From positions 7,097,751-7,161,750 of the forward strand of contig OZ037773.1 in assembly GCA_964035545.1 (NCBI GenBank): a stretch of 64,000 nt of DNA, written 5' to 3'. Every line of letters starts with the position of its first letter. Positions within the stretch are counted from its first letter, which is position 1. The notes under the pieces are model-generated. The model ran no database searches and was not told the DNA's origin. It saw nothing but the letters and a program-made list of their open reading frames with translations. Below are positions 1-64,000 of the stretch, one piece after another. A program made the translations under genes and the position numbers. Source of the stretch: Bugula neritina. Taxonomy: Eukaryota; Animalia; Bryozoa.

Positions 1-5
1 ATTAA

Positions 6-774
6 AGGATTGCTCTATCTTAGTTTATTACAATCACATTATAATTATGAACTATAATCTAATGTGTATGCAAACAATTGTGACTTTGCAAAGGGATATA
101 TGCCTAGAAAACAGCTTTTCAAAATTCCAATTTTGAGGGAGGTAAAATTTTCAGCCATGAAAAAGAATAGCCTAATACGTGACGTGTGAACGCCAGTAAC
201 TATGCTGCACGTGCTAACTATAACGCTAGTATTCAAGGTTGCTGAGCACAACATCAACCAATAACGCTCAAGCAGTTACAGTGCGCTATATAGGTCAGCT
301 TTGGTGCGCCCGTAATATTGCACAATCTGACCTAGTTTAGATCGATCGCAGGCATTCATCCTAAAGAATGCATGTTTTTGCAATGCTTTTTTCTAATGTT
401 TACAAGCAAAATATGGCCTAATGTTATCACATACATGTTATTTAAAACGTCAAAAAACTATAGATTGAGATAATTCACATTTGCACTTCTATAAATATAC
501 AAATTACGAGCTGAAAGATCACATCTCACAGTCATATTTCTATAGTTATTCATTTGTATAGTCACGTGACCAGCAGGAATGCTGGCGCTGTTACGTCACA
601 TTTCCCAGCTCATTTCAAAATCGGCGTTTTGGCTGTTACCAATCTACACCCTCAACTTCAACTAACTTTTTCTACCTTTGGTCAAATGCTTTTTGTCAAT
701 GCATGCTTAGAAAAACACAATATTATGTGTGTTTGACCTAAATGGCCATTTATTAGACAAGATAGAGCAATCCT
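6..774. mobile_element. Non-autonomous DNA transposon (Kolobok/T2-type MITE)
   Basis: TTAA at 2-5 and 775-778 flanks AGG...CCT termini. ttaaaggattgctctatctt (2-21) is the exact reverse complement of aagatagagcaatcctttaa (759-778). Weaker internal symmetry; no transposase ORF. Confidence 0.8.
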
Positions 775-1759
775 TTAAGTGTAGAATGTCCATTATGTGT
801 GTATTGTGTGTCATAGATTTATTATGCAATATTATATAATAAGTTATAGATACATGTTGGACAGCAAATTCTCATTTTTCGATATTGTAAAAGAAATTTT
901 TGTGATAAAAAAATTGTAAGAATGTTTAAAATTTTATAGAGCATCAAGTTTTTCCGTGATAAAAAATATCAGAAGCTGGAAAAATGAAGTGGATATTCAT
1001 CTTTATGTTATTTATTTTAATTTTAGTAAGAAAAATAAAGAGAAAGATGCCGAAGGACACACACCATCTTCATTTGAAGATCAACCAGTACTTTGGCACT
1101 CACCTGTCTCTCAGCTCCTACTTTATCCCTAAGAGTGCCAAGCCTCATAAACAGAGACTTTTAAAAGCTATTAGCAATGATAACTTTAGTCTTCCCCAAA
1201 TCCCACCAGAGCTTCGGTAGCACTCGAAGTGGATAGTAATTTATATGTTCTAGTAGCTTCTGTGGTTTAAGATTGATAAATCTATAGAAACATGTTTGTA
1301 AATAGAATAAGCAGCTGACTCTGATTCTCCCAGGCAGCAGATTTTTTTTTTCCAAAATGTTAAAAGCAAAGATACAGCGATTCTTTATACTAATGCTGGT
1401 TTGTACTATTTTACAGAAATTCTTTCAGCTAGCATTTTTAATAAACACTAAAAATGTGGAATGTTTTTTCTACAACTCGACAAAAATCATATAGCTGCAC
1501 ATGTTTTTGTATTTATTTTGTAGAATTATATTTATATATTTTGTTGATTCTATAACTGCTTACTAGCTGATAAATAATATTATATTATGTTGATGCAATA
1601 ATATATTATATTATGTTGAAGCAATTATGATGAGGTTATGTTGGAGCAATAAATGCACTGCACGTCTATTTCCAGAGCTTCCAAGCTGACAGTGACTTAC
1701 AATTTACCATGGCAACAGGATCTATTAGATAGAATAAAAAGTCATGTCTCTTTGGGTGG

Positions 1760-2060
<301 letters not shown>

Positions 2061-3795
2061 GGTTGAATAGCATATTGAAAAGGAGGCTTTTTGTCGTAAA
2101 TGTAAAGCTGTCATACCTGAAAGAGCCACACTATTGACAACTATCTGAATAAAACTATAACTTATTCAACTCTAAAGTGTATTATTATGTGTTGTAATAT
2201 TATAGGACCATGATTAACTTGTTATTATAAAAGGACTGCTATACTGACAACGCCCAAACTTGAAAACAATGTGAACAGCATTCATATTTTTATCCATCAA
2301 AGTAATGAGAGTGTCAGGAAACAAGTTGACTTTAAATCTTGTTTCCTGTCAAATCTTTCTGCACTATTTGGTAAAACGAAATATTATTTACTGTGGATAT
2401 ACTTGAAAAATTTTATAAATGTACTATAAATCTATTGTAAATATAAAATAAATATTCTATAAATATACTATAAATGTGCTTTAGAAGATTTGAAGCTGTT
2501 TTATTTTTGTGACTCTCAGCCTTTCTTTAGCCTATGTGCCTCCGTTCTTCTCTATAATGTACCTAGCCTCTTCCCTAAAGGCTCGAGTTCCCTCTGCTAT
2601 GTTTAGGTCAAGTTGGCAAATCCCGTAACTGTTATTCGCATTGATTATAAGTTGGGAAATATTGCCTAACTCCTAATTTTCTCTGAAGCAACATACAGGT
2701 TGGAAATATATACAGGTGATTGGTTAAAGAGTGGGTAGAGCTGATGATGAAATAGTTATGAAGATATAATTATAACCAGCATGTATTCAGTTATTTACCC
2801 ATGCATAGCTTTAGTTTGACAGATGTCCATATGGATTCACCTAAAATCAAAATAAATGCAACTTACTATCAAATATCATCAATTTTCTAATTCCTAATGT
2901 TTTTAAATAAAGTGGTCTAAATAGAAGTCACCCAGTCGCCCGTCTAAGTAGAATATACTGATGGTCGTCTAGCTGGCAGTCATCTATCTGGACTGAAGCC
3001 TTGAATTAATAGTTCATAGGGTCGGATGCTCAATATTGAACCTTTGACTCAAGCAATGAGTACTCTACCTGTGGAGTTGCTCCTGTCAGCCTATATACTA
3101 ATGACTATCTTCAGTATCTTGGGTCATCACTTCCCTTGCATTTATAATGCTTTTCTAGATTTCATCAACATAATTTGAAATGAAACAATATTGAATATAT
3201 AATATGTTTTTTGTTATGGGTATATGAACAAAAATCTTGTGTGAGTTTTTATATGACCACTAATGAAATACTGTAAGATGTGCCAAGTGAGTTACTAAGA
3301 TGTGATAGATGCTGTTTCCTGTTTAGTTCAATATTTTTCATGTCTGTACAAATAGTTGCAAGATATTACCCAAACTGTTGAAATATTAATCACTCAACCT
3401 CAAAAGAGTTAATAATATTTTGTTATGAGTTTCTTAAAAGCTCTTAAAGCTCTCACTAATGGTAAAACATACACCCAACAGGTGTTAGATTAAGTTTCAA
3501 GCATATTATGCTTTTAAACTCAGCTTCTTGACTATGATAAGATGCATAAACTCTCGAATAGTGTTTTGTCTAGGAGTGCACCAAGTCTAAACAAATGAAT
3601 CCTAAAATGAAGGAATTACCTGGTATAATCAGGTATAACTGCTGCTAAAAGGGTTTTAGATTCTTCTAGAAAAAATTAATATGTATGCATGTGCTTCAGT
3701 TACTAAAACAACATTTCAGTTGTCTCAGTAACTAAAATATACTAATTTTATGTAAATATAGTTGAATCTAGGCAACCGTTGGGTTGGGCAGTGAT

Positions 3796-3834
3796 GTTAC
3801 ATAACTTTAAGTTATATCAACATCATATAAAAAG
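3796..3834 (+). promoter_or_regulatory. Core promoter of paralog 1 (TATA box plus bZIP-like site)
   Basis: TATAAAAAG at 3826-3834, about 80 bp upstream of the ATG; GTTACATAAC at 3796-3805. The same arrangement is retained in paralog 2 (8804-8840). Confidence 0.6.
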
Positions 3835-3906
3835 AAGTTAGAGTAGTTGTGTTAGACATTCTCTTGTAGCTACAGCATCTCATCAGCTTTACATAGTCCT
3901 CCAAAG

Positions 3907-6520
3907 ATGTGTAAGTATTTTATCTTTTATTTATTAAAATACAACTAAATTATATAAGAACCATGTACAATAGCTGATAATAGTTGTATACTGCTTTCAG
4001 TCACAGTTTAATATGAAAGTAAACTGTATAAGATTTGATTCAAAATAATGGAGTTTAAAAGTTGCATGTTTAACGTTTGTTTCAAAAAATTTCCCTATAT
4101 ATATATAAGTGAGACTTAAACCCAACTTACTTGTAAATAGTTAAAAATACTTACAAAATACATGAAAAATAATTTCTATAACTAACTATTGTTGTAATTT
4201 TATACCAAAACTTTTCTCTTATACCCTATTTTTTATGCTACCATCATTCATTAATTCATTACTATTATATCTGAATATGTGTCTATAGCATCTTCAAAGA
4301 AATTTTTAGTAGCAAAACTGAGTTTTAATTATTGAAATTGAATCTGTGTAAATTTTCTTTCTAGATAAAGTAACCCTCCTTTCAGTTGTTTGCTCTCTGC
4401 TATTTATTTATGGCGTGGAGTCTGCCAGCCTACACAGGTAAAATAATATAATTGTTCAATTGTAATAATTTCTTTAGAAACTGAAAAGTTTTAAGCTGGC
4501 TATCTATTGAATTTTCATCATTGCTAGTAATTATAACTACCTATGCAAATATATAAGTTCAAAGTAAATCTCGTTTCTACTTAGATAACACAATTTCTGT
4601 AAAGCTGCATATACTGCTGTTTAATCACAAACATCTAAGTTCATAATATTTGAAATACATGTAGTGTTCGTGAGAAGAGATCTATGGCAGCTTTCTGTAT
4701 CCCACAACTTCTAAGCAACCTGGAAAGATCTCACGCCCTGTTGGAACAACTGAACAACTATTATATCGTGAGTTCATATTTATTCTGTAAATAACTACTC
4801 TAATGTTTTGTAAACATAATGAAATACTTGAAAGAAAATATATCTCTTGACCTATTTTGTAGATGTTTAGCTTTTTTTATTTTGACACCATGCCCTACAA
4901 ATATTATGATATGACATTAAATATAAATTTGCTAACATAGTAAAGTATTATGTAATGATAAATACTATATTATAATAATGTAATGCAAACAAAATAACAT
5001 GATATGATTCTATACACACTATACTATCTGCTGTACTCATGTTCTAGGAACAATACTTCTGCGCCGGACAATGGGAAACTGCAAACATGAAAACAAGAGA
5101 TCTGAGCTGTGCGCATTTTGCTGTAAGTATAAGTATAAACTTACCTTGTAAAATGTATCACAGACTGGAATACATAACAGTACAATATTAAATAATATAA
5201 CTATTTTGTATTGGAACCTCTTTGGTTGAGCAAATTAAAGTCTACAGTTTGAGTCAGGTGTGATAAAAGCTTTGGTACACTTTGCATTGCTCACAGCCTG
5301 TAAAATAATTTTGCCCCCCCCCCCCTGAGATTCAAACCACACACCTCTGGCTTGCAAGCATGCGTGCTAACCAATTTCACTACAGGGGCTTTTGGATTTT
5401 TAACTGCATCATACTCAGTTTTTTCCAGAACTGCACTAGCCCCACGTAGTCATGTACTCTTGTCAGTTTATGGGCTCCACCCGCCACTCAACTCTCTGAG
5501 TGTACGACCATGACACAAAGCTGAAATAGCTTATGAAAAAAAATTTGCTTCTACTGGGATTCGAACATGAGACCTCCTGCTTGCAAGGGAGTGTGCTACC
5601 TACTACACCACAGCACTACTGGGTAAACTCAACATAACAATCGGTAATATAAACTGCATGGTTTTTCTTTGCTTTTAGAACATGACCTTAAACGAGGACC
5701 ACTCATCACCATTGGCTCAACACTTCTGCATGCTCAAGGCAACATTTCCTGAAAACTATGGCCCGCTGAGTCAAGTGTCAATGCTTATGCAGGGGGTATT
5801 AGTAGCAATGAATCAGACAGTACCTGAAGGACAGTGTAACCTTGAAAATGCTGTAAGTTGAAACCTCAACTCTTTCATTGCTAGTTTAAATTTTAATACA
5901 ATCATAAACGAAAGGTATACTTACTTGTGAATTGTAACTGGTTTTAATTTTACAGGGATATTGCTTTGATTTTTTTTATGCAAAGTGATATAAAGTCAGC
6001 TATTCGTAAAACCTTAAATATTTTTGATATGCATTAATACATCATTAGAGATTTTCTTACATCAGAAATCTTAATTTAAATTAAAAGTTGTTCCAAGGCT
6101 TGAACTCAGTTGCAAATATTACATAATGGCTTTACCTTGACATTTAGCTGTTGATTCCCAGTTTTGAATCATTTTAATTTAGAAAGAACTAATGCTATGC
6201 CTCGATACACAACAAATACCACGTTTTAGAGTTATTTTCTCTCATTTTCCATGCAGACTTGAGCATTCAACGTCATGGCTATGGGTTGTAAAATACTGTT
6301 TCTTGCATTTAAACAGGGTAAGAAACTGCAAGAAGATGGTTACGAGAAGGTGTACCGTGAACATCTCGCTAGCTTATTGGAAGATGTACTCTGTGTGCTA
6401 GACAGATGCGGTGAAATTACTCCAGAACATTTCCATTCAGAGGGAGACGATCACCATGATAATGATCACACTCACGAATCTATCACTGTGTTTGACAAAT
6501 GCTCTTCAGCCTCACAATAA
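3907..6520 (+). CDS. Secreted 8-Cys helical protein, paralog 1 (210 aa, His/Asp-rich C-terminal loop)
   Basis: Exons 3907-3910, 4365-4437, 4665-4767, 5048-5122, 5679-5852, 6317-6520; all GT-AG, 633 nt in frame. MYKVTLLSVVCSLLFIYGVESASLHSVREKRSMAAFCIPQLLSNLERSHALLEQLNNYYIEQYFCAGQWETANMKTRDLSCAHFANMTLNEDHSSPLAQHFCMLKATFPENYGPLSQVSMLMQGVLVAMNQTVPEGQCNLENAGKKLQEDGYEKVYREHLASLLEDVLCVLDRCGEITPEHFHSEGDDHHDNDHTHESITVFDKCSSASQ. Signal peptide, REKR site, AATAAA at 6690. Confidence 0.92.
5313..5617 (-). mobile_element. Two tandem degenerate tRNA-like sequences (TGC loop) in intron 4 of paralog 1
   Basis: 5313-5389 and 5547-5617 read on the minus strand with A-box (TAGTGAAATTGG / TGGTGTAGTAGG), CTTGCAA loop and B-box (GTTTGAATC / GTTCGAATC). 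Stems are mismatched. Absent from the homologous intron of paralog 2. Confidence 0.6.
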
Positions 6521-8081
6521 CTTTACATCACAAATATTGTTTGACTGTAGCTCAATAGAAATCTAGTTACCATGATTATTTGTAACCAGCCATTATTAAC
6601 ATAATTAAATGTAGATTTTTATTTCTTACTTGCTTACTTACTTTCTGAACTGATGTGTAGCCTCAGCATCCAATGTTTTGTAGCATTCAAATAAATTTCT
6701 GTTATCCAAAACAGCTACTGGTGTTGCTTTGAAGAAATTTTAGCATGGAGGCTTTAGTTTCCAATGAAAGACTCAAAAGCTTTTTAATAGTTGCCTTGAA
6801 ACGAGCAGTAATATAATAAGAAATGAAATATAATGAAACATGATAGTTTGCTGCTAAAGATCGCAAGTCATTAAAAAATACAACCTCTCACGTATATTCT
6901 CTCTCTTTTATACAAGAGTTGAAAATGACAAAATAGTTATTATGCACTTATTATTTAGCAATTGAACTTGCCTTAGTTTAAAATAAACTTGTAATATAGA
7001 AGGATTCATCTGTGATCCTCATACACAGCAAACACAGTAGCCTCTTCTCATGGGTGGTGGAGCTTTACTAAACATAACTTCCTACATAGTGTAGCGTTTA
7101 AGTTTAGTGTTTACTATGTGAGTCTTTCAAACTCAGAGTAAGAATAATATATTACACCAGCTTATATGTTCATGTTTATATAACATATTACATAATATTA
7201 TAATTATTATTAATTGTTTAATTCTTTATTTTATACCTCATTTATTAATACTATTTTTTAAGACGTTTTGAAAGCTAAATTTATAGCTAATAGCAACCTA
7301 ATAGTTAGCATTGAGCATATAAAATATGAAAGGAGCAAAAGTAAAAGCTGATGCCTACAATAATTGAACAAAATAGTGTTACAGAAACTAGTATTCAGTT
7401 TTAATTTGTTTTGTGTTTGGTTAATTATCACGTTCACCTAAAAGGGGGGGGGGGGAAGGTAACAACTTCTTGTGATCTATTGTTTATTTATACATTATAC
7501 TAGTTATACATTGTTGTTACATTTGCATATATTTTGGTTTTGAGCTGTTTCAGCTATTGGAATATATTAATTTTTCAAGACATTTTTTATATTTCTATGT
7601 TTTGAAATTGTATTTTAGTATCATGATTGATAGGTCTACCAGGAACATTAATAAATAAAATATTAATATATAATTCCACCAGATAACACTCATTTGACTT
7701 TTCCAACTACCAGGGTGTATGTGATGTATTCTATGACTCAATAATGGCCACCAAAACTACTAGTCAGAAGTTTATTTAAACATATAAATTCAAATGGTTT
7801 GTGACTTATAAATGTAAGTTGATTAACTTGAATGTAAATTGGTTCACCTAAGTGTAGATCGTAGTTCATAGTTCATACAGATCTAAAATGACTCATATAA
7901 ACATCTACCGCCAGCTTCTATTCAGATGGAGAATTGCAATAATTTAGTTTCTTTGATTACTTTTATGAATTTTGTGAAGGCCAGGGTTGCTGTTTAAAAT
8001 GTTTATATGAACCTCGCTTCTTTTTCTATAAGTTTTATTTAAACTACGCTAGGCTGTTCCCGATTTCTTAATAGCTACAGC

Positions 8082-8180
8082 AGGTTATAGCATGTCACTA
8101 GCTAGGTTATAACATGTCACTAGCCAGGTTATAGCATGTGACTAGCTAGGTTATAGCATGTCACTAGCTAGGTTATAGTG
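8082..8180. repeat. 22-bp minisatellite (aggttatagcatgtcactagct), about 4.5 copies
   Basis: Visible directly. Confidence 0.9.
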
Positions 8181-8914
8181 CATTGGACCTCATCATTATC
8201 CCCTTTTCGTTTATGATGTTTTTCTAAATGTTGTAAAACAAACCAACAAACAAGCCTTAATATAATGTTCATTATGACCAGCAACAAAATATTGAAACAT
8301 ATGCCAGATGGGTACACAACAATAGTCATGTTGTTGTGTTTTGTTATTTGTTCAATATTTTTCATGTCTGGGACAAATAATTGCAAGAGACTACTCAAAA
8401 TAACTAATAATATTATGTCAGAAGTTTCTGAGAAGATGGTAAAGCTCTTACTAATGGTAGAACATATGTAAACTCAACAGATTTTAGATTAAGTTTCAAG
8501 CAGAGGTTTTTAAACTCAGCTCCTTACTTATGGTAAGCTGCATCAACCCCTGAATAGCTCATTGTTTAGGAGTGCACCAAGTCTATGAACAATCGGATCC
8601 TAAAATGAAAGAATTACTTGGTATAATAATGTAAAACTGTTGCTAAAGTGGTTTAGATTCTTTTAGAGAAAAATAATTTTGAGTATTATTATGCATGTAT
8701 TTTAGTTACTAAAACAACATTCCCTGTTGCCTTAGTAACTAAAGTATACTGATCTTAAGTAAATATAGTGAAATCTAAGTACTCATTAGGGTTGGGCAAT
8801 ACTATTACATAACTTAAATCTATGCCAACGTCATATAAAAAGTAGTTAGAGTAGTTGTGATAGACACTCTCTTATAACTACAGCATCTCATCAGCTTTAC
8901 ATAGTACTCCAAAG

Positions 8915-11900
8915 ATGTGTAAGTATTTTATCTTTTATTTGTTGAAATATAACTAAATTATATAGGAACCATGTACAGCAGCTGATAATAGTTGTATGCT
9001 GTTTTCAGTTACTGTTTAATATGGAAGTAAACTGAGTTTTTTGACCGCATAGAGTTGGATTTTAAATAAAGGAGTTTAAAAGTTAAAGTTTAAAAGTTAA
9101 AGTTTCAAAAGATTTCCCCAGGGGGATTCAAACTTAACTTATTTGTAAATAAATAGTTTAAAATACAGTATAAGTAAATCATAATTATAATAATAATAAC
9201 TTATTACTATTGCTGCAATTTTATACCAAAATTCTTCTCTTATACCTTATTCTTATTATTTGTGTAATTTTTTTCTAGACAAAGTAACCCTTCTATCAGT
9301 TGTTTGCTCTCTGCTATTCATTTATGATGCGGAATCTGCCAGCCTACACAGGTAAAATAATATAATTATTCAATAAATTTGTAATCATTTCTTAGAAACT
9401 GAAATAGTTTAAGCTGGCTATTGGATTTTCCCCATATTGCTAGTAACTATAACTTTACAAATATATGAGTTCAAAGCAAATCGTGTTTCTACTTATATGG
9501 AATAATACATGGAATGTTTAATCACGAACATCTAAGCTCATAATATTTCAAATACATGCAGTGTTCGTGAGAAGAGATCTATGGCAGCTTTCTGTATCCC
9601 ACAACTTCTAAGCAACCTCGAAAGATCTCATTCCCTGTTGGAACAACTGAACGTCTATTATATCGTGAGTTCATATCCATATTCTATAAATAACTAGGCT
9701 CTACTATTTTGTATGTAATTTATTCAATGCAATGTATACAAATGCTCTACTATTCTGCATAAAAACTCTGCAAGTTTGCAGTCAACTTTCCGTAAGAAAT
9801 TCCTGATGAAAAAGGTTGTTTTTTTTTCATCCCAGTTAGACGCTAGGCTAAATTTCCCATTTGGATGCTTCCCATTTTTTATTTTGGTGCCATATGATTA
9901 CATAGTAATATTTACCTATATATACCTATAAGTATATAGCTGTTGCATTGATTGCTAAATAGCTAAAGTGCTAATAGCTATAATAGCTAACATGAATTAT
10001 CTGGAATAATATTCTAATTTTCATAGACTTGTGTGGGGTAAAAAAACAGTAATATATTAATAATAAACAGTATCTTTAATGAATGAAGACGTTCATTAAT
10101 GAAATATCTGTTCAAACAAGAAGCAAAAAATATGTAAAATTATTATGTTAATGAAGATCAAAAAAATGTATTTACTTGCTCAATACGGGCTTTATTTAAA
10201 TATACATATGTTTAAATAATAATCAAATAAATTGTACATAAAATATATATCGTACCAATATAAATAAATAGCGTCTATCTGGGATGACACCTCTTTTTGT
10301 TTAAGTGGGCTAAGGACTTATGTGTATGCGGCACAGGAGCAATTATGACTGGATGCTTTTCTTAAAATTCCCGAATGGCCTTTGCTGGGGCTTGAACCCA
10401 TGACTACAGATGTACTGAGTCAGCCCTCTAACCCCTAGACACGGCTGCTCCCCCATAGCTATTCTTTATACAACTATTTAAATGTCGTGTAAATATAATG
10501 AAGTGCTTGGAAGAAAATATATCTGACACATTTTGTAGAGGTTTAGCTTTTTTTTATCTCTATACCATTTCATATAAATATTATAAATTTACGTGTAAAT
10601 GTAATTTTGCTAACATAGTCAAATATTATGTAATAATAAATATTGTAATATTATAATGTAATGCAAAAAAGTAAGTTGATACAATTTTATACACACTATG
10701 CTATCTGCTTTGCCCATATTCCAGCAACAATACTTCTGCATAGGACCATGGGAAGCAGCAAACATGAAAACAAGAGATCTGAGATGTGAGCATTTCGCTG
10801 TAAGTATAAAATATATAAACTTACCTTGTATACCATATTATGAGCTGGATGAAAGTATAAATATAAACTTACCTTGTATAACCTTGTATTATGAGCTGGA
10901 GAGCATAAATTACACTAAATAACTTAATTATTTTGTATTGACACACCTTTGGTTGAGCAAATTGAAGTGTGACTTTCTAGCTTTACCTCTGCTGAAAATT
11001 ACCCATTTACAGTATTACTAAAACTTTGAAATTATATTGATGCGGAAGCTCACTTTTTACAATGTAATGCAAATTAAATTTCTGACTAAAAATCATAAAG
11101 GTAAAAACGCAACGTAATACTTTCTCCGCATTCCAGGTTGAGCAACCAATGACAGTAATTCAAATATCTTATGACTTGTTGTTTTTAGAACATGACCCCA
11201 AACCAAGACCATACAGAGCCTGTGGCTGAACACCTTTGCATGCTTCAGTCAGCATTTCCTACACACTATGGTATAATGACTGAAGTGACCTTGCTTATGG
11301 AGGGGGTATTAGCAGCAATGAATCAGACTTTACCTGCAGAGAAATGTGACCTTGAAAATGCTGTGAGTTGAAATATTGACCATTTCATTGCAAGCTTATA
11401 TTTTTGATTTGTTGGAATACTTTTTATATACAGTAACAACGTACCTATTCTTCATATACAGTACAATACATCTGGTTATTTTTATATACAGTAATATAAT
11501 CTATAATAACTTTTTATATACAGTAGTATATCATTAGAGACAGTATTATATGTTATGGTTTTGAAGTCTATAATGAGGAGAAAACATTATACACTCAGGT
11601 TGTTTATATTTCCAGAAGAAAGTTATGTGTCATGAAACTGACTTACAGACCAACCCGAATTTATATTTATTGAGTTCAAAAATTGTATATAAGATCTAAA
11701 CTGAAATTGTTTCAAGCTTTGAATGCAATTGCAAATAGAACTTGATGGCTTTACCTCAAAATTTGACTGTTGATTACTAGTTTTACACTGTGTTGGTTTG
11801 AACAAATTAAAATATACTACACCTATCTATAAGTATGAGTTGCATTTGCATTTTAAATGAATCTAGTATGCTAATGGTATGTGCGTTGAAAGAACTGATG

Positions 11901-12275
11901 CTTTGATACATTACAAATGCTGAGTTGTAATGTAAGGTTTAGAGTTATTTTCTCTCAACACTCCATGTAAACTTTACCATTCAACATCATGGTTATGGCT
12001 TGTTGCAGACGTTATAAAGTATATTTTCTTCCATTTCATTTCCACAGGGTAGGAAGAAATTGCAAGAAGATGGTTACGAGAAGGTGTATCGTGAGCATCT
12101 CGTTAGATTATTGGAAGATGTACTCTGTGTGCTAGACAGGTGCAGTGAAATTGCTCCAGAACATTCTCATTCCGAAGATCATCATGAAGATGATGATCAT
12201 CATGATCACCATGATAATGAGCACACTCATGAAGTTATCACCGTGTTTCAAGAATGCTCTCCAGTTCCAAGATAG
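8915..12275 (+). CDS. Secreted 8-Cys helical protein, paralog 2 (218 aa, expanded His/Asp-rich loop)
   Basis: Exons 8915-8918, 9279-9351, 9562-9664, 10725-10799, 11189-11362, 12048-12275; GT-AG, 657 nt. MYKVTLLSVVCSLLFIYDAESASLHSVREKRSMAAFCIPQLLSNLERSHSLLEQLNVYYIQQYFCIGPWEAANMKTRDLRCEHFANMTPNQDHTEPVAEHLCMLQSAFPTHYGIMTEVTLLMEGVLAAMNQTLPAEKCDLENAGRKKLQEDGYEKVYREHLVRLLEDVLCVLDRCSEIAPEHSHSEDHHEDDDHHDHHDNEHTHEVITVFQECSPVPR. TATA at 8834, AATAAA at 12454. Confidence 0.92.
9827..10288. mobile_element. Inverted-repeat-bounded insertion in intron 3 of paralog 2
   Basis: tcatcccagttagacgcta (9827-9845) versus tagcgtctatctgggatga (10270-10288), one mismatch as an inverted repeat. This intron is 1060 bp against 280 bp in paralog 1. 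Confidence 0.6.
10300..10453 (-). mobile_element. tRNA-derived SINE, 3'-truncated copy
   Basis: Reverse complement matches 13871-14030 (gggagcagccgtg..taggggttagag...gggttcaa.cccc..caaaggccatt...gcatccagtcataattgct). Confidence 0.85.
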
Positions 12276-13142
12276 CTTTACATCCCAAATATTGTTTGCA
12301 TGTGACTCAGTATAAATCTAATTACTACAATTGCTGACAACCTACTCAGCCAGTATTAACATAGTCAGATGTGTCTTTTTTGATTACCAGAGTTATGATA
12401 CTCACTTTCTGGACTGATGTGTAACCTCATTATTCAATGTTTTGTAGCGTTCAAATAAATTTATGTTATCAAACACAGCTACTGCTTTGGTTCTAAGATA
12501 TTTTGAGTAGGTATAAATAGTTTAGTGTCCAATGAAAAGCTTCAAAGCTTTTTAATAAAAAAGAAAAAATAAAAAAAGAATATAATGATATAACATAATA
12601 TAATGAAAAATGATAAGTTGCTGCAAAGATATCTAAAGCAGTTGAAAATCAAATTTTTTAAATGTTTTTTATCTTATAAAAGATTGATCAAAATGAGAAA
12701 ACAGTTATTGTGCATATGTTGAGTATTTAAAAATTTCCTAGTTTGCTAAACTTGTAACAAAGCTCCCATCTTTGATGAAAAATTCTCATACAATCACGCC
12801 CTGCAGGTGGCAGTATTTTACTAATTGCAGCTGAATAAATCCTAAATAATTGGCATTTAAGTTCAGTGTTTATTTCTCAAAAGTAAATATTATGTAATAA
12901 TATTATTATTTACTAGAGCTGGGAAGCACTTACACTGCTTCTAATAACTTTTAATCTAAGGATTAGAATGAGTTTAGATTCTCAGTACATCTAGACCAAA
13001 GGCACTGCTGAAAAGGAACAAGCAATCTGTTTACTTTGAACCTGCTTTAGAACCTGCTGTATATAAGTAGTGAGCACAGCTCAGCCTACACCTTATAGTG
13101 CTTCTGATTTCACTGTCTCACAAAGGATTTCACTGACTAGTA

Positions 13143-15065
13143 ATGGGTAAGAATATCTTGTGAGTCTTTCAAATTCAAAAAAAGAATAATGTATGGCAGC
13201 TGTTAGTATTTTTTCATTTTTATATAGCATACATAATTTTATTATCATTATTCAACTTTTTATTCTTGTTCAATTAGTTTTTTAAAGGAAAAACTAGCAA
13301 ACTTTGTTTTACATAAATTCAGCATACAACTTTTAGTAGCAGAAAGCTGGAGTCTAAAACAGTAAAGCTATATTTATATGCTCAGCATTTAAGTTTCTTG
13401 GCTTCATCCAAGACTTAATAATAATAATGTAGAAAAGAGTTATTTATCATGATATAGTTATATGTTGTTGTAGATAGAATGAGTCTCTTCTCAATGCTCT
13501 GTTTTCTGGTAGCTATTCACACCACTCACTCTGCAAGTCTCATCAAGTATGGACCATAATATCACTAGTTACTTGTGTATTAGTTTTTTTTATTTATGAG
13601 TATAAGATGGGAAATACTGCATATAATAGCCATATAAAGGTGACTCAAGTATAATGGTAGAAACAAAAATAGTTACATGAACACATCACTAGCAAGAAAT
13701 ATTACAATGTAAGACATGGTTGCCTTGGGTAGAACACATTTGTATTACTGTTGATACTAATGTATACCATGGTGTAACACATGTGTAGTACTGTGTAACA
13801 CATGCGTAGCACTGTGTAATACATATGTAGTACTGTATAATATATGTGTAGTACTGTATAATACAAGTAAGGGAGCAGCCGTGGTCTAGGGGTTAGAGCG
13901 TTCGCTTTGGGAACACGAAGTTGTGGGTTCAAACCCCGACAAAGGCCATTGGTGATGTTAGGAAGAGCATCCAGTCATAATTGCTTCTGTGCCTCATTTG
14001 AACGAGTCCTTAGCCCGTTCTAACAAAAACCCTTTCTATCAGGGGTTTCTCACAGGGATAGCGACTATAAACTTACGTGAGTTTTCTTTTGTATAATACA
14101 TGTGTAGTACTGTATAACACATGTGTAGTACTGTGTAGTACTGTGTAATACACATGTGTAGTACTGTATAATACATGTTTAGTACTGTATAACACATGTG
14201 TAGTACTGTATAACACATTCGTAGTACTGTGTAACACATGTGTTGTACTGGTTTGCAGGAAGAGGTCTCTACCAGCTCCATGTTCAGCCACCTTAAGATC
14301 CACACTTGACGCCCCTCTTGTACTGTTGGAGACTCTGAATCAGGATTACATTGTATGTATTTTTTGGCTCAGAATCTTTTCAGTTTCTAACTTTAAAAGC
14401 AAAAATAGAAAAAAAATTTATTTGAAATTATTTGAAAGAAAGATAGAGGTAAGGTAATAACTGTTTTACTGAGGCTATAATTACCAGGAGTTGCATAACC
14501 TATCATATGAAGCCCATGGGAAAACTAATGCACAATTATTACAAGGGTGTTACTTATTTCTGAAATTTCTATCCCATCAGATAATTACAGATCAAACAAA
14601 ACCCTTGTCTTGATGTAAAGTATAATTACTGAAAATTGTTTAACTAATGCACTTTTCTACAAAACAGTTTTGTTTTAAGTTTATCCAATTCTGGGGCTAT
14701 GTATACATGGAGTTGTCTCCTTTTTTATTTACTGTGATTACTATTATTGCTAGTGCTACTAGTTCATACTGGAAACTTCAGATAGAGGAAACCAGTATTT
14801 GTTGTATGTACAAGTAGTCCAGGATGTCTAAAAAATACTGATTGTCTTTTCATGCAAGAATTACAAACTACTTTTGTAAAAGTTCTGCTTTTTTAAAGCA
14901 TTTGTCTGCCTCAAACATAAAAGAATTTGGTGCTTAAAAATTTTAACTATTATTTTAAACAATATTTTAGGAAGAGCATTTCTGCACAGAAGTGAATCAA
15001 CATCCAGTCCAAGTAGTTCGGAATATTACCTGCGGCTACTTCAATGTAAGTAAAGTTACCTGCAG

Positions 15066-15162
<97 letters not shown>

Positions 15163-16114
15163 CACACGCACACACGCACACACGCACACACGCACACACG
15201 CACACACGCACACGCACACACGCACACGCACACGCACACACACGCACACACACACATGCACACACACACATGCACGCGGGCATATAATTACTGTATGGCT
15301 AGTGCCTTTATCAAACTGTAAATTACATCCTGCTTTAAGTCAGTGAAATAATAATTTTTATTTACTTTTAGTATATAGCAGCCCGGGGAGATTTGGCACG
15401 CAAACTGGATGAACACAGATGCATGCTGCAAGAAAGTTTCCCCTCTAATGATGTCCACAAGTTTGGCAGAATGGCAGCGTTCAGTGAACTTATTGATGCT
15501 ATCATCTCAGCCATAGATGAAAACGAAACAGGGGGCTGTGACAACTCTGCCCTTTACGTAAGTATTCTATATATGTAGACAGGGATACCATGGGAAGTGC
15601 TGGGGTAGTTTATTATCAACAGGAATACTGGGGTAATTTATTATATGCAGGGGTTTTTGTGTAGTTTCTTATATACAAGGATACTGGGGTAGTTTATTAC
15701 ACACAGGGATGTTAGGAGAGTTTATTATAGGGGGGGGGGGGTGGGGGGTGGGGGGGGTTATTGGGGTAGTTTATTATATACATGGGTTTAGGTCTAGTTT
15801 ATTATATACAATGATACAGGGGTAGTTTATTATAAACAGCTTTTTTCATAGATATTTACATTAATTAAAATCATTGATTTAACTCTGTTGAAGAATTATG
15901 CATAACTCAACAGAGTTACATCATGATTTATCTAACGATTTAGGTGAACAGAGTGAATGAAAGTGGTTACAACAATGTCTATCACAGCCATCTTGTACAC
16001 CTGTATGATGAGATATTGTGCACTAAGACTTCTTGTGAAAGAGAAGGTGGTCAGCCTGATGAAGAGCCCTTACTCTCTAAACTCCCTGTGTATATAAGAT
16101 GTCAAAGTAACTAA
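13143..16114 (+). CDS. Secreted 8-Cys helical protein, paralog 3 (200 aa)
   Basis: Exons 13143-13146, 13474-13546, 14259-14352, 14971-15045, 15372-15557, 15944-16114; 603 nt. [208 protein letters not shown] at 13060. Confidence 0.9.
13770..14250. repeat. About 21-bp minisatellite (gtagtactgtataacacatgt), interrupted by a SINE
   Basis: Units at 13770-13865 and 14090-14250; source of the MCYTVLH-repeat ORFs. Confidence 0.9.
13871..14085 (+). mobile_element. tRNA-derived SINE, near full-length copy
   Basis: A-box TGGTCTAGGGG and B-box GGTTCAAACC, then a body (ggtgatgttaggaagagcatccagtcataattgct) and tail (caggggtttctcacagggatagcgactataaac) shared with the copies at 10300 and 59745. Confidence 0.88.
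15067..15275. repeat. Compound (CA)n/(CGCA)n microsatellite in intron 4 of paralog 3
   Basis: Visible directly. Confidence 0.97.
15590..15835. repeat. Degenerate ~29-bp minisatellite (ggggtagtttattatata core) with a poly-G tract
   Basis: About 7 degenerate units; G-run at 15730-15757. Confidence 0.75.
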
Positions 16115-18501
16115 ACTATGCCCCAGAGGAAAGACAACTCTACTTAGTGACTGCTTGTTGTTATTTAACAAATTTATCAATTTATTTTTGATCTAATTTT
16201 ATACTTCAACTTTGCAATGTTGAATAGCTGCTATTTCTATTAAAGTAAAAATAGTTTGTTTATATTTCTAGTTTATGTTTATGGTATTAATCTAGCTACA
16301 AATGCACTAGAGTCTAGACTATAATAAAAATTAAAAGAATTGCATCTGCATGTATATATATCTCAATTTATTACAGTCATGACAGAGAAAAGTTTAATTA
16401 TATCGAAACTTAGTGACTAGGTCAATACCTTATATTATCTTGAACATGCTGATTTAGAGCAAGTTGTCTATTTGTTTATATTCAAAACTTGAACAGCGGT
16501 CTCAATAAACTCAATTTCTTGATATTTCTCTGAATAGCATTCGAAGTACTCCAGATTAAAAGTTCCAGTTTAAAATTTTGACAGTCTGAAGATGTAAAGC
16601 TGTTTTAGTTAGAAGAATATAAGTTATGTTAACACGGGACATTTGATCTGCACCCCAAATCAAAAATTTATAATAATATTAAAATAATCTAGGCTACACA
16701 AAAAAGTTTAACTTGTGTCCTAAATTAGAATGCGTTGAAATTAAAAAATTAGCTACTGAAACTTCCCAGTTTTGGCACTTGAACGAAATGTCTAGTAGAC
16801 AGTCTTGTGCAGTTAGCTAAAAGTAGTGTTGAAATAATGTTACATAACCACCTAAACTAGTGCCTTGTTTAATACCATCACAGCCAGATTAAAGTATATT
16901 TAACTGCACTGTGCACTTAGAAAATGAAACTTTAAAGAACAGAGTATGAAAAACCAAATTCTAACATTTACCAGCACATGCTTTGCACAGCACTAGATGA
17001 AGTATGGCTTATAAGTTTCATTAATTATTTTCAGACTATTTGCTAACATCAGTTGTGTATTAGCATTGATCAAGTATTTTGAAAAGTAGACATAACTTTC
17101 ATAAATAAAATCTCCTTTTGATAATTTATCGTTAATCAAGAGCTAGGAGGAAAATAACATTTCTGACCAAGGATCCTTTGGGTAATATTCTATTTGGTTC
17201 ATCCATTTGACAAGAGTTGAAAGAATCTCATCTCCATGCTGATGGCTAAAACTTTAAATCCCAAAATGCAATTTTTTTGCAAAATTAAATTAACAAATCT
17301 TAGCCTGAATGAAACTTTATTTTATAGACCAAGATGTTGACAAGTAATTCATTAGAAATGTACTATTCTCATTGTATCCATTCTAGTCATTAAAAGTAAT
17401 TTATGTATCATAAGAAATGCTTGTAATTTGGATATATAGAATTTAGGCAGTCAAAAAAGAAATTTAGCTTGATTTAGTCACTTAGAAAGTATTTTCCTTT
17501 ACATTTAATTTGATAGTCTCAATAAAAAACAGTTTATTGCAAATATTTTTCTGCACCATTTGAGGCATGAACCATCCCTTATAATGACTAAAACAACATC
17601 GTTATAGCTAAAAACTACACATTTTAAATGTGGCTACATTTACTTTGTGCTCAATCTTTTCCCACCAACATAATATTAAATATCTTGTTTACTTTAACCA
17701 GCTAGGTATTTCTATACCAGTTTACAATAAATATAAGCCGAGTGCATTTTTGCTCTCATTCTTTAGATTAATTATGAATTCAACTGTTTCTGAAATTTTC
17801 TTAGCAAACCAGCTTTATATTCTCACTTTGATTATCTTCTTAAGTTTGTAGGTGCAGTAATAGAAAAATTTAGAAAAGCCAGTACACTTTGTTGGAAATG
17901 TAGCAAAAGAAGTTATGCTCTTTTGAAAATTTCAACTCCCAAACCAAAATTTATTAAAAAAGTTTAAAAGTTGTAGGCTATTAAAATTTCTTTACTGTTG
18001 CACTTGAAGTTCGCTAGTTTCAGTTTTGCTAGTTTTTTATCTCTTGACTATGGAAGCCGTTAGCCAAACCAAACAAAAATGAAGTAGTAAACAAGTTTCC
18101 AAATGCACCTATTAAAAAGTTTTGTCTGCGGCTGTTGCTATTATCTAGGTACTAGGACATGTTCTCTCAGCTCAGCGGTTTAGTGCAGGTTACTTAAGAG
18201 ATAGATATCTATTACCTTTAACTTCTGTTGTAAATATCCCAATGTCTTTTGTAATTGAAAGGTACAAAGACATCATTATCTAGCAACGCCATGGAATAAA
18301 TGCAGTCATTTGGTCTAATTTATAGACATATGGCGGTGTTTGCATACTGATTTAAACACCTTTATTACCATGGATGATAGGTAACTCATTTCTACCAGTT
18401 TTCAGGTATAAAAGCTGCTTATAAATACTGGAGTTCAGTTATTTACAGCTAGCTGTTGGGTCTTTTAGCTTCCTGGTCATATGCTGAATTGGAAACTAGC
18501 A

Positions 18502-20873
18502 ATGAGTGAGTATATTTGCTGATAGTAGTAATGGCAAGTAGATTCTATAGAATGCCATAGGATTATTTGATACATTTTTGAAAAGTAATTAAATTTAGTT
18601 TGAAAAGTAAAAAAAAGTTATGTTTGTAAATGTACAAAAGCTGAACTAAATAAAAAAACTAGTATAATAAAAAAAAATGTTACTGAAAACTTGGCTAAAA
18701 TACTAAATCAACATAATTTTAGGTCAGCAGTATTTAGCTAATTTTAATAAACAAATTTTTTGCTACTTTGGAAACAATATTGTGTTTCTCTGCATTATTT
18801 GCTGGCTCTAGTTACACAAATGTTTACTTTTTTTGAGATCAGATTTATGCAAAATATTTTATAAATAACTTTTGTCCACAACTTTTATTAGTAAAGCTAA
18901 AGCTTGCATCAATAGAATAGTGAATGAAAAAAGGGGTTGTATATTATTTTTAATCATTTCTTTCTGGTTAAAATTTGTAGATAAAGTAACTTTTTTCTCC
19001 GTTTTCTGCACCTGCACCGTGTTGTTCATCTATGCAGTTGAATCTGCCAGTATTCACAGGTTTGTAAATATTCTCATACAATCATAACATTAAATTTAAT
19101 TGTGTAGAATTAAATGTTTATTTTACTTCTTTGTTCTTTGAACCGAGTTAAAGTTGCTTACAGCGTACCTTCTATTTTAGCATTCATTAGATTGGTTTAG
19201 CTTAACAAGAAATTAATTCTATTGGTTACAGGAATATTTTCCGTGTAGCTCGAAAGGAAAGGTCATTAAGTGCATTTTGTGCTGCGGAGCTGACAACGAA
19301 GCTGAATAATTCGTTGGGTTTATTAAAGACTCTGAATGACTTCTACATTGTAAGTTCTTACAAGAATGTCTAAACTGCAAAGATATGGATTGTCTTTAAT
19401 CTTATATTATAAGTTTCTATAATATATTTTGAATTTGTGGTATGTAGGGGCCTGAGCAATGAAACGATTATTTGAATAAGCTTAGAAATGTAGTGATAGT
19501 ATGTTATAAATTTTGTTTGATTAAAGTAAAAAGAGATTGCATCTAACTTTCTCGGGTGTCTTGGAAGTTTGTCCAGAGAGATCATTTTTGTAATAAAGTT
19601 GAATAGAAAGGAAATGTTAATAACTGGAATTTGGTTTCAGGATCAACACCTTTGTCCTGGAGCTGGCAAACAACCAACTTATGCCAGTGCCTACTTAACC
19701 TGCAGCTACTTTGAAGTGAGTGATGTACTATCAAAGTTTGGCCAGAATTTATAGTCTTCATGTTTTGATCTTTAAGCAAATGGGAGCTAAGATATTCCAT
19801 GTTGCAATTCATATTGCTTATAACTTGCCTATATCTCATTTGAACTATTAAAAAAGAAGGGAGATACTAAAAAAGAAATTGTTTGTGACGTTTCAATGTA
19901 GTTTTATTTTTTGTTAGCATTTGATCACTGAACGCAAGCTTGCTAATGAATTACATGAAAATCTTTGCTTGCTGGAAATTGCAATGTCGAAAGACCACCC
20001 AGAACTAGCTCAGCTTAATGAGAATGTCCGTTATGTCATCGGAATGATCACATCTGACGAAGCTCTTGCTGTTTGTGACACAACTCATTTCGTGAGTTAA
20101 TAGTTAATGTATATATTAGTTTAAGATTTCATTAAAAACACAGCATTGAAATATTTTAATTTTACTAAAATGATGAAAGCTGTAAAATCTATTTTTAAAA
20201 CTAAATTTGCTAGGTCGATGGTAATAACCAAAACTCTCTACACACACAAGTTTTCAACATACTAGTTGAGTAAATATGTAAAATCCTAATAAATTTCAAA
20301 CCATAGATTCATTTATTGGGAATATTTGTGATCTTGTTTAGGTTTTAGTTGTTTTTTTAAATTATCTGCTATTAAAACAAAACACAAGTTTTTATTCAAT
20401 TCTTGTTGGCCATTATTATACAGATGAATCGGACTGAGACGATTGGTTACCATAACGTGTACTACAACTCTCTAGTTCCTTTATACGACCACAGCATATG
20501 TGCATTAGCCACCTGCAACCTGCAGGAGAGTATATCTTCAGAAGACCAAGAATCTTCTGCAGAACCAGAATCTAGTGCGGAAGACCAAGGATCTTCTGCA
20601 GAGCCAGAATCTAGCGCAGAACCAGAGTCAAGTGGAGAATCTGAGGTTAATGCGGAGCCAGAGTCCAGTGCAGAACCAGAATCTAGTGCAGAACCAGAGT
20701 CAAGTGGAGAATCAGAGCTTAGCGCAGAACCTGAGTCTAGCGCAGAACCAGAGTCTAGCGCAGAACTCAAGTCTAAAGCGAAGCGAGAGCTTAGTGCAGA
20801 ACCAGGGTCCAGTGCATCATACTTGTATTCTGATTTGCCTGTTTTTATAGAATGTATAGATGCCAACATGTAA
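18502..20873 (+). CDS. Secreted 8-Cys helical protein, paralog 4 (299 aa, acidic SAEPES-repeat insert)
   Basis: Exons 18502-18505, 18981-19059, 19232-19349, 19641-19715, 19918-20091, 20424-20873; 900 nt. MNKVTFFSVFCTCTVLFIYAVESASIHRNIFRVARKERSLSAFCAAELTTKLNNSLGLLKTLNDFYIDQHLCPGAGKQPTYASAYLTCSYFEHLITERKLANELHENLCLLEIAMSKDHPELAQLNENVRYVIGMITSDEALAVCDTTHFMNRTETIGYHNVYYNSLVPLYDHSICALATCNLQES...(SAEPES)n...YLYSDLPVFIECIDANM. TATAAAAG at 18407. Confidence 0.9.
20535..20817 (+). repeat. Coding 18-bp tandem repeat (SAEPES hexapeptide, about 15 units)
   Basis: In frame within the last exon of paralog 4, with synonymous variation between units. Confidence 0.9.
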
Positions 20874-21790
20874 TGGTTGTAGTCTTATCCTTCAAACAGT
20901 GTTGAAGCAGAGAATACCTGCATGAGTTTATACTACACTCCTGCTCTTATAAAGTAAAACCAAATATACTCACAAAATTAAGCTAAAATATAAGTCTTTT
21001 CTTTTCTGTCAAATATATACCTCAGAAACAAAAAAGTGAAATAGATCAAACCGTGACAATCCTAAATAATCTTCTAATTCAACTAATGTCTGATTGTAGT
21101 AATCATCAACTTTTTCTTATATAAAGAACTAACTTGATGCTAAATATAATTTATTAACATAATTTATATTGCAGTTCATCAATCATTGAAAACTTTTAAG
21201 CAGAAGTTTTTAATAATTTTGTTTAGAAACATAATATAAGTTTAGAAGCTTTAGATTTTCAATCAAATTTAGACATTGCAAAAACTAAAAAAGTTCATGT
21301 TTACTAATTTTGAAGGAAAACAAAAATGTTGTGTTTTCAAGAACAAGGCTTACTTAAGCACCAAGTAAACTTAATTCAGCGATAGGAAATAAACTGAACT
21401 TACACATATGGCAGTACAAACGTTTTGCACTCAACTTACTTATAATAGAACAAGTGAACAAAACATGAAACTTTCTAAGCATTCTATTTTTAGGTACAAG
21501 ACACAATTAAATTTGAGCCCACCTGGTGTTCTTATAGATCTTATTCTATAATAATGAATAGTTTTTAGTGAAATTATAGTCGCAAATAAACAACCCTAAT
21601 AATTATATAGGTAGGTGTAAACTCATACCCAATAATTTGTCATAGACTTAAACAGAAGGTTATTATTATCATTATCTCCGTCAAATAACACATTGAAAGT
21701 TTATAACAAACCAACAGTCTCTATTCTACCTCAGAGAGTATCAGATTCCTTAACCTTCACCATACTGTTCACATCTTTCTACTAAAAATC

Positions 21791-24447
<2,657 letters not shown>

Positions 24448-25646
24448 TTTCGGCAGCTAAGAGTAGATGCTGCCAACAGCAACCCTAGAACTTCCCTAGT
24501 ACGGAGTTCAGTTGCTACAGTGTAAATTTTGGTATATTATTATATCACCCAATGTTTCTCACGTTTTACATTCATATCATCAGATCAGAATATTAAATGC
24601 AAAAATAAACCTTGAAAATTTTAACAGTGTTGCTATATATTATTTATAAATATAATCATACTAAAACAAAACTGTACATAAAACACATCCCAATGTAATA
24701 CACAAAATTTTTGACTTGTAGAAGTTTAGGCTATAGATGTCTTGCATCTCATTGGTTAATATTTAAGAACATTAGATTACATTGACACTGCCCTATAAAC
24801 TGGTGTTTTTGACACTAAAATAAATATGTTGTTGTTTAATTTTTATGCAATACAATATGGGGAAACAAGAAATTTGTAGAAAAAACTATTTTCAATTTAA
24901 AGACAACAAAATTTGTTACAAATTGTTAGCCTCACTTTGTTCTACAGAGCTACTACCCTGTATAATGTATATATGCATAAGATTTATATAACATTTCACA
25001 AGTCTGCATTCTATTATATTAAAGTTATTTTGAAGACTTTCTGTGTTTTCCAAATCTTGAGATCATTATGGATTTTCTGGTAAATATAGAAACCTAAAGT
25101 TGAATAATCATAGGATCTAAGAGTATCTATTGAAAAACTGGTTTATATATATATATATAAGCCATGAAGTTTTATGGGTACATTTCATTGATAATAACAA
25201 ATCAAGAGTAGTTTTAAATGACTTATTAAACATTTCTAACAGAAAATCTGTGCATTAGACAAAAACTAAATCTCTCTACGTAATACAAATTCTGCAGGGA
25301 ATAATGCCACAATATTTAAGTAGGCTTAAACAGTTGAATAAAAGAATTTCTGGGCAACTTAAACAGTACTTCTTTGGTGTATACAGGTATTACAGCATAA
25401 TGAGCTTGAATGTATTATATCTTATTCTTATCCAGTGAATTTATACACAATGTACAGCAGTAATTACCAAAGTTTCAAAGGTCTGGTTTCTTTATCAAAT
25501 GAATTTGAAAGCTTCCTAAGCTGGTTTTAGACAAATATAATTCTTAGATTTAAATAAGAAGCTTACAAACTTAAAAGAGTACAGCAGGTATATATATAGT
25601 ATTATTTAATAATTTCTTGCTTCAGTTGATTTGTGGAACCGTCAAG

Positions 25647-28600
25647 ATGAGTAAGTATATTACACAGATTGGCTGTATATTTTATTATAAAATGTAGAAA
25701 ATAATTCCCTATAGTGTATAGCGTCTAATCATATGTTTTTTAATACAAATTTATATTTATTTATTTGATTTTTAAAGCAAGCTATAATGACAGACCTATA
25801 ACTACTAAGAATTTGACTATGCTAATATTGAAACTAGATGAAGGATTTTTTTTCAGAAGTATCTCATAGTAATAAAAGCTCCTAAATTAGAGTTAAGATA
25901 ATTAAAACTCTCAAACATGTAGAAGATGGAAGAAACTGGAAATTATTATTTGCTTTATTGAATTTCATTATCTATTAGTACTATAAGTATTATTTGCTTG
26001 CCAAACTGCTACTATTCTATCAAATATTTTGCAGATAAAGTGATCTTTTTCTTTGCTTCTTGCTCTCTTTTTATCCTAGCAGAGACAGCTACAATTAGCC
26101 CTAAAAAGTGAGTTACAAATCTTATATATGCTTTACCTATATGCATGTAATCATCAGCCACTTTGGCATTCTGTATGAGCGAGTTTTTAGTTGAAGTTAT
26201 CTTGATGTCTTCCTTTGTGTGGTTTTTTATTTTTTTTATATAAATAACCAATCTAGAAATCATTTTTCTGAGCTGCAACTGCATAAAAATGTTTTAGTGT
26301 ACACAATCCACACCAAGTTAAATGCTTTAATGTGAGGCCAATATAAGATATATTTTTGTTTCAGTGTTTAGTTGAGCTTTTTGTTTATTCAGGAAGTAAT
26401 GCAAATTACAATGTAAGACTTGACAAAATAGTGTAGTGAATTTTGCCAGTTCACTATTATTATTTGTGGGTCTACTTAATCAAAGCCACTGCGACAGGTT
26501 GTTTACGATAAGATATTTTATTAGTTATACAAATACAAGAAGGTTATTTACTGCTAGCATGAATAGAAAATGATTACATAATTAAAGAGCTTTAATACAC
26601 AACTGTTCTAAATGAAGTCCCAAGCTGCTCTGCCGGCTAGCTACTCAGCGCACTGCAACTACGAGTAGCTAGCTCCACCTGCTATCAATTAGTGTGACTG
26701 TCCTGATTGGCTAGCGTTAGTGGTGCCACTGTCGCCTGTAAGATATTGTCGGGTAACCGTCTACGCCGAGTCGTCTCTGTCGCTACTAATTAACTCCATC
26801 ACCATAAGCATAACACTAGCATCTGCTACTAAGCAGCTAACTGCCAGTGCAAACCATCTACGCCTCCTACAGTTGTTGATTCCATTTAACTAGTCTTGCC
26901 TTGTTTAACTGCGTGCATTAGTAGCTAGCAATAATTGTCCAGCAGATTGTACGCATTCCAATTGTCAGCTATTATGATAATTGATCTCCAGTACTTATAG
27001 CCATTATGCCAAGCGTATAGAGAGTAAGCCACCAAGAGTTATCCTTTCGATAATAACATAATCTGAAATCCATTACAATAGCTCATCACCTTATTGCGTG
27101 TTGAATTCTACATAAAATGCTTTTAGAATGCACTTTTAAATATTAATTGAATTAACTTTTGTACCACGTAACTCTAGCATTTGAAAATATTTTAAAGGTG
27201 ACATCAATTGACCAAAGCAACTAGTATCAATAGAAAAAAATTTTTTATTTTCAACGTCTCTCTGCAGCAAACAATTCACAATTTATTAGTGTTCTAACCA
27301 AAGACGCTTATAAGTGAAAGTTAATAAAATTAAAGTGTAGGTTTAGGCAGTTGAAAATAATTTTACCTTAGATAGAGATGACAACTGCAAGCTATGAGTT
27401 TTTATTTCTACTTCACAGTGGGGAGTTGCCATCTTACTGCACTTTTCCGGTCATATTCAATCTGAATCGAACTCAATCACTCATCAAGACGCTCAACAGA
27501 CATTACATTGTAAGTTATAATCCTTTACACCAGCTTCACAATGGCTGGCATATCTTGGAACTTCAACTGGAGCATAAAATGGTGTTTATTGATTTACTTG
27601 TATATCTGAATTCTTTTTAATAAATAGGAACATAAAAAAGTACACACAAACCAGCAAGAAATCAATAGACAGTATAGCTTTACCACTTCATAGATTTAAA
27701 GTTTACTATTATATCAAGTAATAAAGCTTGATTTTCATCATTGATAACAGTGAGGAGTAGATAAAGAGGCACAAAAAGGCAATGAATTATAATACAATAA
27801 GCTATATAAAACTTTATAATGACAAATATGCTACAGTAAACTTAGAAATTACCCCTTGAACCTTAGTTTCGTTATATATGTATACTTGTGCTGTTACAGG
27901 CTCATTTCTTGTGCCCTGAACAAAACCACACTCTGGTGTACACTAACCGATCAATAGACTGCGCGAACTCAGAGGTAAGCTCATTCATTGGTCACCTTTC
28001 ACCGCCGTGGTCCTGCGCGGGTGGCGGGATTTATTGGATCATATTGATTACCATGGCGGGATTTATTGGATCATATTAAAGTTGCTATAGTCTATACTAC
28101 ATTTCCAGTCACAAAACATCATTGTTTGGCACTCATATGAATATAGTTACTACTTGCTAATGTGTATAGCTTCTTATAATCTCTTGAAGTATATCAATAA
28201 TTTGCAATTTAAACAACAATAAATCTAATGCAATGTTTTTTGATAGATAACTTATGTCATAACTTTTAAATATAAATAGAAAGTCAATCTGTGTTAGTTC
28301 ATCTGCATACTCATTGCCACATCTATCTAGTCCATGTCCTCTAACAACTACGCTTGAATTAATTTTCAATATAAACTTTATCCATTTCTCCTGACATCTA
28401 CTACAATATAATACATCCACAGCGTCCAAAAAAAGAACTGCTGTTTGTTTTTCTACTCAATGAAGTTGACCGTGCTTTAGGTGGTACACCCAGACACTTT
28501 ACCAGAGAAGTTAGATAGACACAGGTGTGCACTAAAACACTCGTATGATGTGTATCACATACAAACACGAAACCTAAACCACCGAATGTCTTATCTAACC

Positions 28601-29442
28601 AACAAACTCAAAACGGACAGTGCAACCAACTGTGAGAACTACTCCGAGGTAACGTTTATCTCCATGGTTATTATATATATGAATATTTATTCACATTGAG
28701 ATGACAACTTCCTTTTGAAATAGCTGAATCATAAAATTATGAAAGTATTATTGATTAATTTTGTTGCATTTACAGTCAGTCTGACTAATAAGTCTGCTTG
28801 CCTGCATGTAACTGCACATTGTTTAGTCGCTTAGCATGCTGTTTACTTGGTATTTCATGTCCAAAATAGTTATTCAAAATTTCTAAAATTGACCTATCCT
28901 TCTAAATTATTTTTTACTTTCAATTTCTATTTTGTGACAAGAGTCAAAATATTTTTAACATTCTTATTTAATGTACTTATATATGTCACAGCAATAGTTA
29001 TTTGAAGTTATTTCATTTAAAACTACACAAGGCATGCCTCAATAAATGCTCTTAAACTTGTGAAAAACTTATATGTGAGTCTGTTTTTGCTTTTTGAATA
29101 ATTAAAAAGTTGTCTGACAAAGACTATCCCTGAAGCAATTCAAGGACAGTTTTTTATTGAATTTTGTGGTGCACAAAAAAATTTTATTGTAAAAGCTAGA
29201 TTTTTCAAGTTTCAATTTTGAAATTACTGAAACCACACTGGTCACTAATTACTGTATAACTAAAATACAGTTTATATTATTGGAACCCAATATATACTTT
29301 GTAGATAAAACATGCGCCTTGCTTGACCACATACAACGACCACCTTATCAAGCTCCATGAAGACATTGCCTGCCTGTTGCAATCCTGTGGAAAAGTTTCC
29401 GACACTAAAATTAATACGTTTGTCCGCTGTGAGCCAAAATAA
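25647..29442 (+). CDS. Secreted helical protein, paralog 6 (182 aa, 9 Cys, most divergent)
   Basis: Exons 25647-25650, 26035-26107, 27419-27509, 27900-27974, 28481-28648, 29305-29442; 549 nt. MNKVIFFFASCSLFILAETATISPKNGELPSYCTFPVIFNLNRTQSLIKTLNRHYIAHFLCPEQNHTLVYTNRSIDCANSEVVHPDTLPEKLDRHRCALKHSYDVYHIQTRNLNHRMSYLTNKLKTDSATNCENYSEIKHAPCLTTYNDHLIKLHEDIACLLQSCGKVSDTKINTFVRCEPK. TATA at 25589, AATAAA at 29574. Confidence 0.88.
26604..27058. mobile_element. GC-richer insertion with TGTT...AACA ends (possible solo LTR) in intron 2 of paralog 6
   Basis: Clear compositional shift and TG..CA ends with a weak inverted repeat; no clear target-site duplication. Confidence 0.35.
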
Positions 29443-30179
29443 GTAGACTAGGCTACTTGTGCTGCTAGCAGTGTGTTACTGTGCTATGCTGCTAGCTACC
29501 TGGGTGGCTATACAGAAACCATGTTGATTTTATTTGCATGTTTTGTGTGCTATTGTGTTGTATAAGAATTTACAATAAATTAAATATAAAAAACACATCT
29601 TAATCAACAGTAAAAAGTATACATGCCAGGAAAAATTAGAAAGCTCTAAATAAAATTAATATCGACGTGAATGTTAAAGATAATTACATAATAATAGGAT
29701 ACAGCTCATACATGGTTAAATATCTACTATGCAAGTGTTTGAACATTAATAAATATATAATTTAATCTTTGTTTTATATTATTTATGGCTGGTATGACTT
29801 CATGAGTTTGAATTTTTTTTACCACATTTTACGCTCTATATATCTTATATATCGAAATTTGAATTCCTTATCAACGAGAAGTCAAGTGCTTTGTATACAG
29901 TAAAAGTCTCATGTCTCAATATGTTTATGCTTGGCTTCGAGAACTTACAGCTAACTTCGCAGCATTAGTATTATATTTATAATATATTTAATTATTATAA
30001 ATATTTATATTTCCTGATAATAATGAATAACTAACTTTAAATCATTTTACTGACAATGAAATTCGGCATAACACATATAACTATCATTATTAATATTAAA
30101 TCTAAAATTGCAGTTACTTTTTGCTAAAAATAATGATATCTTTGCAGCAATCCTCATACTAACTGTTATACTACAACAA

Positions 30180-30530
30180 AGCGTCACCGTTTCCATGGCA
30201 GCAAATAGTAGTTTATTACTCCAATGGGAACGCAACTACAGTCTTGAATCTCGCGTGAATCAATACAAAAACAAGCCAGTTTGTGCGCAGTAATTTATTT
30301 CAACCATTGTGAAAAGGCAGCAAGACAACAGCACAAACACAGGTTATCTCTCTATGGCAGCAAGCAGCAGTTAGTGCATATAAGTTAAAACAGCAGTTTT
30401 TCATCCTATTGGACACCTTTTGGAAAGAAATTATCATAAAGGTAACATTAGAAACATTGTATATATAATTTCTCTTAGAACTCAGCTAAGCTTATAAGGG
30501 TGATATTTTGATTGGCGCCATTTTGTATCT
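30180..30530 (+). promoter_or_regulatory. CpG-containing promoter-like region with a candidate first-exon donor
   Basis: X-box-like GTTTCCATGGCAGC (30189-30202), CCAAT (30221), ACTACA (30235), TCTCGCGTGA (30249-30258), AAG|GTAACA donor near 30441, YY1-like CGCCATTTT near 30516. Confidence 0.45.
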
Positions 30531-31399
30531 AATTACATAAAGGTTTTGTTCTACTATTTACTGGATTCTTTACTTATAATTCAAGTTTTAGTAAGTATGA
30601 AAATTATTTTAAGTTATAGAAAACATCTATACCATATAAAGAAAACAACCTTCCTTATTTAGGATTTTATTTAGATATGTTTTCACCAGTTAAATGCAAG
30701 AATGAGCATTGAAACTAAGAATTGTTTTTTCATCACCTTTACTGAATTTCCAATCTAATAAATAAATAACTTCAAGTAAATAATAAATATTTATTATATT
30801 AAAACAATGCATATCAATAACTAGTTCTAGATGTTTTGGTTATCGGTTTATTACTTTTTTAGTTGAAGTTCTTGTCTAAAACTTCTAATTTCATTACAAA
30901 TTTGACGTTAATGCAAAAGTATTATTTTGTTAAAATTTGTAATTATGAATTTACAAAGCAAGCTAAAGAAATTTGTTGAAAAACTAAAATTGGTTCTGGA
31001 AAATTGTTTGAAAGCTCAAGCAGGAAAACTAAAAAGCTATTATGTGTTTTCTTGCATTAATTGCATAACAACTTTCTAATTAAGATATCTTAAACGGCAA
31101 AAAGTAAATAATTCTTGATAAAAATTTGCAGTGTGTACAAAGTTGTGGTAATTATCAAAATTTACCTTAAGCATGTACTAGGTTTAAACCAATTATTAGA
31201 ACATAATATTATACGTTATCAACTTATAGTTATCAGCTTCATTAGTCAAGACGAAATAACGTCTTGTACTCTATTTTTATACTTCTTATTTCATACATAT
31301 ATGCAGTATATATTATAAAATTAAATAGACACGTGTTATGCTTAGGCGAACAGGTAATTTCTAGGGAGGATACATATAATTAGTTTAACTTAGTCAGCA

Positions 31400-34320
31400 T
31401 AACACTTTCATACTCTGTAACATAAATTTCTAACCTAAGGATTTAATCCTTTAGCTATTATTTATCGACCTTTTGTTTGCAGAGCTATGATGTGGTAATT
31501 AAATAGAAAGCTTTCTAAGTTGACTGGCAGCTTTCAAACAGAGTCACTTCTGCCATTTATACACTGGAGCTAGACCTGATCAGATGTGCCTGGAGAAGAG
31601 AAGCTCCTTTAACCAATACTACTAGTTAGTACAATGCCAGCACCGGGCAAGGAGTTCCAAATACAGCTAAATACACTACACACTGCTTCTACAAAGACAA
31701 CACTCACCTGTCTCCTTCATTCACAAAATTTGGTAAGTTATCAGCGCATTATCATTAAAATAATTTGTTGCATTATTGTGCATATAGTATTTGTTGAAGA
31801 GATAAAAAATTGAGTCATTCATTGTATTTTTGCCTTCAAATCTTTACCAGAAACTTGCTTTTTGCCAGTGAAATGCTGTGTGAGCTGACAGTAAGAATGT
31901 TTTATACTCTGTACTTGCTCATTCTGTTGGCCAATAAATTAGAATTTATGTACCAGCCCATTGGTCTTTTAACTCAAGTCTCTTTTTAGCTGGAACTGTT
32001 AAACTTATGGTAAAAAAATAATGAGGCTGATTTAATGAACCTTATGTTAGTAGCAGTACATGTTTCAGAGTAAGAATGCTTTTGTGACAATTGGCTATCT
32101 GAATGTAACTCAATTTGGGCTTATATTTTGGCATAAGTTGCAGTCCTTGGCAGTATGAAATTAAATTTCTAATCGTTCTTGAAAACTTTGGATAAAAAGT
32201 GTTATGATGAAGCTCTTCTTTGTGAATCTATGCTATTCAAATGTCTAGAACTAATAGGTTATAAAACTGTTTAAGAAAGTATGGAAAATTTATTGCTCTG
32301 CTTTTATTGGTAAATTAGTTATTTGCATCAAACTTCTCTGCTTCTTTGTTTAAGACGCAATATTATCTTATATTAAATTTTTGCATGTATTTTATCTGTT
32401 TCATACTTATTATTTCATACACATATATACAGTATATTACAATAACATTGAATAAACACTTGTCATGCAAGGTGCATGCTATGAATTTAGTTTTAACAAC
32501 ATGTGTTAGCACAAAAACTTCTAGCCTAAAGATTATAGCATTCAATCTTCTAGCTATTTATCTTTCTATTATTTGCAGAGCTATGATGTGGTAATTGAAT
32601 AGAAAGCTTTCTAAGTTGGCTGGCAGCTTTCAGAGTCACTTTTGCCATTTATACACTGTAGCCAGACCTGATCAGATGTGCCTGGAGAAGGGAAGCTTCT
32701 TTAACCAATACTACTAGTTAGTACAATACCAACACAGGGCAAGGAGTTCCAAATACAGTGCAGTCTAACCAAAGACACTGTACACTTCTACAAGGACAAT
32801 ACCATGCTGTCTCCCCCTTTCTCAATATTTGGTAAGTTATCATTCTTAAAAATAATTTGTTTAAGTATTGTATATAGCATAAGTTTAAAAGGATGGGGGG
32901 GGGGAAGAAACAAATTGATTCATTCATGTCATAGTTGCTTTCAAATCTTTCTCAGAAAACTATTTTTACACAGTGTAGTGTTTGTTGTCTGAGTTAGCAG
33001 TCAAGACTTCTTATGTTATAAATTATAATTCTACAATTGCATTTAAATTCTTTGCAGTTTTAGATTAAGAATGCTTTTGTGACCATTGGTCACCTGAATG
33101 TGCTTTGATTTGGGTATAAACTTGAACTTGTTGCATAATTTGTAGTTCTTGGCAATATGAAATTAGTTTTCTAATAGTTCTTGAAAGCTTCAAATAAAAA
33201 GTGTTATGGTGAAGCTCTGCCTTGTGAGTTTATGCTACACAAATATCTACACAAATAGGTTATATAAAACTGTTTAAGATAGAATGGGAAATTTAATGCT
33301 CTGCTTTTATTAGTCTATTAGTTTTTTGCATCAAACTCCCCTGCTTCTTTAGCTTGCTTGAGTGTTTTATTATGCTGTGTGCTATAGACATTGCTGGGGA
33401 TAATACATACATTTAGTTTTAATAACATGTGTTGGCATAAAAACTTCTAGCCTATTACAGCATTTAATCCTTTAGCTATTATTTATCTTTCTTTTGTTTG
33501 CAGAGCTATGATGTTGTAACTGAAAAAAAAGCTTTCTAAGTTGGCTGGCAGCTTTCAAACAGAATCACTTCTGCCATTTATACACTGGAGCCAGACCTGA
33601 TCAGATGTGCCTGGAAAAGAGAAGGTTCTATAACTAATACTACTAGTCAGTACGATACCAACACAGAACAAGGAGTTCCAAATACAGATAAGTCTAACCA
33701 CATACACTACACACTGCTTCTACAAAGACTATCAATCTGTCTCCTCCATTCACAAAGTTGGGTAAGTTAAAATTCTAATAACTTGGTGGAGGGTTGTATA
33801 TAGTATATGATGAGCTAGAAAAATAAATTTAGACCATTAATTTTATTGTTGCCATTAAATCTGCCAGAACTTTATTTGGCCAGAGTAGTGTCGTATGAGC
33901 TAGCAATAAAACTTCTTATGCTATAGTTGATGTGTGTAAACTTGATATTGGACTAGTCTGTGCCAGCTCACTTGTTAGTTTTGTCTGGTAGTATCCATCT
34001 TGAAAAGTACAACTCCACAGTGTGTCTGATTTTATTAACTTTAAGAGTTGTGTTAGTAGTAGTGCAGCTCTTAAGTTAATGTTGCTTTTGTGACATAGGT
34101 AGTTTAATTTTGGCATAAATTAAAATTTTGTGCATAACTTTCAGCTTGAAATTAGTTTTCTGGTCCATATTAGTGAATACTTTGGATAAAAGATGTTATG
34201 GAGAAACTCTTGTTTGTGAATCAATGCTAAGCAAATGATTGCAATTAATAGGTTATAACTGTTAAAAGAATAATGAAAAAAATTAATTTGTGTGACTTTA
34301 TTAGTAATCTCATAGGATAG
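31400..34320 (+). repeat. About 1-kb tandem triplication, each unit carrying a ~250-nt exon-like block
   Basis: Blocks 31483-31732, 32579-32831 and 33504-33761 each begin tttgcag|agctatgatg and end g|gtaagtt; the spacers are also homologous; no long ORF. Confidence 0.8.
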
Positions 34321-36378
34321 CTAAAAGCCAACTTTTGTTTTGTGTGTAAGTGTAACCTTCACAGATTTACTTGTAAGCTACAATTAGTTTAATGCAGTTA
34401 ATAATTAGTATCTCTTAGCTTGTGTCTGCCCAGTACAATCAGAAAATGTATCAATCCCAGCACTAACGCCTAAATACTAAGCTCTACACCCTTCAGTGAA
34501 ATCATAGATATCAAATATATGTATATAAGGCTTACTATATAAAAATATACTCCTTTTATTAAATATACTAAATTAAAAACATGTAAAAAACTATTAGAGT
34601 TATTAGAATAATAAATATTTTAATGTAAACACTCTTTTCAACATTTTAGGTGACATTTTGTAGGTACCAGGTATATGTGTCTGTTTTCGATGTTTATTCA
34701 GTTCATTGTTGTCCTTGTTTGTCTGTGTTTGTCTTGGACCCTGAATTCACTGCTTGCTACAATTCTTTACTTTTAAAGTTGATTCACATTAGCACCAACT
34801 CTATTCTTTGCTGCACCATTTGTTCAGTTCATTAGTATCTTTAAAACAATTTGGCTTTACGTTTGCCTGCATTTGTTGATGACTTTATACACTTGATGCC
34901 ACTAAAACTCATTACTGCCAAAGTGAGTTTTCATCAGTAGAATTTATTTTCTTTCTGTTTATTTCAATTTATTTGTATAAAAACATCTTCTTTTAATTGC
35001 CTGTTTCCACTGTGAACTTTGTGCACTTAATCCTTTCTTTACCATTAAACTGAATTTACATCAGTGAGTTATTTTCTTTCCTAAACAGTTTAAAAATGAG
35101 TTGTACAAAAAGCACTTTTCTATTTCTCTGTTTGTGCTGTGAGCTTTGCACAGTTTTTTGTTTCTTCTTTTTCAATGATTTGCTTTTTGTGTGCCAACAC
35201 ACTGTTTTGGAAGAATAGGTGTTTTATAAAAACATGTTTGGTTCTTCTGTGGAGATTTACCTTACCTTTTTGGGAACTTTTTAAATAACTAGCATGGATG
35301 GCAGATGCATTTCTTCCTGTTCACTTTCAGCTTCTAACATATAATTAGAAATAAGAAAGGTTTACTTTGCAAGATTAAAAACAGTTTAACAAGTAAAATT
35401 AATTAGTTGGTTCATTGCATGTTACTAAGTTTTAACAAACCTGTGAATTACAGAGACTTTAAGTTAATAAGGATTCTGTTAACTACCTGAATTGGTCAAA
35501 TTTTCAACCATATCTAACACTCTATTTGTCTACTATTGCTGTTAATGTGGACTTTATGTAGATGTTAATTTCTTGCCGACATTAGTAGTAAATAAATTTA
35601 TGACAGATTTATTAATTAGTAGTTTCTTCAGTTTGGGCTCTGCAATAACTATCAAAATTATAAACAGTCTAACTATTAAAATTAACTAAATTTGGAGTTT
35701 ATAATTAAAATTCTCATAGCCACACATAAAAAAACTTCTATATCAGTCAGGTTGATTGCCAAATTGGCTTAGTACTATTTCTGGAAGCTTCATGGTGACT
35801 CATCAATGCTGGATGGTCAGCACAATAGCATGGGTACCTCCACTTCTGTCACAACTGATGCTCTGCTCTGTGAACCCCTCCATACATGTTGATATGCTCT
35901 CTCTTGGGATGGTGGATGCTTTTATAAAAACATGTTTAGCCTTTCTGTGCTGTTGAGAACTTTTTTTATGGACTCTATAGCTAAAATTGTTTTTATTTTA
36001 CAGTAAATACCGATTGGTGGAAGCTATATTATTTTCTGCACAGTTGTTTTTGTTTTCATTGGCAATGTAATATATATTTCTAAATATATGCATTAAATCA
36101 AATACACATATGTAATGTCTCACTTGTTGCAGTTTCTATCTTTAGAACTACTTCTTCCATTCACATATGTAAATAAAATGCTCTCTAATAAAATTGTGTA
36201 GCTATATAGATTATGAAGATGCTTGAATAACTTGTGAATTTACAACGCTATATCAGTAAAATGACATGTATACTTTTGCGAAAAATTCTAATTGTTCTAA
36301 TTGTTAGTGGTAGTTGAAAATATCTGAATGTCCATTCTCAATGCAATCTTTTAGATGATCGTCAGGTTCTGACGTGAC

Positions 36379-39300
36379 AATGATTTCTCTCCAGTGTGTG
36401 TTCTCATATGTTGCATTGAGACTGAATGCACTTTTACAAATATGACATGAAAATGATTTCTCTCCAGTGTGTGTTCTCATATGTTTGTCGTTGCATTGAG
36501 ACTGAATGCACTTTTACAAATATGACATGAAAATGATTTCTCTCCAGTGTGTGTTCTCATATGTTGCATTGAAACTGAATTTACTTTTACAAATATAACA
36601 TGAAAATGATTTCTCTCCAGTGTGTGTTCTCATGTGTTGCATTGAGACTGAATGCACTTTTACAAATATGACATGAAAATGGTTTCTCTCCAGTGTGTGT
36701 TCTCATATGTTGCAGTTGCATTGAGACTGAATGCACTTTTACAAATATGACATGAAAATGATTTCTCTCCAGTGTGTGTTCTCATATGTTGCATTGAGAC
36801 TGAATGCACTTTTACAAATATGACATGAAAATGGTTTCTCTCCAGTGTGTGTTCTCATATGTTGCTGTTGCATTGAGACTGAATTTACTTTTACAAATAT
36901 GACATGAAAATGGTTTCTCTCCAGTGTGTGTTCTCATATGTTGCATTGAGACTGAATTTACTTTTACAAATATGACATGAAACTGGTTTCTCTCCAGTGT
37001 GTGGTCTCATATGTTGCTGTTGCATTGTGACTGAATGCACTTTTACAAATATGACATGAAAATGATTTCTCTCCAGTGTGTGTTCTCATATGTTGCTGTT
37101 GCATTGAGACTGAATTTACTTTTACAAATATGACATGAAAATGATTTCTCTCCAGTGTGTGTTCTCATGTGTTGCTGTTGCATTGAGACCGAATGCATTT
37201 TTACAAATAGGACATGAAAATGATTTCTCTCCAGCGTGTGTTCTCATATGTTGCATTGTGACTGAATGCACTTTTACAAATATGACATGAAAATGATTTC
37301 TCTCCAGTGTGTGTTCTCATGTGTTGCTGTTGCATTGAGACCGAATGCATTTTTACAAATAGGACATGAAAATGATTTCTCTCCAGCGTGTGTTCTCATA
37401 TGTTGCATTGTGACTGAATGCACTTTTACAAATATGACATGAAAATGATTTCTCTCCAGTGTGTGTTCTCATATGTTGCATTGTGACTGAATGCACTTTT
37501 ACAAATATGACATGAAAATGATTTCTCTCCAGTGTGTGTTCTCATGTGTTGCTGTTGCATTAAGACTGAATGCACTTTTACAAATATGACATGAAAATGG
37601 TTTCTCTCCAGTGTGTGTTCTCATGTGTTGCTGTTGCATTAAGACTGAATGCACTTTTACAAATATGACATGAAAATGATTTCTCTCCAGTGTGTGTTCT
37701 CATATGTTGCATTGAGACTGAATGCACTTTTACAAATATGACATGAAAATGATTTCTCTCCAGTGTGTGTTCTCATATGTTGCTGTTGCATTGAGACTGA
37801 ATGCACTTTTACAAATATGACATGAAAATGGTTTCTCTCCAGTGTGTGTTCTCATGTGTTGCTGTTGCATTAAGACTGAATGCACTTTTACAAATATGAC
37901 ATGAAAATGATTTCTCTCCAGTGTGTGTTCTCATATGTTGCTGTTGCATTGAGACTGAATGCACTTTTACAAATATGACATGAAAATGGTTTCTCTCCAG
38001 TGTGTGTTCTCATATGTTGCTGTTGCATTGAGACTGAATTTACTTTTACAAATATGACATGAAAATGATTTCTCTCCAGTGTCTGTTCTCATATGTTGCA
38101 TTGAGACTGAATGCACTTTTACAAATATGACATGAAAATGATTTCTCTCCAGTGTGTGTTCTCATATGTTGCATTGAGACTGAATGCACTTTTACAAATA
38201 TAACATGAAAATGATTTCTCTCCAGTGTGTGGTCTCATATGTTGCTGTTGCATTGAGACTGAATGCACTTTTACAAATATGACATGAAAATGATTTCTCT
38301 CCAGTGTGAGTCCTCATATGTTGCATTGAGACTGAATGCACTTTTACAAATATGACATGAAAATGATTTCTCTCCAGTGTGAGTCCTCATATGTTGCATT
38401 GAGACTGAATGCACTTTTACAAATATGACATGAAAATGATTTCTCTCCAGTGTGTGTTCTCATATGTTACATTGAGACTGAATGCACTTTTACAAATATG
38501 ACATGAAAATGATTTCTCTCCAGTGTCTGTTCTCATATGTTGCATTGAGACTGAATGCACTTTTACAAATATGACATGAAAATGATTTCTCTCCAGTGTG
38601 TGTTCTCATATGTTGCTGTTGCATTGAGACTGAATGCACTTTTACAAATATGACATGAAAATGATTTCTCTCCAGTGTGTGTTCTCATATGTTGCTGTTG
38701 CATTGAGACTGAATGCACTTTTACAAATATGACATGAAAATGATTTCTCTCCAGTGTGTGTTCTCATATGTTGCTGTTGCATTGAGACTGAATGCACTTT
38801 TACAAATATGACATGAAAATGATTTCTCTCCAGTGTGTGTTCTCATATGTTGCATTGAGACTGAATGCACTTTTACAAATATGACATGAAAATGGTTTCT
38901 CTCCAGTGTGTGTTCTCATATGTTGCATTGAGACTGAATACACTTTTACAAATATGACATGAAAATGATTTCTCTCCAGTGTGAGTCCTCATGTGTTGCT
39001 GTTGCATTGAGACTGAATGCACTTTTACAAATATGACATGAAAATGATTTCTCTCCAGTGTCTGTTCTCATATGTTGCATTGAGACTGAATGCACTTTTA
39101 CAAATATGACATGAAAATGGTTTCTCTCCAGTGTGCGTTTTCATATGTTGCATTGAGACTGAATTTACTTTTACAAATATGACATGAAAATGATTTCTCT
39201 CCAGTGTGTGTTCTCATATGTTGCTGTTGCATTGAAACTGAATGCACTTTTACAAATATGACATGAAAATGATTTCTCTCCAGTATGTGTCCTCATATGT

Positions 39301-42098
39301 TGCTGTTGCGTTTCGACTGAATTTACTTTTACAAATATGACATGGAAATGGTTTCTCTCCAGTGTGTGTTCTCATATGTTGCTGTTTCATTGTGACTGAA
39401 TGCACTTTTACAAATATGACATAAAAATGATTTCTCTCCAGTGTGTGTTTTCATACGTTGCATTATGACTGAATGCACTTTTACAAATATGACATGAAAA
39501 TGATTTCTCTCCAGTGTGTATTCTCATATGTTGCATTGAGACTGAATGCACTTTTACAAATATGACATGAAAATGATTTCTCTCCAGTGTGTGTTCTCAT
39601 ATGTTGCTGTTGCATTGTGACTGAATGCACTTTTACAAATATGACATGAAAATGGTTTCTCTCCAGTGTGTGTTCTCATATGTTGCATTGAGACTGAATG
39701 CACTTTTACAAATATGACATGAAAATGATTTCTCTCCAGTATGTGTCCTCATATGTTGCTGTTGCGTTTCGACTGAATTTACTTTTACAAATATGACATG
39801 GAAATGGTTTCTCTCCAGTGTGTGTTCTCATATGTTGCTGTTTCATTGTGACTGAATGCACTTTTACAAATATGACATAAAAATGATTTCTCTCCAGTGT
39901 GTGTTTTCATATGTTGCATTATGACTGAATGCACTTTTACAAATATGACATGAAAATGATTTCTCTCCAGTGTGTATTCTCATATGTTGCATTGAGACTG
40001 AATGCACTTTTACAAATATGACATGAAAATGATTTCTCTCCAGTGTGTGTTCTCATATGTTGCTGTTTCATTGTGACTGAATGCACTTTTACAAATATGA
40101 CATGAAAATGATTTCTCTCCAGTGTGTGTTCTCATGTGTTGCTGTTGCATTGAGACCGAATGCATTTTTACAAATAGGACATGAAAATGATTTCTCTCCA
40201 GTGTGTGTTCTCATATGTTGCTGTTGCATTGAGGCTGAATGCACTTTTACAAATATGACATGAAAATGGTTTCTCTCCAGTGTGTGTTCTCATATGTTGC
40301 TGTTGCATTGAGGCTGAATGCACTTTTACAAATATGACATAAAAATGATTTCTCTCCAGTGTGTGGTCTCATATGTTGCATTGAGACTGAATGCACTTTT
40401 ACAAATATGACATAAAAATGATTTCTCTCCAGTGTGTGTTCTCATATGTTGCATTGTGACTGAATGCACTTTTACAAATATGACATGAAAATGATTTCTC
40501 TCCAGTGTGTGTTCTCATATGTTGCTGTTGCATTGAGACTGAATGCACTTTTACAAATATGACATAAAAATGATTTCTCTCCAGTGTGTGTTCTCATATG
40601 TTGCATTGTGACTGAATGCACTTTTACAAATATGACATGAAAATGATTTCTCTCCAGTGTGTGTTCTCATATGTTGCTGTTGCATTGAGACTGAATGCAC
40701 TTTTACAAATATGACATGAAAATGATTTCTCTCCAGTGTGTGTTCTCATATGTTGCATTGAGACTAAATGCACTTTTACAAATATGACATAAAAATGATT
40801 TCTCTCCAGTGTGTGTTCTCATATGTTGCATTGTGACTGAATGCACTTTTACAAATATGACATGAAAATGATTTCTCTCCAGTGTGTGTTCTCATATGTT
40901 GCTGTTGCATTGAGACTGAATGCACTTTTACAAATATGACATGAAAATGGTTTCTCTCCAGTGTGTGTTCTCATATGTTGCATTGAGACTGAATGCACTT
41001 TTACAAATATGACATGAAAATGATTTCTCTCCAGTGTGTGTTCTCATATGTTGCTGTTGCATTGAGACTGAATGCACTTTTACAAATATGACATGAAAAT
41101 GGTTTCTCTCCAGTGTGTGTTCTCATATGTTGCATTGAGACTGAATGCACTTTTACAAATATGACATGAAAATGGTTTCTCTCCAGTGTCTGTTCTCATA
41201 TGTTGCATTGAGACTGAATGCACTTTTACAAATATGACATGAAAATGATTTCTCTCCAGTGTGTGTTCTCATATGTTGCATTGAGACTGAATGCACTTTT
41301 ACAAATATGACATGAAAATGATTTCTCTCCAGTGTGTGTTCTCATATGTTGCATTGAGACTGAATTTACTTTTACAAATATGACATGGAAATGGTTTCTC
41401 TCCAGTGTGTGTTCTCATATGTTGCTTTTGCATTGAAACTGAATGCACTTTTACAAATATGACATAAAAATGATTTCTCTCCAGTGTGTGTTCTCATATG
41501 TTGCATTGAGACTGAATGCACTTTTACAAATATGACATGAAAATGATTTCTCTCCAGTGTGTGTTCTCATATGTTGCATTGAGACTGAATGCACTTTTAC
41601 AAATATGACATGAAAATGGTTTCTCTCCAGTGTGTGTTCTCATATGTTGCAGTTGCATTGAGACTGAATGCACTTTTACAAATATGACATGAAAATGATT
41701 TCTCTCCAGTGTGTGTTCTCATATGTTGCATTGAGACTGAATTTACTTTTACAAATATGACATGGAAATGGTTTCTCTCCAGTGTGTGTTCTCATATGTT
41801 GCTTTTGCATTGAGACTGAATTTACTTTTACAATTATGACATGAAAATGATTTCTCTCCAGCGTGTGTTCTCATGTGTTGCTGTTGCATTGAGACTGAAT
41901 GCACTTTTACAAATATGACATGAAAATGATTTCTCTCCAGTGTGTGTTCTCATATGTTGCTGTTGCATTGAGACTGAATGCACTTTTACAAATATGACAT
42001 GAAAATGATTTCTCTCCAGTGTGTGTTCTCATATGTTGCTGTTGCATTGAGACTGATTGCATTTTTACAAATATGACATGAAAATGATTTCTCTCCAG
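36379..42098 (-). repeat. 5.7-kb satellite of 73/79-bp units derived from a C2H2 zinc-finger repeat (about 75 units)
   Basis: Unit aatgatttctctccagtgtgtgttctcatatgttg[ctgttg]cattgagactgaatgcacttttacaaatatgacatgaa. The minus strand encodes [10 protein letters not shown](S/P)[12 protein letters not shown]; unit length is 1 mod 3, so the frame shifts in every unit. Confidence 0.95.
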
Positions 42099-44849
42099 AA
42101 AACACAACTAGTTAGATCAATTAAAAGAGTTATTAAATCAACTACTTTTGGAAGCAGCTATAGTGTACTAATGGAGAAGAAAATAATAGCTCAGTTAGAA
42201 CTATAAAGTCATGGTGTTTATTATCAGTTAATTGTAATTGATTAACATCTGGCACTGATCTAACTCTGTTTAAAAGTAAAATAACCAGTTTAGGAAAAAA
42301 ACTGAGGAATATTGTACAGGTTTAAGTAAGAAAATTAAATGAAATAACTTATTAGTTATTGATGACTATGGCTTTAGCCATACAATGTAAAATTATCTTA
42401 CATGCCTGAACTAATTTTATTAATGTAATGGTTGTGTTTAAATTTAAGTTGCACAAGTTAATAAATTTCATCACTGTGCTAATTTAATTTCAGCCACATC
42501 TAGATCTGAAAGCCAAAGTTTTCAATTTGAATTCAATTCCATTCTAAACTGCACAAAAGCTACATAATTAGACTGATTACAAATATAGAAAAAATTTAAT
42601 CTGAAGCATTAAACTTTACTCCAGGTTAGCTTGTTTGCCTCCTCAATTTGTGATTTAATGATTTGAATATTGATGCTAATTTAATGCAAATGTAACCCAC
42701 AGATTTAAAATGTTTCAACTTTGAGTTAACACCTCCTTCACTTTGGAAAGCAAAAATGCACAGTGCTTAATTACATCTTTTAAAGTAATTGAATAAAATT
42801 CCTCCACTATTATGTTGTTTCTCATAACACCGTTTTTGTGACTGGATGGACAAGTTGTGATGCTGAATTCACACAGCCTTTAGATGGACACTTTGTAGTG
42901 TATTGACTCTGTGGCTGTCAAATTCTATCTTCAACTCTATGAAGAGTCAATTCTAGCATTTGGCAGAAATAAAACAGTACAGAAGGAAGGGTTGCATGAT
43001 CTAGGGAGTTTTTAGGTTCAATACCTAAGAAGTCTTTTGATTTAGTCTCTATGAAAGTTCTTAGGTCCAATTCTGAGAAAATTCTTAGGTTAACTAATGT
43101 CGATCCCTGTACACCTCACCAGGCTTTCCAGCTTGCATGGATGTGAGATCTTACGAGATCAATATGCCAAATGTATATGCTGTAGACATCCAACAGCATG
43201 ACTCTGAACATGACAGAAGAGCCTTATCACCCCCAGCCTACAGTGTCAACTGCATTCCAATTGTTTGTTTACTGGCTGTGTGCATTGTCAGCATTGCAAA
43301 ATAGTTTCATCTAGTTTTGATTGTAATTTATACCATAGATGGTGTATTAGCAACAAACAACCAGACTATATTCAACACAATTATTTTAAAACATATTGTA
43401 ACAGAACTTTTAAACAGGTCTAGCTTTATTGGGATTCCCCAGTGGCCCCATTAGCATAATGGTTAGCAAAAAGATCTGGTTGCTAATTGAATCCAGATGT
43501 GAGTAATTAATTGATGACTAAAGACAAATTAAGTATTGTGCATACTATTTACTAGTTGACATTATTTGAAGGAGTAAATTTTACCAAAGAAAATATATTT
43601 TCAATCCGTGTACTTGCATTTACACTAAAACATTGATTACAATTCATTAGTTATCATCCATTGAATAGGCAAATTTGCTAGCTGAGTGCATGCATGCATT
43701 TATTTTCTTTGGCTCATAAAAATAAACTATTTGGTCAGTCTGGTTAATTAAGTGGGTGCTTCATGGTGGCTTACCCTATGCAGGAAGATCAGAAAAACAG
43801 CACCATCACTTCTGTCACATCTAAAGCTCTGCCTTTTGGGCTGTTTTTCCTCTTTCTTGTTAGGTTTTTAAGTAAAATAGCATGCATGGATGGCAAACAC
43901 ATTCTTTCTTGCGTAGATTAGGTTTACCTGATAAAATACTTAATAAAACAAATTAAACTCAATAAATTGTAGCTAATCAGAAATAATTAGGAGTAATGCA
44001 ATTACTTCTAAAATTATACTAAACAAATATTATAAAATATATAATTAAACTGAACGCATTAGCATATTAAAAATAATAGAAAGCAATCAAGGTTGCTTTT
44101 CCAAAAGAATTTGTAAATAATGTACACATTTTGGGAATACATACATTCCCTCTTCTTAGAGATGCTTTCATGGAATAAGAAAGTTTAAATACTTAGAACT
44201 GCATGTTGGCCCACTTTCTATGGATCACGATGATTTCATGTTTCTGTGTTTCCCTGTAGATTTGGTAAATGAATATTCTGGTCACACTTGGTTGGTAACT
44301 TTTGAACAGGTGTGTTTTTTTGATAGCAAAGAATAAAAAAGTTTCAAAGTTTCAAAATGCATGTTGGCCCAATTTCTGTGGATGATAGATGTTCTTGTAG
44401 AAGCATAGCTTGCATTTCGCTTGTCTGTTGCTGGCCTTATAGAGATGCTTCTTGAAATGTCTTTTATTTTTCAAGATAAAAGAGTCTTTACTCTTTTGTA
44501 AACTGATCTTGAGTGTTTGTAAACTTTCTTTGGATTGTGAATATTCTTGTAGAAGCATAGCTTGCATTTTGTTTGTCTACTGCTGACCTTTTAGAGATGC
44601 TTCTGGAAATGTCTTTTCTCTTTCGAGGTAAAAGAGTATTTTCTCTAAAACTAAAAAACTAAAGTAAACACATAAACCATTTAAAATGTTGCTACTTGAA
44701 AACTTTTTAAAGAGCTTGCATGCATGGCAAACACATTCTTTCTTGCATAGATTAAACTTACCTGATAAAAATACTTAATAAGACAAACTAAACTCAATAA
44801 CTTGTGGCTAATTAGAAATAATTAAGAGAGATGTCATTACTTTACTTAA

Positions 44850-46424
44850 AAGATGCTTTACTCTTTTGTGAACTAATCTTGAGTGTTTGTAAACTTTCAA
44901 GATTTGGATTGTGAATATTCTTGTAGAAGCATAGCTTGCATTTCGCTTGTCTATTGCTGACCTTATAGAGATGCTTCTTGAAATGTCTTTTCTCTTCCGA
45001 GGTAAAAGAGCATTTTCTCTTTTGTGAACTGATCTTGAGTGTTTGTAAACTTTCTTTGGATTGTGAATATTCTTGTAGAAGCATAGCTTGCATTTCGCTT
45101 GTCTATTGCTGACGTCATAGAGATGCTTCTGGAAATGTCTTTTTCCTTTTGAGGTAAAAGAGCCTTTACTTCTTTGTAAACTTATCTTGAGTGTTTGTAA
45201 ACTTTCTTTGGATGGTGAATATTCTTGTAGAAGCATAGCTTGCATTTTGTTTGCTTATTGCTGACCTTATAGAGATGCTTCTTGAAATGTCTTTTATCTT
45301 CCGAGGTAAAAGAGTCTTTACTTTTTTGTAAACTGATCTTGAGTGTTTGTAAACTTTCTTTGGATTGTGAATATTCTTGTAGAAGCATAGCTTGCATTTT
45401 GCTTGCCTATTGCTGACCTTATAGAGATGCTTCTTGAAATGTCTTTTCTCTTCCGAGGTAAAAGAGTCTTTACTCTTTTGTAAACTGATCTTGAGTGTTT
45501 GTAAACTTTCTTTGGATTGTGAATATTCTTGTAGAAGCACAGCTTGATTTCGCTTGTCGGTTGCTGACGTCATAGAGATGCTTCTTGAAATGTCTTTTCT
45601 CTTCCGAGGTAAAAGAGTCTTTACTCTTTTGTAAACTGATCTTGAGTGTTTGTAAACTTTCTTTGGATTGTGAATATTCTTGTAGAAGCATAGCTTGCAT
45701 TTTGTTTGCTTATTGCTGACCTTACAGAGATGCTTCTTGAAATGTCTTTTATCTTTTAAGGTAAAAGAGCATTTTCTCTTTTGTGAACTGATCTTGAGTG
45801 TTTGTAAACTTTCTTTGGATTGTGAATATTCTTGTAGAAGCATAGCTTGCATTTCGCTTGTCTATTGTTGACGTCATAGAGATGCTTCTGGAAATTTCTT
45901 TTATCTTTGGAGGTAAAGAGCCTTTACTCCTTTGTAAACTGATCTTGAGTGTTTGTAAACTTTCTTTGGATTGTGAATATTCTTGTAGAAGCATAGCTTG
46001 CATTTCGCTTGTCTATTGCTGACGTCATAGAGATGCTTCTTGAAATGTCTTTTTCCTTTGGAGGTAAAAGAGCATTTTCTCTTTTGTGAACTGATCTTGA
46101 GTGTTTGTAAACTTTCTTTGGATGGTGAATATTCTTGTAGAAGCATAGCTTGCATTTCGTTTGCTTATTGCTGACCTTATAGAGATGCTTCTTGAAATGT
46201 CTTTTATCTTCCGAGGTAAAAGAGTCTTTACTCTTTTGTAAACTGATCTTGAGTGTTTGTAAACTTTCTTTGGATTGTGAATATTCTTGTACAAGCAAAG
46301 CTTGCATTTCGCCTGTCTATTGTGGGCCTTATAGAAATGCTTCTTGAATTTTTTGGGTCTTTTGAGGTAAAAGAGCATTGACGGCAGGTATATTCTTCCC
46401 TGTGTGGTTTATTCTTTTTTCGAT
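44850..46424 (-). repeat. 152-bp satellite (about 10 units) derived from a two-finger C2H2 exon
   Basis: Equivalent ORF starts recur at 45093, 45245, 45397, 45700, 45852, 46003, 46155, 46307. Translation ...CSFTSKDKRHFKKHLYK...KCKLCFYKNIHNPKKVYKHSRSVH. Further partial arrays at 44365-44645 and 47605-48050. Confidence 0.93.
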
Positions 46425-49373
46425 CTGCAAAGTTAATAAAAGAAAGATTAATTTGCAAGATTGTTTAAAAGAGATATAATAAACTATGATGCTAAACAAA
46501 ATACTTCAAAATAAGTGATGGAAAACAGTTTAAGGATCTCTCATAACTTAATAAAACCTCAGCCAATAAGTCATTAACATATATAGTTTAGAATCATTAC
46601 TTCTTTTCTTTATTACAGTAAAAATATTTTATGAGTTAACTATGATAGGTTTTTAATTTAAATATAATATTAGTTATTCAACCATCAATTTGTTCTAAGC
46701 ACGCAAAATGGTAGAGTATAGAAATATTCCATGGGTATGCAATGCATATACAAACACTGAAATTAATGAAAAGTATTCTTTTACTTGAAACTCATTGATC
46801 AAATTTTCTGTAGAACTCCTCTGCTAGTTCAGTGTAAAGGTCAGTATCCATGTCTGTCTGTTTGTCTGTCTGTTTGTCTCCTCTCAGGTAAAATAAACAT
46901 GCACTGGTTCTTGAAATGTCTTTTTTTCTGAGGTAAAAGAGCATTTTTTCTTTGAATGTAGAAGAGCATTAATGTCAGGTGTATTCTTACCTTCGCGTTT
47001 ATTCTTACTTCGCTCTGTAAAAGATTGCATGTGAGTGGTATAATAAACTATAATACAAAACAGAAAACTTCAAAATATGTGATAAAAAACATTTCAACAT
47101 TCTCAAATAATTTTAATACTTATTCCTGCTTAAAATAAAGCTTTGAAATAACAAAGCCAACCTCCACACATCTCCAATGCTGTGTTGATCCATGAATGTT
47201 ATCTTTTTTATGCCCGTAGCCTCTGTATATGAGGTTGACTCCTCGGCCCTTTTTGATGACTGTTGTTGGTTCCATGATAAAGTATTGATTACTAATAGAC
47301 TTTTATATTTTATAAAGCCTTTTATAGCTTTTTTTATAAACTAAAAAATTAAACTAAACACATAAAACATGTAAAATATTGCTACTTGAAATTTTTTTGA
47401 AATATCACGCGTGCATGGCAAACACATTCTTTCTTGCATAGATTAAGTTTACCTGATAAAAATACTTAATAAAACAAACTAAACTCAATAACTTGTAGCT
47501 AATTAGCAATAATTAAAAAAGATGTAATTACTTTTTCAAATTATACTGAATAAACATATAACATATAAGAAAAAAAAGTAAAAAAGTTTAAAAACTTAGA
47601 ACTGCATGTTGGCTCAATTTCTATGGATGATAGATATGCTTAGCTGGGATTTTGCTTGTCTATTGCTGACCTTATAGAGATGCTTCTTGAAATGTCTTTT
47701 ATCTTTCGAAGTAAAAGAGCATTTTCTCTTTTGTGAACTGATCTTGAGTGTTTGTAAACTTTCTTTGGATGGTGAATATTCTTGTAGAAGCATAGCTTGC
47801 ATTTCGCTTGTCTATTGCTGACGTCATAGAGATGCTTCTTGAAATGTCTTTTTCCTTTTGAGGTAAAAGAGCATTTTCTCTTTTGTGAACTGATCTTGAG
47901 TGTTTGTAAACTTTCTTTGGATGGTGAATATTCTTGTAGAAGCACAGCTTGCATTTCACTTGTCTATTGTCGACCTTATAGAGATGCTTCTTGAAATGTC
48001 TTTTCTCTTTGGCATAAAAGAACATTGACAACAGGTATATTTTTCTCTGTGAAAAAAAATAAAGAAGATCAATAGTTGAAAAATGCATAGAGGCCCAATT
48101 TCTTGGGATGATGACAACTTCATGCTTCTGTGTTTTTCTTTAGATGTAGTGGTTGGTTAAGTTGTTGACCAAATCTGTTGGTAACTTTCCTTCTTGCATG
48201 AAATAATAAAGGTTAAAAATTTAAAGTTCCATTTTAATGTATATAGATTTCTTTTATAATTCTTTTAAGTTTTTGAAATAAAAAAAGCATCAGTTGTTAT
48301 AGGTTTATTTTTGCATGTATTAATAGATATCAATTAATTAAAATACATGGTGGTACACTTTCTGGTTTAGCCTCACTTCAGCCTCTCAACTCAGTGCCCT
48401 AGTCTTAAGGAATATGTATGTATCTTTGCTGGTCTTCAAGTTAAACAGTGTGTCGTTGATCGCTTTCCTTAATGAAGAGTTATGTCCACATTGTAATGTA
48501 AAGCAGTCAGTTTCAACTCAGATATATCTTTGAAGCTTATTTGGAAATTATTGTTTTTCTTTTTTTCTAATATCTCATCTATTTTTCTGCTTACAGCTTC
48601 TTAGCACAGCTCATAACATTTTATTTTTGGCTCTGCAAAAGTTAGCAACATAACTATTTGCTTTCTAAGGTTGTGTTAAAAATAAGTAATAAAATAGAAC
48701 AATAAACTAAACATTTTTCCAATGATCTTTTTGATTGCTGTTTGCAATCATTGGCACCCAGTTTTTAAATAATAAATGTTTCCCTAAAAACATAATATTT
48801 GGTTCTTTTGGTGTAAACTCTTTCGAAATTATACCCAAAATGTTGTATGTTTTCAAGTGAACTATAGTATAGATGGAACATACAATAATTATACAATGTT
48901 AGTGAAACTTGGTATTTTTGAGAATCATTGTTTTGAGTGCAATGCGTTTGCTTGATTGATTGTTTTTTATAAAGATGAAGTAGTTTATTGATTCAAAGCT
49001 GTTGAATCTAATTCAATTTATCTCTAATTGAGTATTTGCAACTGTTAATCATTTACTATGATTAGTGACTGCTCACTCTGCATGACTTGTTCTTTTTAGT
49101 TTATTTATACTCTGAAAATAACTGATAAACAGCTCAAATAAAATAATGGTTTAATGACTTAGTTTTAATACAAAATTTTTATAAATATCAGACCTTTTTC
49201 ACTATAAAAAGCATTTTATGCCACAATATGTTCACAGACCTGTTGGCTAGATTAGATTTCAAGCTCATAAAAATTAAATCATGGTTTGATTGCCAAAGAG
49301 ATTATGTGCCTAGAAGCTCCACGGTTTCTCATCACAAGCTGGAGAATCAGCACCTGGGTACCTTTCACTTCCG

Positions 49374-49582
49374 TCACAACTGAAGCTCTCCTTTGTGAAC
49401 TGATCTTGAGTGTTTGTAAACTTTCTTTGGATTGTGAATATTCTTGTACAAGCACAGCTTGCATTTCGCTTGTCTACTGTGGGCCTTATAAAGATGCTTC
49501 TTGAAAGTTTTTTTGTCTTTTGAGGTAAAAGAGCATTGACGGCAGGTATATTCTTCTCTGTGTGGTTTATTCTTTTTTTGAT
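49374..49582 (-). CDS. Intact-looking exon encoding two C2H2 zinc fingers (likely source of the 152-bp satellite; may be pseudogenic)
   Basis: ctttgcag acceptor followed by QKKNKPHREEYTCRQCSFTSKDKKTFKKHLYKAHSRQAKCKLCLYKNIHNPKKVYKHSRSVHKGELQL* (C-x2-C-x12-H-x4-H and C-x2-C-x13-H-x4-H). Upstream exons not identified. Confidence 0.45.
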
Positions 49583-51335
49583 CTGCAAAGTTAGGAAAAG
49601 AAATATTAATTTGCAAGATTGCTCAAAAGTAGTATAATTAACTATAATACTAAACAGAATACTTCAAAATAAGTGATGGAAAGCAGTTTAAGGATCTCTC
49701 ATAACTTAATAAAACCTCAGCCAATAAGTCATTAACAGATATAGTTTAGAATCATTACTTCCTTCTCTTAATTACAGCTAAATTATCTCATGAGTGAACT
49801 ATGATAGGCTTTTAATTTAAATATAATATTAGTTATTCAATCATCAATTTGTTCTAAGCACGCAGAATGTTAAAGTATAGAAATCTTTCATGGGTATGCA
49901 ATGCATATACAAACACTGAAATTAATACAAAGTATTATTTTACTTGAAACTCGTTGATCAAATTTTCTGTAGAACTCCTCTGCTAGTTTAGCGTAAAGGT
50001 CAGTATCCATATCTGTCTAATTATCTGTCTGTTTGTCTCTTCTCAGGTAAAATAAACATGTACTGGTTATGTGCTGATTCCAGCAGCCTTAATATAGTTT
50101 AGAAAAGTAGCTAGCTGTTGTAGCCACAGGTTAGCCAGCATTAATTATATGTAATACAATGAGTCTGGATAAATCTAGCTGTGTGCATGGCTATATGAAA
50201 AGTCATTCTAGCTGTAACAGCCTTGACTGAAGTAAATTTGTTCCCCTCCCCAACCCTTCCTTAATTATGGTAACAGCAGATTTGGAAACTGCTGGACTAA
50301 TGTTTTCTTTTTCTCTCTACTATTCATCATTTTGGTCTAAACTTCATCTTTACAAGACATGCACTCTATAGTGTTGGTATTTTGGTCTTAAAAAGCTTCA
50401 TGGAAAACATCTCTCTTTTTGTTGAATAAGTTAGATTTTTTCCCAACACACTGGCTCTTTCTAGAATCTCAGAATTTAGAAATTTTTTCAGCAACTATAA
50501 ATACATCTTTTTGTTAAAAACTGTTTTTCAGATTCATTAGATTTGTAGCTTCTGTACCTAAAAAGCTATATTCACACTATAAAGGGTGAAATTCTATTAG
50601 CATTATGTTTTTTATAAATCAAGTAAACCCTATTATAATTGTATAACATGTTTTTCTTTTTTTTTTTGCAGATTTTCTGTGTGTTTTTGATAACTTTTGT
50701 TTCAAGGTCAGGCTATTTCACTCTACATAACAATATACTACAGAACTGTAGCTGAATGTCTCTTCTTTATATTGAATTCTACTCCTAAAGATCTCACATC
50801 TACATACCAACAATGTCTTTGTAGTACAGCTTCACCAGTTGCAGATTAAGTGAGTATTGGTTTCATTTAATTTAAATTTTGACACTTGTATAAACTTAAA
50901 CTATTTTAAGTCATAGAAACTATTATGCTTTAAGTTGTCTTCTCTTGAATAGCATTTTTAGTTCTCAGATAATAGAAATTAATTTAGCAGAAGTTATCAG
51001 CTCTTGCACCACATTGTTTACATGTTTGGTCAGTTTAAATTGCTTTAGTTACTAATAAAATTCAGGTTGTCTTCCCTATAGATAATTTGATTGCAGCACA
51101 ATGTTCCTTATTTGCAGAATTCTGTCAACTCTATTTATGACAAAAACATTCTAAATTCAAATTCACCAGATGATACATAAAGCAAACTAAACTAGCAGCT
51201 ACATTTTGAATAAAAACCAACTAATATCAACAATTGGCATAATATTCTCACTATGATTATTATCAGCAGCTATATTGTTAGAAATCCAATTTTATTTAGT
51301 GTTGTGAATAGTCTCAATCTTCTCTTGTAGCACTA

Positions 51336-51939
51336 TTATCGTGTATAGCAAATACACGCATAGCCTTCACAGTAGCCTGAGCCATAACCTCTGTGGCGAC
51401 AATGACTTCTACACAAATTTGGACGATCAGGGCATCCATGTGGTCTGGGCGGAGCTACACCTGTGAAGTATATTGAGTCAATATGGTTAATTTATTCTTA
51501 GTGGAAGAATTTGCAGCTGGTGATGAGATTCTGATAATTGTAAAACATCTGCTCACACGAGACTCGAACCAGAGACCTCCAACAAATATATCGGATCAAT
51601 ATGGTTAGTTTAATCACAGCATAAGAATTTAGTTATATACATTGAAACTGCAGCTGGTGATGTGAGTTGTAAAAAAGTTGCTCCCACCAGGACTCGAACC
51701 ACGGATCTCTAACAATGCACGTTGATGCTTGCTAACCATTACACTATGGGGGCGACTGGGAATTCCAACACTACAGCAATCAAACTGTAGTTTAGACAAT
51801 GGAATAATAGTTGTACTTTATCTGATTCTGCTCTTTTCTTACCTGACCAGGGCACACCATCCATTACAAAATCAGATGCAGCTAAGTTTAGAAGAAGAAA
51901 GATTAGAGCAGCAGAAATGATTAAGTGTGGGTTCTTCAT
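51336..51939 (-). CDS. CS-alpha-beta (invertebrate-type) defensin precursor, 73 aa
   Basis: Coding exons 51939-51843 and 51460-51336, phase-1 GT-AG intron. MKNPHLIISAALIFLLLNLAASDFVMDGVPWSGVAPPRPHGCPDRPNLCRSHCRHRGYGSGYCEGYACICYTR. Signal peptide plus C-x6-C-x3-C-x9-C-x4-C-x-C with HGCP start and GYC motif; AATAAA at 51296-51291. Confidence 0.92.
51545..51753 (-). mobile_element. Degenerate tRNA-like element plus a partial duplicate in the defensin intron
   Basis: Minus strand 51753-51679: GCCCCCATAGTGTAATGGTTAGC...GGTTCGAGTCCTGGTGGGAGCA followed by a T run. T and anticodon stems are mismatched; a second B-box copy lies near 51550-51580. Confidence 0.6.
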
Positions 51940-52809
51940 GCTAACTTCTGGAGAATATCAGCCTATAAAATAATATGTTACTTTGACATTTTCGGGTCAA
52001 ATATTCAAATGGTAACACTCGTTTTAATATTTCACTCCAGAAGTGGTACAGTTTTACTAAATGCAGAATTTTTTTGTTTATTAGATAATCAGAATTGACT
52101 TGTGTTGTATAGACTGCTAAAATACTTGCAATTTTTCAGTTTTCACAAAATCACTTTTGATATATATAGCTTTTATTCAACAATTTGTAAGTTTTGTTTT
52201 TATATATTGTCAATGCAAGATTTAAAAATTAAGCATCTCTATTTTTAAAACTTTTAATTTGTATTGACCCAATTACTAATGTTTAAACTTTAATTTTACT
52301 AAATCCTAAGGACAACTTCTGTGTTGAAAATTTTTAACTATGTTAAATTTTTCAATTTTAGGAATTAATTTTTTGTGCTGTTTTTACTTGGTTTTACTAA
52401 TATGAATATGGATTTTTTAAAATTACAAGTGTCAATGTCATACATTTATTTTAATCACAATAAATTTTGAAGTCAATGGAAAAAAAATTTGTTTTTAGTG
52501 TATTTGAAGTACATGAATATTGAGTCAAAATATTAGAATCGAAAGTGAAGTTGCACAAAAACAAAAAGAAAATCAATTGAAAATTTCCATTTAAATTATC
52601 AGCTTACATATACTGTTGGCACTAGCTACATAATGTATATCTTTTAAAAACTTGATATACTTGTTAAAGCTGTGTTTATTTAAATTGATTTTTTGCAATG
52701 TGAGTTACTATTTATATAAAAATCCTACAAATAATATACAATATACAGATAAAAATATAATATAATAAATACAAATAATATTTGCATACTGCTTTCTTTA
52801 CCTTATTAC

Positions 52810-52883
52810 CTTTGTCTGTCATCTGTTGAAGATTTCAGAGTTATGACTTGCTGTGGCAAGCAGAAGGTTACTCTGCTTTTATA
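52810..52883 (-). promoter_or_regulatory. Defensin TATA box and candidate 5'-UTR exon
   Basis: TATAAAAG at 52883-52876; AAG|GTAATA donor at 52810; ttttatag acceptor at 51962, 23 nt before the defensin ATG. Confidence 0.6.
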
Positions 52884-53571
52884 AACCTGAAGCCACATGC
52901 TTATAAATGGTACATGTTGTTCTATAGATCACTAAGCTTTGCGTTTTACGTGAAGAATTGTTATAAAAACGTGAATGACTAATGGAATTAATGCCAGTTT
53001 TGTCAAAATTGAAAATTATGCTAGAAAATATTTCTTTCTACTGTTTATCAGCTACAATAATGAGACATATTTCCCAGCGTGCATACATAACTTGTGTAAT
53101 ATTCATGAAGTTCTGAAGTAGCCAAACCACGTAACAATGAACAGGTCACGTTTACCTTACACTATAGCAAATTCACATATTCAAGCTTTGTCACATCTTG
53201 TTAATTCTAACTGGCAAATTTCCATGCACTTTATGCATATATTTGGTTCTCCACGTAGGTCAATTTTATGTGGTATTTAAAACATGATGAAGTATAGCAT
53301 GCCCAGTAAAGATGAAAATTGCTTTACTGAAACAGGAGCCTAATCATAATTTTATCTTGGGAGCATTTTCTAACCAGTGTCTGTTATAGCAATTAGTGTG
53401 AAACTATTGGTAGGTTATGTATGTTTATATAATACTATTTCTAATAATCTAAACAAACAAGCTATCAACAGAGAATTTTTCAGCAACACTGAAATGTAAA
53501 CTGAACAGCAATTGGCTACTAGTAAACCAGAATCCCCAAATAGAAGTCTTCTGTTAATAAAATAACAATAA

Positions 53572-53949
53572 AGGCTTGGCCTCACGCTCGTGGGAGTCAC
53601 ACGAAACTCATGTGACGATTTTCTTGAGTTATCCTCTCGTTATGATCAGCCACACACTCGTCGGACACATAGTAAATAGTTCGTGAATGAGTGTTGCACG
53701 TGATAAACAAACAGCAGAAGATTGCCAAACAGAGAAACATGGTAGAAATGAAACAATTACTGTTGCTAAAATTCCATTGACCCAATCAAATGGTGCTTAT
53801 CGTTAATTTCAATTTTTCATCCAACATCTTCGTTGGGTGCACCCAACAAAAACGATTTCGTTTTAATTCCTTCAAATTTGATCATACGTTTGTGTTTTCG
53901 TGTTAAATAGACGATTTCGTGTGACTCTCACAAGCGTGAGGCCAGGCCT
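53572..53949. mobile_element. PIF/Harbinger-type MITE
   Basis: TIR of about 35 bp (aggcttggcctcacgctcgtgggagtcacacgaaa / tttcgtgtgactctcacaagcgtgaggccaggcct) with a TAA duplication at 53569-53571 and 53950-53952. Confidence 0.85.
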
Positions 53950-54223
53950 TAAAGTAGTAGACTGTTGGGATATTTACTAATATACCAATACACATTCTGT
54001 TAATAATGTCACTCTTCAGAGTAATTAGGACAAATTGCTACTGCATGTGGCTGGTCAATGACCATTCTACAATACTTATCAGTAGCAACTTTGTTTAAAA
54101 GAGCTTCAAGTTCAAGTTTCATTTTGAACAGCTAATCTATTTATAATATTATTATAAATGTATTTAAGATCCTGTAAGCAAGTACCTGTAAGCAGATTAT
54201 GTATGGTACTTCCACCGCATTAC

Positions 54224-54390
54224 TGGAATATTTCTATAAGCAGCTCAGAGTTGGGGTGAATTAGTGCAGTAGTCTACAGTTTAGTCGAAGATAATTTGGA
54301 AATTAGAATCAACTTCAGCTCTAAACCCTAGAACTGCAAATTACTGCACTTACTCCTCCCCCAACTCTGAGTTGCTCTTAGAACTATCCA
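54224..54390. mobile_element. Palindromic (hairpin) MITE, copy 1
   Basis: ttctataagcagctcagagttgggg ... ccccaactctgagttgctcttagaa inverted arms; a related copy lies at about 57500-57662. Confidence 0.7.
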
Positions 54391-55172
54391 CAGCACTGCA
54401 CTAATTAGCCTGGGCTCAAACTAAAAAGTAGATGAAAGCTTGGTTAGTCATTACACGTTCCCCCAAGTATAATTGATGAGGTGGTAGAACTCCTATAGCT
54501 GTACTAAAAGAAAAGTGGTTACTAAACCACTTGGAAGACACTAGATTAGACTTGGAAGATATTCTTCCAAATAAATTTGACAGACTGCATTTCCTATTTA
54601 ATAACCTTTTGTCAGTTTGTTATCAGCGACTAGTTTATTGGCTACTAACAACTGGCCAACAGTGTAGGCTTAGAACAAAGCTATTCTCCTATTTTCACTA
54701 AAATCCAAACTTTCCCAAATCTTGTTTCTTCTTGTACCACCATGACTGGTTCGCTTCAGCATATCTATAAATTTCATATCTATTTATAACTCAAAAATTG
54801 TAAAAAAATTTCAACCTAAGTTGTGGCTGATACATTATACAATTATTTGTATTTGAAGTGGAAGGTCAAAGGTTATTCGCACAGGACATGCAACTTCTAA
54901 CAAGTGCGTTACCCTATTATGTAACCTTTTGTAGCTATTTTTAGTTTATAATACATTGGTACTTGTATATATAGTAACAGGGTAACAGTTATTCTAGCAG
55001 CTGCTGATGAGTGTTAGAAGTAGCATAGAATCTTGTCAATAACCTCGTATTCACCAGCTAACCTTGCCCAAAGCTGCCTATAAGACTACACGATGCCTGC
55101 TGTCAGGATTATGATGTCATCACCTCACTAGGTCTTGGAATTATCTGCTTAACTTATTGGTAGTCTGCATCA

Positions 55173-56467
55173 ATGGTAAGTAACAATAGCAAGGCTATAT
55201 AATTTGATTTATTTAGAGTTTTAGGGTGTCATGAAGGTTCTTTGTAACAGTTGACTTTTCATCAGCAAAGAGAATTGATAGCTATCTAAGCTTGAGCAAG
55301 CTAGGCTGCATAAAAAGGTTCAATTTTCACTTTGATAATAAGTATACTTTACAAAACTGATGAACAACTTGTAGTCTATAATCGTTAACTTTCAACCTTT
55401 TAAGATTTATCATCATTAACCAGGCATACTTGATTATAGGGCTACCGCAACTCAATTAGGAAAATAGGAAATACTATTTATCTAAATTTATATTGGCTTT
55501 ACGAAACATTATAGATAGATATAGGAAAGTTAGGTCTGTAAGCTGGGCTTGGTGTAAGCAGTATCAGTTTACATAAGCTTGTCCCCTGGCAGCTGTAACT
55601 GCATCCATAAATTCAATACACTCCTGCAGTACGTTATTAGAGTCATATTATTGTGGTGAATAAATTCTGATGACTCTGGAAATTTGAGGCAGCATTCTTT
55701 GGAGGCTCTACTTTTGAAAAAAATCCTCCTGCACTTTGTTTTGAAAAGAACATTTGTATTTCCAACTAATAGCATAAGTTTTGTAAAAAAATATTATAAT
55801 CTGACTTCTAGTTTATATAAATTTACTTTACTTAGATATTTTGCTGTTGAATACTTAGCAAATGTTTATTGCCTAGTACACATCGGCTATAATATTAAGA
55901 CAGTTGAAATAATTTTTTTTCACAATTTTTTAAGCAAAACATTATGTTAGGAAACTGTAAATCATTAATTTAATTAAAATTTTTGTGTTTTATGTAATTT
56001 AATTATATATACATACACTGTAGCAAAAAGAGACAAGCTTAGAGCCGTGTACCACAAACCAAACAACCACAGAACAAACTACAGGAGAACTTCTTCAGCC
56101 ATATGAAGTTATCTGCTCATCCGCTGTAGATCTCTACGCCGACCTTGACATCGCCTCTGCGTATCATAGCAACTGTAGCCCTGACCTATCAGAGAGATAT
56201 GATGACACGTCTCAGTCTAGTGTTATTCGGGAGTCGTCTTTCACTTCTCAGTTTAGTACAAGGGGAAGCAACTTATGCAATAAAATCAGACGCTGCTATT
56301 TTGTTGTGCCTCTAATAGTCATGTTTATCCTTGTAAATATTATCTCTTTAGGGCTAATAGTGGGATGTATAGTCCATGAGGAGACCTGTTTCAAACTTAA
56401 TAATAATACTGCTAGTAAAATATCTTCTGTTGGAAAGAAATCAAACCAAAATACAATAAATTGGTAG
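55173..56467 (+). CDS. Small single-pass (type II) membrane protein with cytoplasmic ITAM-consensus motif, 148 aa
   Basis: ATG|gtaagt at 55173-55175 spliced to a 444-nt stop-free exon 56024-56467: MQKETSLEPCTTNQTTTEQTTGELLQPYEVICSSAVDLYADLDIASAYHSNCSPDLSERYDDTSQSSVIRESSFTSQFSTRGSNLCNKIRRCYFVVPLIVMFILVNIISLGLIVGCIVHEETCFKLNNNTASKISSVGKKSNQNTINW. TATAAGA at 55079. The 3' end is uncertain. Confidence 0.7.
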
Positions 56468-57499
56468 CTTGAAGCAGTGTGACCTGATTCGAACAGCCAT
56501 TTTGTTGCTTTTAATTGCTTCATAACTGGAGTAGTAAAATACTTTATACATGTTACCACAGTTTTGTATTTTCTCCTTTTTATAGTATATTTACTACGGC
56601 ATGCTATATGCACAAAATCAGTTGAATGTAATTATTTTGAATTATTTGTGACCTGTGTTATCTTATGTTAACATCGTGATTCAAAAATACTGAGATAAGG
56701 CAGTTAATAAAGTTTTTTTGCAAAAGTAAAGTTGTTGAAATATGTTTTGGTTGGTTTAATTTTAAATGAAGGTTTTTTTATACAAAATGGATTATTTTAT
56801 AGGAAATAAGAAAACTGCTCATGGCTGAATAGACTCTTAGAAACCATCTCTAGTTTCAGTAGTTTGTTTAGGATAAACCAGTGGCTACCAAAAATGTAAA
56901 GTCAAGAGGGGCAACTCCTGTTTCAGCAAGCTGCTCTCAATCTGACTACGCTGTGTGGCTGTGCTCTTACTTTCAATCAGTCCAGAAAACACTAACTAAA
57001 ATCATTCCTTGGGACTTTTAATAATACTGGGAAAGACACTGCACAGTTGTGCTTATGTGGGAAATAAGTAATAACAATAAAAATAAACATTTGATTCATT
57101 TTTTTCCTCACAAATGTAAATTTATGCCAACAGCTTTAGCTAAGGATACATGTGCAATCATATTATATATTACTATGACCATGAGTTGGATAAGTGCAAC
57201 ATTCAGCCACCAGCCATCTAATTCATTCCTGTTATGTCAATTGCATCAAAGATATATAATATGCGACACCAGGTCTAATTAAGTTGTGTCTGGGATTTAA
57301 ACTTTTTAATATCAGTTTTGAAGCTTGTAAAGTAGCATGCAGGAAAAAATAACAATTAGAAATATAGCATCAAGATATGAAATGCAAGTTGCTATAATAA
57401 CGAGAGTTGTACAACTATTTTCAGAAGGGCGCATTCAGCACTTCAACTAGGATATTTTTTAAAATTTATTCATAAGTTATAAGGGTAAACAAGATGAAG

Positions 57500-57662
57500 G
57501 GTTTTATAAGCAGTCTTAGAGTTGGTGGTGAATGAGTGCGACAGTTTGGAGCTTTTGAGTTTGGAGTTGGGGACTTTAATAAACCCCAAGTCTAAATTTA
57601 AGAGCTCCAAACTATTTCACTCAATCGTATTACCAACCCGGGGCTGTTTATAGAATTATTCA
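57500..57662. mobile_element. Palindromic (hairpin) MITE, copy 2
   Basis: tataagcagtcttagagttgg...agtttggagct / agctccaaact...ccaacccggggctgtttatagaa; same family as 54224-54390. Confidence 0.65.
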
Positions 57663-57678
57663 AGCAGATATTATAGTT

Positions 57679-57877
57679 CATGGGTGGAAAACTGTGGCCC
57701 TTTGCTCCTTTTCCAGTGGCGCTCTTAATGCTTAAGATGCGTTCTGATTAGCACAGCATAGGTTTGGTGACCAATTGCTTTATTATAATAAAGTTTACTA
57801 TGAATGCTATCATGTGGCCTTTCATTTTGGCTGACATTTGAACTTGGCCCTCATGCAAAAGAAGTTGCCCATCCCTG
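57679..57877. mobile_element. hAT-type MITE
   Basis: CATGGGTGGAAAACT...AGTTGCCCATCCCTG termini with a perfect 8-bp target-site duplication TTATAGTT (57671-57678 and 57878-57885). Confidence 0.85.
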
Positions 57878-59459
57878 TTATAGTTAGTTGACGATCCTAG
57901 CTAGACGAGACAGTCTATAAAAAGACAGCTGTGAGTTACTATTATAATAGCGAGCTATCGAAGATATTTAGAACACTAAACACGGTCAAATTTTAGATAT
58001 TCAACTTTTCTCCTTTATAATTGTACCAAAACAGAAATGATTATTTTAAGTGTAACCACTCACACTGAATTAGAAATATTTTCCAGCTATAACTATTACT
58101 ATAGATTAAGACTAAGCACCATATTATTTGTTATCATGGTGATTAGTTGCATATCATCTGTGATCATACTGCTACTAAACTAATAATGTACTTGTTCATG
58201 TTTTATAGTAGAAATATTTCATATTTATATTAATATTCATATTCATATTGGTGCTACTTACTACTCAGTTACCAGTTATTGTTATTGTATTTTAAATTAT
58301 TATTTTATGTTAAATTCTTAAAGTTACTAAAACCAAAGGTGTCGCACTAACTAGATTGCACTTATAGTTATTAATTAAAAGTAAACCGATTATCACTGCA
58401 GCTATTAAATGTAAGTTGATTATCATGTTGAAGTTAGTCAATGTTATCTAGTTATAAGTTATGTTGAAAATTTGAATTTAAAATTAATCTTAATAGTCAT
58501 CACACTCAAATTTAGTGAGAAAACTCAAAATCTTTAGATATATTTGACTTCATAGCTCGACAAAGATGTAAAATAATTATGATGGTAATCACTAATGTTG
58601 TTTAGCCTAAAACATAATTTTAATAGCTAATATGTGTGCAATTTTAATCAGTGTTTTAAGTAATAGCTATTTTCTTTCCTACAGTTACAGCTGTAAAACA
58701 TCCTAACTTTCACTTTGACTGTAACTTCTTTTGCAAATGCTGAATGTGAGTTAAACAGTGAGTGTCTGAGTTTATGTTTTTTTTTTTGGTTATTAGGTAG
58801 TTATTGTTCTAAACTTAATTAAAGCCAGTAAAGCTCAAACTGGTAATCCTCAAATTATTGTTAGTTACTAATTATCACTAGTAACTCCAGCGCTATGTTT
58901 GAGTATGAACTTTTTGTCCCACAGTTTTTTTTTAGTGAGTGGTACAAAAGTTCATTGCTTTGCTGTAAAATAAAGCAGAAGATTTGCTAAATCTGTGAAA
59001 TACTGTTGAAAATAGCTTGCTACAGCTTTGAGTTGCAACTCACTTCTCATCTCAATCTCTTAGCTCAAGAAACTCTATGGTAACAGTTGAATGCAGTTTG
59101 TGCTATGAATTTTAAAATCTGCTGTGATTTTATTTTACCTCTACTGATTTTATTTATAATAAAAGCATATAGTCTAGATGTGATTTATCAAATAGACCAG
59201 GTATGTCATAAATAGTCTACTTGAAATTTGATAAGTGGCTCTTGTTGTGGGCTTTAAAGTCGTATCATGACATATCTTTACTTGAAGTTACATTACTGCT
59301 ATGACAGTATCTCGATCTGATAGAGTTCTAGCATTTTTATTGAGATTTTCTGATAAGTTTGTTCAAGGTAACATATTTAACTTGTTGATCCTACTGTCAC
59401 ATGTCTGTACATTTTATTTTTCTAACTTTATATATAAATATTTCTTGCTTCCTTTTAGA

Positions 59460-62400
59460 ATGTTGTGGAGGTTAATCTGGGTGGTAGTTTTATTATCTCT
59501 AGCTGTGTCTGCAGCTTCTGAACAGCCCAACATAATCTTCATAGTGGCTGATGACTACGGCTGGAATGACATTGGTTATCACGGAAGTGAGATCAAAACT
59601 CCAAATCTAGACAAACTCGCTTCTGCCGGAGTGAAGTTGGATAACTACTATGTCCAACCCATATGCACACCAACTCGCAGTCAACTTATGTCCGGTGTGT
59701 TTGTATGGCTACTGCTGATTGTGTTGTGTGATGTTGAATTTGATAAAACTCATGTGGGTTTATAGTCACTATCCCTGTGAGAACCCCTGATGGAAAGGGG
59801 TTTTAAAGCAGGCTAAAAACTTTTTTGGTGCAGCATAGAAGCAATTATGACTGGATGCTCTTCCTAACATCACTGTGATGTTTGGAGTTGAACCACTGAC
59901 CTTGTGTTTACTAGACCAGCTCTCTAACCACTGCTTCTTTAAAGTTACATTTTACAATAATATTTATTTTATTTGCTTATTTGAATATATATTGATTTAT
60001 ACTAGGACGGTACCAGATACATACGGGGCTGCAGCATGGAATTATATGGCCTTGTATGCCTAGTGGTCTACCATTGGATGACCCAACAATGCCAGATAAG
60101 TTGAAGGAAGCTGGATATTCTACACATATGATTGGTTAGTATCTTTGTAATGTTTGTACAATCTGGTTATTTAATTTAATAATATTTGTTGACATGGTGT
60201 TCTAGTTGAAAATATTTTAGTTGTAAATAGATGTTTATATATTCAGGTAAATGGCACCTCGGTTTCTATACTAAAGATTACATCCCAACTTCTAGAGGGT
60301 TTGATAGTTACAGTGGATATTTAACTGGCAGTGAAGACTACTATTCCAGAATGAGGTTACCAAGTTTATGTAGAATATGTATTGTATTATATGTTGTATT
60401 GTAGAACATGTGATGTATTATATGTTATATTGTAGAATATGTATTGTATTATATGTTATATTGTAGAATATGTATTGTATTATATGTTATATTGTAGAAC
60501 ATGTGATGTATTATATGTTATATTGTAGAATATGTATTGTATTATATGTTATATTGTAGAATATGTATTATATGTTATATTGTGGAATATGTATTGTATT
60601 ATATGTTATATTGTAGAATGTGTATTGTATTACATATATTGGGCAGACAACTCTAATGTTGACATAATGCATAGTTTTGTAGGTATAATAATTAGTCCTC
60701 CTTGCATACGTAATCATATAGCTATACACCATCTAGTGTAGACAGTTCTGCTCTCTTATAATGGTGAGACAACTCCTTGCATCTAGTTATATATATGCGA
60801 GGCTTGTCCAATAGCTGTTGTATGCTTTCTTTGGGCTATAGATCTAACAATGGCTTTACTGGACTAGACTACACTGTCAATCAAACAGGGCGAAACGATA
60901 CTTATGGTGAATACTCCGCCCACCTCTTCACCAGACATGCTCAAACTGTCATCAGTAAGTAGTTATGTAATACTTTATCAGTTCAAAGTTATGTAACATC
61001 ATGTGATGATGCCGGCTGACATTCATGATGTCATGACTCAAAGTTGTTGTTAGAGTTTAGACTCTAGAATCTAGATGTATAATATTGTGCAAAATTGACT
61101 AGTTGATACTGTAGCCATATAGTTCTTAATTTTGATTGGTTTATAATTGCAGGGCACGCCCACCTTCAACAATAGGCCCTAACTAGCGCTGTACATATTA
61201 TACCAGCTTTGTAGCTGTTTTAATATTTGTAACAACGTTAAATGCTACTCTTATTGTTTCTTTTCACAAAAGTTACTTGATTGTTTAGTATCAACTCCAT
61301 AAGTAACTACATAGAAGTCACCTTCCACTTAATATGTTCTCTGTTGAACTGCTCTCCATGTTTATTGAATAAAATGAGAGATATACACTTGAAACACTGT
61401 CCAGTGCCTCAGGTGAAACACTGTCCAGTGCCTCAGGTGAAACACTGGGCAGTGCCTTAGGTGAAACACTGTCCAGTGCCTTAGGTGAAACACTGGGCAG
61501 TGCCTTAGGTGAAACACTGGGCAGTGCCTTAGGTGAAACACTGCCCAGTGCCTGAGGCAAACGCTGTCCAGTGACTCAGGTGGCTGGTAAAACCTTCTGC
61601 CATATTTTTTTACCCAACAATTCAGAGAACTGTGTGTATCTTTCTGTATTAATTAGCAGCATGTTGTCTATTGTGTTACAGCCACTCATGCTGCTCAAGA
61701 ATCGTCTCCCCTTTTCCTGTACCTGGCATTCCAGAGTGTCCACAGCCCTATGGAGGTTCCTGAGAAATATGAGAATATGTATTCCAACATAGAGGACAAG
61801 TACAGACGTATATATGCTGGCATGGTATCAGGTGTGTCTTCCTTTATATACCTGTATACCTGTATACTATATACCTGTATACCATATACCTGCATAATAT
61901 TTACCTGCATACTATATACCTGTATACCATATACCTGTATACTGTATACCTGTACACTACATACCTGTATACTGTATACCTGTATACTATATACCTGTAT
62001 ACCATATACCTGTATACTATATACCTGTATACTATATACCTGCCTACTGTATACCTGTATACTATATACCTGTAGCAATGGACGAAGCAGTAGGCAATCT
62101 CACTCAGACTCTGAAAGATTCGGGTCTCCTTGACAATACTATCCTCGTCTTTACCACAGATAACGGTGGCCAGACCCTGTCAGGAGGTAACAACTTCCCA
62201 CTGCGAGGTCGCAAGGCTACATACTGGGAAGGAGGTATGTATTACGTTCCCTCTCTGTGTTAGCATATCCTCTGGTACTGAGCCTAACTTTGTGGACTGT
62301 GTTGCAAACTGCAGCTAACAGTTTCTATAAATGTCCATTGTGGTAGCCTCTGTGCTTTGCTTCTAGGTGTTCGAGGTAACGGGTTTGTGTATAGCCCCCT

Positions 62401-63890
62401 ACTCAAGAACCCTGGCTCTACTAGTAAGGAACTCATGCACATCACTGACTGGTACCCGACTTTAGTAAAGTTGGCCGGAGGTTCTATGGCCGGCACCAAA
62501 CCTGACGGCTACAACGTCTGGGATTCTATCAACTTGGGAGCTCCTAGTCCTAGAAAGGTGACACTTTTACCTGTAATACTAATAGTCCTAAAAAAGTGGT
62601 ACTTTTACCTGTAATACTGAAAGTCCTAGAAAGGTGGTACTTTACCTGTAGGACTGATTACTCTATGAATAATAAGCTATTATATTACTAATATAATATG
62701 AATAATAAGTTATTATATCACTGCAATGTAACAAGTTTATAATTTGTCAAGTTGTATTTTATTTAATTTTTTATTCATCTTATTTTCTTTTGATTATATT
62801 CTCTTGTAGGATATTTTGCACAACATTGATCCAATGTATAAGAAAAAAGGCAAGTCTGTTTCTAAAGTGTTTGACACGTCTGTTCAGGCAGCTTTGAGAC
62901 ACGGCGACTGGAAGATTCTAACTGGTGACCCTGGCTTTGATAGTTGGGTACCTGAGCCCACTCTTTATAGTGACTGTGAGTGTAACTCTTTATATTGTGA
63001 CTGTGAGTGTAACTCTTTATATTGTGACTGTGAGTGTAACTGTTTATAGTGACTGTAACTCTTTATAGTGACTGTGAGTGTAACTCTTTATAGTGACTGT
63101 GAGTGTAACTCTTTATAGTAACTGTGAGTGTAACTGTTTATAGTGACTGTGAGTGTAACTCTTTATAGTGACTGTGAGTGTAACTCTTTATAGTGACTGT
63201 GAGTGTAACTCTTTATAGTAACTGTGAGTGTAACTGTTTATAGTGACTGTGAGTGTAACTCTTTATAGTGACTGTGAGTGTAACTCTTTATAGTGACTGT
63301 AAGTGTAACTCTTTATAGTGACTGTGAGTGTAACTGTTTATAGTGACTCTTTATAGTGGCTGTGGGTGTAACTCTTTATATAGTGACTGTGAGTGTAACT
63401 CTTTATAGTGACTGTGAGTGTAACTGTTTATAATGACGGTGAGTGTAACTGTTTATAGTCACTGTGAGTGTAACTCTTTGTAGTGACTGTGATTGCGACT
63501 CTTTATAGTGACTGTGAGTGCAGTCATACTAGTTTAAGTTACATTTGTGTCAGTATACAGTTAGAGTATTGGTAAACTGTAATTTGTTTCCGGTGGAGAT
63601 GTTGTGGTAGCCAGATTTCTAGAGAATCTTGATTAACTGCATTAGGCTCATTAATGCCTTCATTGCTTGTATTTGCAGCATGTTTGTATTATATTTAACA
63701 TTTATCATATAGATGTACATATGTTGTGTGTATAGTAATAGACAATGCAAGGCCAATATAACAAATAGCCATGTACATGTTTTATGCTACAGATTCCAGA
63801 AGGTTTAACGACTCATCCAATACCAGTTCCAGCAGTGATCAGAATGTGTATCTCTTCAACATAGCGGAAGATCCTACTGAGCATTTTGAG
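59460..63890 (+). CDS. ARSB: Arylsulfatase B/I/J-like secreted or lysosomal sulfatase (3' end beyond the window)
   Basis: Exons 59460-59694, 60006-60134, 60247-60355, 60842-60954, 61682-61831, 62076-62234, 62367-62557, 62810-62975, 63793-63890 join in frame. Signal peptide, [12 protein letters not shown], formylglycine motif [73 protein letters not shown]. Exact orthology to ARSB is not established. Confidence 0.93.
59745..59937 (-). mobile_element. tRNA-derived SINE, copy in sulfatase intron 1
   Basis: Reverse complement matches the body and tail of 13871-14085. Confidence 0.85.
60370..60632. repeat. 31-bp minisatellite (gtagaatatgtattgtattatatgttatatt)
   Basis: About 8 units in a sulfatase intron. 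Confidence 0.92.
61391..61582. repeat. 24-bp minisatellite (gaaacactgtccagtgcctcaggt)
   Basis: About 8 units in a sulfatase intron. Confidence 0.93.
61846..62075. repeat. 15-bp minisatellite (tatacctgtatacta) filling a whole intron
   Basis: About 15 units running up to the acceptor AG at 62074-62075. Confidence 0.93.
62545..62657. repeat. 38-bp triplication spanning a splice donor
   Basis: tagtcctagaaag|gtgacacttttacctgtaatactaa repeated three times. Confidence 0.85.
62960..63520. repeat. 25-bp minisatellite spanning a splice donor (actctttatagtgact|gtgagtgta)
   Basis: About 22 units; the first unit overlaps the end of exon 62810-62975. Confidence 0.93.
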
Positions 63891-64000
63891 GTGAGGTCGG
63901 GGGCGTGTGTGTAGACTGAGTATAATGTAACTACACCAGTACTCCATATTTCTCCAACACTATCTAGTTATTGTCTGTATGAACTACCTCCACAGATATA

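Follow-up and report, generated by a model that had tools for sequence, protein, structure and literature searches.

A genuine orphan family of secreted, ligand-like proteins, predicted to be helical, in the bryozoan Bugula neritina

Helical cytokines and hormones diverge very fast. The GH, PRL, IL-6 and G-CSF genes have a very short first coding exon that ends in phase 1, with phase-0 introns after it, and the exons of the vertebrate GH and IL-6 genes map in turn to helix A, the AB loop, helices B and C, and helix D. Among genes for secreted proteins, a phase-1 intron within the signal peptide is a common feature. To our knowledge, the Unpaired proteins of Drosophila (Upd1-3) are the only established helical cytokines of protostomes, and the Unpaired ligands of arthropods are the only helical ligands established outside the vertebrates. 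STAT is widespread among spiralians.

The genes described here form part of a genuine orphan family, and its secreted helical products look like ligands. Six of them lie in a 64,000-nucleotide stretch of the Bugula neritina genome (assembly tzBugNeri2.1), referred to below as the window. As in GH, PRL, IL-6 and G-CSF, the products are secreted, with a mature form of about 150-190 aa and four main helices joined long-short-long, those of Bugula being predicted. The gene plan resembles that of GH and IL-6 in its short phase-1 first coding exon, its phase-0 introns and its map of exons to (predicted) helices, and cysteines are placed as in GH and PRL, within the AB loop, where helix D ends and on the C-terminal tail. 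Unlike the four vertebrate proteins, the Bugula family has eight cysteines instead of two to six, an additional phase-2 intron past the signal peptide, a putative convertase pro-segment and, in some members, big low-complexity inserts, and no sequence or profile similarity was found. The likeness to GH and IL-6 in intron phases, raised in an earlier note on this DNA, holds except for the one extra intron, but it is suggestive rather than diagnostic of cytokines because phase-1 introns in signal peptides are so common among secreted proteins.

Three other groups offer partial parallels. The Upd proteins are likewise secreted, glycosylated and helical, and their clustered paralogs have drifted apart too quickly to be recognized by sequence searches, but they are about twice as long and known only from arthropods, and no similarity to them was detected. 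Arthropod neurohormones of the CHH/ITP type are all-alpha, disulfide-locked and cut from precursors at dibasic sites, but are about 72 aa long with six cysteines in another pattern. Insect odorant-binding proteins (OBP) are small, secreted, helical and Cys-stapled and form fast-evolving tandem arrays, but differ in Cys spacing and gene structure and are made without a pro-segment. Neither of these last two groups gave a Pfam match.

The gene array and the wider family

Six plus-strand genes (g1-g6) with one common six-exon plan span positions 3907-29442 of the window (Table 1). Over the first 31 kb, the string ATGN/GTRAG, with the slash at the exon border, is present at the six gene starts and nowhere else. 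In all six, exon 1 is ATG plus one nucleotide, and it is followed by a hydrophobic exon 2 of 73-85 nt that encodes the signal peptide. Exon 3 ends in phase 0, with Cys1 24 residues upstream of its end; exon 4 is 75 nt long with AG and GT borders and contains C-x15-C; exon 5 carries C.L...F and a second cysteine; and the last exon has C-x4-C...C. GT-AG borders and pyrimidine-rich acceptors are present at all 30 introns, the phases are 1,2,0,0,0, and the assembled coding sequences (549-900 nt) are open in six of six cases, giving products of 182-299 aa. The acceptor of g5 exon 2 was picked by homology, the alternative acceptor being at 22222.

Table 1. Features of the array, in window coordinates (offsets of promoter elements are relative to the ATG)
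Feature	Position	Strand	Product (aa)	Exons or offset
Gene g1	3907-6520	+	210	3907-3910, 4365-4437, 4665-4767, 5048-5122, 5679-5852, 6317-6520
Gene g2	8915-12275	+	218	8915-8918, 9279-9351, 9562-9664, 10725-10799, 11189-11362, 12048-12275
Gene g3	13143-16114	+	200	13143-13146, 13474-13546, 14259-14352, 14971-15045, 15372-15557, 15944-16114
Gene g4	18502-20873	+	299	18502-18505, 18981-19059, 19232-19349, 19641-19715, 19918-20091, 20424-20873
Repeats in g4 loop	20517-20855			
Gene g5	21791-24447	+	208	21791-21794, 22240-22324, 22832-22937, 23176-23250, 23501-23671, 24262-24447
Gene g6	25647-29442	+	182	25647-25650, 26035-26107, 27419-27509, 27900-27974, 28481-28648, 29305-29442
TATA box, g1	3826-3831	+		81 nt upstream of ATG
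TATA box, g2	8834-8839	+		-81
TATA box, g3	13060-13065	+		-83
TATA box, g4	18420-18425	+		-82
TTTATAA, g5	21700-21706			-91
TATA box, g6	25589-25594	+		-58
First AATAAA past stop, g1	6690-6695	+		+170
First AATAAA past stop, g2	12454	+		
First AATAAA past stop, g3	16323	+		
First AATAAA past stop, g4	21388	+		
First AATAAA past stop, g5	24604	+		
First AATAAA past stop, g6	29574	+		

The spacings between successive cysteines in g1-g6 are 27, 15, 19/20, 34-38, 27-31, 4 and 13-112 residues. In leave-one-out tests with full-length HMMs the left-out paralog scored 84-154 bits, which places the homology of the six far beyond chance. Pairwise identity among them is only 23-34%, except for g1 and g2, which are 76% identical; g2 is a recent duplicate of g1, introns included. 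The exon architecture, the eight-cysteine signature and the low conservation outside this pair had all been proposed in the earlier note and were reproduced in full, with one cysteine more in g6. This gene is the most divergent of the six, with its additional cysteine at residue 143 and no dibasic site. The loop between Cys7 and Cys8 is rich in His and Asp in g1 and is filled in g4 by about 100 aa of SAEPESS-type repeats with an acidic Ser/Glu/Pro composition. The loops of g1, g2 and g4 recall metal-binding or matrix proteins.

Four of the six array genes (g1-g4) have a TATA box 81-83 nt ahead of the ATG; the g5 promoter has only a weaker TTTATAA. Because three independent promoters share this offset and the background of TATAWA is about 3 per kb, the common position is unlikely to have arisen by chance.

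At least 13 genes on five chromosomes make up the family in B. neritina, so that the group of six recognized earlier is real but incomplete. Seven more paralogs lie outside the array, three of them on C3 and one each on C4, C5, C6 and C8. Each consists of an exon 5-like and then an exon 6-like piece in order, with all the conserved cysteines of both exons, and at four (g7, g10, g12 and g13) a tiny ATGN first exon consistent with the plan was seen. The eight cysteines are conserved over the 13 paralogs, and the Cys7-Cys8 loop is short in 10 of them. The 75-nt length of exon 4, previously thought invariable, is shared by the six array genes and by the dispersed g7 and g10, but four other paralogs have 69, 72 or 78 nt.

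A search for sequencing runs returned three, all from one study and none registered as RNA. The sequencing contigs available over the window are DNA, one matching the assembly and two from relatives about 92% similar, and they contain no intron-skipping joints. Between g2 and its ortholog in the sibling lineage (L008/P0001) the exons are 90-92% identical and the intron 82%, with a dN/dS of 0.10, and the 3' flank, at 90% identity compared with 82% for the intron, fits a 3' UTR. Exons 5-6 of g9 have about 95% protein identity to the sibling-lineage ortholog, and g11 has a dN/dS of 0.44. These comparisons show purifying selection on orthologous exons in the sibling lineage. The g11 ortholog also has an independent AUGUSTUS model (P0007), in which exons 4-5-6 are joined at precisely the homologous junctions. 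A fragment of the g1 ortholog (P0006) occurs in a JGI metagenome, and g3 is broken in the sibling lineage.

Precursor layout, predicted helices and similarity searches

Seven of the 11 members checked (g1-g4, g9, g11 and g12) have a dibasic motif 4-6 residues ahead of Cys1, and it is missing from the other four (g5, g6, g7 and g10). The predicted convertase motifs, with the slash at the predicted cut, are REKR/S in g1 and g2, KKR/S in g3 and g11, RKER/S in g4, VEKR/S in g9 and RNRR/S in g12. The layout is that of a convertase-type precursor as read from sequence, with a signal peptide, a putative R-x-(K/R)-R or KKR site and then the mature domain, and the putative site strengthens the ligand-like look. 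Every member has N-glycosylation sequons.

Secondary structure was drawn from exon fragments. For exon 5 of g3 alone, AF2 predicted a helix-loop-helix (H5-22 and H28-48, with a 5-residue turn; pLDDT 76), and for exon 6 of g3 alone one long helix (H3-34) and then coil (pLDDT 69). A Foldseek search with the exon-5 hairpin model gave no informative match. In exon 3, hydropathy averaged over the family has its maximum at a period of 100-110 degrees, the value expected of a helix. The models and the amphipathic periodicity agree with the helical stretches suggested earlier in exons 3, 5 (two) and 6. Four helices appear to be joined long-short-long, A in exon 3, B and C in exon 5 and D in exon 6, with an AB link of about 29 residues and a CD link of about 16.

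Pfam searches at E up to 10 returned no family, and no catalytic or known domain, for ten exon 5/6 pieces or for P0007, and exon-level profiles searched against PDB sequences met no cytokine up to the same E-value. Among 1.84 billion representative proteins, an exon-6 profile had one true match, to a fragment of the g2 ortholog (an ORF of 82 aa); the four remaining matches were bacterial repeat proteins and were rejected as spurious. A homologue search that used 13 exon-6 pieces as queries returned two JGI fragments plus a single partial NCBI model, EB796_016964, which as a query in a protein homologue search retrieved itself only. A metagenome scan with one family alignment gave no match, and the ESM Atlas nothing usable. 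No full-length product of the array genes was present in the protein collections searched, in agreement with their earlier description as unannotated. Single-exon profiles score 3-38 bits, compared with 84-154 bits for full-length ones in the leave-one-out tests, and distant relatives would thus have been missed; at this low exon-level sensitivity, no relative was detectable outside Bugula by Pfam, PDB sequences or the exon-6 profile. Stanniocalcin, saposin-like proteins, OBP, MANF and CHH were considered and rejected, with no Pfam match at E up to 10 and Cys patterns that we take to differ from that of the Bugula family.

A resemblance to CSF-1, proposed in the earlier note, found no support: up to E = 10, the searches of PDB sequences turned up no CSF-1, SCF, Flt3L or IL-34 chain, and the second of the two CSF-1-like motifs depends on the cysteine unique to g6. 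These ligands, short-chain dimers that act on class III receptor tyrosine kinases, are, like the Bugula proteins, disulfide-rich and helical, and the order of the two motif resemblances to CSF-1, one in helix B and one in helix D, is the same. Their Cys spacing is presumably different. Unlike them, the Bugula proteins have no obvious free cysteine for an interchain bond, since the mature Cys count is even (8).

What the proteins may do

We favor the reading that these are precursors matured by a convertase into secreted helical bundles acting as diffusible ligands, and give it a probability of roughly 40%. Each precursor has a signal peptide, then a short putative pro-segment that in most members ends with RxKR or KKR, and finally some 150 aa of mature domain, and a furin-type convertase would cleave it in the secretory pathway. 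The mature domain would be all-alpha, with helix A from exon 3, a Cys-stapled link of about 29 residues from exon 4 and the first residues of exon 5, a hairpin of helices B and C from exon 5, the long helix D in exon 6, and behind it the variable loop, with a conserved (P)VFxxC at the C-terminus. Its eight cysteines would pair as four disulfides. The small glycosylated helical bundles so released may bind a partner as ligands of the hormone, cytokine or growth-factor type, rather than acting as enzymes. The long loops rich in His and Asp (g1, g2) or Ser and Glu (g4) count against a ligand, being unusual for cytokines, and quick divergence in tandem arrays is just as much to be expected of immune effectors, reproductive proteins or binding proteins.

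Defence effectors, that is, secreted antimicrobial, toxin-like or pathogen-binding proteins diversifying in host-pathogen conflict, would account for the tandem array of paralogs with 16-34% identity, for the broken g3 as a gene loss in the sibling lineage and, through metal chelation, for the His-rich loops of g1 and g2; many defence peptides also have convertase-cleaved pro-segments. Orthologs are nevertheless strongly conserved (dN/dS 0.10 in g2) and show no trace of positive selection, the mature proteins lack the marked cationic or amphipathic character of lytic proteins, and neither Pfam nor PDB sequences revealed a likeness to saposin-like proteins or to other families of helical antimicrobials, so we regard this role as unlikely, if a serious contender. 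The same strong conservation of orthologs makes gamete-recognition or other reproductive proteins an improbable answer, despite rapidly diverging paralogs and a lineage-restricted distribution. Non-functional sequence, whether decayed gene copies or ORFs and splice sites aligned by chance, would fit the search for runs that yielded no RNA and the missing full-length product in the public protein collections searched, but is hardly credible with six of six frames intact, 30 canonical introns, TATA boxes at a fixed offset, purifying selection between lineages and eight cysteines kept over 13 paralogs. Chance ORFs in particular were dismissed, given the in-frame six-exon models, the canonical splice sites and the leave-one-out homology.

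Structural or matrix proteins of the lightly calcified skeleton, the cuticle or a larval adhesive, with a Cys-rich scaffold and loops binding mineral or metal, are suggested by the acidic repeats of g4 and the His/Asp-rich runs of g1 and g2, and paralog-specific low-complexity inserts are typical of biomineralisation proteins. The loop is short in most members, however, which implies that the inserts are secondary, and such proteins are not typically small, with one compact domain and a putative convertase site; we consider this quite unlikely. Carriers of small hydrophobic molecules, like insect odorant-binding or saposin-like proteins, would also be small, secreted, all-alpha (here by prediction), disulfide-locked and encoded in a fast-diverging tandem family. 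Conceivable cargo includes lipids, pheromones and polyketides made by symbionts, bryostatins for example, and B. neritina handles large quantities of lipophilic bryostatins (PMC7576161). The Cys pattern is nevertheless unlike those of OBP, CSP, nsLTP and saposin, none of which was found by Pfam, and a convertase pro-segment would be unusual for a carrier, leaving this reading a slim chance.

Within the favored ligand reading, a cytokine role is plausible and unproven. The narrower proposal, that these are lophotrochozoan cytokines or hormones of the up-up-down-down four-helix-bundle type, convertase-matured and acting through a Domeless/gp130-like or receptor-tyrosine-kinase receptor, is doubtful. 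STAT_bind was found at two loci in the Bugula genome; Jak1_Phl, FERM_F1 and SH2_1 were not found there by an exon-wise search that, run without positive controls, is a weak test.

New in this analysis are the family size, the putative convertase site in most members checked and the predicted helices of exons 5 and 6. Even without the cytokine reading, an orphan family of at least 13 genes was missing from, or present only in broken form in, the protein collections searched, which shows that genes with a 4-nt first exon and short exons evade ORF-based views. A conserved bryozoan family of predicted four-helix secreted proteins with putative convertase sites and a GH/IL-6-like gene plan is a concrete, testable ligand candidate. 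If the narrower proposal is true, this would be the first four-helix-bundle cytokine or hormone ligand family outside arthropods and chordates, and it would provide the STATs and the orphan cytokine-type receptors of spiralians with candidate ligands.

Gene models of the array

The six plus-strand genes of the array (g1-g6, window 3907-29442) were rebuilt mechanically, exon by exon, from the start motif through the terminal exon. Within the first 31 kb of the window, ATGN followed by GTRAG had six occurrences, all at the six predicted starts. In every gene this start was followed by a single AG-bounded hydrophobic exon in frame with it (exon 2, 73-85 nt), an exon 3 with a phase-2 start, a phase-0 end and a Cys placed 24 residues from its end, one AG..GT exon of 75 nt containing C-x15-C (exon 4), an exon 5 of 168-186 nt with C.L...F plus another Cys, and a terminal exon with C-x4-C plus the last Cys. 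The exons, once concatenated, formed open frames in all six genes (182-299 codons), GT-AG boundaries were found at 30 of 30 introns, and the intron phases were 1,2,0,0,0 throughout. The six-gene array with a common exon plan described in the earlier note was thus recovered in full, and the spacing that the note gave for eight shared cysteines (Cys1-Cys8) was reproduced exactly in g1-g6.

Leave-one-out full-length HMMs recovered the omitted array gene at 84-154 bits. The genes g1 and g2, which are a recent segmental duplicate, were 76% identical and had alignable introns; the other array pairs were only 23-34% identical.

TATA boxes were located 81, 81, 83 and 82 nt upstream of the ATG in g1-g4 and 58 nt upstream in g6, against a background of approximately 3 such motifs per kb. 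Transcription starting from these boxes would give an exon 1 made up of a short 5' UTR, the ATG and one base. AATAAA was present 130-520 nt beyond the stop codon of each array gene. The window is AT-rich in base composition (G+C ~32%), and repeats were observed in introns of g1, g3 and g5 (table). Read alignment to the window left out the two CA/TG microsatellites; the runs aligned were DNA contigs, and a search for sequencing runs turned up no RNA.

A larger family with gains and losses

The whole assembly (216,009,554 bases in 321 sequences as searched; reported for tzBugNeri2.1, GCA_964035545.1, as 216.00 Mb in 320 scaffolds plus the mitochondrion [PMC11480708]) was searched with exon-5 and exon-6 profiles, and again with widened profiles. 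Seven additional genes (g7-g13) were found: a tandem group of three on C3 and single genes on C4, C5, C6 and C8. Each contained an exon 5-like piece and then an exon 6-like piece on the same strand, with all of the conserved Cys of those exons. Where they could be traced, the dispersed paralogs also had the tiny first exon (ATGN followed by GT(A/G)AG), an exon 3 whose end, like that of the array genes, was mostly Y-(Y/F)-(I/V), and two Cys in an exon 4 of only 69-78 nt. The earlier observation was correct, and the family is larger than it reported (at least 13 genes rather than six). The exon 4 length of 75 nt, which had been described as invariant, is not a rule of the family as a whole: it applies to g1-g6 and, among the paralogs beyond the array, to g7 and g10.

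Contigs from a sibling lineage of Bugula were located via an ORF fragment of the g2 ortholog (P0001). Between g2 and this ortholog, exons 5 and 6 were 92.5% and 90.5% identical, with no gaps apart from a two-codon (6-column) indel in the latter, and the intron between them was 82% identical with 85 gap columns; dN/dS was 0.10. The dN/dS of g11 against its ortholog was 0.44, and the 2020 draft genome (GCA_010799875.2) contained a g9 ortholog with ~95% protein identity over exons 5-6. The AUGUSTUS model of the g11 ortholog (EB796_016964, here P0007) was built with hints from larval and metamorphosis transcriptomes [PMC7576161], and it joins exons 4, 5 and 6 precisely at the homologous phase-0 junctions. 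The family is real and conserved, and exceeds the six genes first reported.

Not all copies are intact. In the sibling lineage the 5' half of g3 was lost at a junction found in two independent assemblies, and this truncation together with a deletion in exon 6 indicates that g3 is a pseudogene there. Gene birth and death thus shape the evolution of the family. On a contig of the 2020 draft (L017), the g11 ortholog carries a 1-nt deletion, which reflects either genuine loss of Cys8 or an error of the draft assembly, and the annotated model of this gene is truncated by the contig end; the model spanning the g9 ortholog is probably two tandem family genes fused.

Coordinates of family orthologs, STAT loci and features of the window (G000:C9:7097751-7161750)
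Feature	Location	Description
g3 remnant, sibling lineage	L008:1302-1356, L008:1719-1909 (also L009)	g2 3' flank joins mid exon 5 of g3; exon 6 with 5-nt deletion
g11 ortholog	L017:2159-2240	1-nt deletion turns final ...LDYCE into a Cys-less tail
g9 ortholog model	L017:8654-12237	357-aa AUGUSTUS model, continues past the ortholog's stop codon
STAT DNA-binding-domain loci	G000:C4:3714168-3714910, G000:C5:11198359-11198481	
Interspersed repeat, g1 intron 4	window 5200-5640	very high-copy, many alternative joints; summed contig depth 4,000-16,000 vs ~100-250 in surroundings, all three DNA runs
Minisatellite, g3 intron 2	window 13700-14300	21-nt units that read as repeated peptides (14 residues, not shown) in several frames; source of spurious ORFs on both strands
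CA/TG microsatellite, g3 intron 4	window 15050-15290	long
CA/TG microsatellite, g5 intron 5	window 23786-24040	long
Repeat ORFs, minus strand	window 44800-49600	ORFs in tandem repeats, zinc-finger-like CKLCFYKNIH...H motifs
Likely first coding exon of an arylsulfatase gene	window 59301-59765	open frame with signal peptide and sulfatase-type N-terminus (19 residues, not shown, then CTPTRSQL)

Predicted protein architecture

A hydrophobic signal sequence stood at the N-terminus of every product. Seven members (g1-g4, g9, g11 and g12) also had R-x-K/R-R or K-K-R followed by Ser, 4-6 residues ahead of Cys1. These motifs are the furin-type proprotein convertase consensus, so a short pro-segment is probably cleaved off.

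AlphaFold2 predicted two helices from the exon-5 alignment (5-22 and 28-48 in g3 exon numbering), separated by a five-residue turn (pLDDT 76, pTM 0.60), and a single 32-residue helix followed by coil from the exon-6 alignment (pLDDT 69). In exon 3, hydrophobicity over the 24-residue stretch that begins at Cys1 and runs to the exon end had a family-averaged period of 100-110 degrees, and Pro and Gly were nearly absent past the first few positions, consistent with a fourth helix at the N-terminus. The four helices proposed earlier are therefore backed by structure prediction on exon fragments for the two in exon 5 and the one in exon 6, and by hydrophobic periodicity for that in exon 3.

The predicted chain would run from helix A through a ~29-residue connection with Cys2 and Cys3 (exon 4 and the first residues of exon 5) to helix B with Cys4, a short turn and helix C, and then through a ~16-residue connection with Cys5 to helix D, terminating in Cys6-x4-Cys7. 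A loop of 13-112 residues would follow, and then (P)VFxxC containing Cys8. This loop was short in 10 of the 13 members. In g1 and g2 it contained His/Asp runs, and in g4 repeats of SAEPESS type spanning ~100 residues. The up-up-down-down bundle of cytokines requires long-short-long connections. A consistent disulfide map could be drawn for such a bundle and equally for a plain up-down bundle that includes a stapled excursion, and either topology may apply.

Known families and possible roles

Pfam searches of ten exon 5/6 pieces and of P0007 matched no family, and searches of PDB sequences with P0007 and four profiles, at E up to 10, returned no cytokine and no other credible match. Comparisons with the ESM Atlas and by Foldseek likewise gave no informative match. 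Among 1.84 billion representative proteins the sole true match to the exon-6 profile was a Bugula ORF fragment, and a word-indexed protein search contributed a further two fragments plus a partial model, likewise all of Bugula origin; single-exon profiles were weak in leave-one-out trials, and distant homologs could have escaped these searches. The protein collections searched either lack the family or contain just broken versions of it. The resemblance to CSF-1 suggested in the earlier note found no support in the PDB searches, and one of its two motifs needs a Cys present only in g6.

The genes for GH, PRL, IL-6 and G-CSF follow a parallel plan, in which a short phase-1 first coding exon is followed by phase-0 introns. 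In those genes the phase-0 introns separate helix A, the AB loop, helices B and C, and helix D. The parallel is suggestive; however, introns often lie between structural modules, and a phase-1 intron in the signal peptide is a frequent feature as well. STAT was present in the genome, with two DNA-binding-domain loci, and an exon-wise search of the genome, run without a positive control, detected none of the three JAK-specific Pfam domains.

The reading we favour, with a confidence of 0.4, is that the family consists of convertase-matured, secreted four-helix, four-disulfide proteins acting as ligands. The rival readings are that its members serve as defence effectors, matrix proteins, carriers or reproductive proteins. 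That these putative ligands have a true cytokine fold and signal via a cytokine-type receptor is unlikely, though if true it would be of high interest.

Follow-up and report, generated by a model that had tools for sequence, protein, structure and literature searches.

The locus analyzed here raises the question of whether the bryozoan Bugula neritina carries, split by an intron, a working gene for a secreted defensin-type peptide. It lies on the minus strand of a 64-kb stretch of chromosome 9 (C9:7097751-7161750), the whole of which we call the window. A preliminary description of this stretch had claimed that a hidden intron-split defensin gene resides there, a claim borne out by exact coordinates, a GT-AG intron in phase 1, paralogues in the same genome, and an orthologue. 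In our judgment the window gene is probably functional, with a secreted defensin-type peptide as its product. The gene was previously unlisted, yet its family is already large in the genome and partly machine-annotated (UniProt "Defensin").

Gene structure

In window coordinates, the features of the locus are as follows.

51964..51970, minus strand: TATA-like TTTTATA, 31 nt ahead of the ATG here and in the orthologue alike; on weak evidence, possibly the core promoter
51843..51939, minus strand: exon 1, 97 nt, phase 1 at its end, with the ATG, the putative signal peptide, and the start of the pro-segment
51874..51939, minus strand: predicted signal peptide, 22 codons, with the cut after A-A-S placed by the -3/-1 rule
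51461..51842, minus strand: intron, 382 nt, phase 1, GT...AG
51679..51753 (region 51540-51770), minus strand: tRNA-like element in the intron, either a tRNA pseudogene or a repeat derived from a tRNA (Rfam tRNA score 26.9 bits, gathering score 29)
51336..51460, minus strand: exon 2, 125 nt with the TAA stop counted, comprising the end of the pro-segment and the six-Cys mature domain
51339..51443, minus strand: probable mature peptide, 35 codons, its first residue being the Pro after a conserved Pro-Arg
51291..51296, minus strand: AATAAA polyadenylation signal, 40 nt past the stop, also present in the orthologue

Read directly from the sequence, the start codon ATG is at 51939, the donor GTAAGA at 51842, and the acceptor, ...tatacttcacAG, ends at 51461. 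The coding sequence ends at 51336, and a TAA-TAG double stop occupies 51338-51333. Conceptual translation of the two exons yields a precursor of 73 residues, and translation exon by exon agrees exactly with the splice (51843>51460) and the residues that the preliminary description had listed. There are other in-frame splice options, namely a donor GTGTGC 15 nt upstream and an acceptor 6 nt downstream, and pairings that use them would alter only a few residues of the pro-segment. The exon 1 product has a Lys-containing N-terminus, a hydrophobic core (up to 14 residues, ~5-14; mean Kyte-Doolittle up to 2.97 in a hydropathy scan), and then A-A-S, a signal-peptide layout read from hydropathy and from likeness to paralogues and deposited proteins.

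The mature exon is invisible to an open reading frame (ORF) track, as had been claimed, because it holds no ATG that opens a long frame: its longest start-to-stop ORF is 26 aa, lying within a 51-aa open frame without an ATG of its own. Across the 64-kb window the six-Cys pattern is found a single time, and none of 100 shuffled windows contains it. Farther upstream, a TATATAT at about -225 is common to the window gene and its orthologue. No kappaB-like motif lies within 700 nt upstream of the window gene, and a search for kappaB, GATA, and C/EBP motifs shared by the upstream regions of the two lineages returned only TATA-like runs.

The intron also carries the tRNA-like element, which has a partial second copy downstream; about 70 nt of this region is missing from the orthologous intron. 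Six weaker copies are found in the genome, and ARAGORN reports no tRNA in the 64-kb window. The element is probably a low-copy tRNA-derived repeat.

Three further stretches of the window contain open frames of separate character. On the minus strand, 44808-48088 holds tandem-repeat open frames with a ~45-residue basic unit (motif ...KCKLCFYKNIHNPKKVYKHSRSV...) and ORFs of up to 228 aa. On the plus strand, 20403-20873 is an open frame of repeated acidic A-E-P-E-S-S units that may be an exon of a secreted or low-complexity protein or else a minisatellite, and 59301-59765 is an open frame in which a signal-like stretch is followed by a sulfatase-type N-terminal motif (...ADDYGWND...CTPTR...) and which probably represents exon 1 of an arylsulfatase gene.

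Family assignment and predicted fold

To which family does the encoded peptide belong? The mature domain has the spacing C-x6-C-x3-C-x9-C-x4-C-x-C, including the C-x3-C and C-x-C motifs. Database searches and look-ups were queried with single exons or open frames, and a Pfam run of the mature exon (40 aa) matched CS-alpha-beta families only, with every score under the curated cut-off. The top match is PF14866 (Scorpion_toxin_alpha-beta; 23.3 bits against a gathering cut-off of 27; E 8e-5), followed by PF00304 (21.3 bits against 25.1; E 3e-4), PF01097 Defensin_2 (18.1 bits with the 40-aa exon piece as query, E 2.6e-3, and 18.7 with the 35-aa mature piece, against 20.4), and PF00537 (17.5 bits against 21.5). 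The 35-residue mature piece gives the same picture. In this check against defensin profiles, which the preliminary description had proposed, only CS-alpha-beta families match and none reaches its cut-off. The PF01097 cut-off is passed by no Bugula paralogue either (best E-value 5e-4). Individually the family scores are modest because there are only 35 residues to score; they are nonetheless unanimous.

Structures point the same way. Sequence matches in the PDB include Anopheles-derived defensin hybrids, LaIT2, BmKDfsin3, lucifensin, sapecin, micasin, and plectasin, at E values that start near 5e-4, as well as cobatoxin and beta-KTx-like peptides; the best are 2e3e at 4.8e-4, 7wkf at 6.2e-4, and 5xa6 at 5.6e-3. 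AlphaFold2, given an alignment of eight Bugula mature domains in which the six Cys are the sole invariant columns, predicts with a pLDDT of 90.3 the CS-alpha-beta topology, the absence of which had been named as grounds for rejecting the gene. In the model, a helix spans residues 8-17 and hairpin strands span residues 22-26 and 29-33. CS-alpha-beta peptides fill all 50 rows listed by Foldseek, and the VIA matches listed are likewise of this kind. Eurocin, plectasin, MGD-1 (mussel), and oyster defensin are the best full-length structural matches among those listed. We therefore have high confidence in the prediction that the mature domain takes the helix and beta-hairpin fold of defensins.

The preliminary description had likened the six-Cys spacing and GCP start to those of mollusc, arachnid, and fungal CS-alpha-beta defensins, and the subthreshold but consistent matches, the predicted fold, and the paralogues all agree with that likeness. 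Judged by its sequence, the window gene encodes a predicted secreted CS-alpha-beta defensin-type peptide of this x-G-C-P kind.

Conservation in a second lineage

Evidence that the gene is maintained comes from an orthologous locus. The query was the 66-aa frame that runs from the exon 1 ATG on into the intron, as a gene caller reports it on unspliced DNA, and it found a protein (P0028) on a JGI metagenome contig (L026; sample 3300003318). The flanks of this contig are 87-89% identical to the window, and from that identity we infer that it represents the orthologous locus of a divergent Bugula lineage. The 2016 paper on the Bugula metagenome (PMC5041132) makes no mention of the JGI sample. The contig keeps the ATG, a GTAAG donor at the same base, the frame, the stop, the AATAAA signal, and all six Cys. 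The last 12 nt of the acceptor context are identical to those of the window gene, and the intron is 307 nt long, compared with 382 nt in the window.

Within the coding sequence, the 12-residue junction of pro-segment and mature domain is identical in the two lineages, the stretch SGVAPPRPHGCP being without any replacement. Replacements affect 8 of the 35 residues of the mature domain, none of them in HGC, CRSHC, GYC, or CICYTR. By the Nei-Gojobori method the mature domain has Sd 7 and Nd 12, a dN/dS of ~0.39 that rests on two sequences and only 19 substitutions. Exon 1 differs by eight replacements and no silent change, with three replacements and no synonymous change in the signal-peptide stretch. 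In a neutral simulation with 28 random substitutions, the start, stop, splice dinucleotides, open frame, and six Cys stayed intact in only 1.3% of trials (P ~0.013), which argues, within the small numbers that two sequences afford, that the window gene is under selection. Its loops appear to change fast under that selection, as is common in host-defense peptides.

Paralogues and relatives

The Bugula neritina assembly tzBugNeri2.1, which has nine chromosomes (PMC11480708) and a G+C content of about 32%, was searched with the mature exon. There are 25 matches including the window gene, hence at least 24 paralogues, and they fall into six sequence types: the window gene, L002, L004, L023, and two types that make up an array. 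L002 is on chromosome 2 and has a long pro-region of K-P-R repeats, L004 is on chromosome 9 at 10.43 Mb and is without the G-C-P start, L023 has a long C-terminal extension, and the array comprises 21 copies of two sequence types at 4.43-4.58 Mb of chromosome 9. The Cys spacing equals that of the window gene in all types except L004 (x5 in the first loop) and L023 (x10 in the third loop), and in paralogues with the G-C-P start the residue before Gly is His, Tyr, or Leu. Exon structure was modeled for L002, L004, and the major array type, and in each of these paralogue types an upstream signal-peptide exon is joined to the mature exon across a phase-1 intron whose donor is GTAAGT or GTGAGT.

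Two of these loci correspond to B. neritina proteins deposited from the 2020 draft genome, which a profile search of 1.84 billion representatives (23 matches) brought to light. KAF6022172.1 (P0003), a hypothetical protein, is a spliced product in agreement with the L002 model, and KAF6033208.1 (P0006; UniProt A0A7J7K6I7), automatically named "Defensin," is a spliced product in agreement with the L004 model. Both share with the window gene the species, the family, the two-exon phase-1 structure, and the C-x3-C ... C-x4-C-x-C core, KAF6033208.1 being 59% identical to the window peptide over 29 residues. They differ from it in locus and design: KAF6033208.1 is encoded separately, at 10.43 Mb of chromosome 9, and has no G-C-P start and a 5-residue n-loop, whereas KAF6022172.1 is encoded at 31.40 Mb of chromosome 2 and has the long pro-region of K-P-R repeats. 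P0005 is an unspliced ORF call that matches the mature exon of L023.

Other profile matches lie farther afield. They include a two-domain bivalve protein (P0008; Tegillarca) whose UniProt name is "Invertebrate defensins family profile" (PROSITE), a moth protein of four domains, and a number of short, unnamed precursors built on the same design. The nearest foreign match to the window peptide is P0016, at 58% identity; nothing in the Bugula neritina genome matches the DNA of its Logan contig (SRR20069367), which therefore comes from another organism. The preliminary description had regarded the 4-residue C4-C5 loop as unusual, along with a Pro-rich linker and the absence of a dibasic site, a view that does not hold up for this lineage. 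That loop is common to all Bugula paralogues, the G-C-P start occurs in the paralogues other than L004, and both loop and x-G-C-P start recur in the bivalve protein and several unnamed database peptides, so they are traits of a wider group and not of the window gene.

Several members of the family have features of their own. The array (loci L003 and L005-L022; C9:4431383-4577597) consists of 21 defensin-type genes spread over 146 kb in both orientations at a spacing of 2.7-12.9 kb, L021 and L022 being the second sequence type within it. In most copies the encoded mature peptide, which is very rich in Lys, is one and the same, while their 3-kb surroundings are only 82-89% identical, which points to strong selection or gene conversion acting on the coding exon. 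In L002 (C2:31394253-31397360) and P0003, the pro-region is made of repeated (V/L)-K-P-R-T, the last K-P-R adjoining the mature domain; tzBugNeri2.1 and the protein deposited in 2020 have different numbers of these repeats, and the repeats may be a multisite processing signal. L023 (C2:28475700-28478900; P0005) continues past the six-Cys domain into a charged C-terminal extension of ~70 residues, which is conserved in a genomic Logan contig of a sibling lineage (L025) at 84-90% nucleotide identity. Among database peptides, P0022 (Logan) and P0017/P0027 (ENA) are short x-G-C-P six-Cys precursors, and P0022 has an Ala/Pro-rich, bacterial-looking leader and passes the Pfam cut-offs of two scorpion-toxin-like families.

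Probable processing of the precursor

Where the mature peptide begins bears on its likely activity. As the preliminary description had stated, no dibasic site precedes HGC; instead, the window gene has a single Arg, with Pro before it, four residues ahead of Cys1, and the same is seen in L002 and P0003. P0016 has Arg at this position without the preceding Pro, and in the array genes a predicted signal cleavage at A-E-A, followed by S-Y-G-C, falls at the equivalent place. By any of these routes Cys1 ends up with three residues ahead of it, the arrangement of the classical G-F-G-C peptides. The earlier proposal of a 34-mer starting at HGC was correct in its residues, but the conserved Pro-Arg just ahead makes a start one residue earlier, at PHGC, the likelier N-terminus. 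The resulting 35-residue form has a pI of 8.7, a net charge of about +3, and no Lys. The Arg-Pro bond is an unfavorable substrate for furin-type convertases, so the step that cleaves the pro-segment is uncertain. Trimming of the pro-segment by a dipeptidyl peptidase was considered and rejected, as its 17 residues cannot be divided into X-Pro or X-Ala dipeptides.

Alternative explanations

Could the locus be something other than a functional defensin gene? That six cysteines fell into an open frame by chance is a practically negligible prospect. The exons are indeed short, but the pattern is absent from all 100 shuffled windows, the family matches are significant, the orthologue is conserved, and the structure is held in common with deposited paralogues. 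A weightier possibility, if still quite improbable, is that the gene is a paralogue gone silent or in decay, still intact because it is recent, unexpressed, and without current function. The family is large, so that redundant copies are to be expected, a repeat element has been inserted or duplicated in the intron, and the product is in no protein collection. Specifically, it is absent from a 15-billion-protein collection (28-89 aa) and from the representatives library, which means that the 2020 draft annotation did not predict it and that assembled RNA runs did not yield it; a word search with the exon 2 open frame, scoring 40 coding residues, gave no candidate, and a metagenome scan with the same frame gave 596 pattern matches, of which none was confirmed. 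This absence is, however, uninformative, because the gene of the 21-copy array is equally missing from the protein collections. Against silence stand the survival of frame, start, stop, splice sites, polyadenylation signal, and six Cys across ~12-16% of lineage divergence (the simulated P of ~0.013), a mature dN/dS below 1, and the identical pro/mature junction in the orthologue.

A different concern is that the peptide is genuine and its job is not bactericidal, as would be the case for an ion-channel ligand, a peptide of signaling or development, or a means of regulating the bacteria associated with the colony. The long-chain scorpion toxin domain that is the top Pfam match, the PDB sequence matches to LaIT2, cobatoxin, and beta-KTx, and the clusters that lie nearest in the ESM Atlas (scorpion short toxins, at 0.86, no more than a lead, though from the same superfamily) would all suit such a role, as would the frequent exposed-loop replacements between lineages, which resemble those of peptides co-evolving with a target. 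We nevertheless think it unlikely, since antibacterial defensins, not toxins, give the best full-length structural matches among those listed, and since most of the lipid II contact positions discussed below would be kept. Scorpion K+ channel toxins (alpha-KTx) plug the pore with a Lys and aromatic pair on the face of the beta-sheet; a mature peptide with no Lys makes such a pair impossible and the channel-toxin role unlikely. Bryozoans, moreover, are not known to have a venom system, which argues in the same direction. A functional defensin-type gene remains the reading that we prefer.

Proposed function and significance

If the window gene is such a gene, the 73-residue precursor would enter the secretory pathway, and signal peptidase would cut after A-A-S at residue 22. 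The short pro-segment would then be removed at the conserved Pro-Arg to leave the 35-residue cationic peptide, in which three disulfides, C1-C4, C2-C5, and C3-C6, are predicted. Once released, the peptide would act in host defense, and its most likely mode would be binding of lipid II, the cell-wall precursor of Gram-positive bacteria, in the manner of plectasin, eurocin, and oyster defensins. Granted a functional secreted peptide, we put this mechanism at a little short of an even chance.

The proposal draws on plectasin, whose contacts with lipid II involve F2, G3, C4, C37, and His18, residues that recur in many fungal and invertebrate defensins (PMC3418506). Numbered from the putative PHGC start, the window peptide has H2-G3-C4, His14-Cys15, and Cys32 in matching places, and the same positions are found in the orthologue. 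On this numbering four of the five plectasin contact positions would be kept, namely Gly3, Cys4, the final Cys, and the position of His18, filled by the His immediately ahead of Cys3; the fifth, position 2, is occupied by His and not by the Phe of plectasin.

A much more speculative idea, to which we give very little credence, is that the Bugula defensin family may police vertically transmitted bacteria of the colony, such as the bryostatin-producing symbiont, by analogy with the NCR peptides of legumes and the bacteriocyte peptides of insects. Were this so, the fast evolution of the loops and a 21-copy array with one identical peptide would reflect the tracking of symbionts.

In the full-text literature we found no paper on CS-alpha-beta defensins of Bryozoa, only a big defensin, which belongs to another superfamily, in a Flustra transcriptome. 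The window gene offers a clean candidate for testing, with 35 residues and three predicted disulfides, from an unstudied phylum, and the natural variant of the sister lineage, with its eight replacements, supplies a ready structure-activity pair. The locus further illustrates how easily intron-split peptide genes are overlooked, the window gene and the array gene both being without a product in large collections. What is known of defensins is left unchanged, as nothing departs from convention in the fold, the layout of the precursor, the phase of the intron, or the probable target.

Comparison with known defensins

Among characterized systems, arthropod defensins (PF01097) and the scorpion peptides BmKDfsin3 and LaIT2 share the Cys framework and fold with the window peptide, which differs from them in coming from a lophotrochozoan rather than an arthropod, in scoring under the PF01097 cut-off, and in having no Lys. 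A phase-1 intron after the signal peptide is likewise known in the superfamily, for example in the nasonins of Nasonia (PMC2853521). The closer comparison is with plectasin, eurocin, MGD-1, and Cg-Def, from which the window peptide is set apart by an identity of only 31-42%, a short n-loop (6 residues), and a pro-segment ending in Pro-Arg-Pro where that type has a dibasic site. The C4-C5 loop of these four is longer than the 4 residues of the window peptide, and mollusc defensins have four disulfides where three are predicted here. In other respects the likeness extends along the whole peptide: three residues before Cys1 with Gly directly preceding it, a CxxxC helix motif with His before its second Cys, and CxC in the last strand. 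Like these defensins, the window peptide is cationic, is predicted to be made as a secreted precursor, and would keep most of the lipid II contact positions.

Follow-up and report, generated by a model that had tools for sequence, protein, structure and literature searches.

DAP12 (TYROBP), FcR-gamma and CD3-zeta are small single-pass proteins with a near-zero ectodomain and a Yxx[LI]-x7-Yxx[LI] motif on the cytosolic side, and a predicted protein of Bugula neritina resembles them in these respects, its motif lying on the predicted cytosolic side in the assembly studied here. It differs from them in its predicted N-in orientation, in having neither a signal peptide nor an acidic residue within the helix, and in the lack of both homology and a conserved first tyrosine. 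Dectin-1 (CLEC7A) and CLEC-2 share with the Bugula protein an N-terminal cytosolic tail, a type II orientation and one conserved YxxL, but the Bugula protein has no DEDG signature, no C-type lectin domain or other ectodomain, and no homology to them. LAT, NTAL, PAG and LIME likewise combine a minimal outer part and juxtamembrane cysteines with a disordered cytosolic domain holding several conserved tyrosines; these proteins, however, are N-out and bear Grb2 or Csk motifs on a long C-terminal tail, whereas the Bugula protein is reversed and has no such motif class. BNIP3/NIX, FUNDC1 and, more loosely, yeast Atg32 are tail-anchored autophagy receptors with an N-terminal LIR in a disordered, acidic, Ser-rich domain. 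By prediction, the Bugula protein likewise has a disordered, acidic, Ser-rich cytosolic N-domain with an acidic-flanked aromatic-x-x-aliphatic core (DLYADLD), and a lone helix close to its C-terminus that leaves a short tail on the luminal side, but there is no sequence homology and the motif match is a four-residue pattern only.

The locus lies in a window (the whole stretch of DNA analysed, 64,000 nucleotides) that spans positions 7097751-7161750 of contig 9 of a B. neritina assembly. The assembly, searched here as 216,009,554 bases in 321 contigs, has been described as 216.00 Mb with 9 chromosomal pseudomolecules (PMC11480708). The window is AT-rich eukaryotic DNA with a GC content of ~32%. 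The original prediction held that a lone ATG, followed at once by the donor GTAAGT, supplies the initiator methionine to a stop-free, GC-richer exon of 444 nt, and both of these sequence elements are indeed present (Table 1). Exon 2 is open in one forward frame, the other two containing 10 and 16 stops, and the codon immediately before it is TAG. It is the sixth-longest stop-free stretch in the window, and its GC content is 39.4% versus 29.6% in the intron. Its translation reads in part ...GELLQPYEVICSSAVDLYADLDIASAYHSN...NKIRRCYFVVPLIVMFILVNIISLGLIVGCIVHEETCFKLNNNTASK...INW*. Compared with a second B. neritina assembly, the intron is 89.4% identical over aligned sites with 76 gap columns, and its acceptor is TAG in the window assembly and CAG in the other. 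The context of the start ATG is weak, with T or C at -3.

Table 1. Features of the locus and of some sequences elsewhere in the assembly; positions refer to the window unless a contig is named.
Feature	Position	Strand	Remark
TATAAG, TATA-like hexamer, ~90 nt 5' of the ATG	55079..55084	+	Identical in both assemblies
Start codon ATG, the whole coding part of exon 1	55173..55175	+	Same start in GenBank model EB796_019001
Donor GTAAGT directly after the ATG	55176-55181	+	ATG and donor both kept in the other assembly
Intron, 848 nt, GC 29.6%	55176..56023	+	Acceptor AG at 56022-56023
Exon 2, 147 sense codons (56024-56464) plus TAG (56465-56467)	56024..56467	+	Phase 0 after the ATG
Codons 21-28, GELLQPYE (window) versus EEFPQPCG (other assembly)	56084..56107	+	Replacement cluster including the first ITAM tyrosine
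ITAM-pattern match YEVICSSAVDLYADL, YEVI-CSSAVDL-YADL	56102-56146	+	Fits Yxx[LI]-x7-Yxx[LI]
KIRR basic cluster, cytosolic juxtamembrane side (predicted)	56282..56293	+	Cys85 and Cys91 on either flank
Transmembrane helix, 27 residues (91-117), CYFVVPLIVMFILVNIISLGLIVGCIV	56294..56374	+	Hydropathy; AlphaFold2 helix
C-terminal tail, 30 residues (24 in EB796_019001), plus stop	56375..56467	+	Predicted luminal/extracellular
Sequon N127-N128-T129	56402-56410	+	In C-terminal tail
AATAAA hexamer, ~240 nt past the stop	56706..56711	+	Kept in both assemblies
SH2 matches	contig 7: 14371513-14371671 and 14374073-14374225	+	Domain matches
Tyr-kinase matches	contig 7: 14376762-14377601	+	Domain matches
Kinase matches on small contigs (examples)	C33:18549-19265, C37:1067-1798, C66:415702-416457, C176:33222-33977, C183:13502-14260		

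The flanks of the gene contain candidate control elements. The TATAAG hexamer is a possible core promoter and the AATAAA hexamer a probable poly(A) signal, shortly past which the alignment between the assemblies decays. The next gene downstream, a sulfatase that starts at ~59.3 kb, lies ~3 kb away and is separately annotated in the other assembly. Both assemblies also keep a six-codon upstream ORF (ATG ATG ... TAG; 55112-55132), 58 nt 5' of the proposed start, which either is a uORF or precedes the transcription start. Farther upstream, a gap-free block with ~90% identity between assemblies (52830-53134) has several overlapping open frames, none of them coding-looking, and is blank in Rfam; it may be a regulatory element upstream of the gene.

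The two-exon model is not new, being already public as the GenBank hypothetical protein EB796_019001 of B. neritina (GCA_010799875.2), which has 142 residues and is 91% identical to the window copy across 141 residues. Since EB796_019001 begins M-QKETS, the same one-codon first exon is used in both models, and its contig, VXIV02002815.1, runs collinear with the window for 19 kb or more. The claim that the gene had been missed by the ORF track is correct for the program-made track, but GenBank already carries the same model for another assembly. The gene models of that assembly were predicted by AUGUSTUS, which was given transcriptome hints (PMC7576161). The copies are the same gene in the same neighbourhood, yet EB796_019001 has CGVI for YEVI, 13 replacements in total and a stop six codons earlier, where CAA is changed to TAA at 56447-56449. 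The older sample, from Virginia, was genotyped as type S (PMC7576161). Type S is said to be common in the UK, the collection area of the other specimen (PMC11480708), and the UK specimen is likely also type S. Both assemblies bear the name B. neritina, yet they differ by ~11% substitutions at aligned intron sites. This local divergence reflects either extreme allelic divergence at the locus or different cryptic species.

Because the two assemblies are so divergent here, their comparison is informative about constraint. We compared 15 kb of sequence (window 48785-63994 with 3819-18346 of the corresponding locus on VXIV02002815.1), over which the median identity of 300-bp windows, gaps counted, was 0.83. 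The windows over exon 2 were gap-free with identities of 0.933 and 0.947 and, together with one window in the sulfatase gene (0.947), were the most similar of the stretch compared. Exon 2 as a whole is 93.7% identical between assemblies with zero indels in its 141 shared codons (423 bp); with 0.0137 indel events per bp in the flanking non-coding DNA, an indel-free stretch of this length has a probability of about 0.003. The constraint estimate comes from a single pairwise comparison with 26 substitutions, of which 13 are synonymous and 13 non-synonymous (dS 0.155, dN 0.040, dN/dS 0.26), which is a deficit of replacements relative to the neutral expectation (binomial p = 0.0015). Omega falls along the protein, from about 0.83 in codons 1-30 to 0.20 in codons 31-89 and 0.13 in codons 90-141, which cover the helix and tail. 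The original two-exon model is matched by the independent AUGUSTUS model and supported by the dN/dS and the indel-free coding sequence, and we consider it quite likely, from the comparison of the assemblies, that the locus is a real protein-coding gene. An antisense ORF at 56299-56631 was rejected, as a 16-bp indel breaks its frame in the other assembly.

Homology searches with exon 2 as query found a single relative. A Pfam scan with E up to 10 gave no family, and HMMER phmmer against 1.84 billion representative proteins returned EB796_019001 alone, as did a word-based protein search. A protein search of its own genome for paralogues gave two matches (E 1.7 and 3.6), both of which were rejected, and an Rfam scan of 50-59 kb found nothing. 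The gene is thus probably single-copy and found only in the B. neritina lineage, as far as these searches indicate. Several other identities were considered and dismissed: the best ESM Atlas score (0.76, for a CLLAC/dynactin-associated cluster) is at the level of shuffled sequences and without Pfam support; PDB sequence matches, including cubilin and LC3A, have E of 1 or more and are noise; and by inspection, prompted by a Bcl-2 expansion nearby, AVDLYADLDI lies outside the Phi-x3-Phi-x2-Phi-small-D register of a BH3 motif.

The predicted protein has one Kyte-Doolittle peak, which reaches 2.8 over residues 91-117, and elsewhere hydropathy never exceeds 1.0; as there is no second hydrophobic peak, no signal peptide is predicted. 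The original prediction correctly described the KIRR cluster, the tail of ~30 residues with an N-x-T sequon and a hydrophobic helix that includes Asn and Cys. The helix measures 27 residues, contains Asn105 and Cys115, has neither Asp nor Glu, and shows one conservative change (V113M) between assemblies. Counting 15 residues on each side, the charges are +4/0 on the N side versus +2/-2 on the C side, from which the positive-inside rule yields an N-in orientation with a predicted cytosolic N-terminus. A single membrane helix with N-in topology, also proposed at the outset, is accordingly backed as a prediction by the hydropathy peak and the charge flanks. In the N-domain (~90 residues), acidic residues outnumber basic ones by 13 to 7, and Ser and Thr together make up 29%. 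AlphaFold2, given a two-sequence alignment, assigned pLDDT below 50 to residues 1-82, with a weak helix at 34-46, and modelled residues 79-134 as one long helix (maximum pLDDT 84); in this model the N-domain is predicted to be disordered. Cys85 and Cys91 could be palmitoylation sites. With ~10 residues between it and the helix end, the sequon asparagine is rather close to the membrane for glycosylation to be efficient.

These properties are those of tail-anchored proteins, in which the helix lies about 30-40 residues or less from the C-terminus: the signal peptide is absent, the single helix occupies residues 91-117 of 147, 30 residues follow it and the predicted orientation is N-in. With so few residues after the helix (24 in EB796_019001), the protein is predicted to be tail-anchor-like, its orientation and insertion route both being predictions. 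A helix so near the C-terminus would still be in the ribosome tunnel at termination and would be inserted post-translationally.

The original prediction was exact as to the YxxI-x7-YxxL motif itself, and the predicted cytosolic part does contain Yxx[LI]-x(6-8)-Yxx[LI]. Its two halves differ in conservation between the two assemblies. The first, YEVI (56102-56113), is CGVI in the other assembly, with TGT GGA in place of TAT GAA (Y27C, E28G), whereas the second, YADL (56135-56146), is identical in both. The unconserved tyrosine belongs to a cluster in codons 21-28 that holds 5 of the 13 replacements and zero silent changes (permutation p = 0.010). On this comparison, the first tyrosine sits in the least constrained, possibly diversifying, segment of the protein, and the conserved block appears to start directly after it. 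The pattern is also frequent by chance: shuffling the 89-residue N-domain produced it in 0.5% (x6-8) to 1.1% (x6-12) of cases, and 13 instances, several of them in repeats, occur in the 18,455 residues of six-frame stop-free stretches of at least 60 codons in this window. Extrapolated roughly to a proteome of ~20,000 proteins, hundreds of such matches would be expected. Since the first tyrosine is a cysteine in the sole other known copy, the exact ITAM pattern looks like two Yxx[LI] motifs that were paired by chance and whose pairing is not conserved. The locus illustrates the ease with which the Tyr/Ile/Leu-rich translation of an AT-rich genome yields an exact ITAM pattern, and comparison with a single second assembly was enough to tell the constrained YADL from the unconstrained YEVI.

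The reading that we favour, and rate somewhat better than even, is that the locus is a lineage-restricted, single-copy, two-exon gene for a tail-anchor-like protein in which the ITAM is fortuitous and the conserved YADL acts as a single motif. The product would be a 148-residue single-pass protein of the tail-anchor (short type II) kind, with its acidic, Ser/Thr-rich, disordered N-terminal 90 residues turned toward the cytosol and a helix, 30 residues from the C-terminus, that would be inserted after translation. Its constrained part would begin after the first tyrosine and take in CSSAVDLYADLDIASAYHSNCSPDLSERYDD, KIRR with its flanking cysteines, and the helix. The protein would most likely act as a membrane-tethered docking platform, on which the conserved DLYADLD would serve as the working single tyrosine motif, alongside Y47, Y59 and an acidic/Ser stretch, SPDLSERYDD. 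Three roles for DLYADLD would fit equally well, namely a YxxPhi sorting signal, an acidic LIR-type core [WFY]xx[LIV] and a site for one SH2 domain; each is proposed at the level of pattern. A sequence that fits the LIR-core pattern with acidic flanks is present and conserved (SSAVDLYADLD), but as a four-residue match it is non-specific and comes without homology. There would be no doubly phosphorylated ITAM clamping a tandem-SH2 kinase.

Other explanations differ from this reading on whether the exon is coding, whether the protein is complete and what its tyrosines do. The exon might be a non-coding conserved element, or an untranslated exon, that is stop-free in both assemblies by chance. Such an origin would agree with the failure to find a homologue outside B. 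neritina, with a low ESM Atlas recognition value (1510) and with the dependence of the frame on a one-codon exon in a weak start context, there being no internal Met ahead of the helix. It is nevertheless rather unlikely, given the dN/dS and the significant deficit of replacements, an open frame confined, in both assemblies, to a single one of the three forward frames, the absence of indels despite a high local indel rate, the rise in GC at the exon, the kept splice sites and the coherence of the hydrophobic helix with its charge flanks. It had also been suggested that GTTG|GAAAGA near 56432 is a dead donor and the gene a truncated type II receptor whose ectodomain exons were lost. The type II orientation and very short outer tail do resemble the stalk of a lectin-like receptor, but the site is not donor-like in either assembly (TCTGTTGGAAAG and TCTGTTGGAGAG), GTTGGA being a poor donor in both, and no ectodomain exon lies downstream: none of the stop-free stretches of at least 45 codons at 56468-59300 is coding-looking or conserved above background, the alignment of the assemblies collapses at 56735-57334, the exon is blank in Pfam and the sulfatase is a separate annotated gene. 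As no coding-looking or specially conserved stop-free stretch was found at 52.0-55.2 kb or 56.5-59.3 kb, and given the collapsed alignment, nothing points to additional exons or a lost ectodomain, and we regard truncation as very far-fetched.

The remaining alternatives assign the protein to Syk signalling. A candidate gene of the Syk/ZAP-70/Shark family lies on contig 7 (14371513-14377601, plus strand), its matches falling within ~6 kb. Compared with solved structures, its kinase exon matches human SYK (4e-28) and ZAP-70 (5e-26), behind one multi-stretch EGFR entry and ahead of Eph and JAK kinases (~1e-21), and the best matches of its second SH2 exon are to ZAP-70/SYK (7e-11 to ~1e-10). This gene makes an ITAM mechanism feasible in the animal and is uninformative on this protein. 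The original proposal was a receptor-less ITAM adaptor, in which a Src-family kinase would phosphorylate both tyrosines for a tandem SH2 clamp by the Bugula Syk/Shark homologue. In its favour are the exact pattern with x7 spacing in the window assembly, the predicted N-in topology that places the motif in the cytosol, the kinase gene itself and an ITAM-Syk link reported in another lophotrochozoan, via a receptor tail of the oyster protein CgIgR (PMC6994640). The conservation of both tyrosines was checked on one comparator, be it orthologue or allele, and there the first is a cysteine and the second is kept, the surrounding eight codons being the most replaced part of the protein. The pattern is moreover common by chance, no homology to known ITAM adaptors was found in Pfam or among the 1.84 billion representative proteins, the orientation is opposite to that of DAP12, FcR-gamma and CD3-zeta, and the helix offers no acidic residue for receptor pairing; a functional ITAM adaptor is thus very unlikely. 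If the ITAM were functional, it would represent a receptor-less, reverse-oriented adaptor in a lophotrochozoan and would bear on the origin of Syk signalling before adaptive immunity. A hemITAM- or TRAP-like adaptor is unlikely too. Here Y38 (in YADL), Y47 and Y59, with the juxtamembrane cysteines for raft targeting, would recruit single-SH2 proteins, or Syk would bind to a dimer in which each chain contributes one YxxL, the mode known from CLEC-2 and Dectin-1. This proposal fits the identity of YADL, Y47 and Y59 in both assemblies (segment omega 0.20), the position of Cys85 and Cys91 beside KIRR at the predicted cytosolic face, a type II orientation like that of hemITAM receptors and the presence of a Syk-family gene. 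It is weakened by the missing tri-acidic DEDG signature (SSAVDLYADL has one Asp, at -2), by the lack of a ligand-receiving ectodomain or known partner, and by the absence of YxN or any other specific SH2 class motif, the evidence being at the pattern level. Overall, it is improbable that the protein recruits Syk in any way, whether as an ITAM or in a hemITAM-like mode. We give very little credence to the further idea that this is a young, fast-evolving, Bugula-restricted immune adaptor, in which gain or loss of the membrane-distal tyrosine between lineages or alleles would form a natural switch between ITAM and hemITAM-like states and the cluster of five replacements would reflect diversifying selection, not relaxed constraint. 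What remains, a tail-anchor-like protein with a single conserved YADL, is the picture of a small membrane protein of an ordinary kind, restricted in its taxonomic range and present in GenBank as a hypothetical protein, whose orphan gene is under purifying selection.

Some further features came to light in the course of these comparisons. Ladders of off-diagonal BLAST matches to the corresponding locus on VXIV02002815.1 point to tandem repetition at two places. The array at 45.0-48.1 kb is long, has a period of ~150 bp and underlies a minus-strand gene with a faint TSP_NTD match in the other assembly; the second, at 62.96-63.52 kb, is of short period (~25 bp) and falls within the region of the sulfatase gene. 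Elsewhere in the assembly, protein-kinase matches that are full-length and intronless occur on dozens of small contigs; they contain many in-frame TAA/TAG codons but almost no TGA (examples in Table 1). This codon usage suggests a ciliate-type genetic code, and these contigs may therefore derive from an epibiont or a contaminant.
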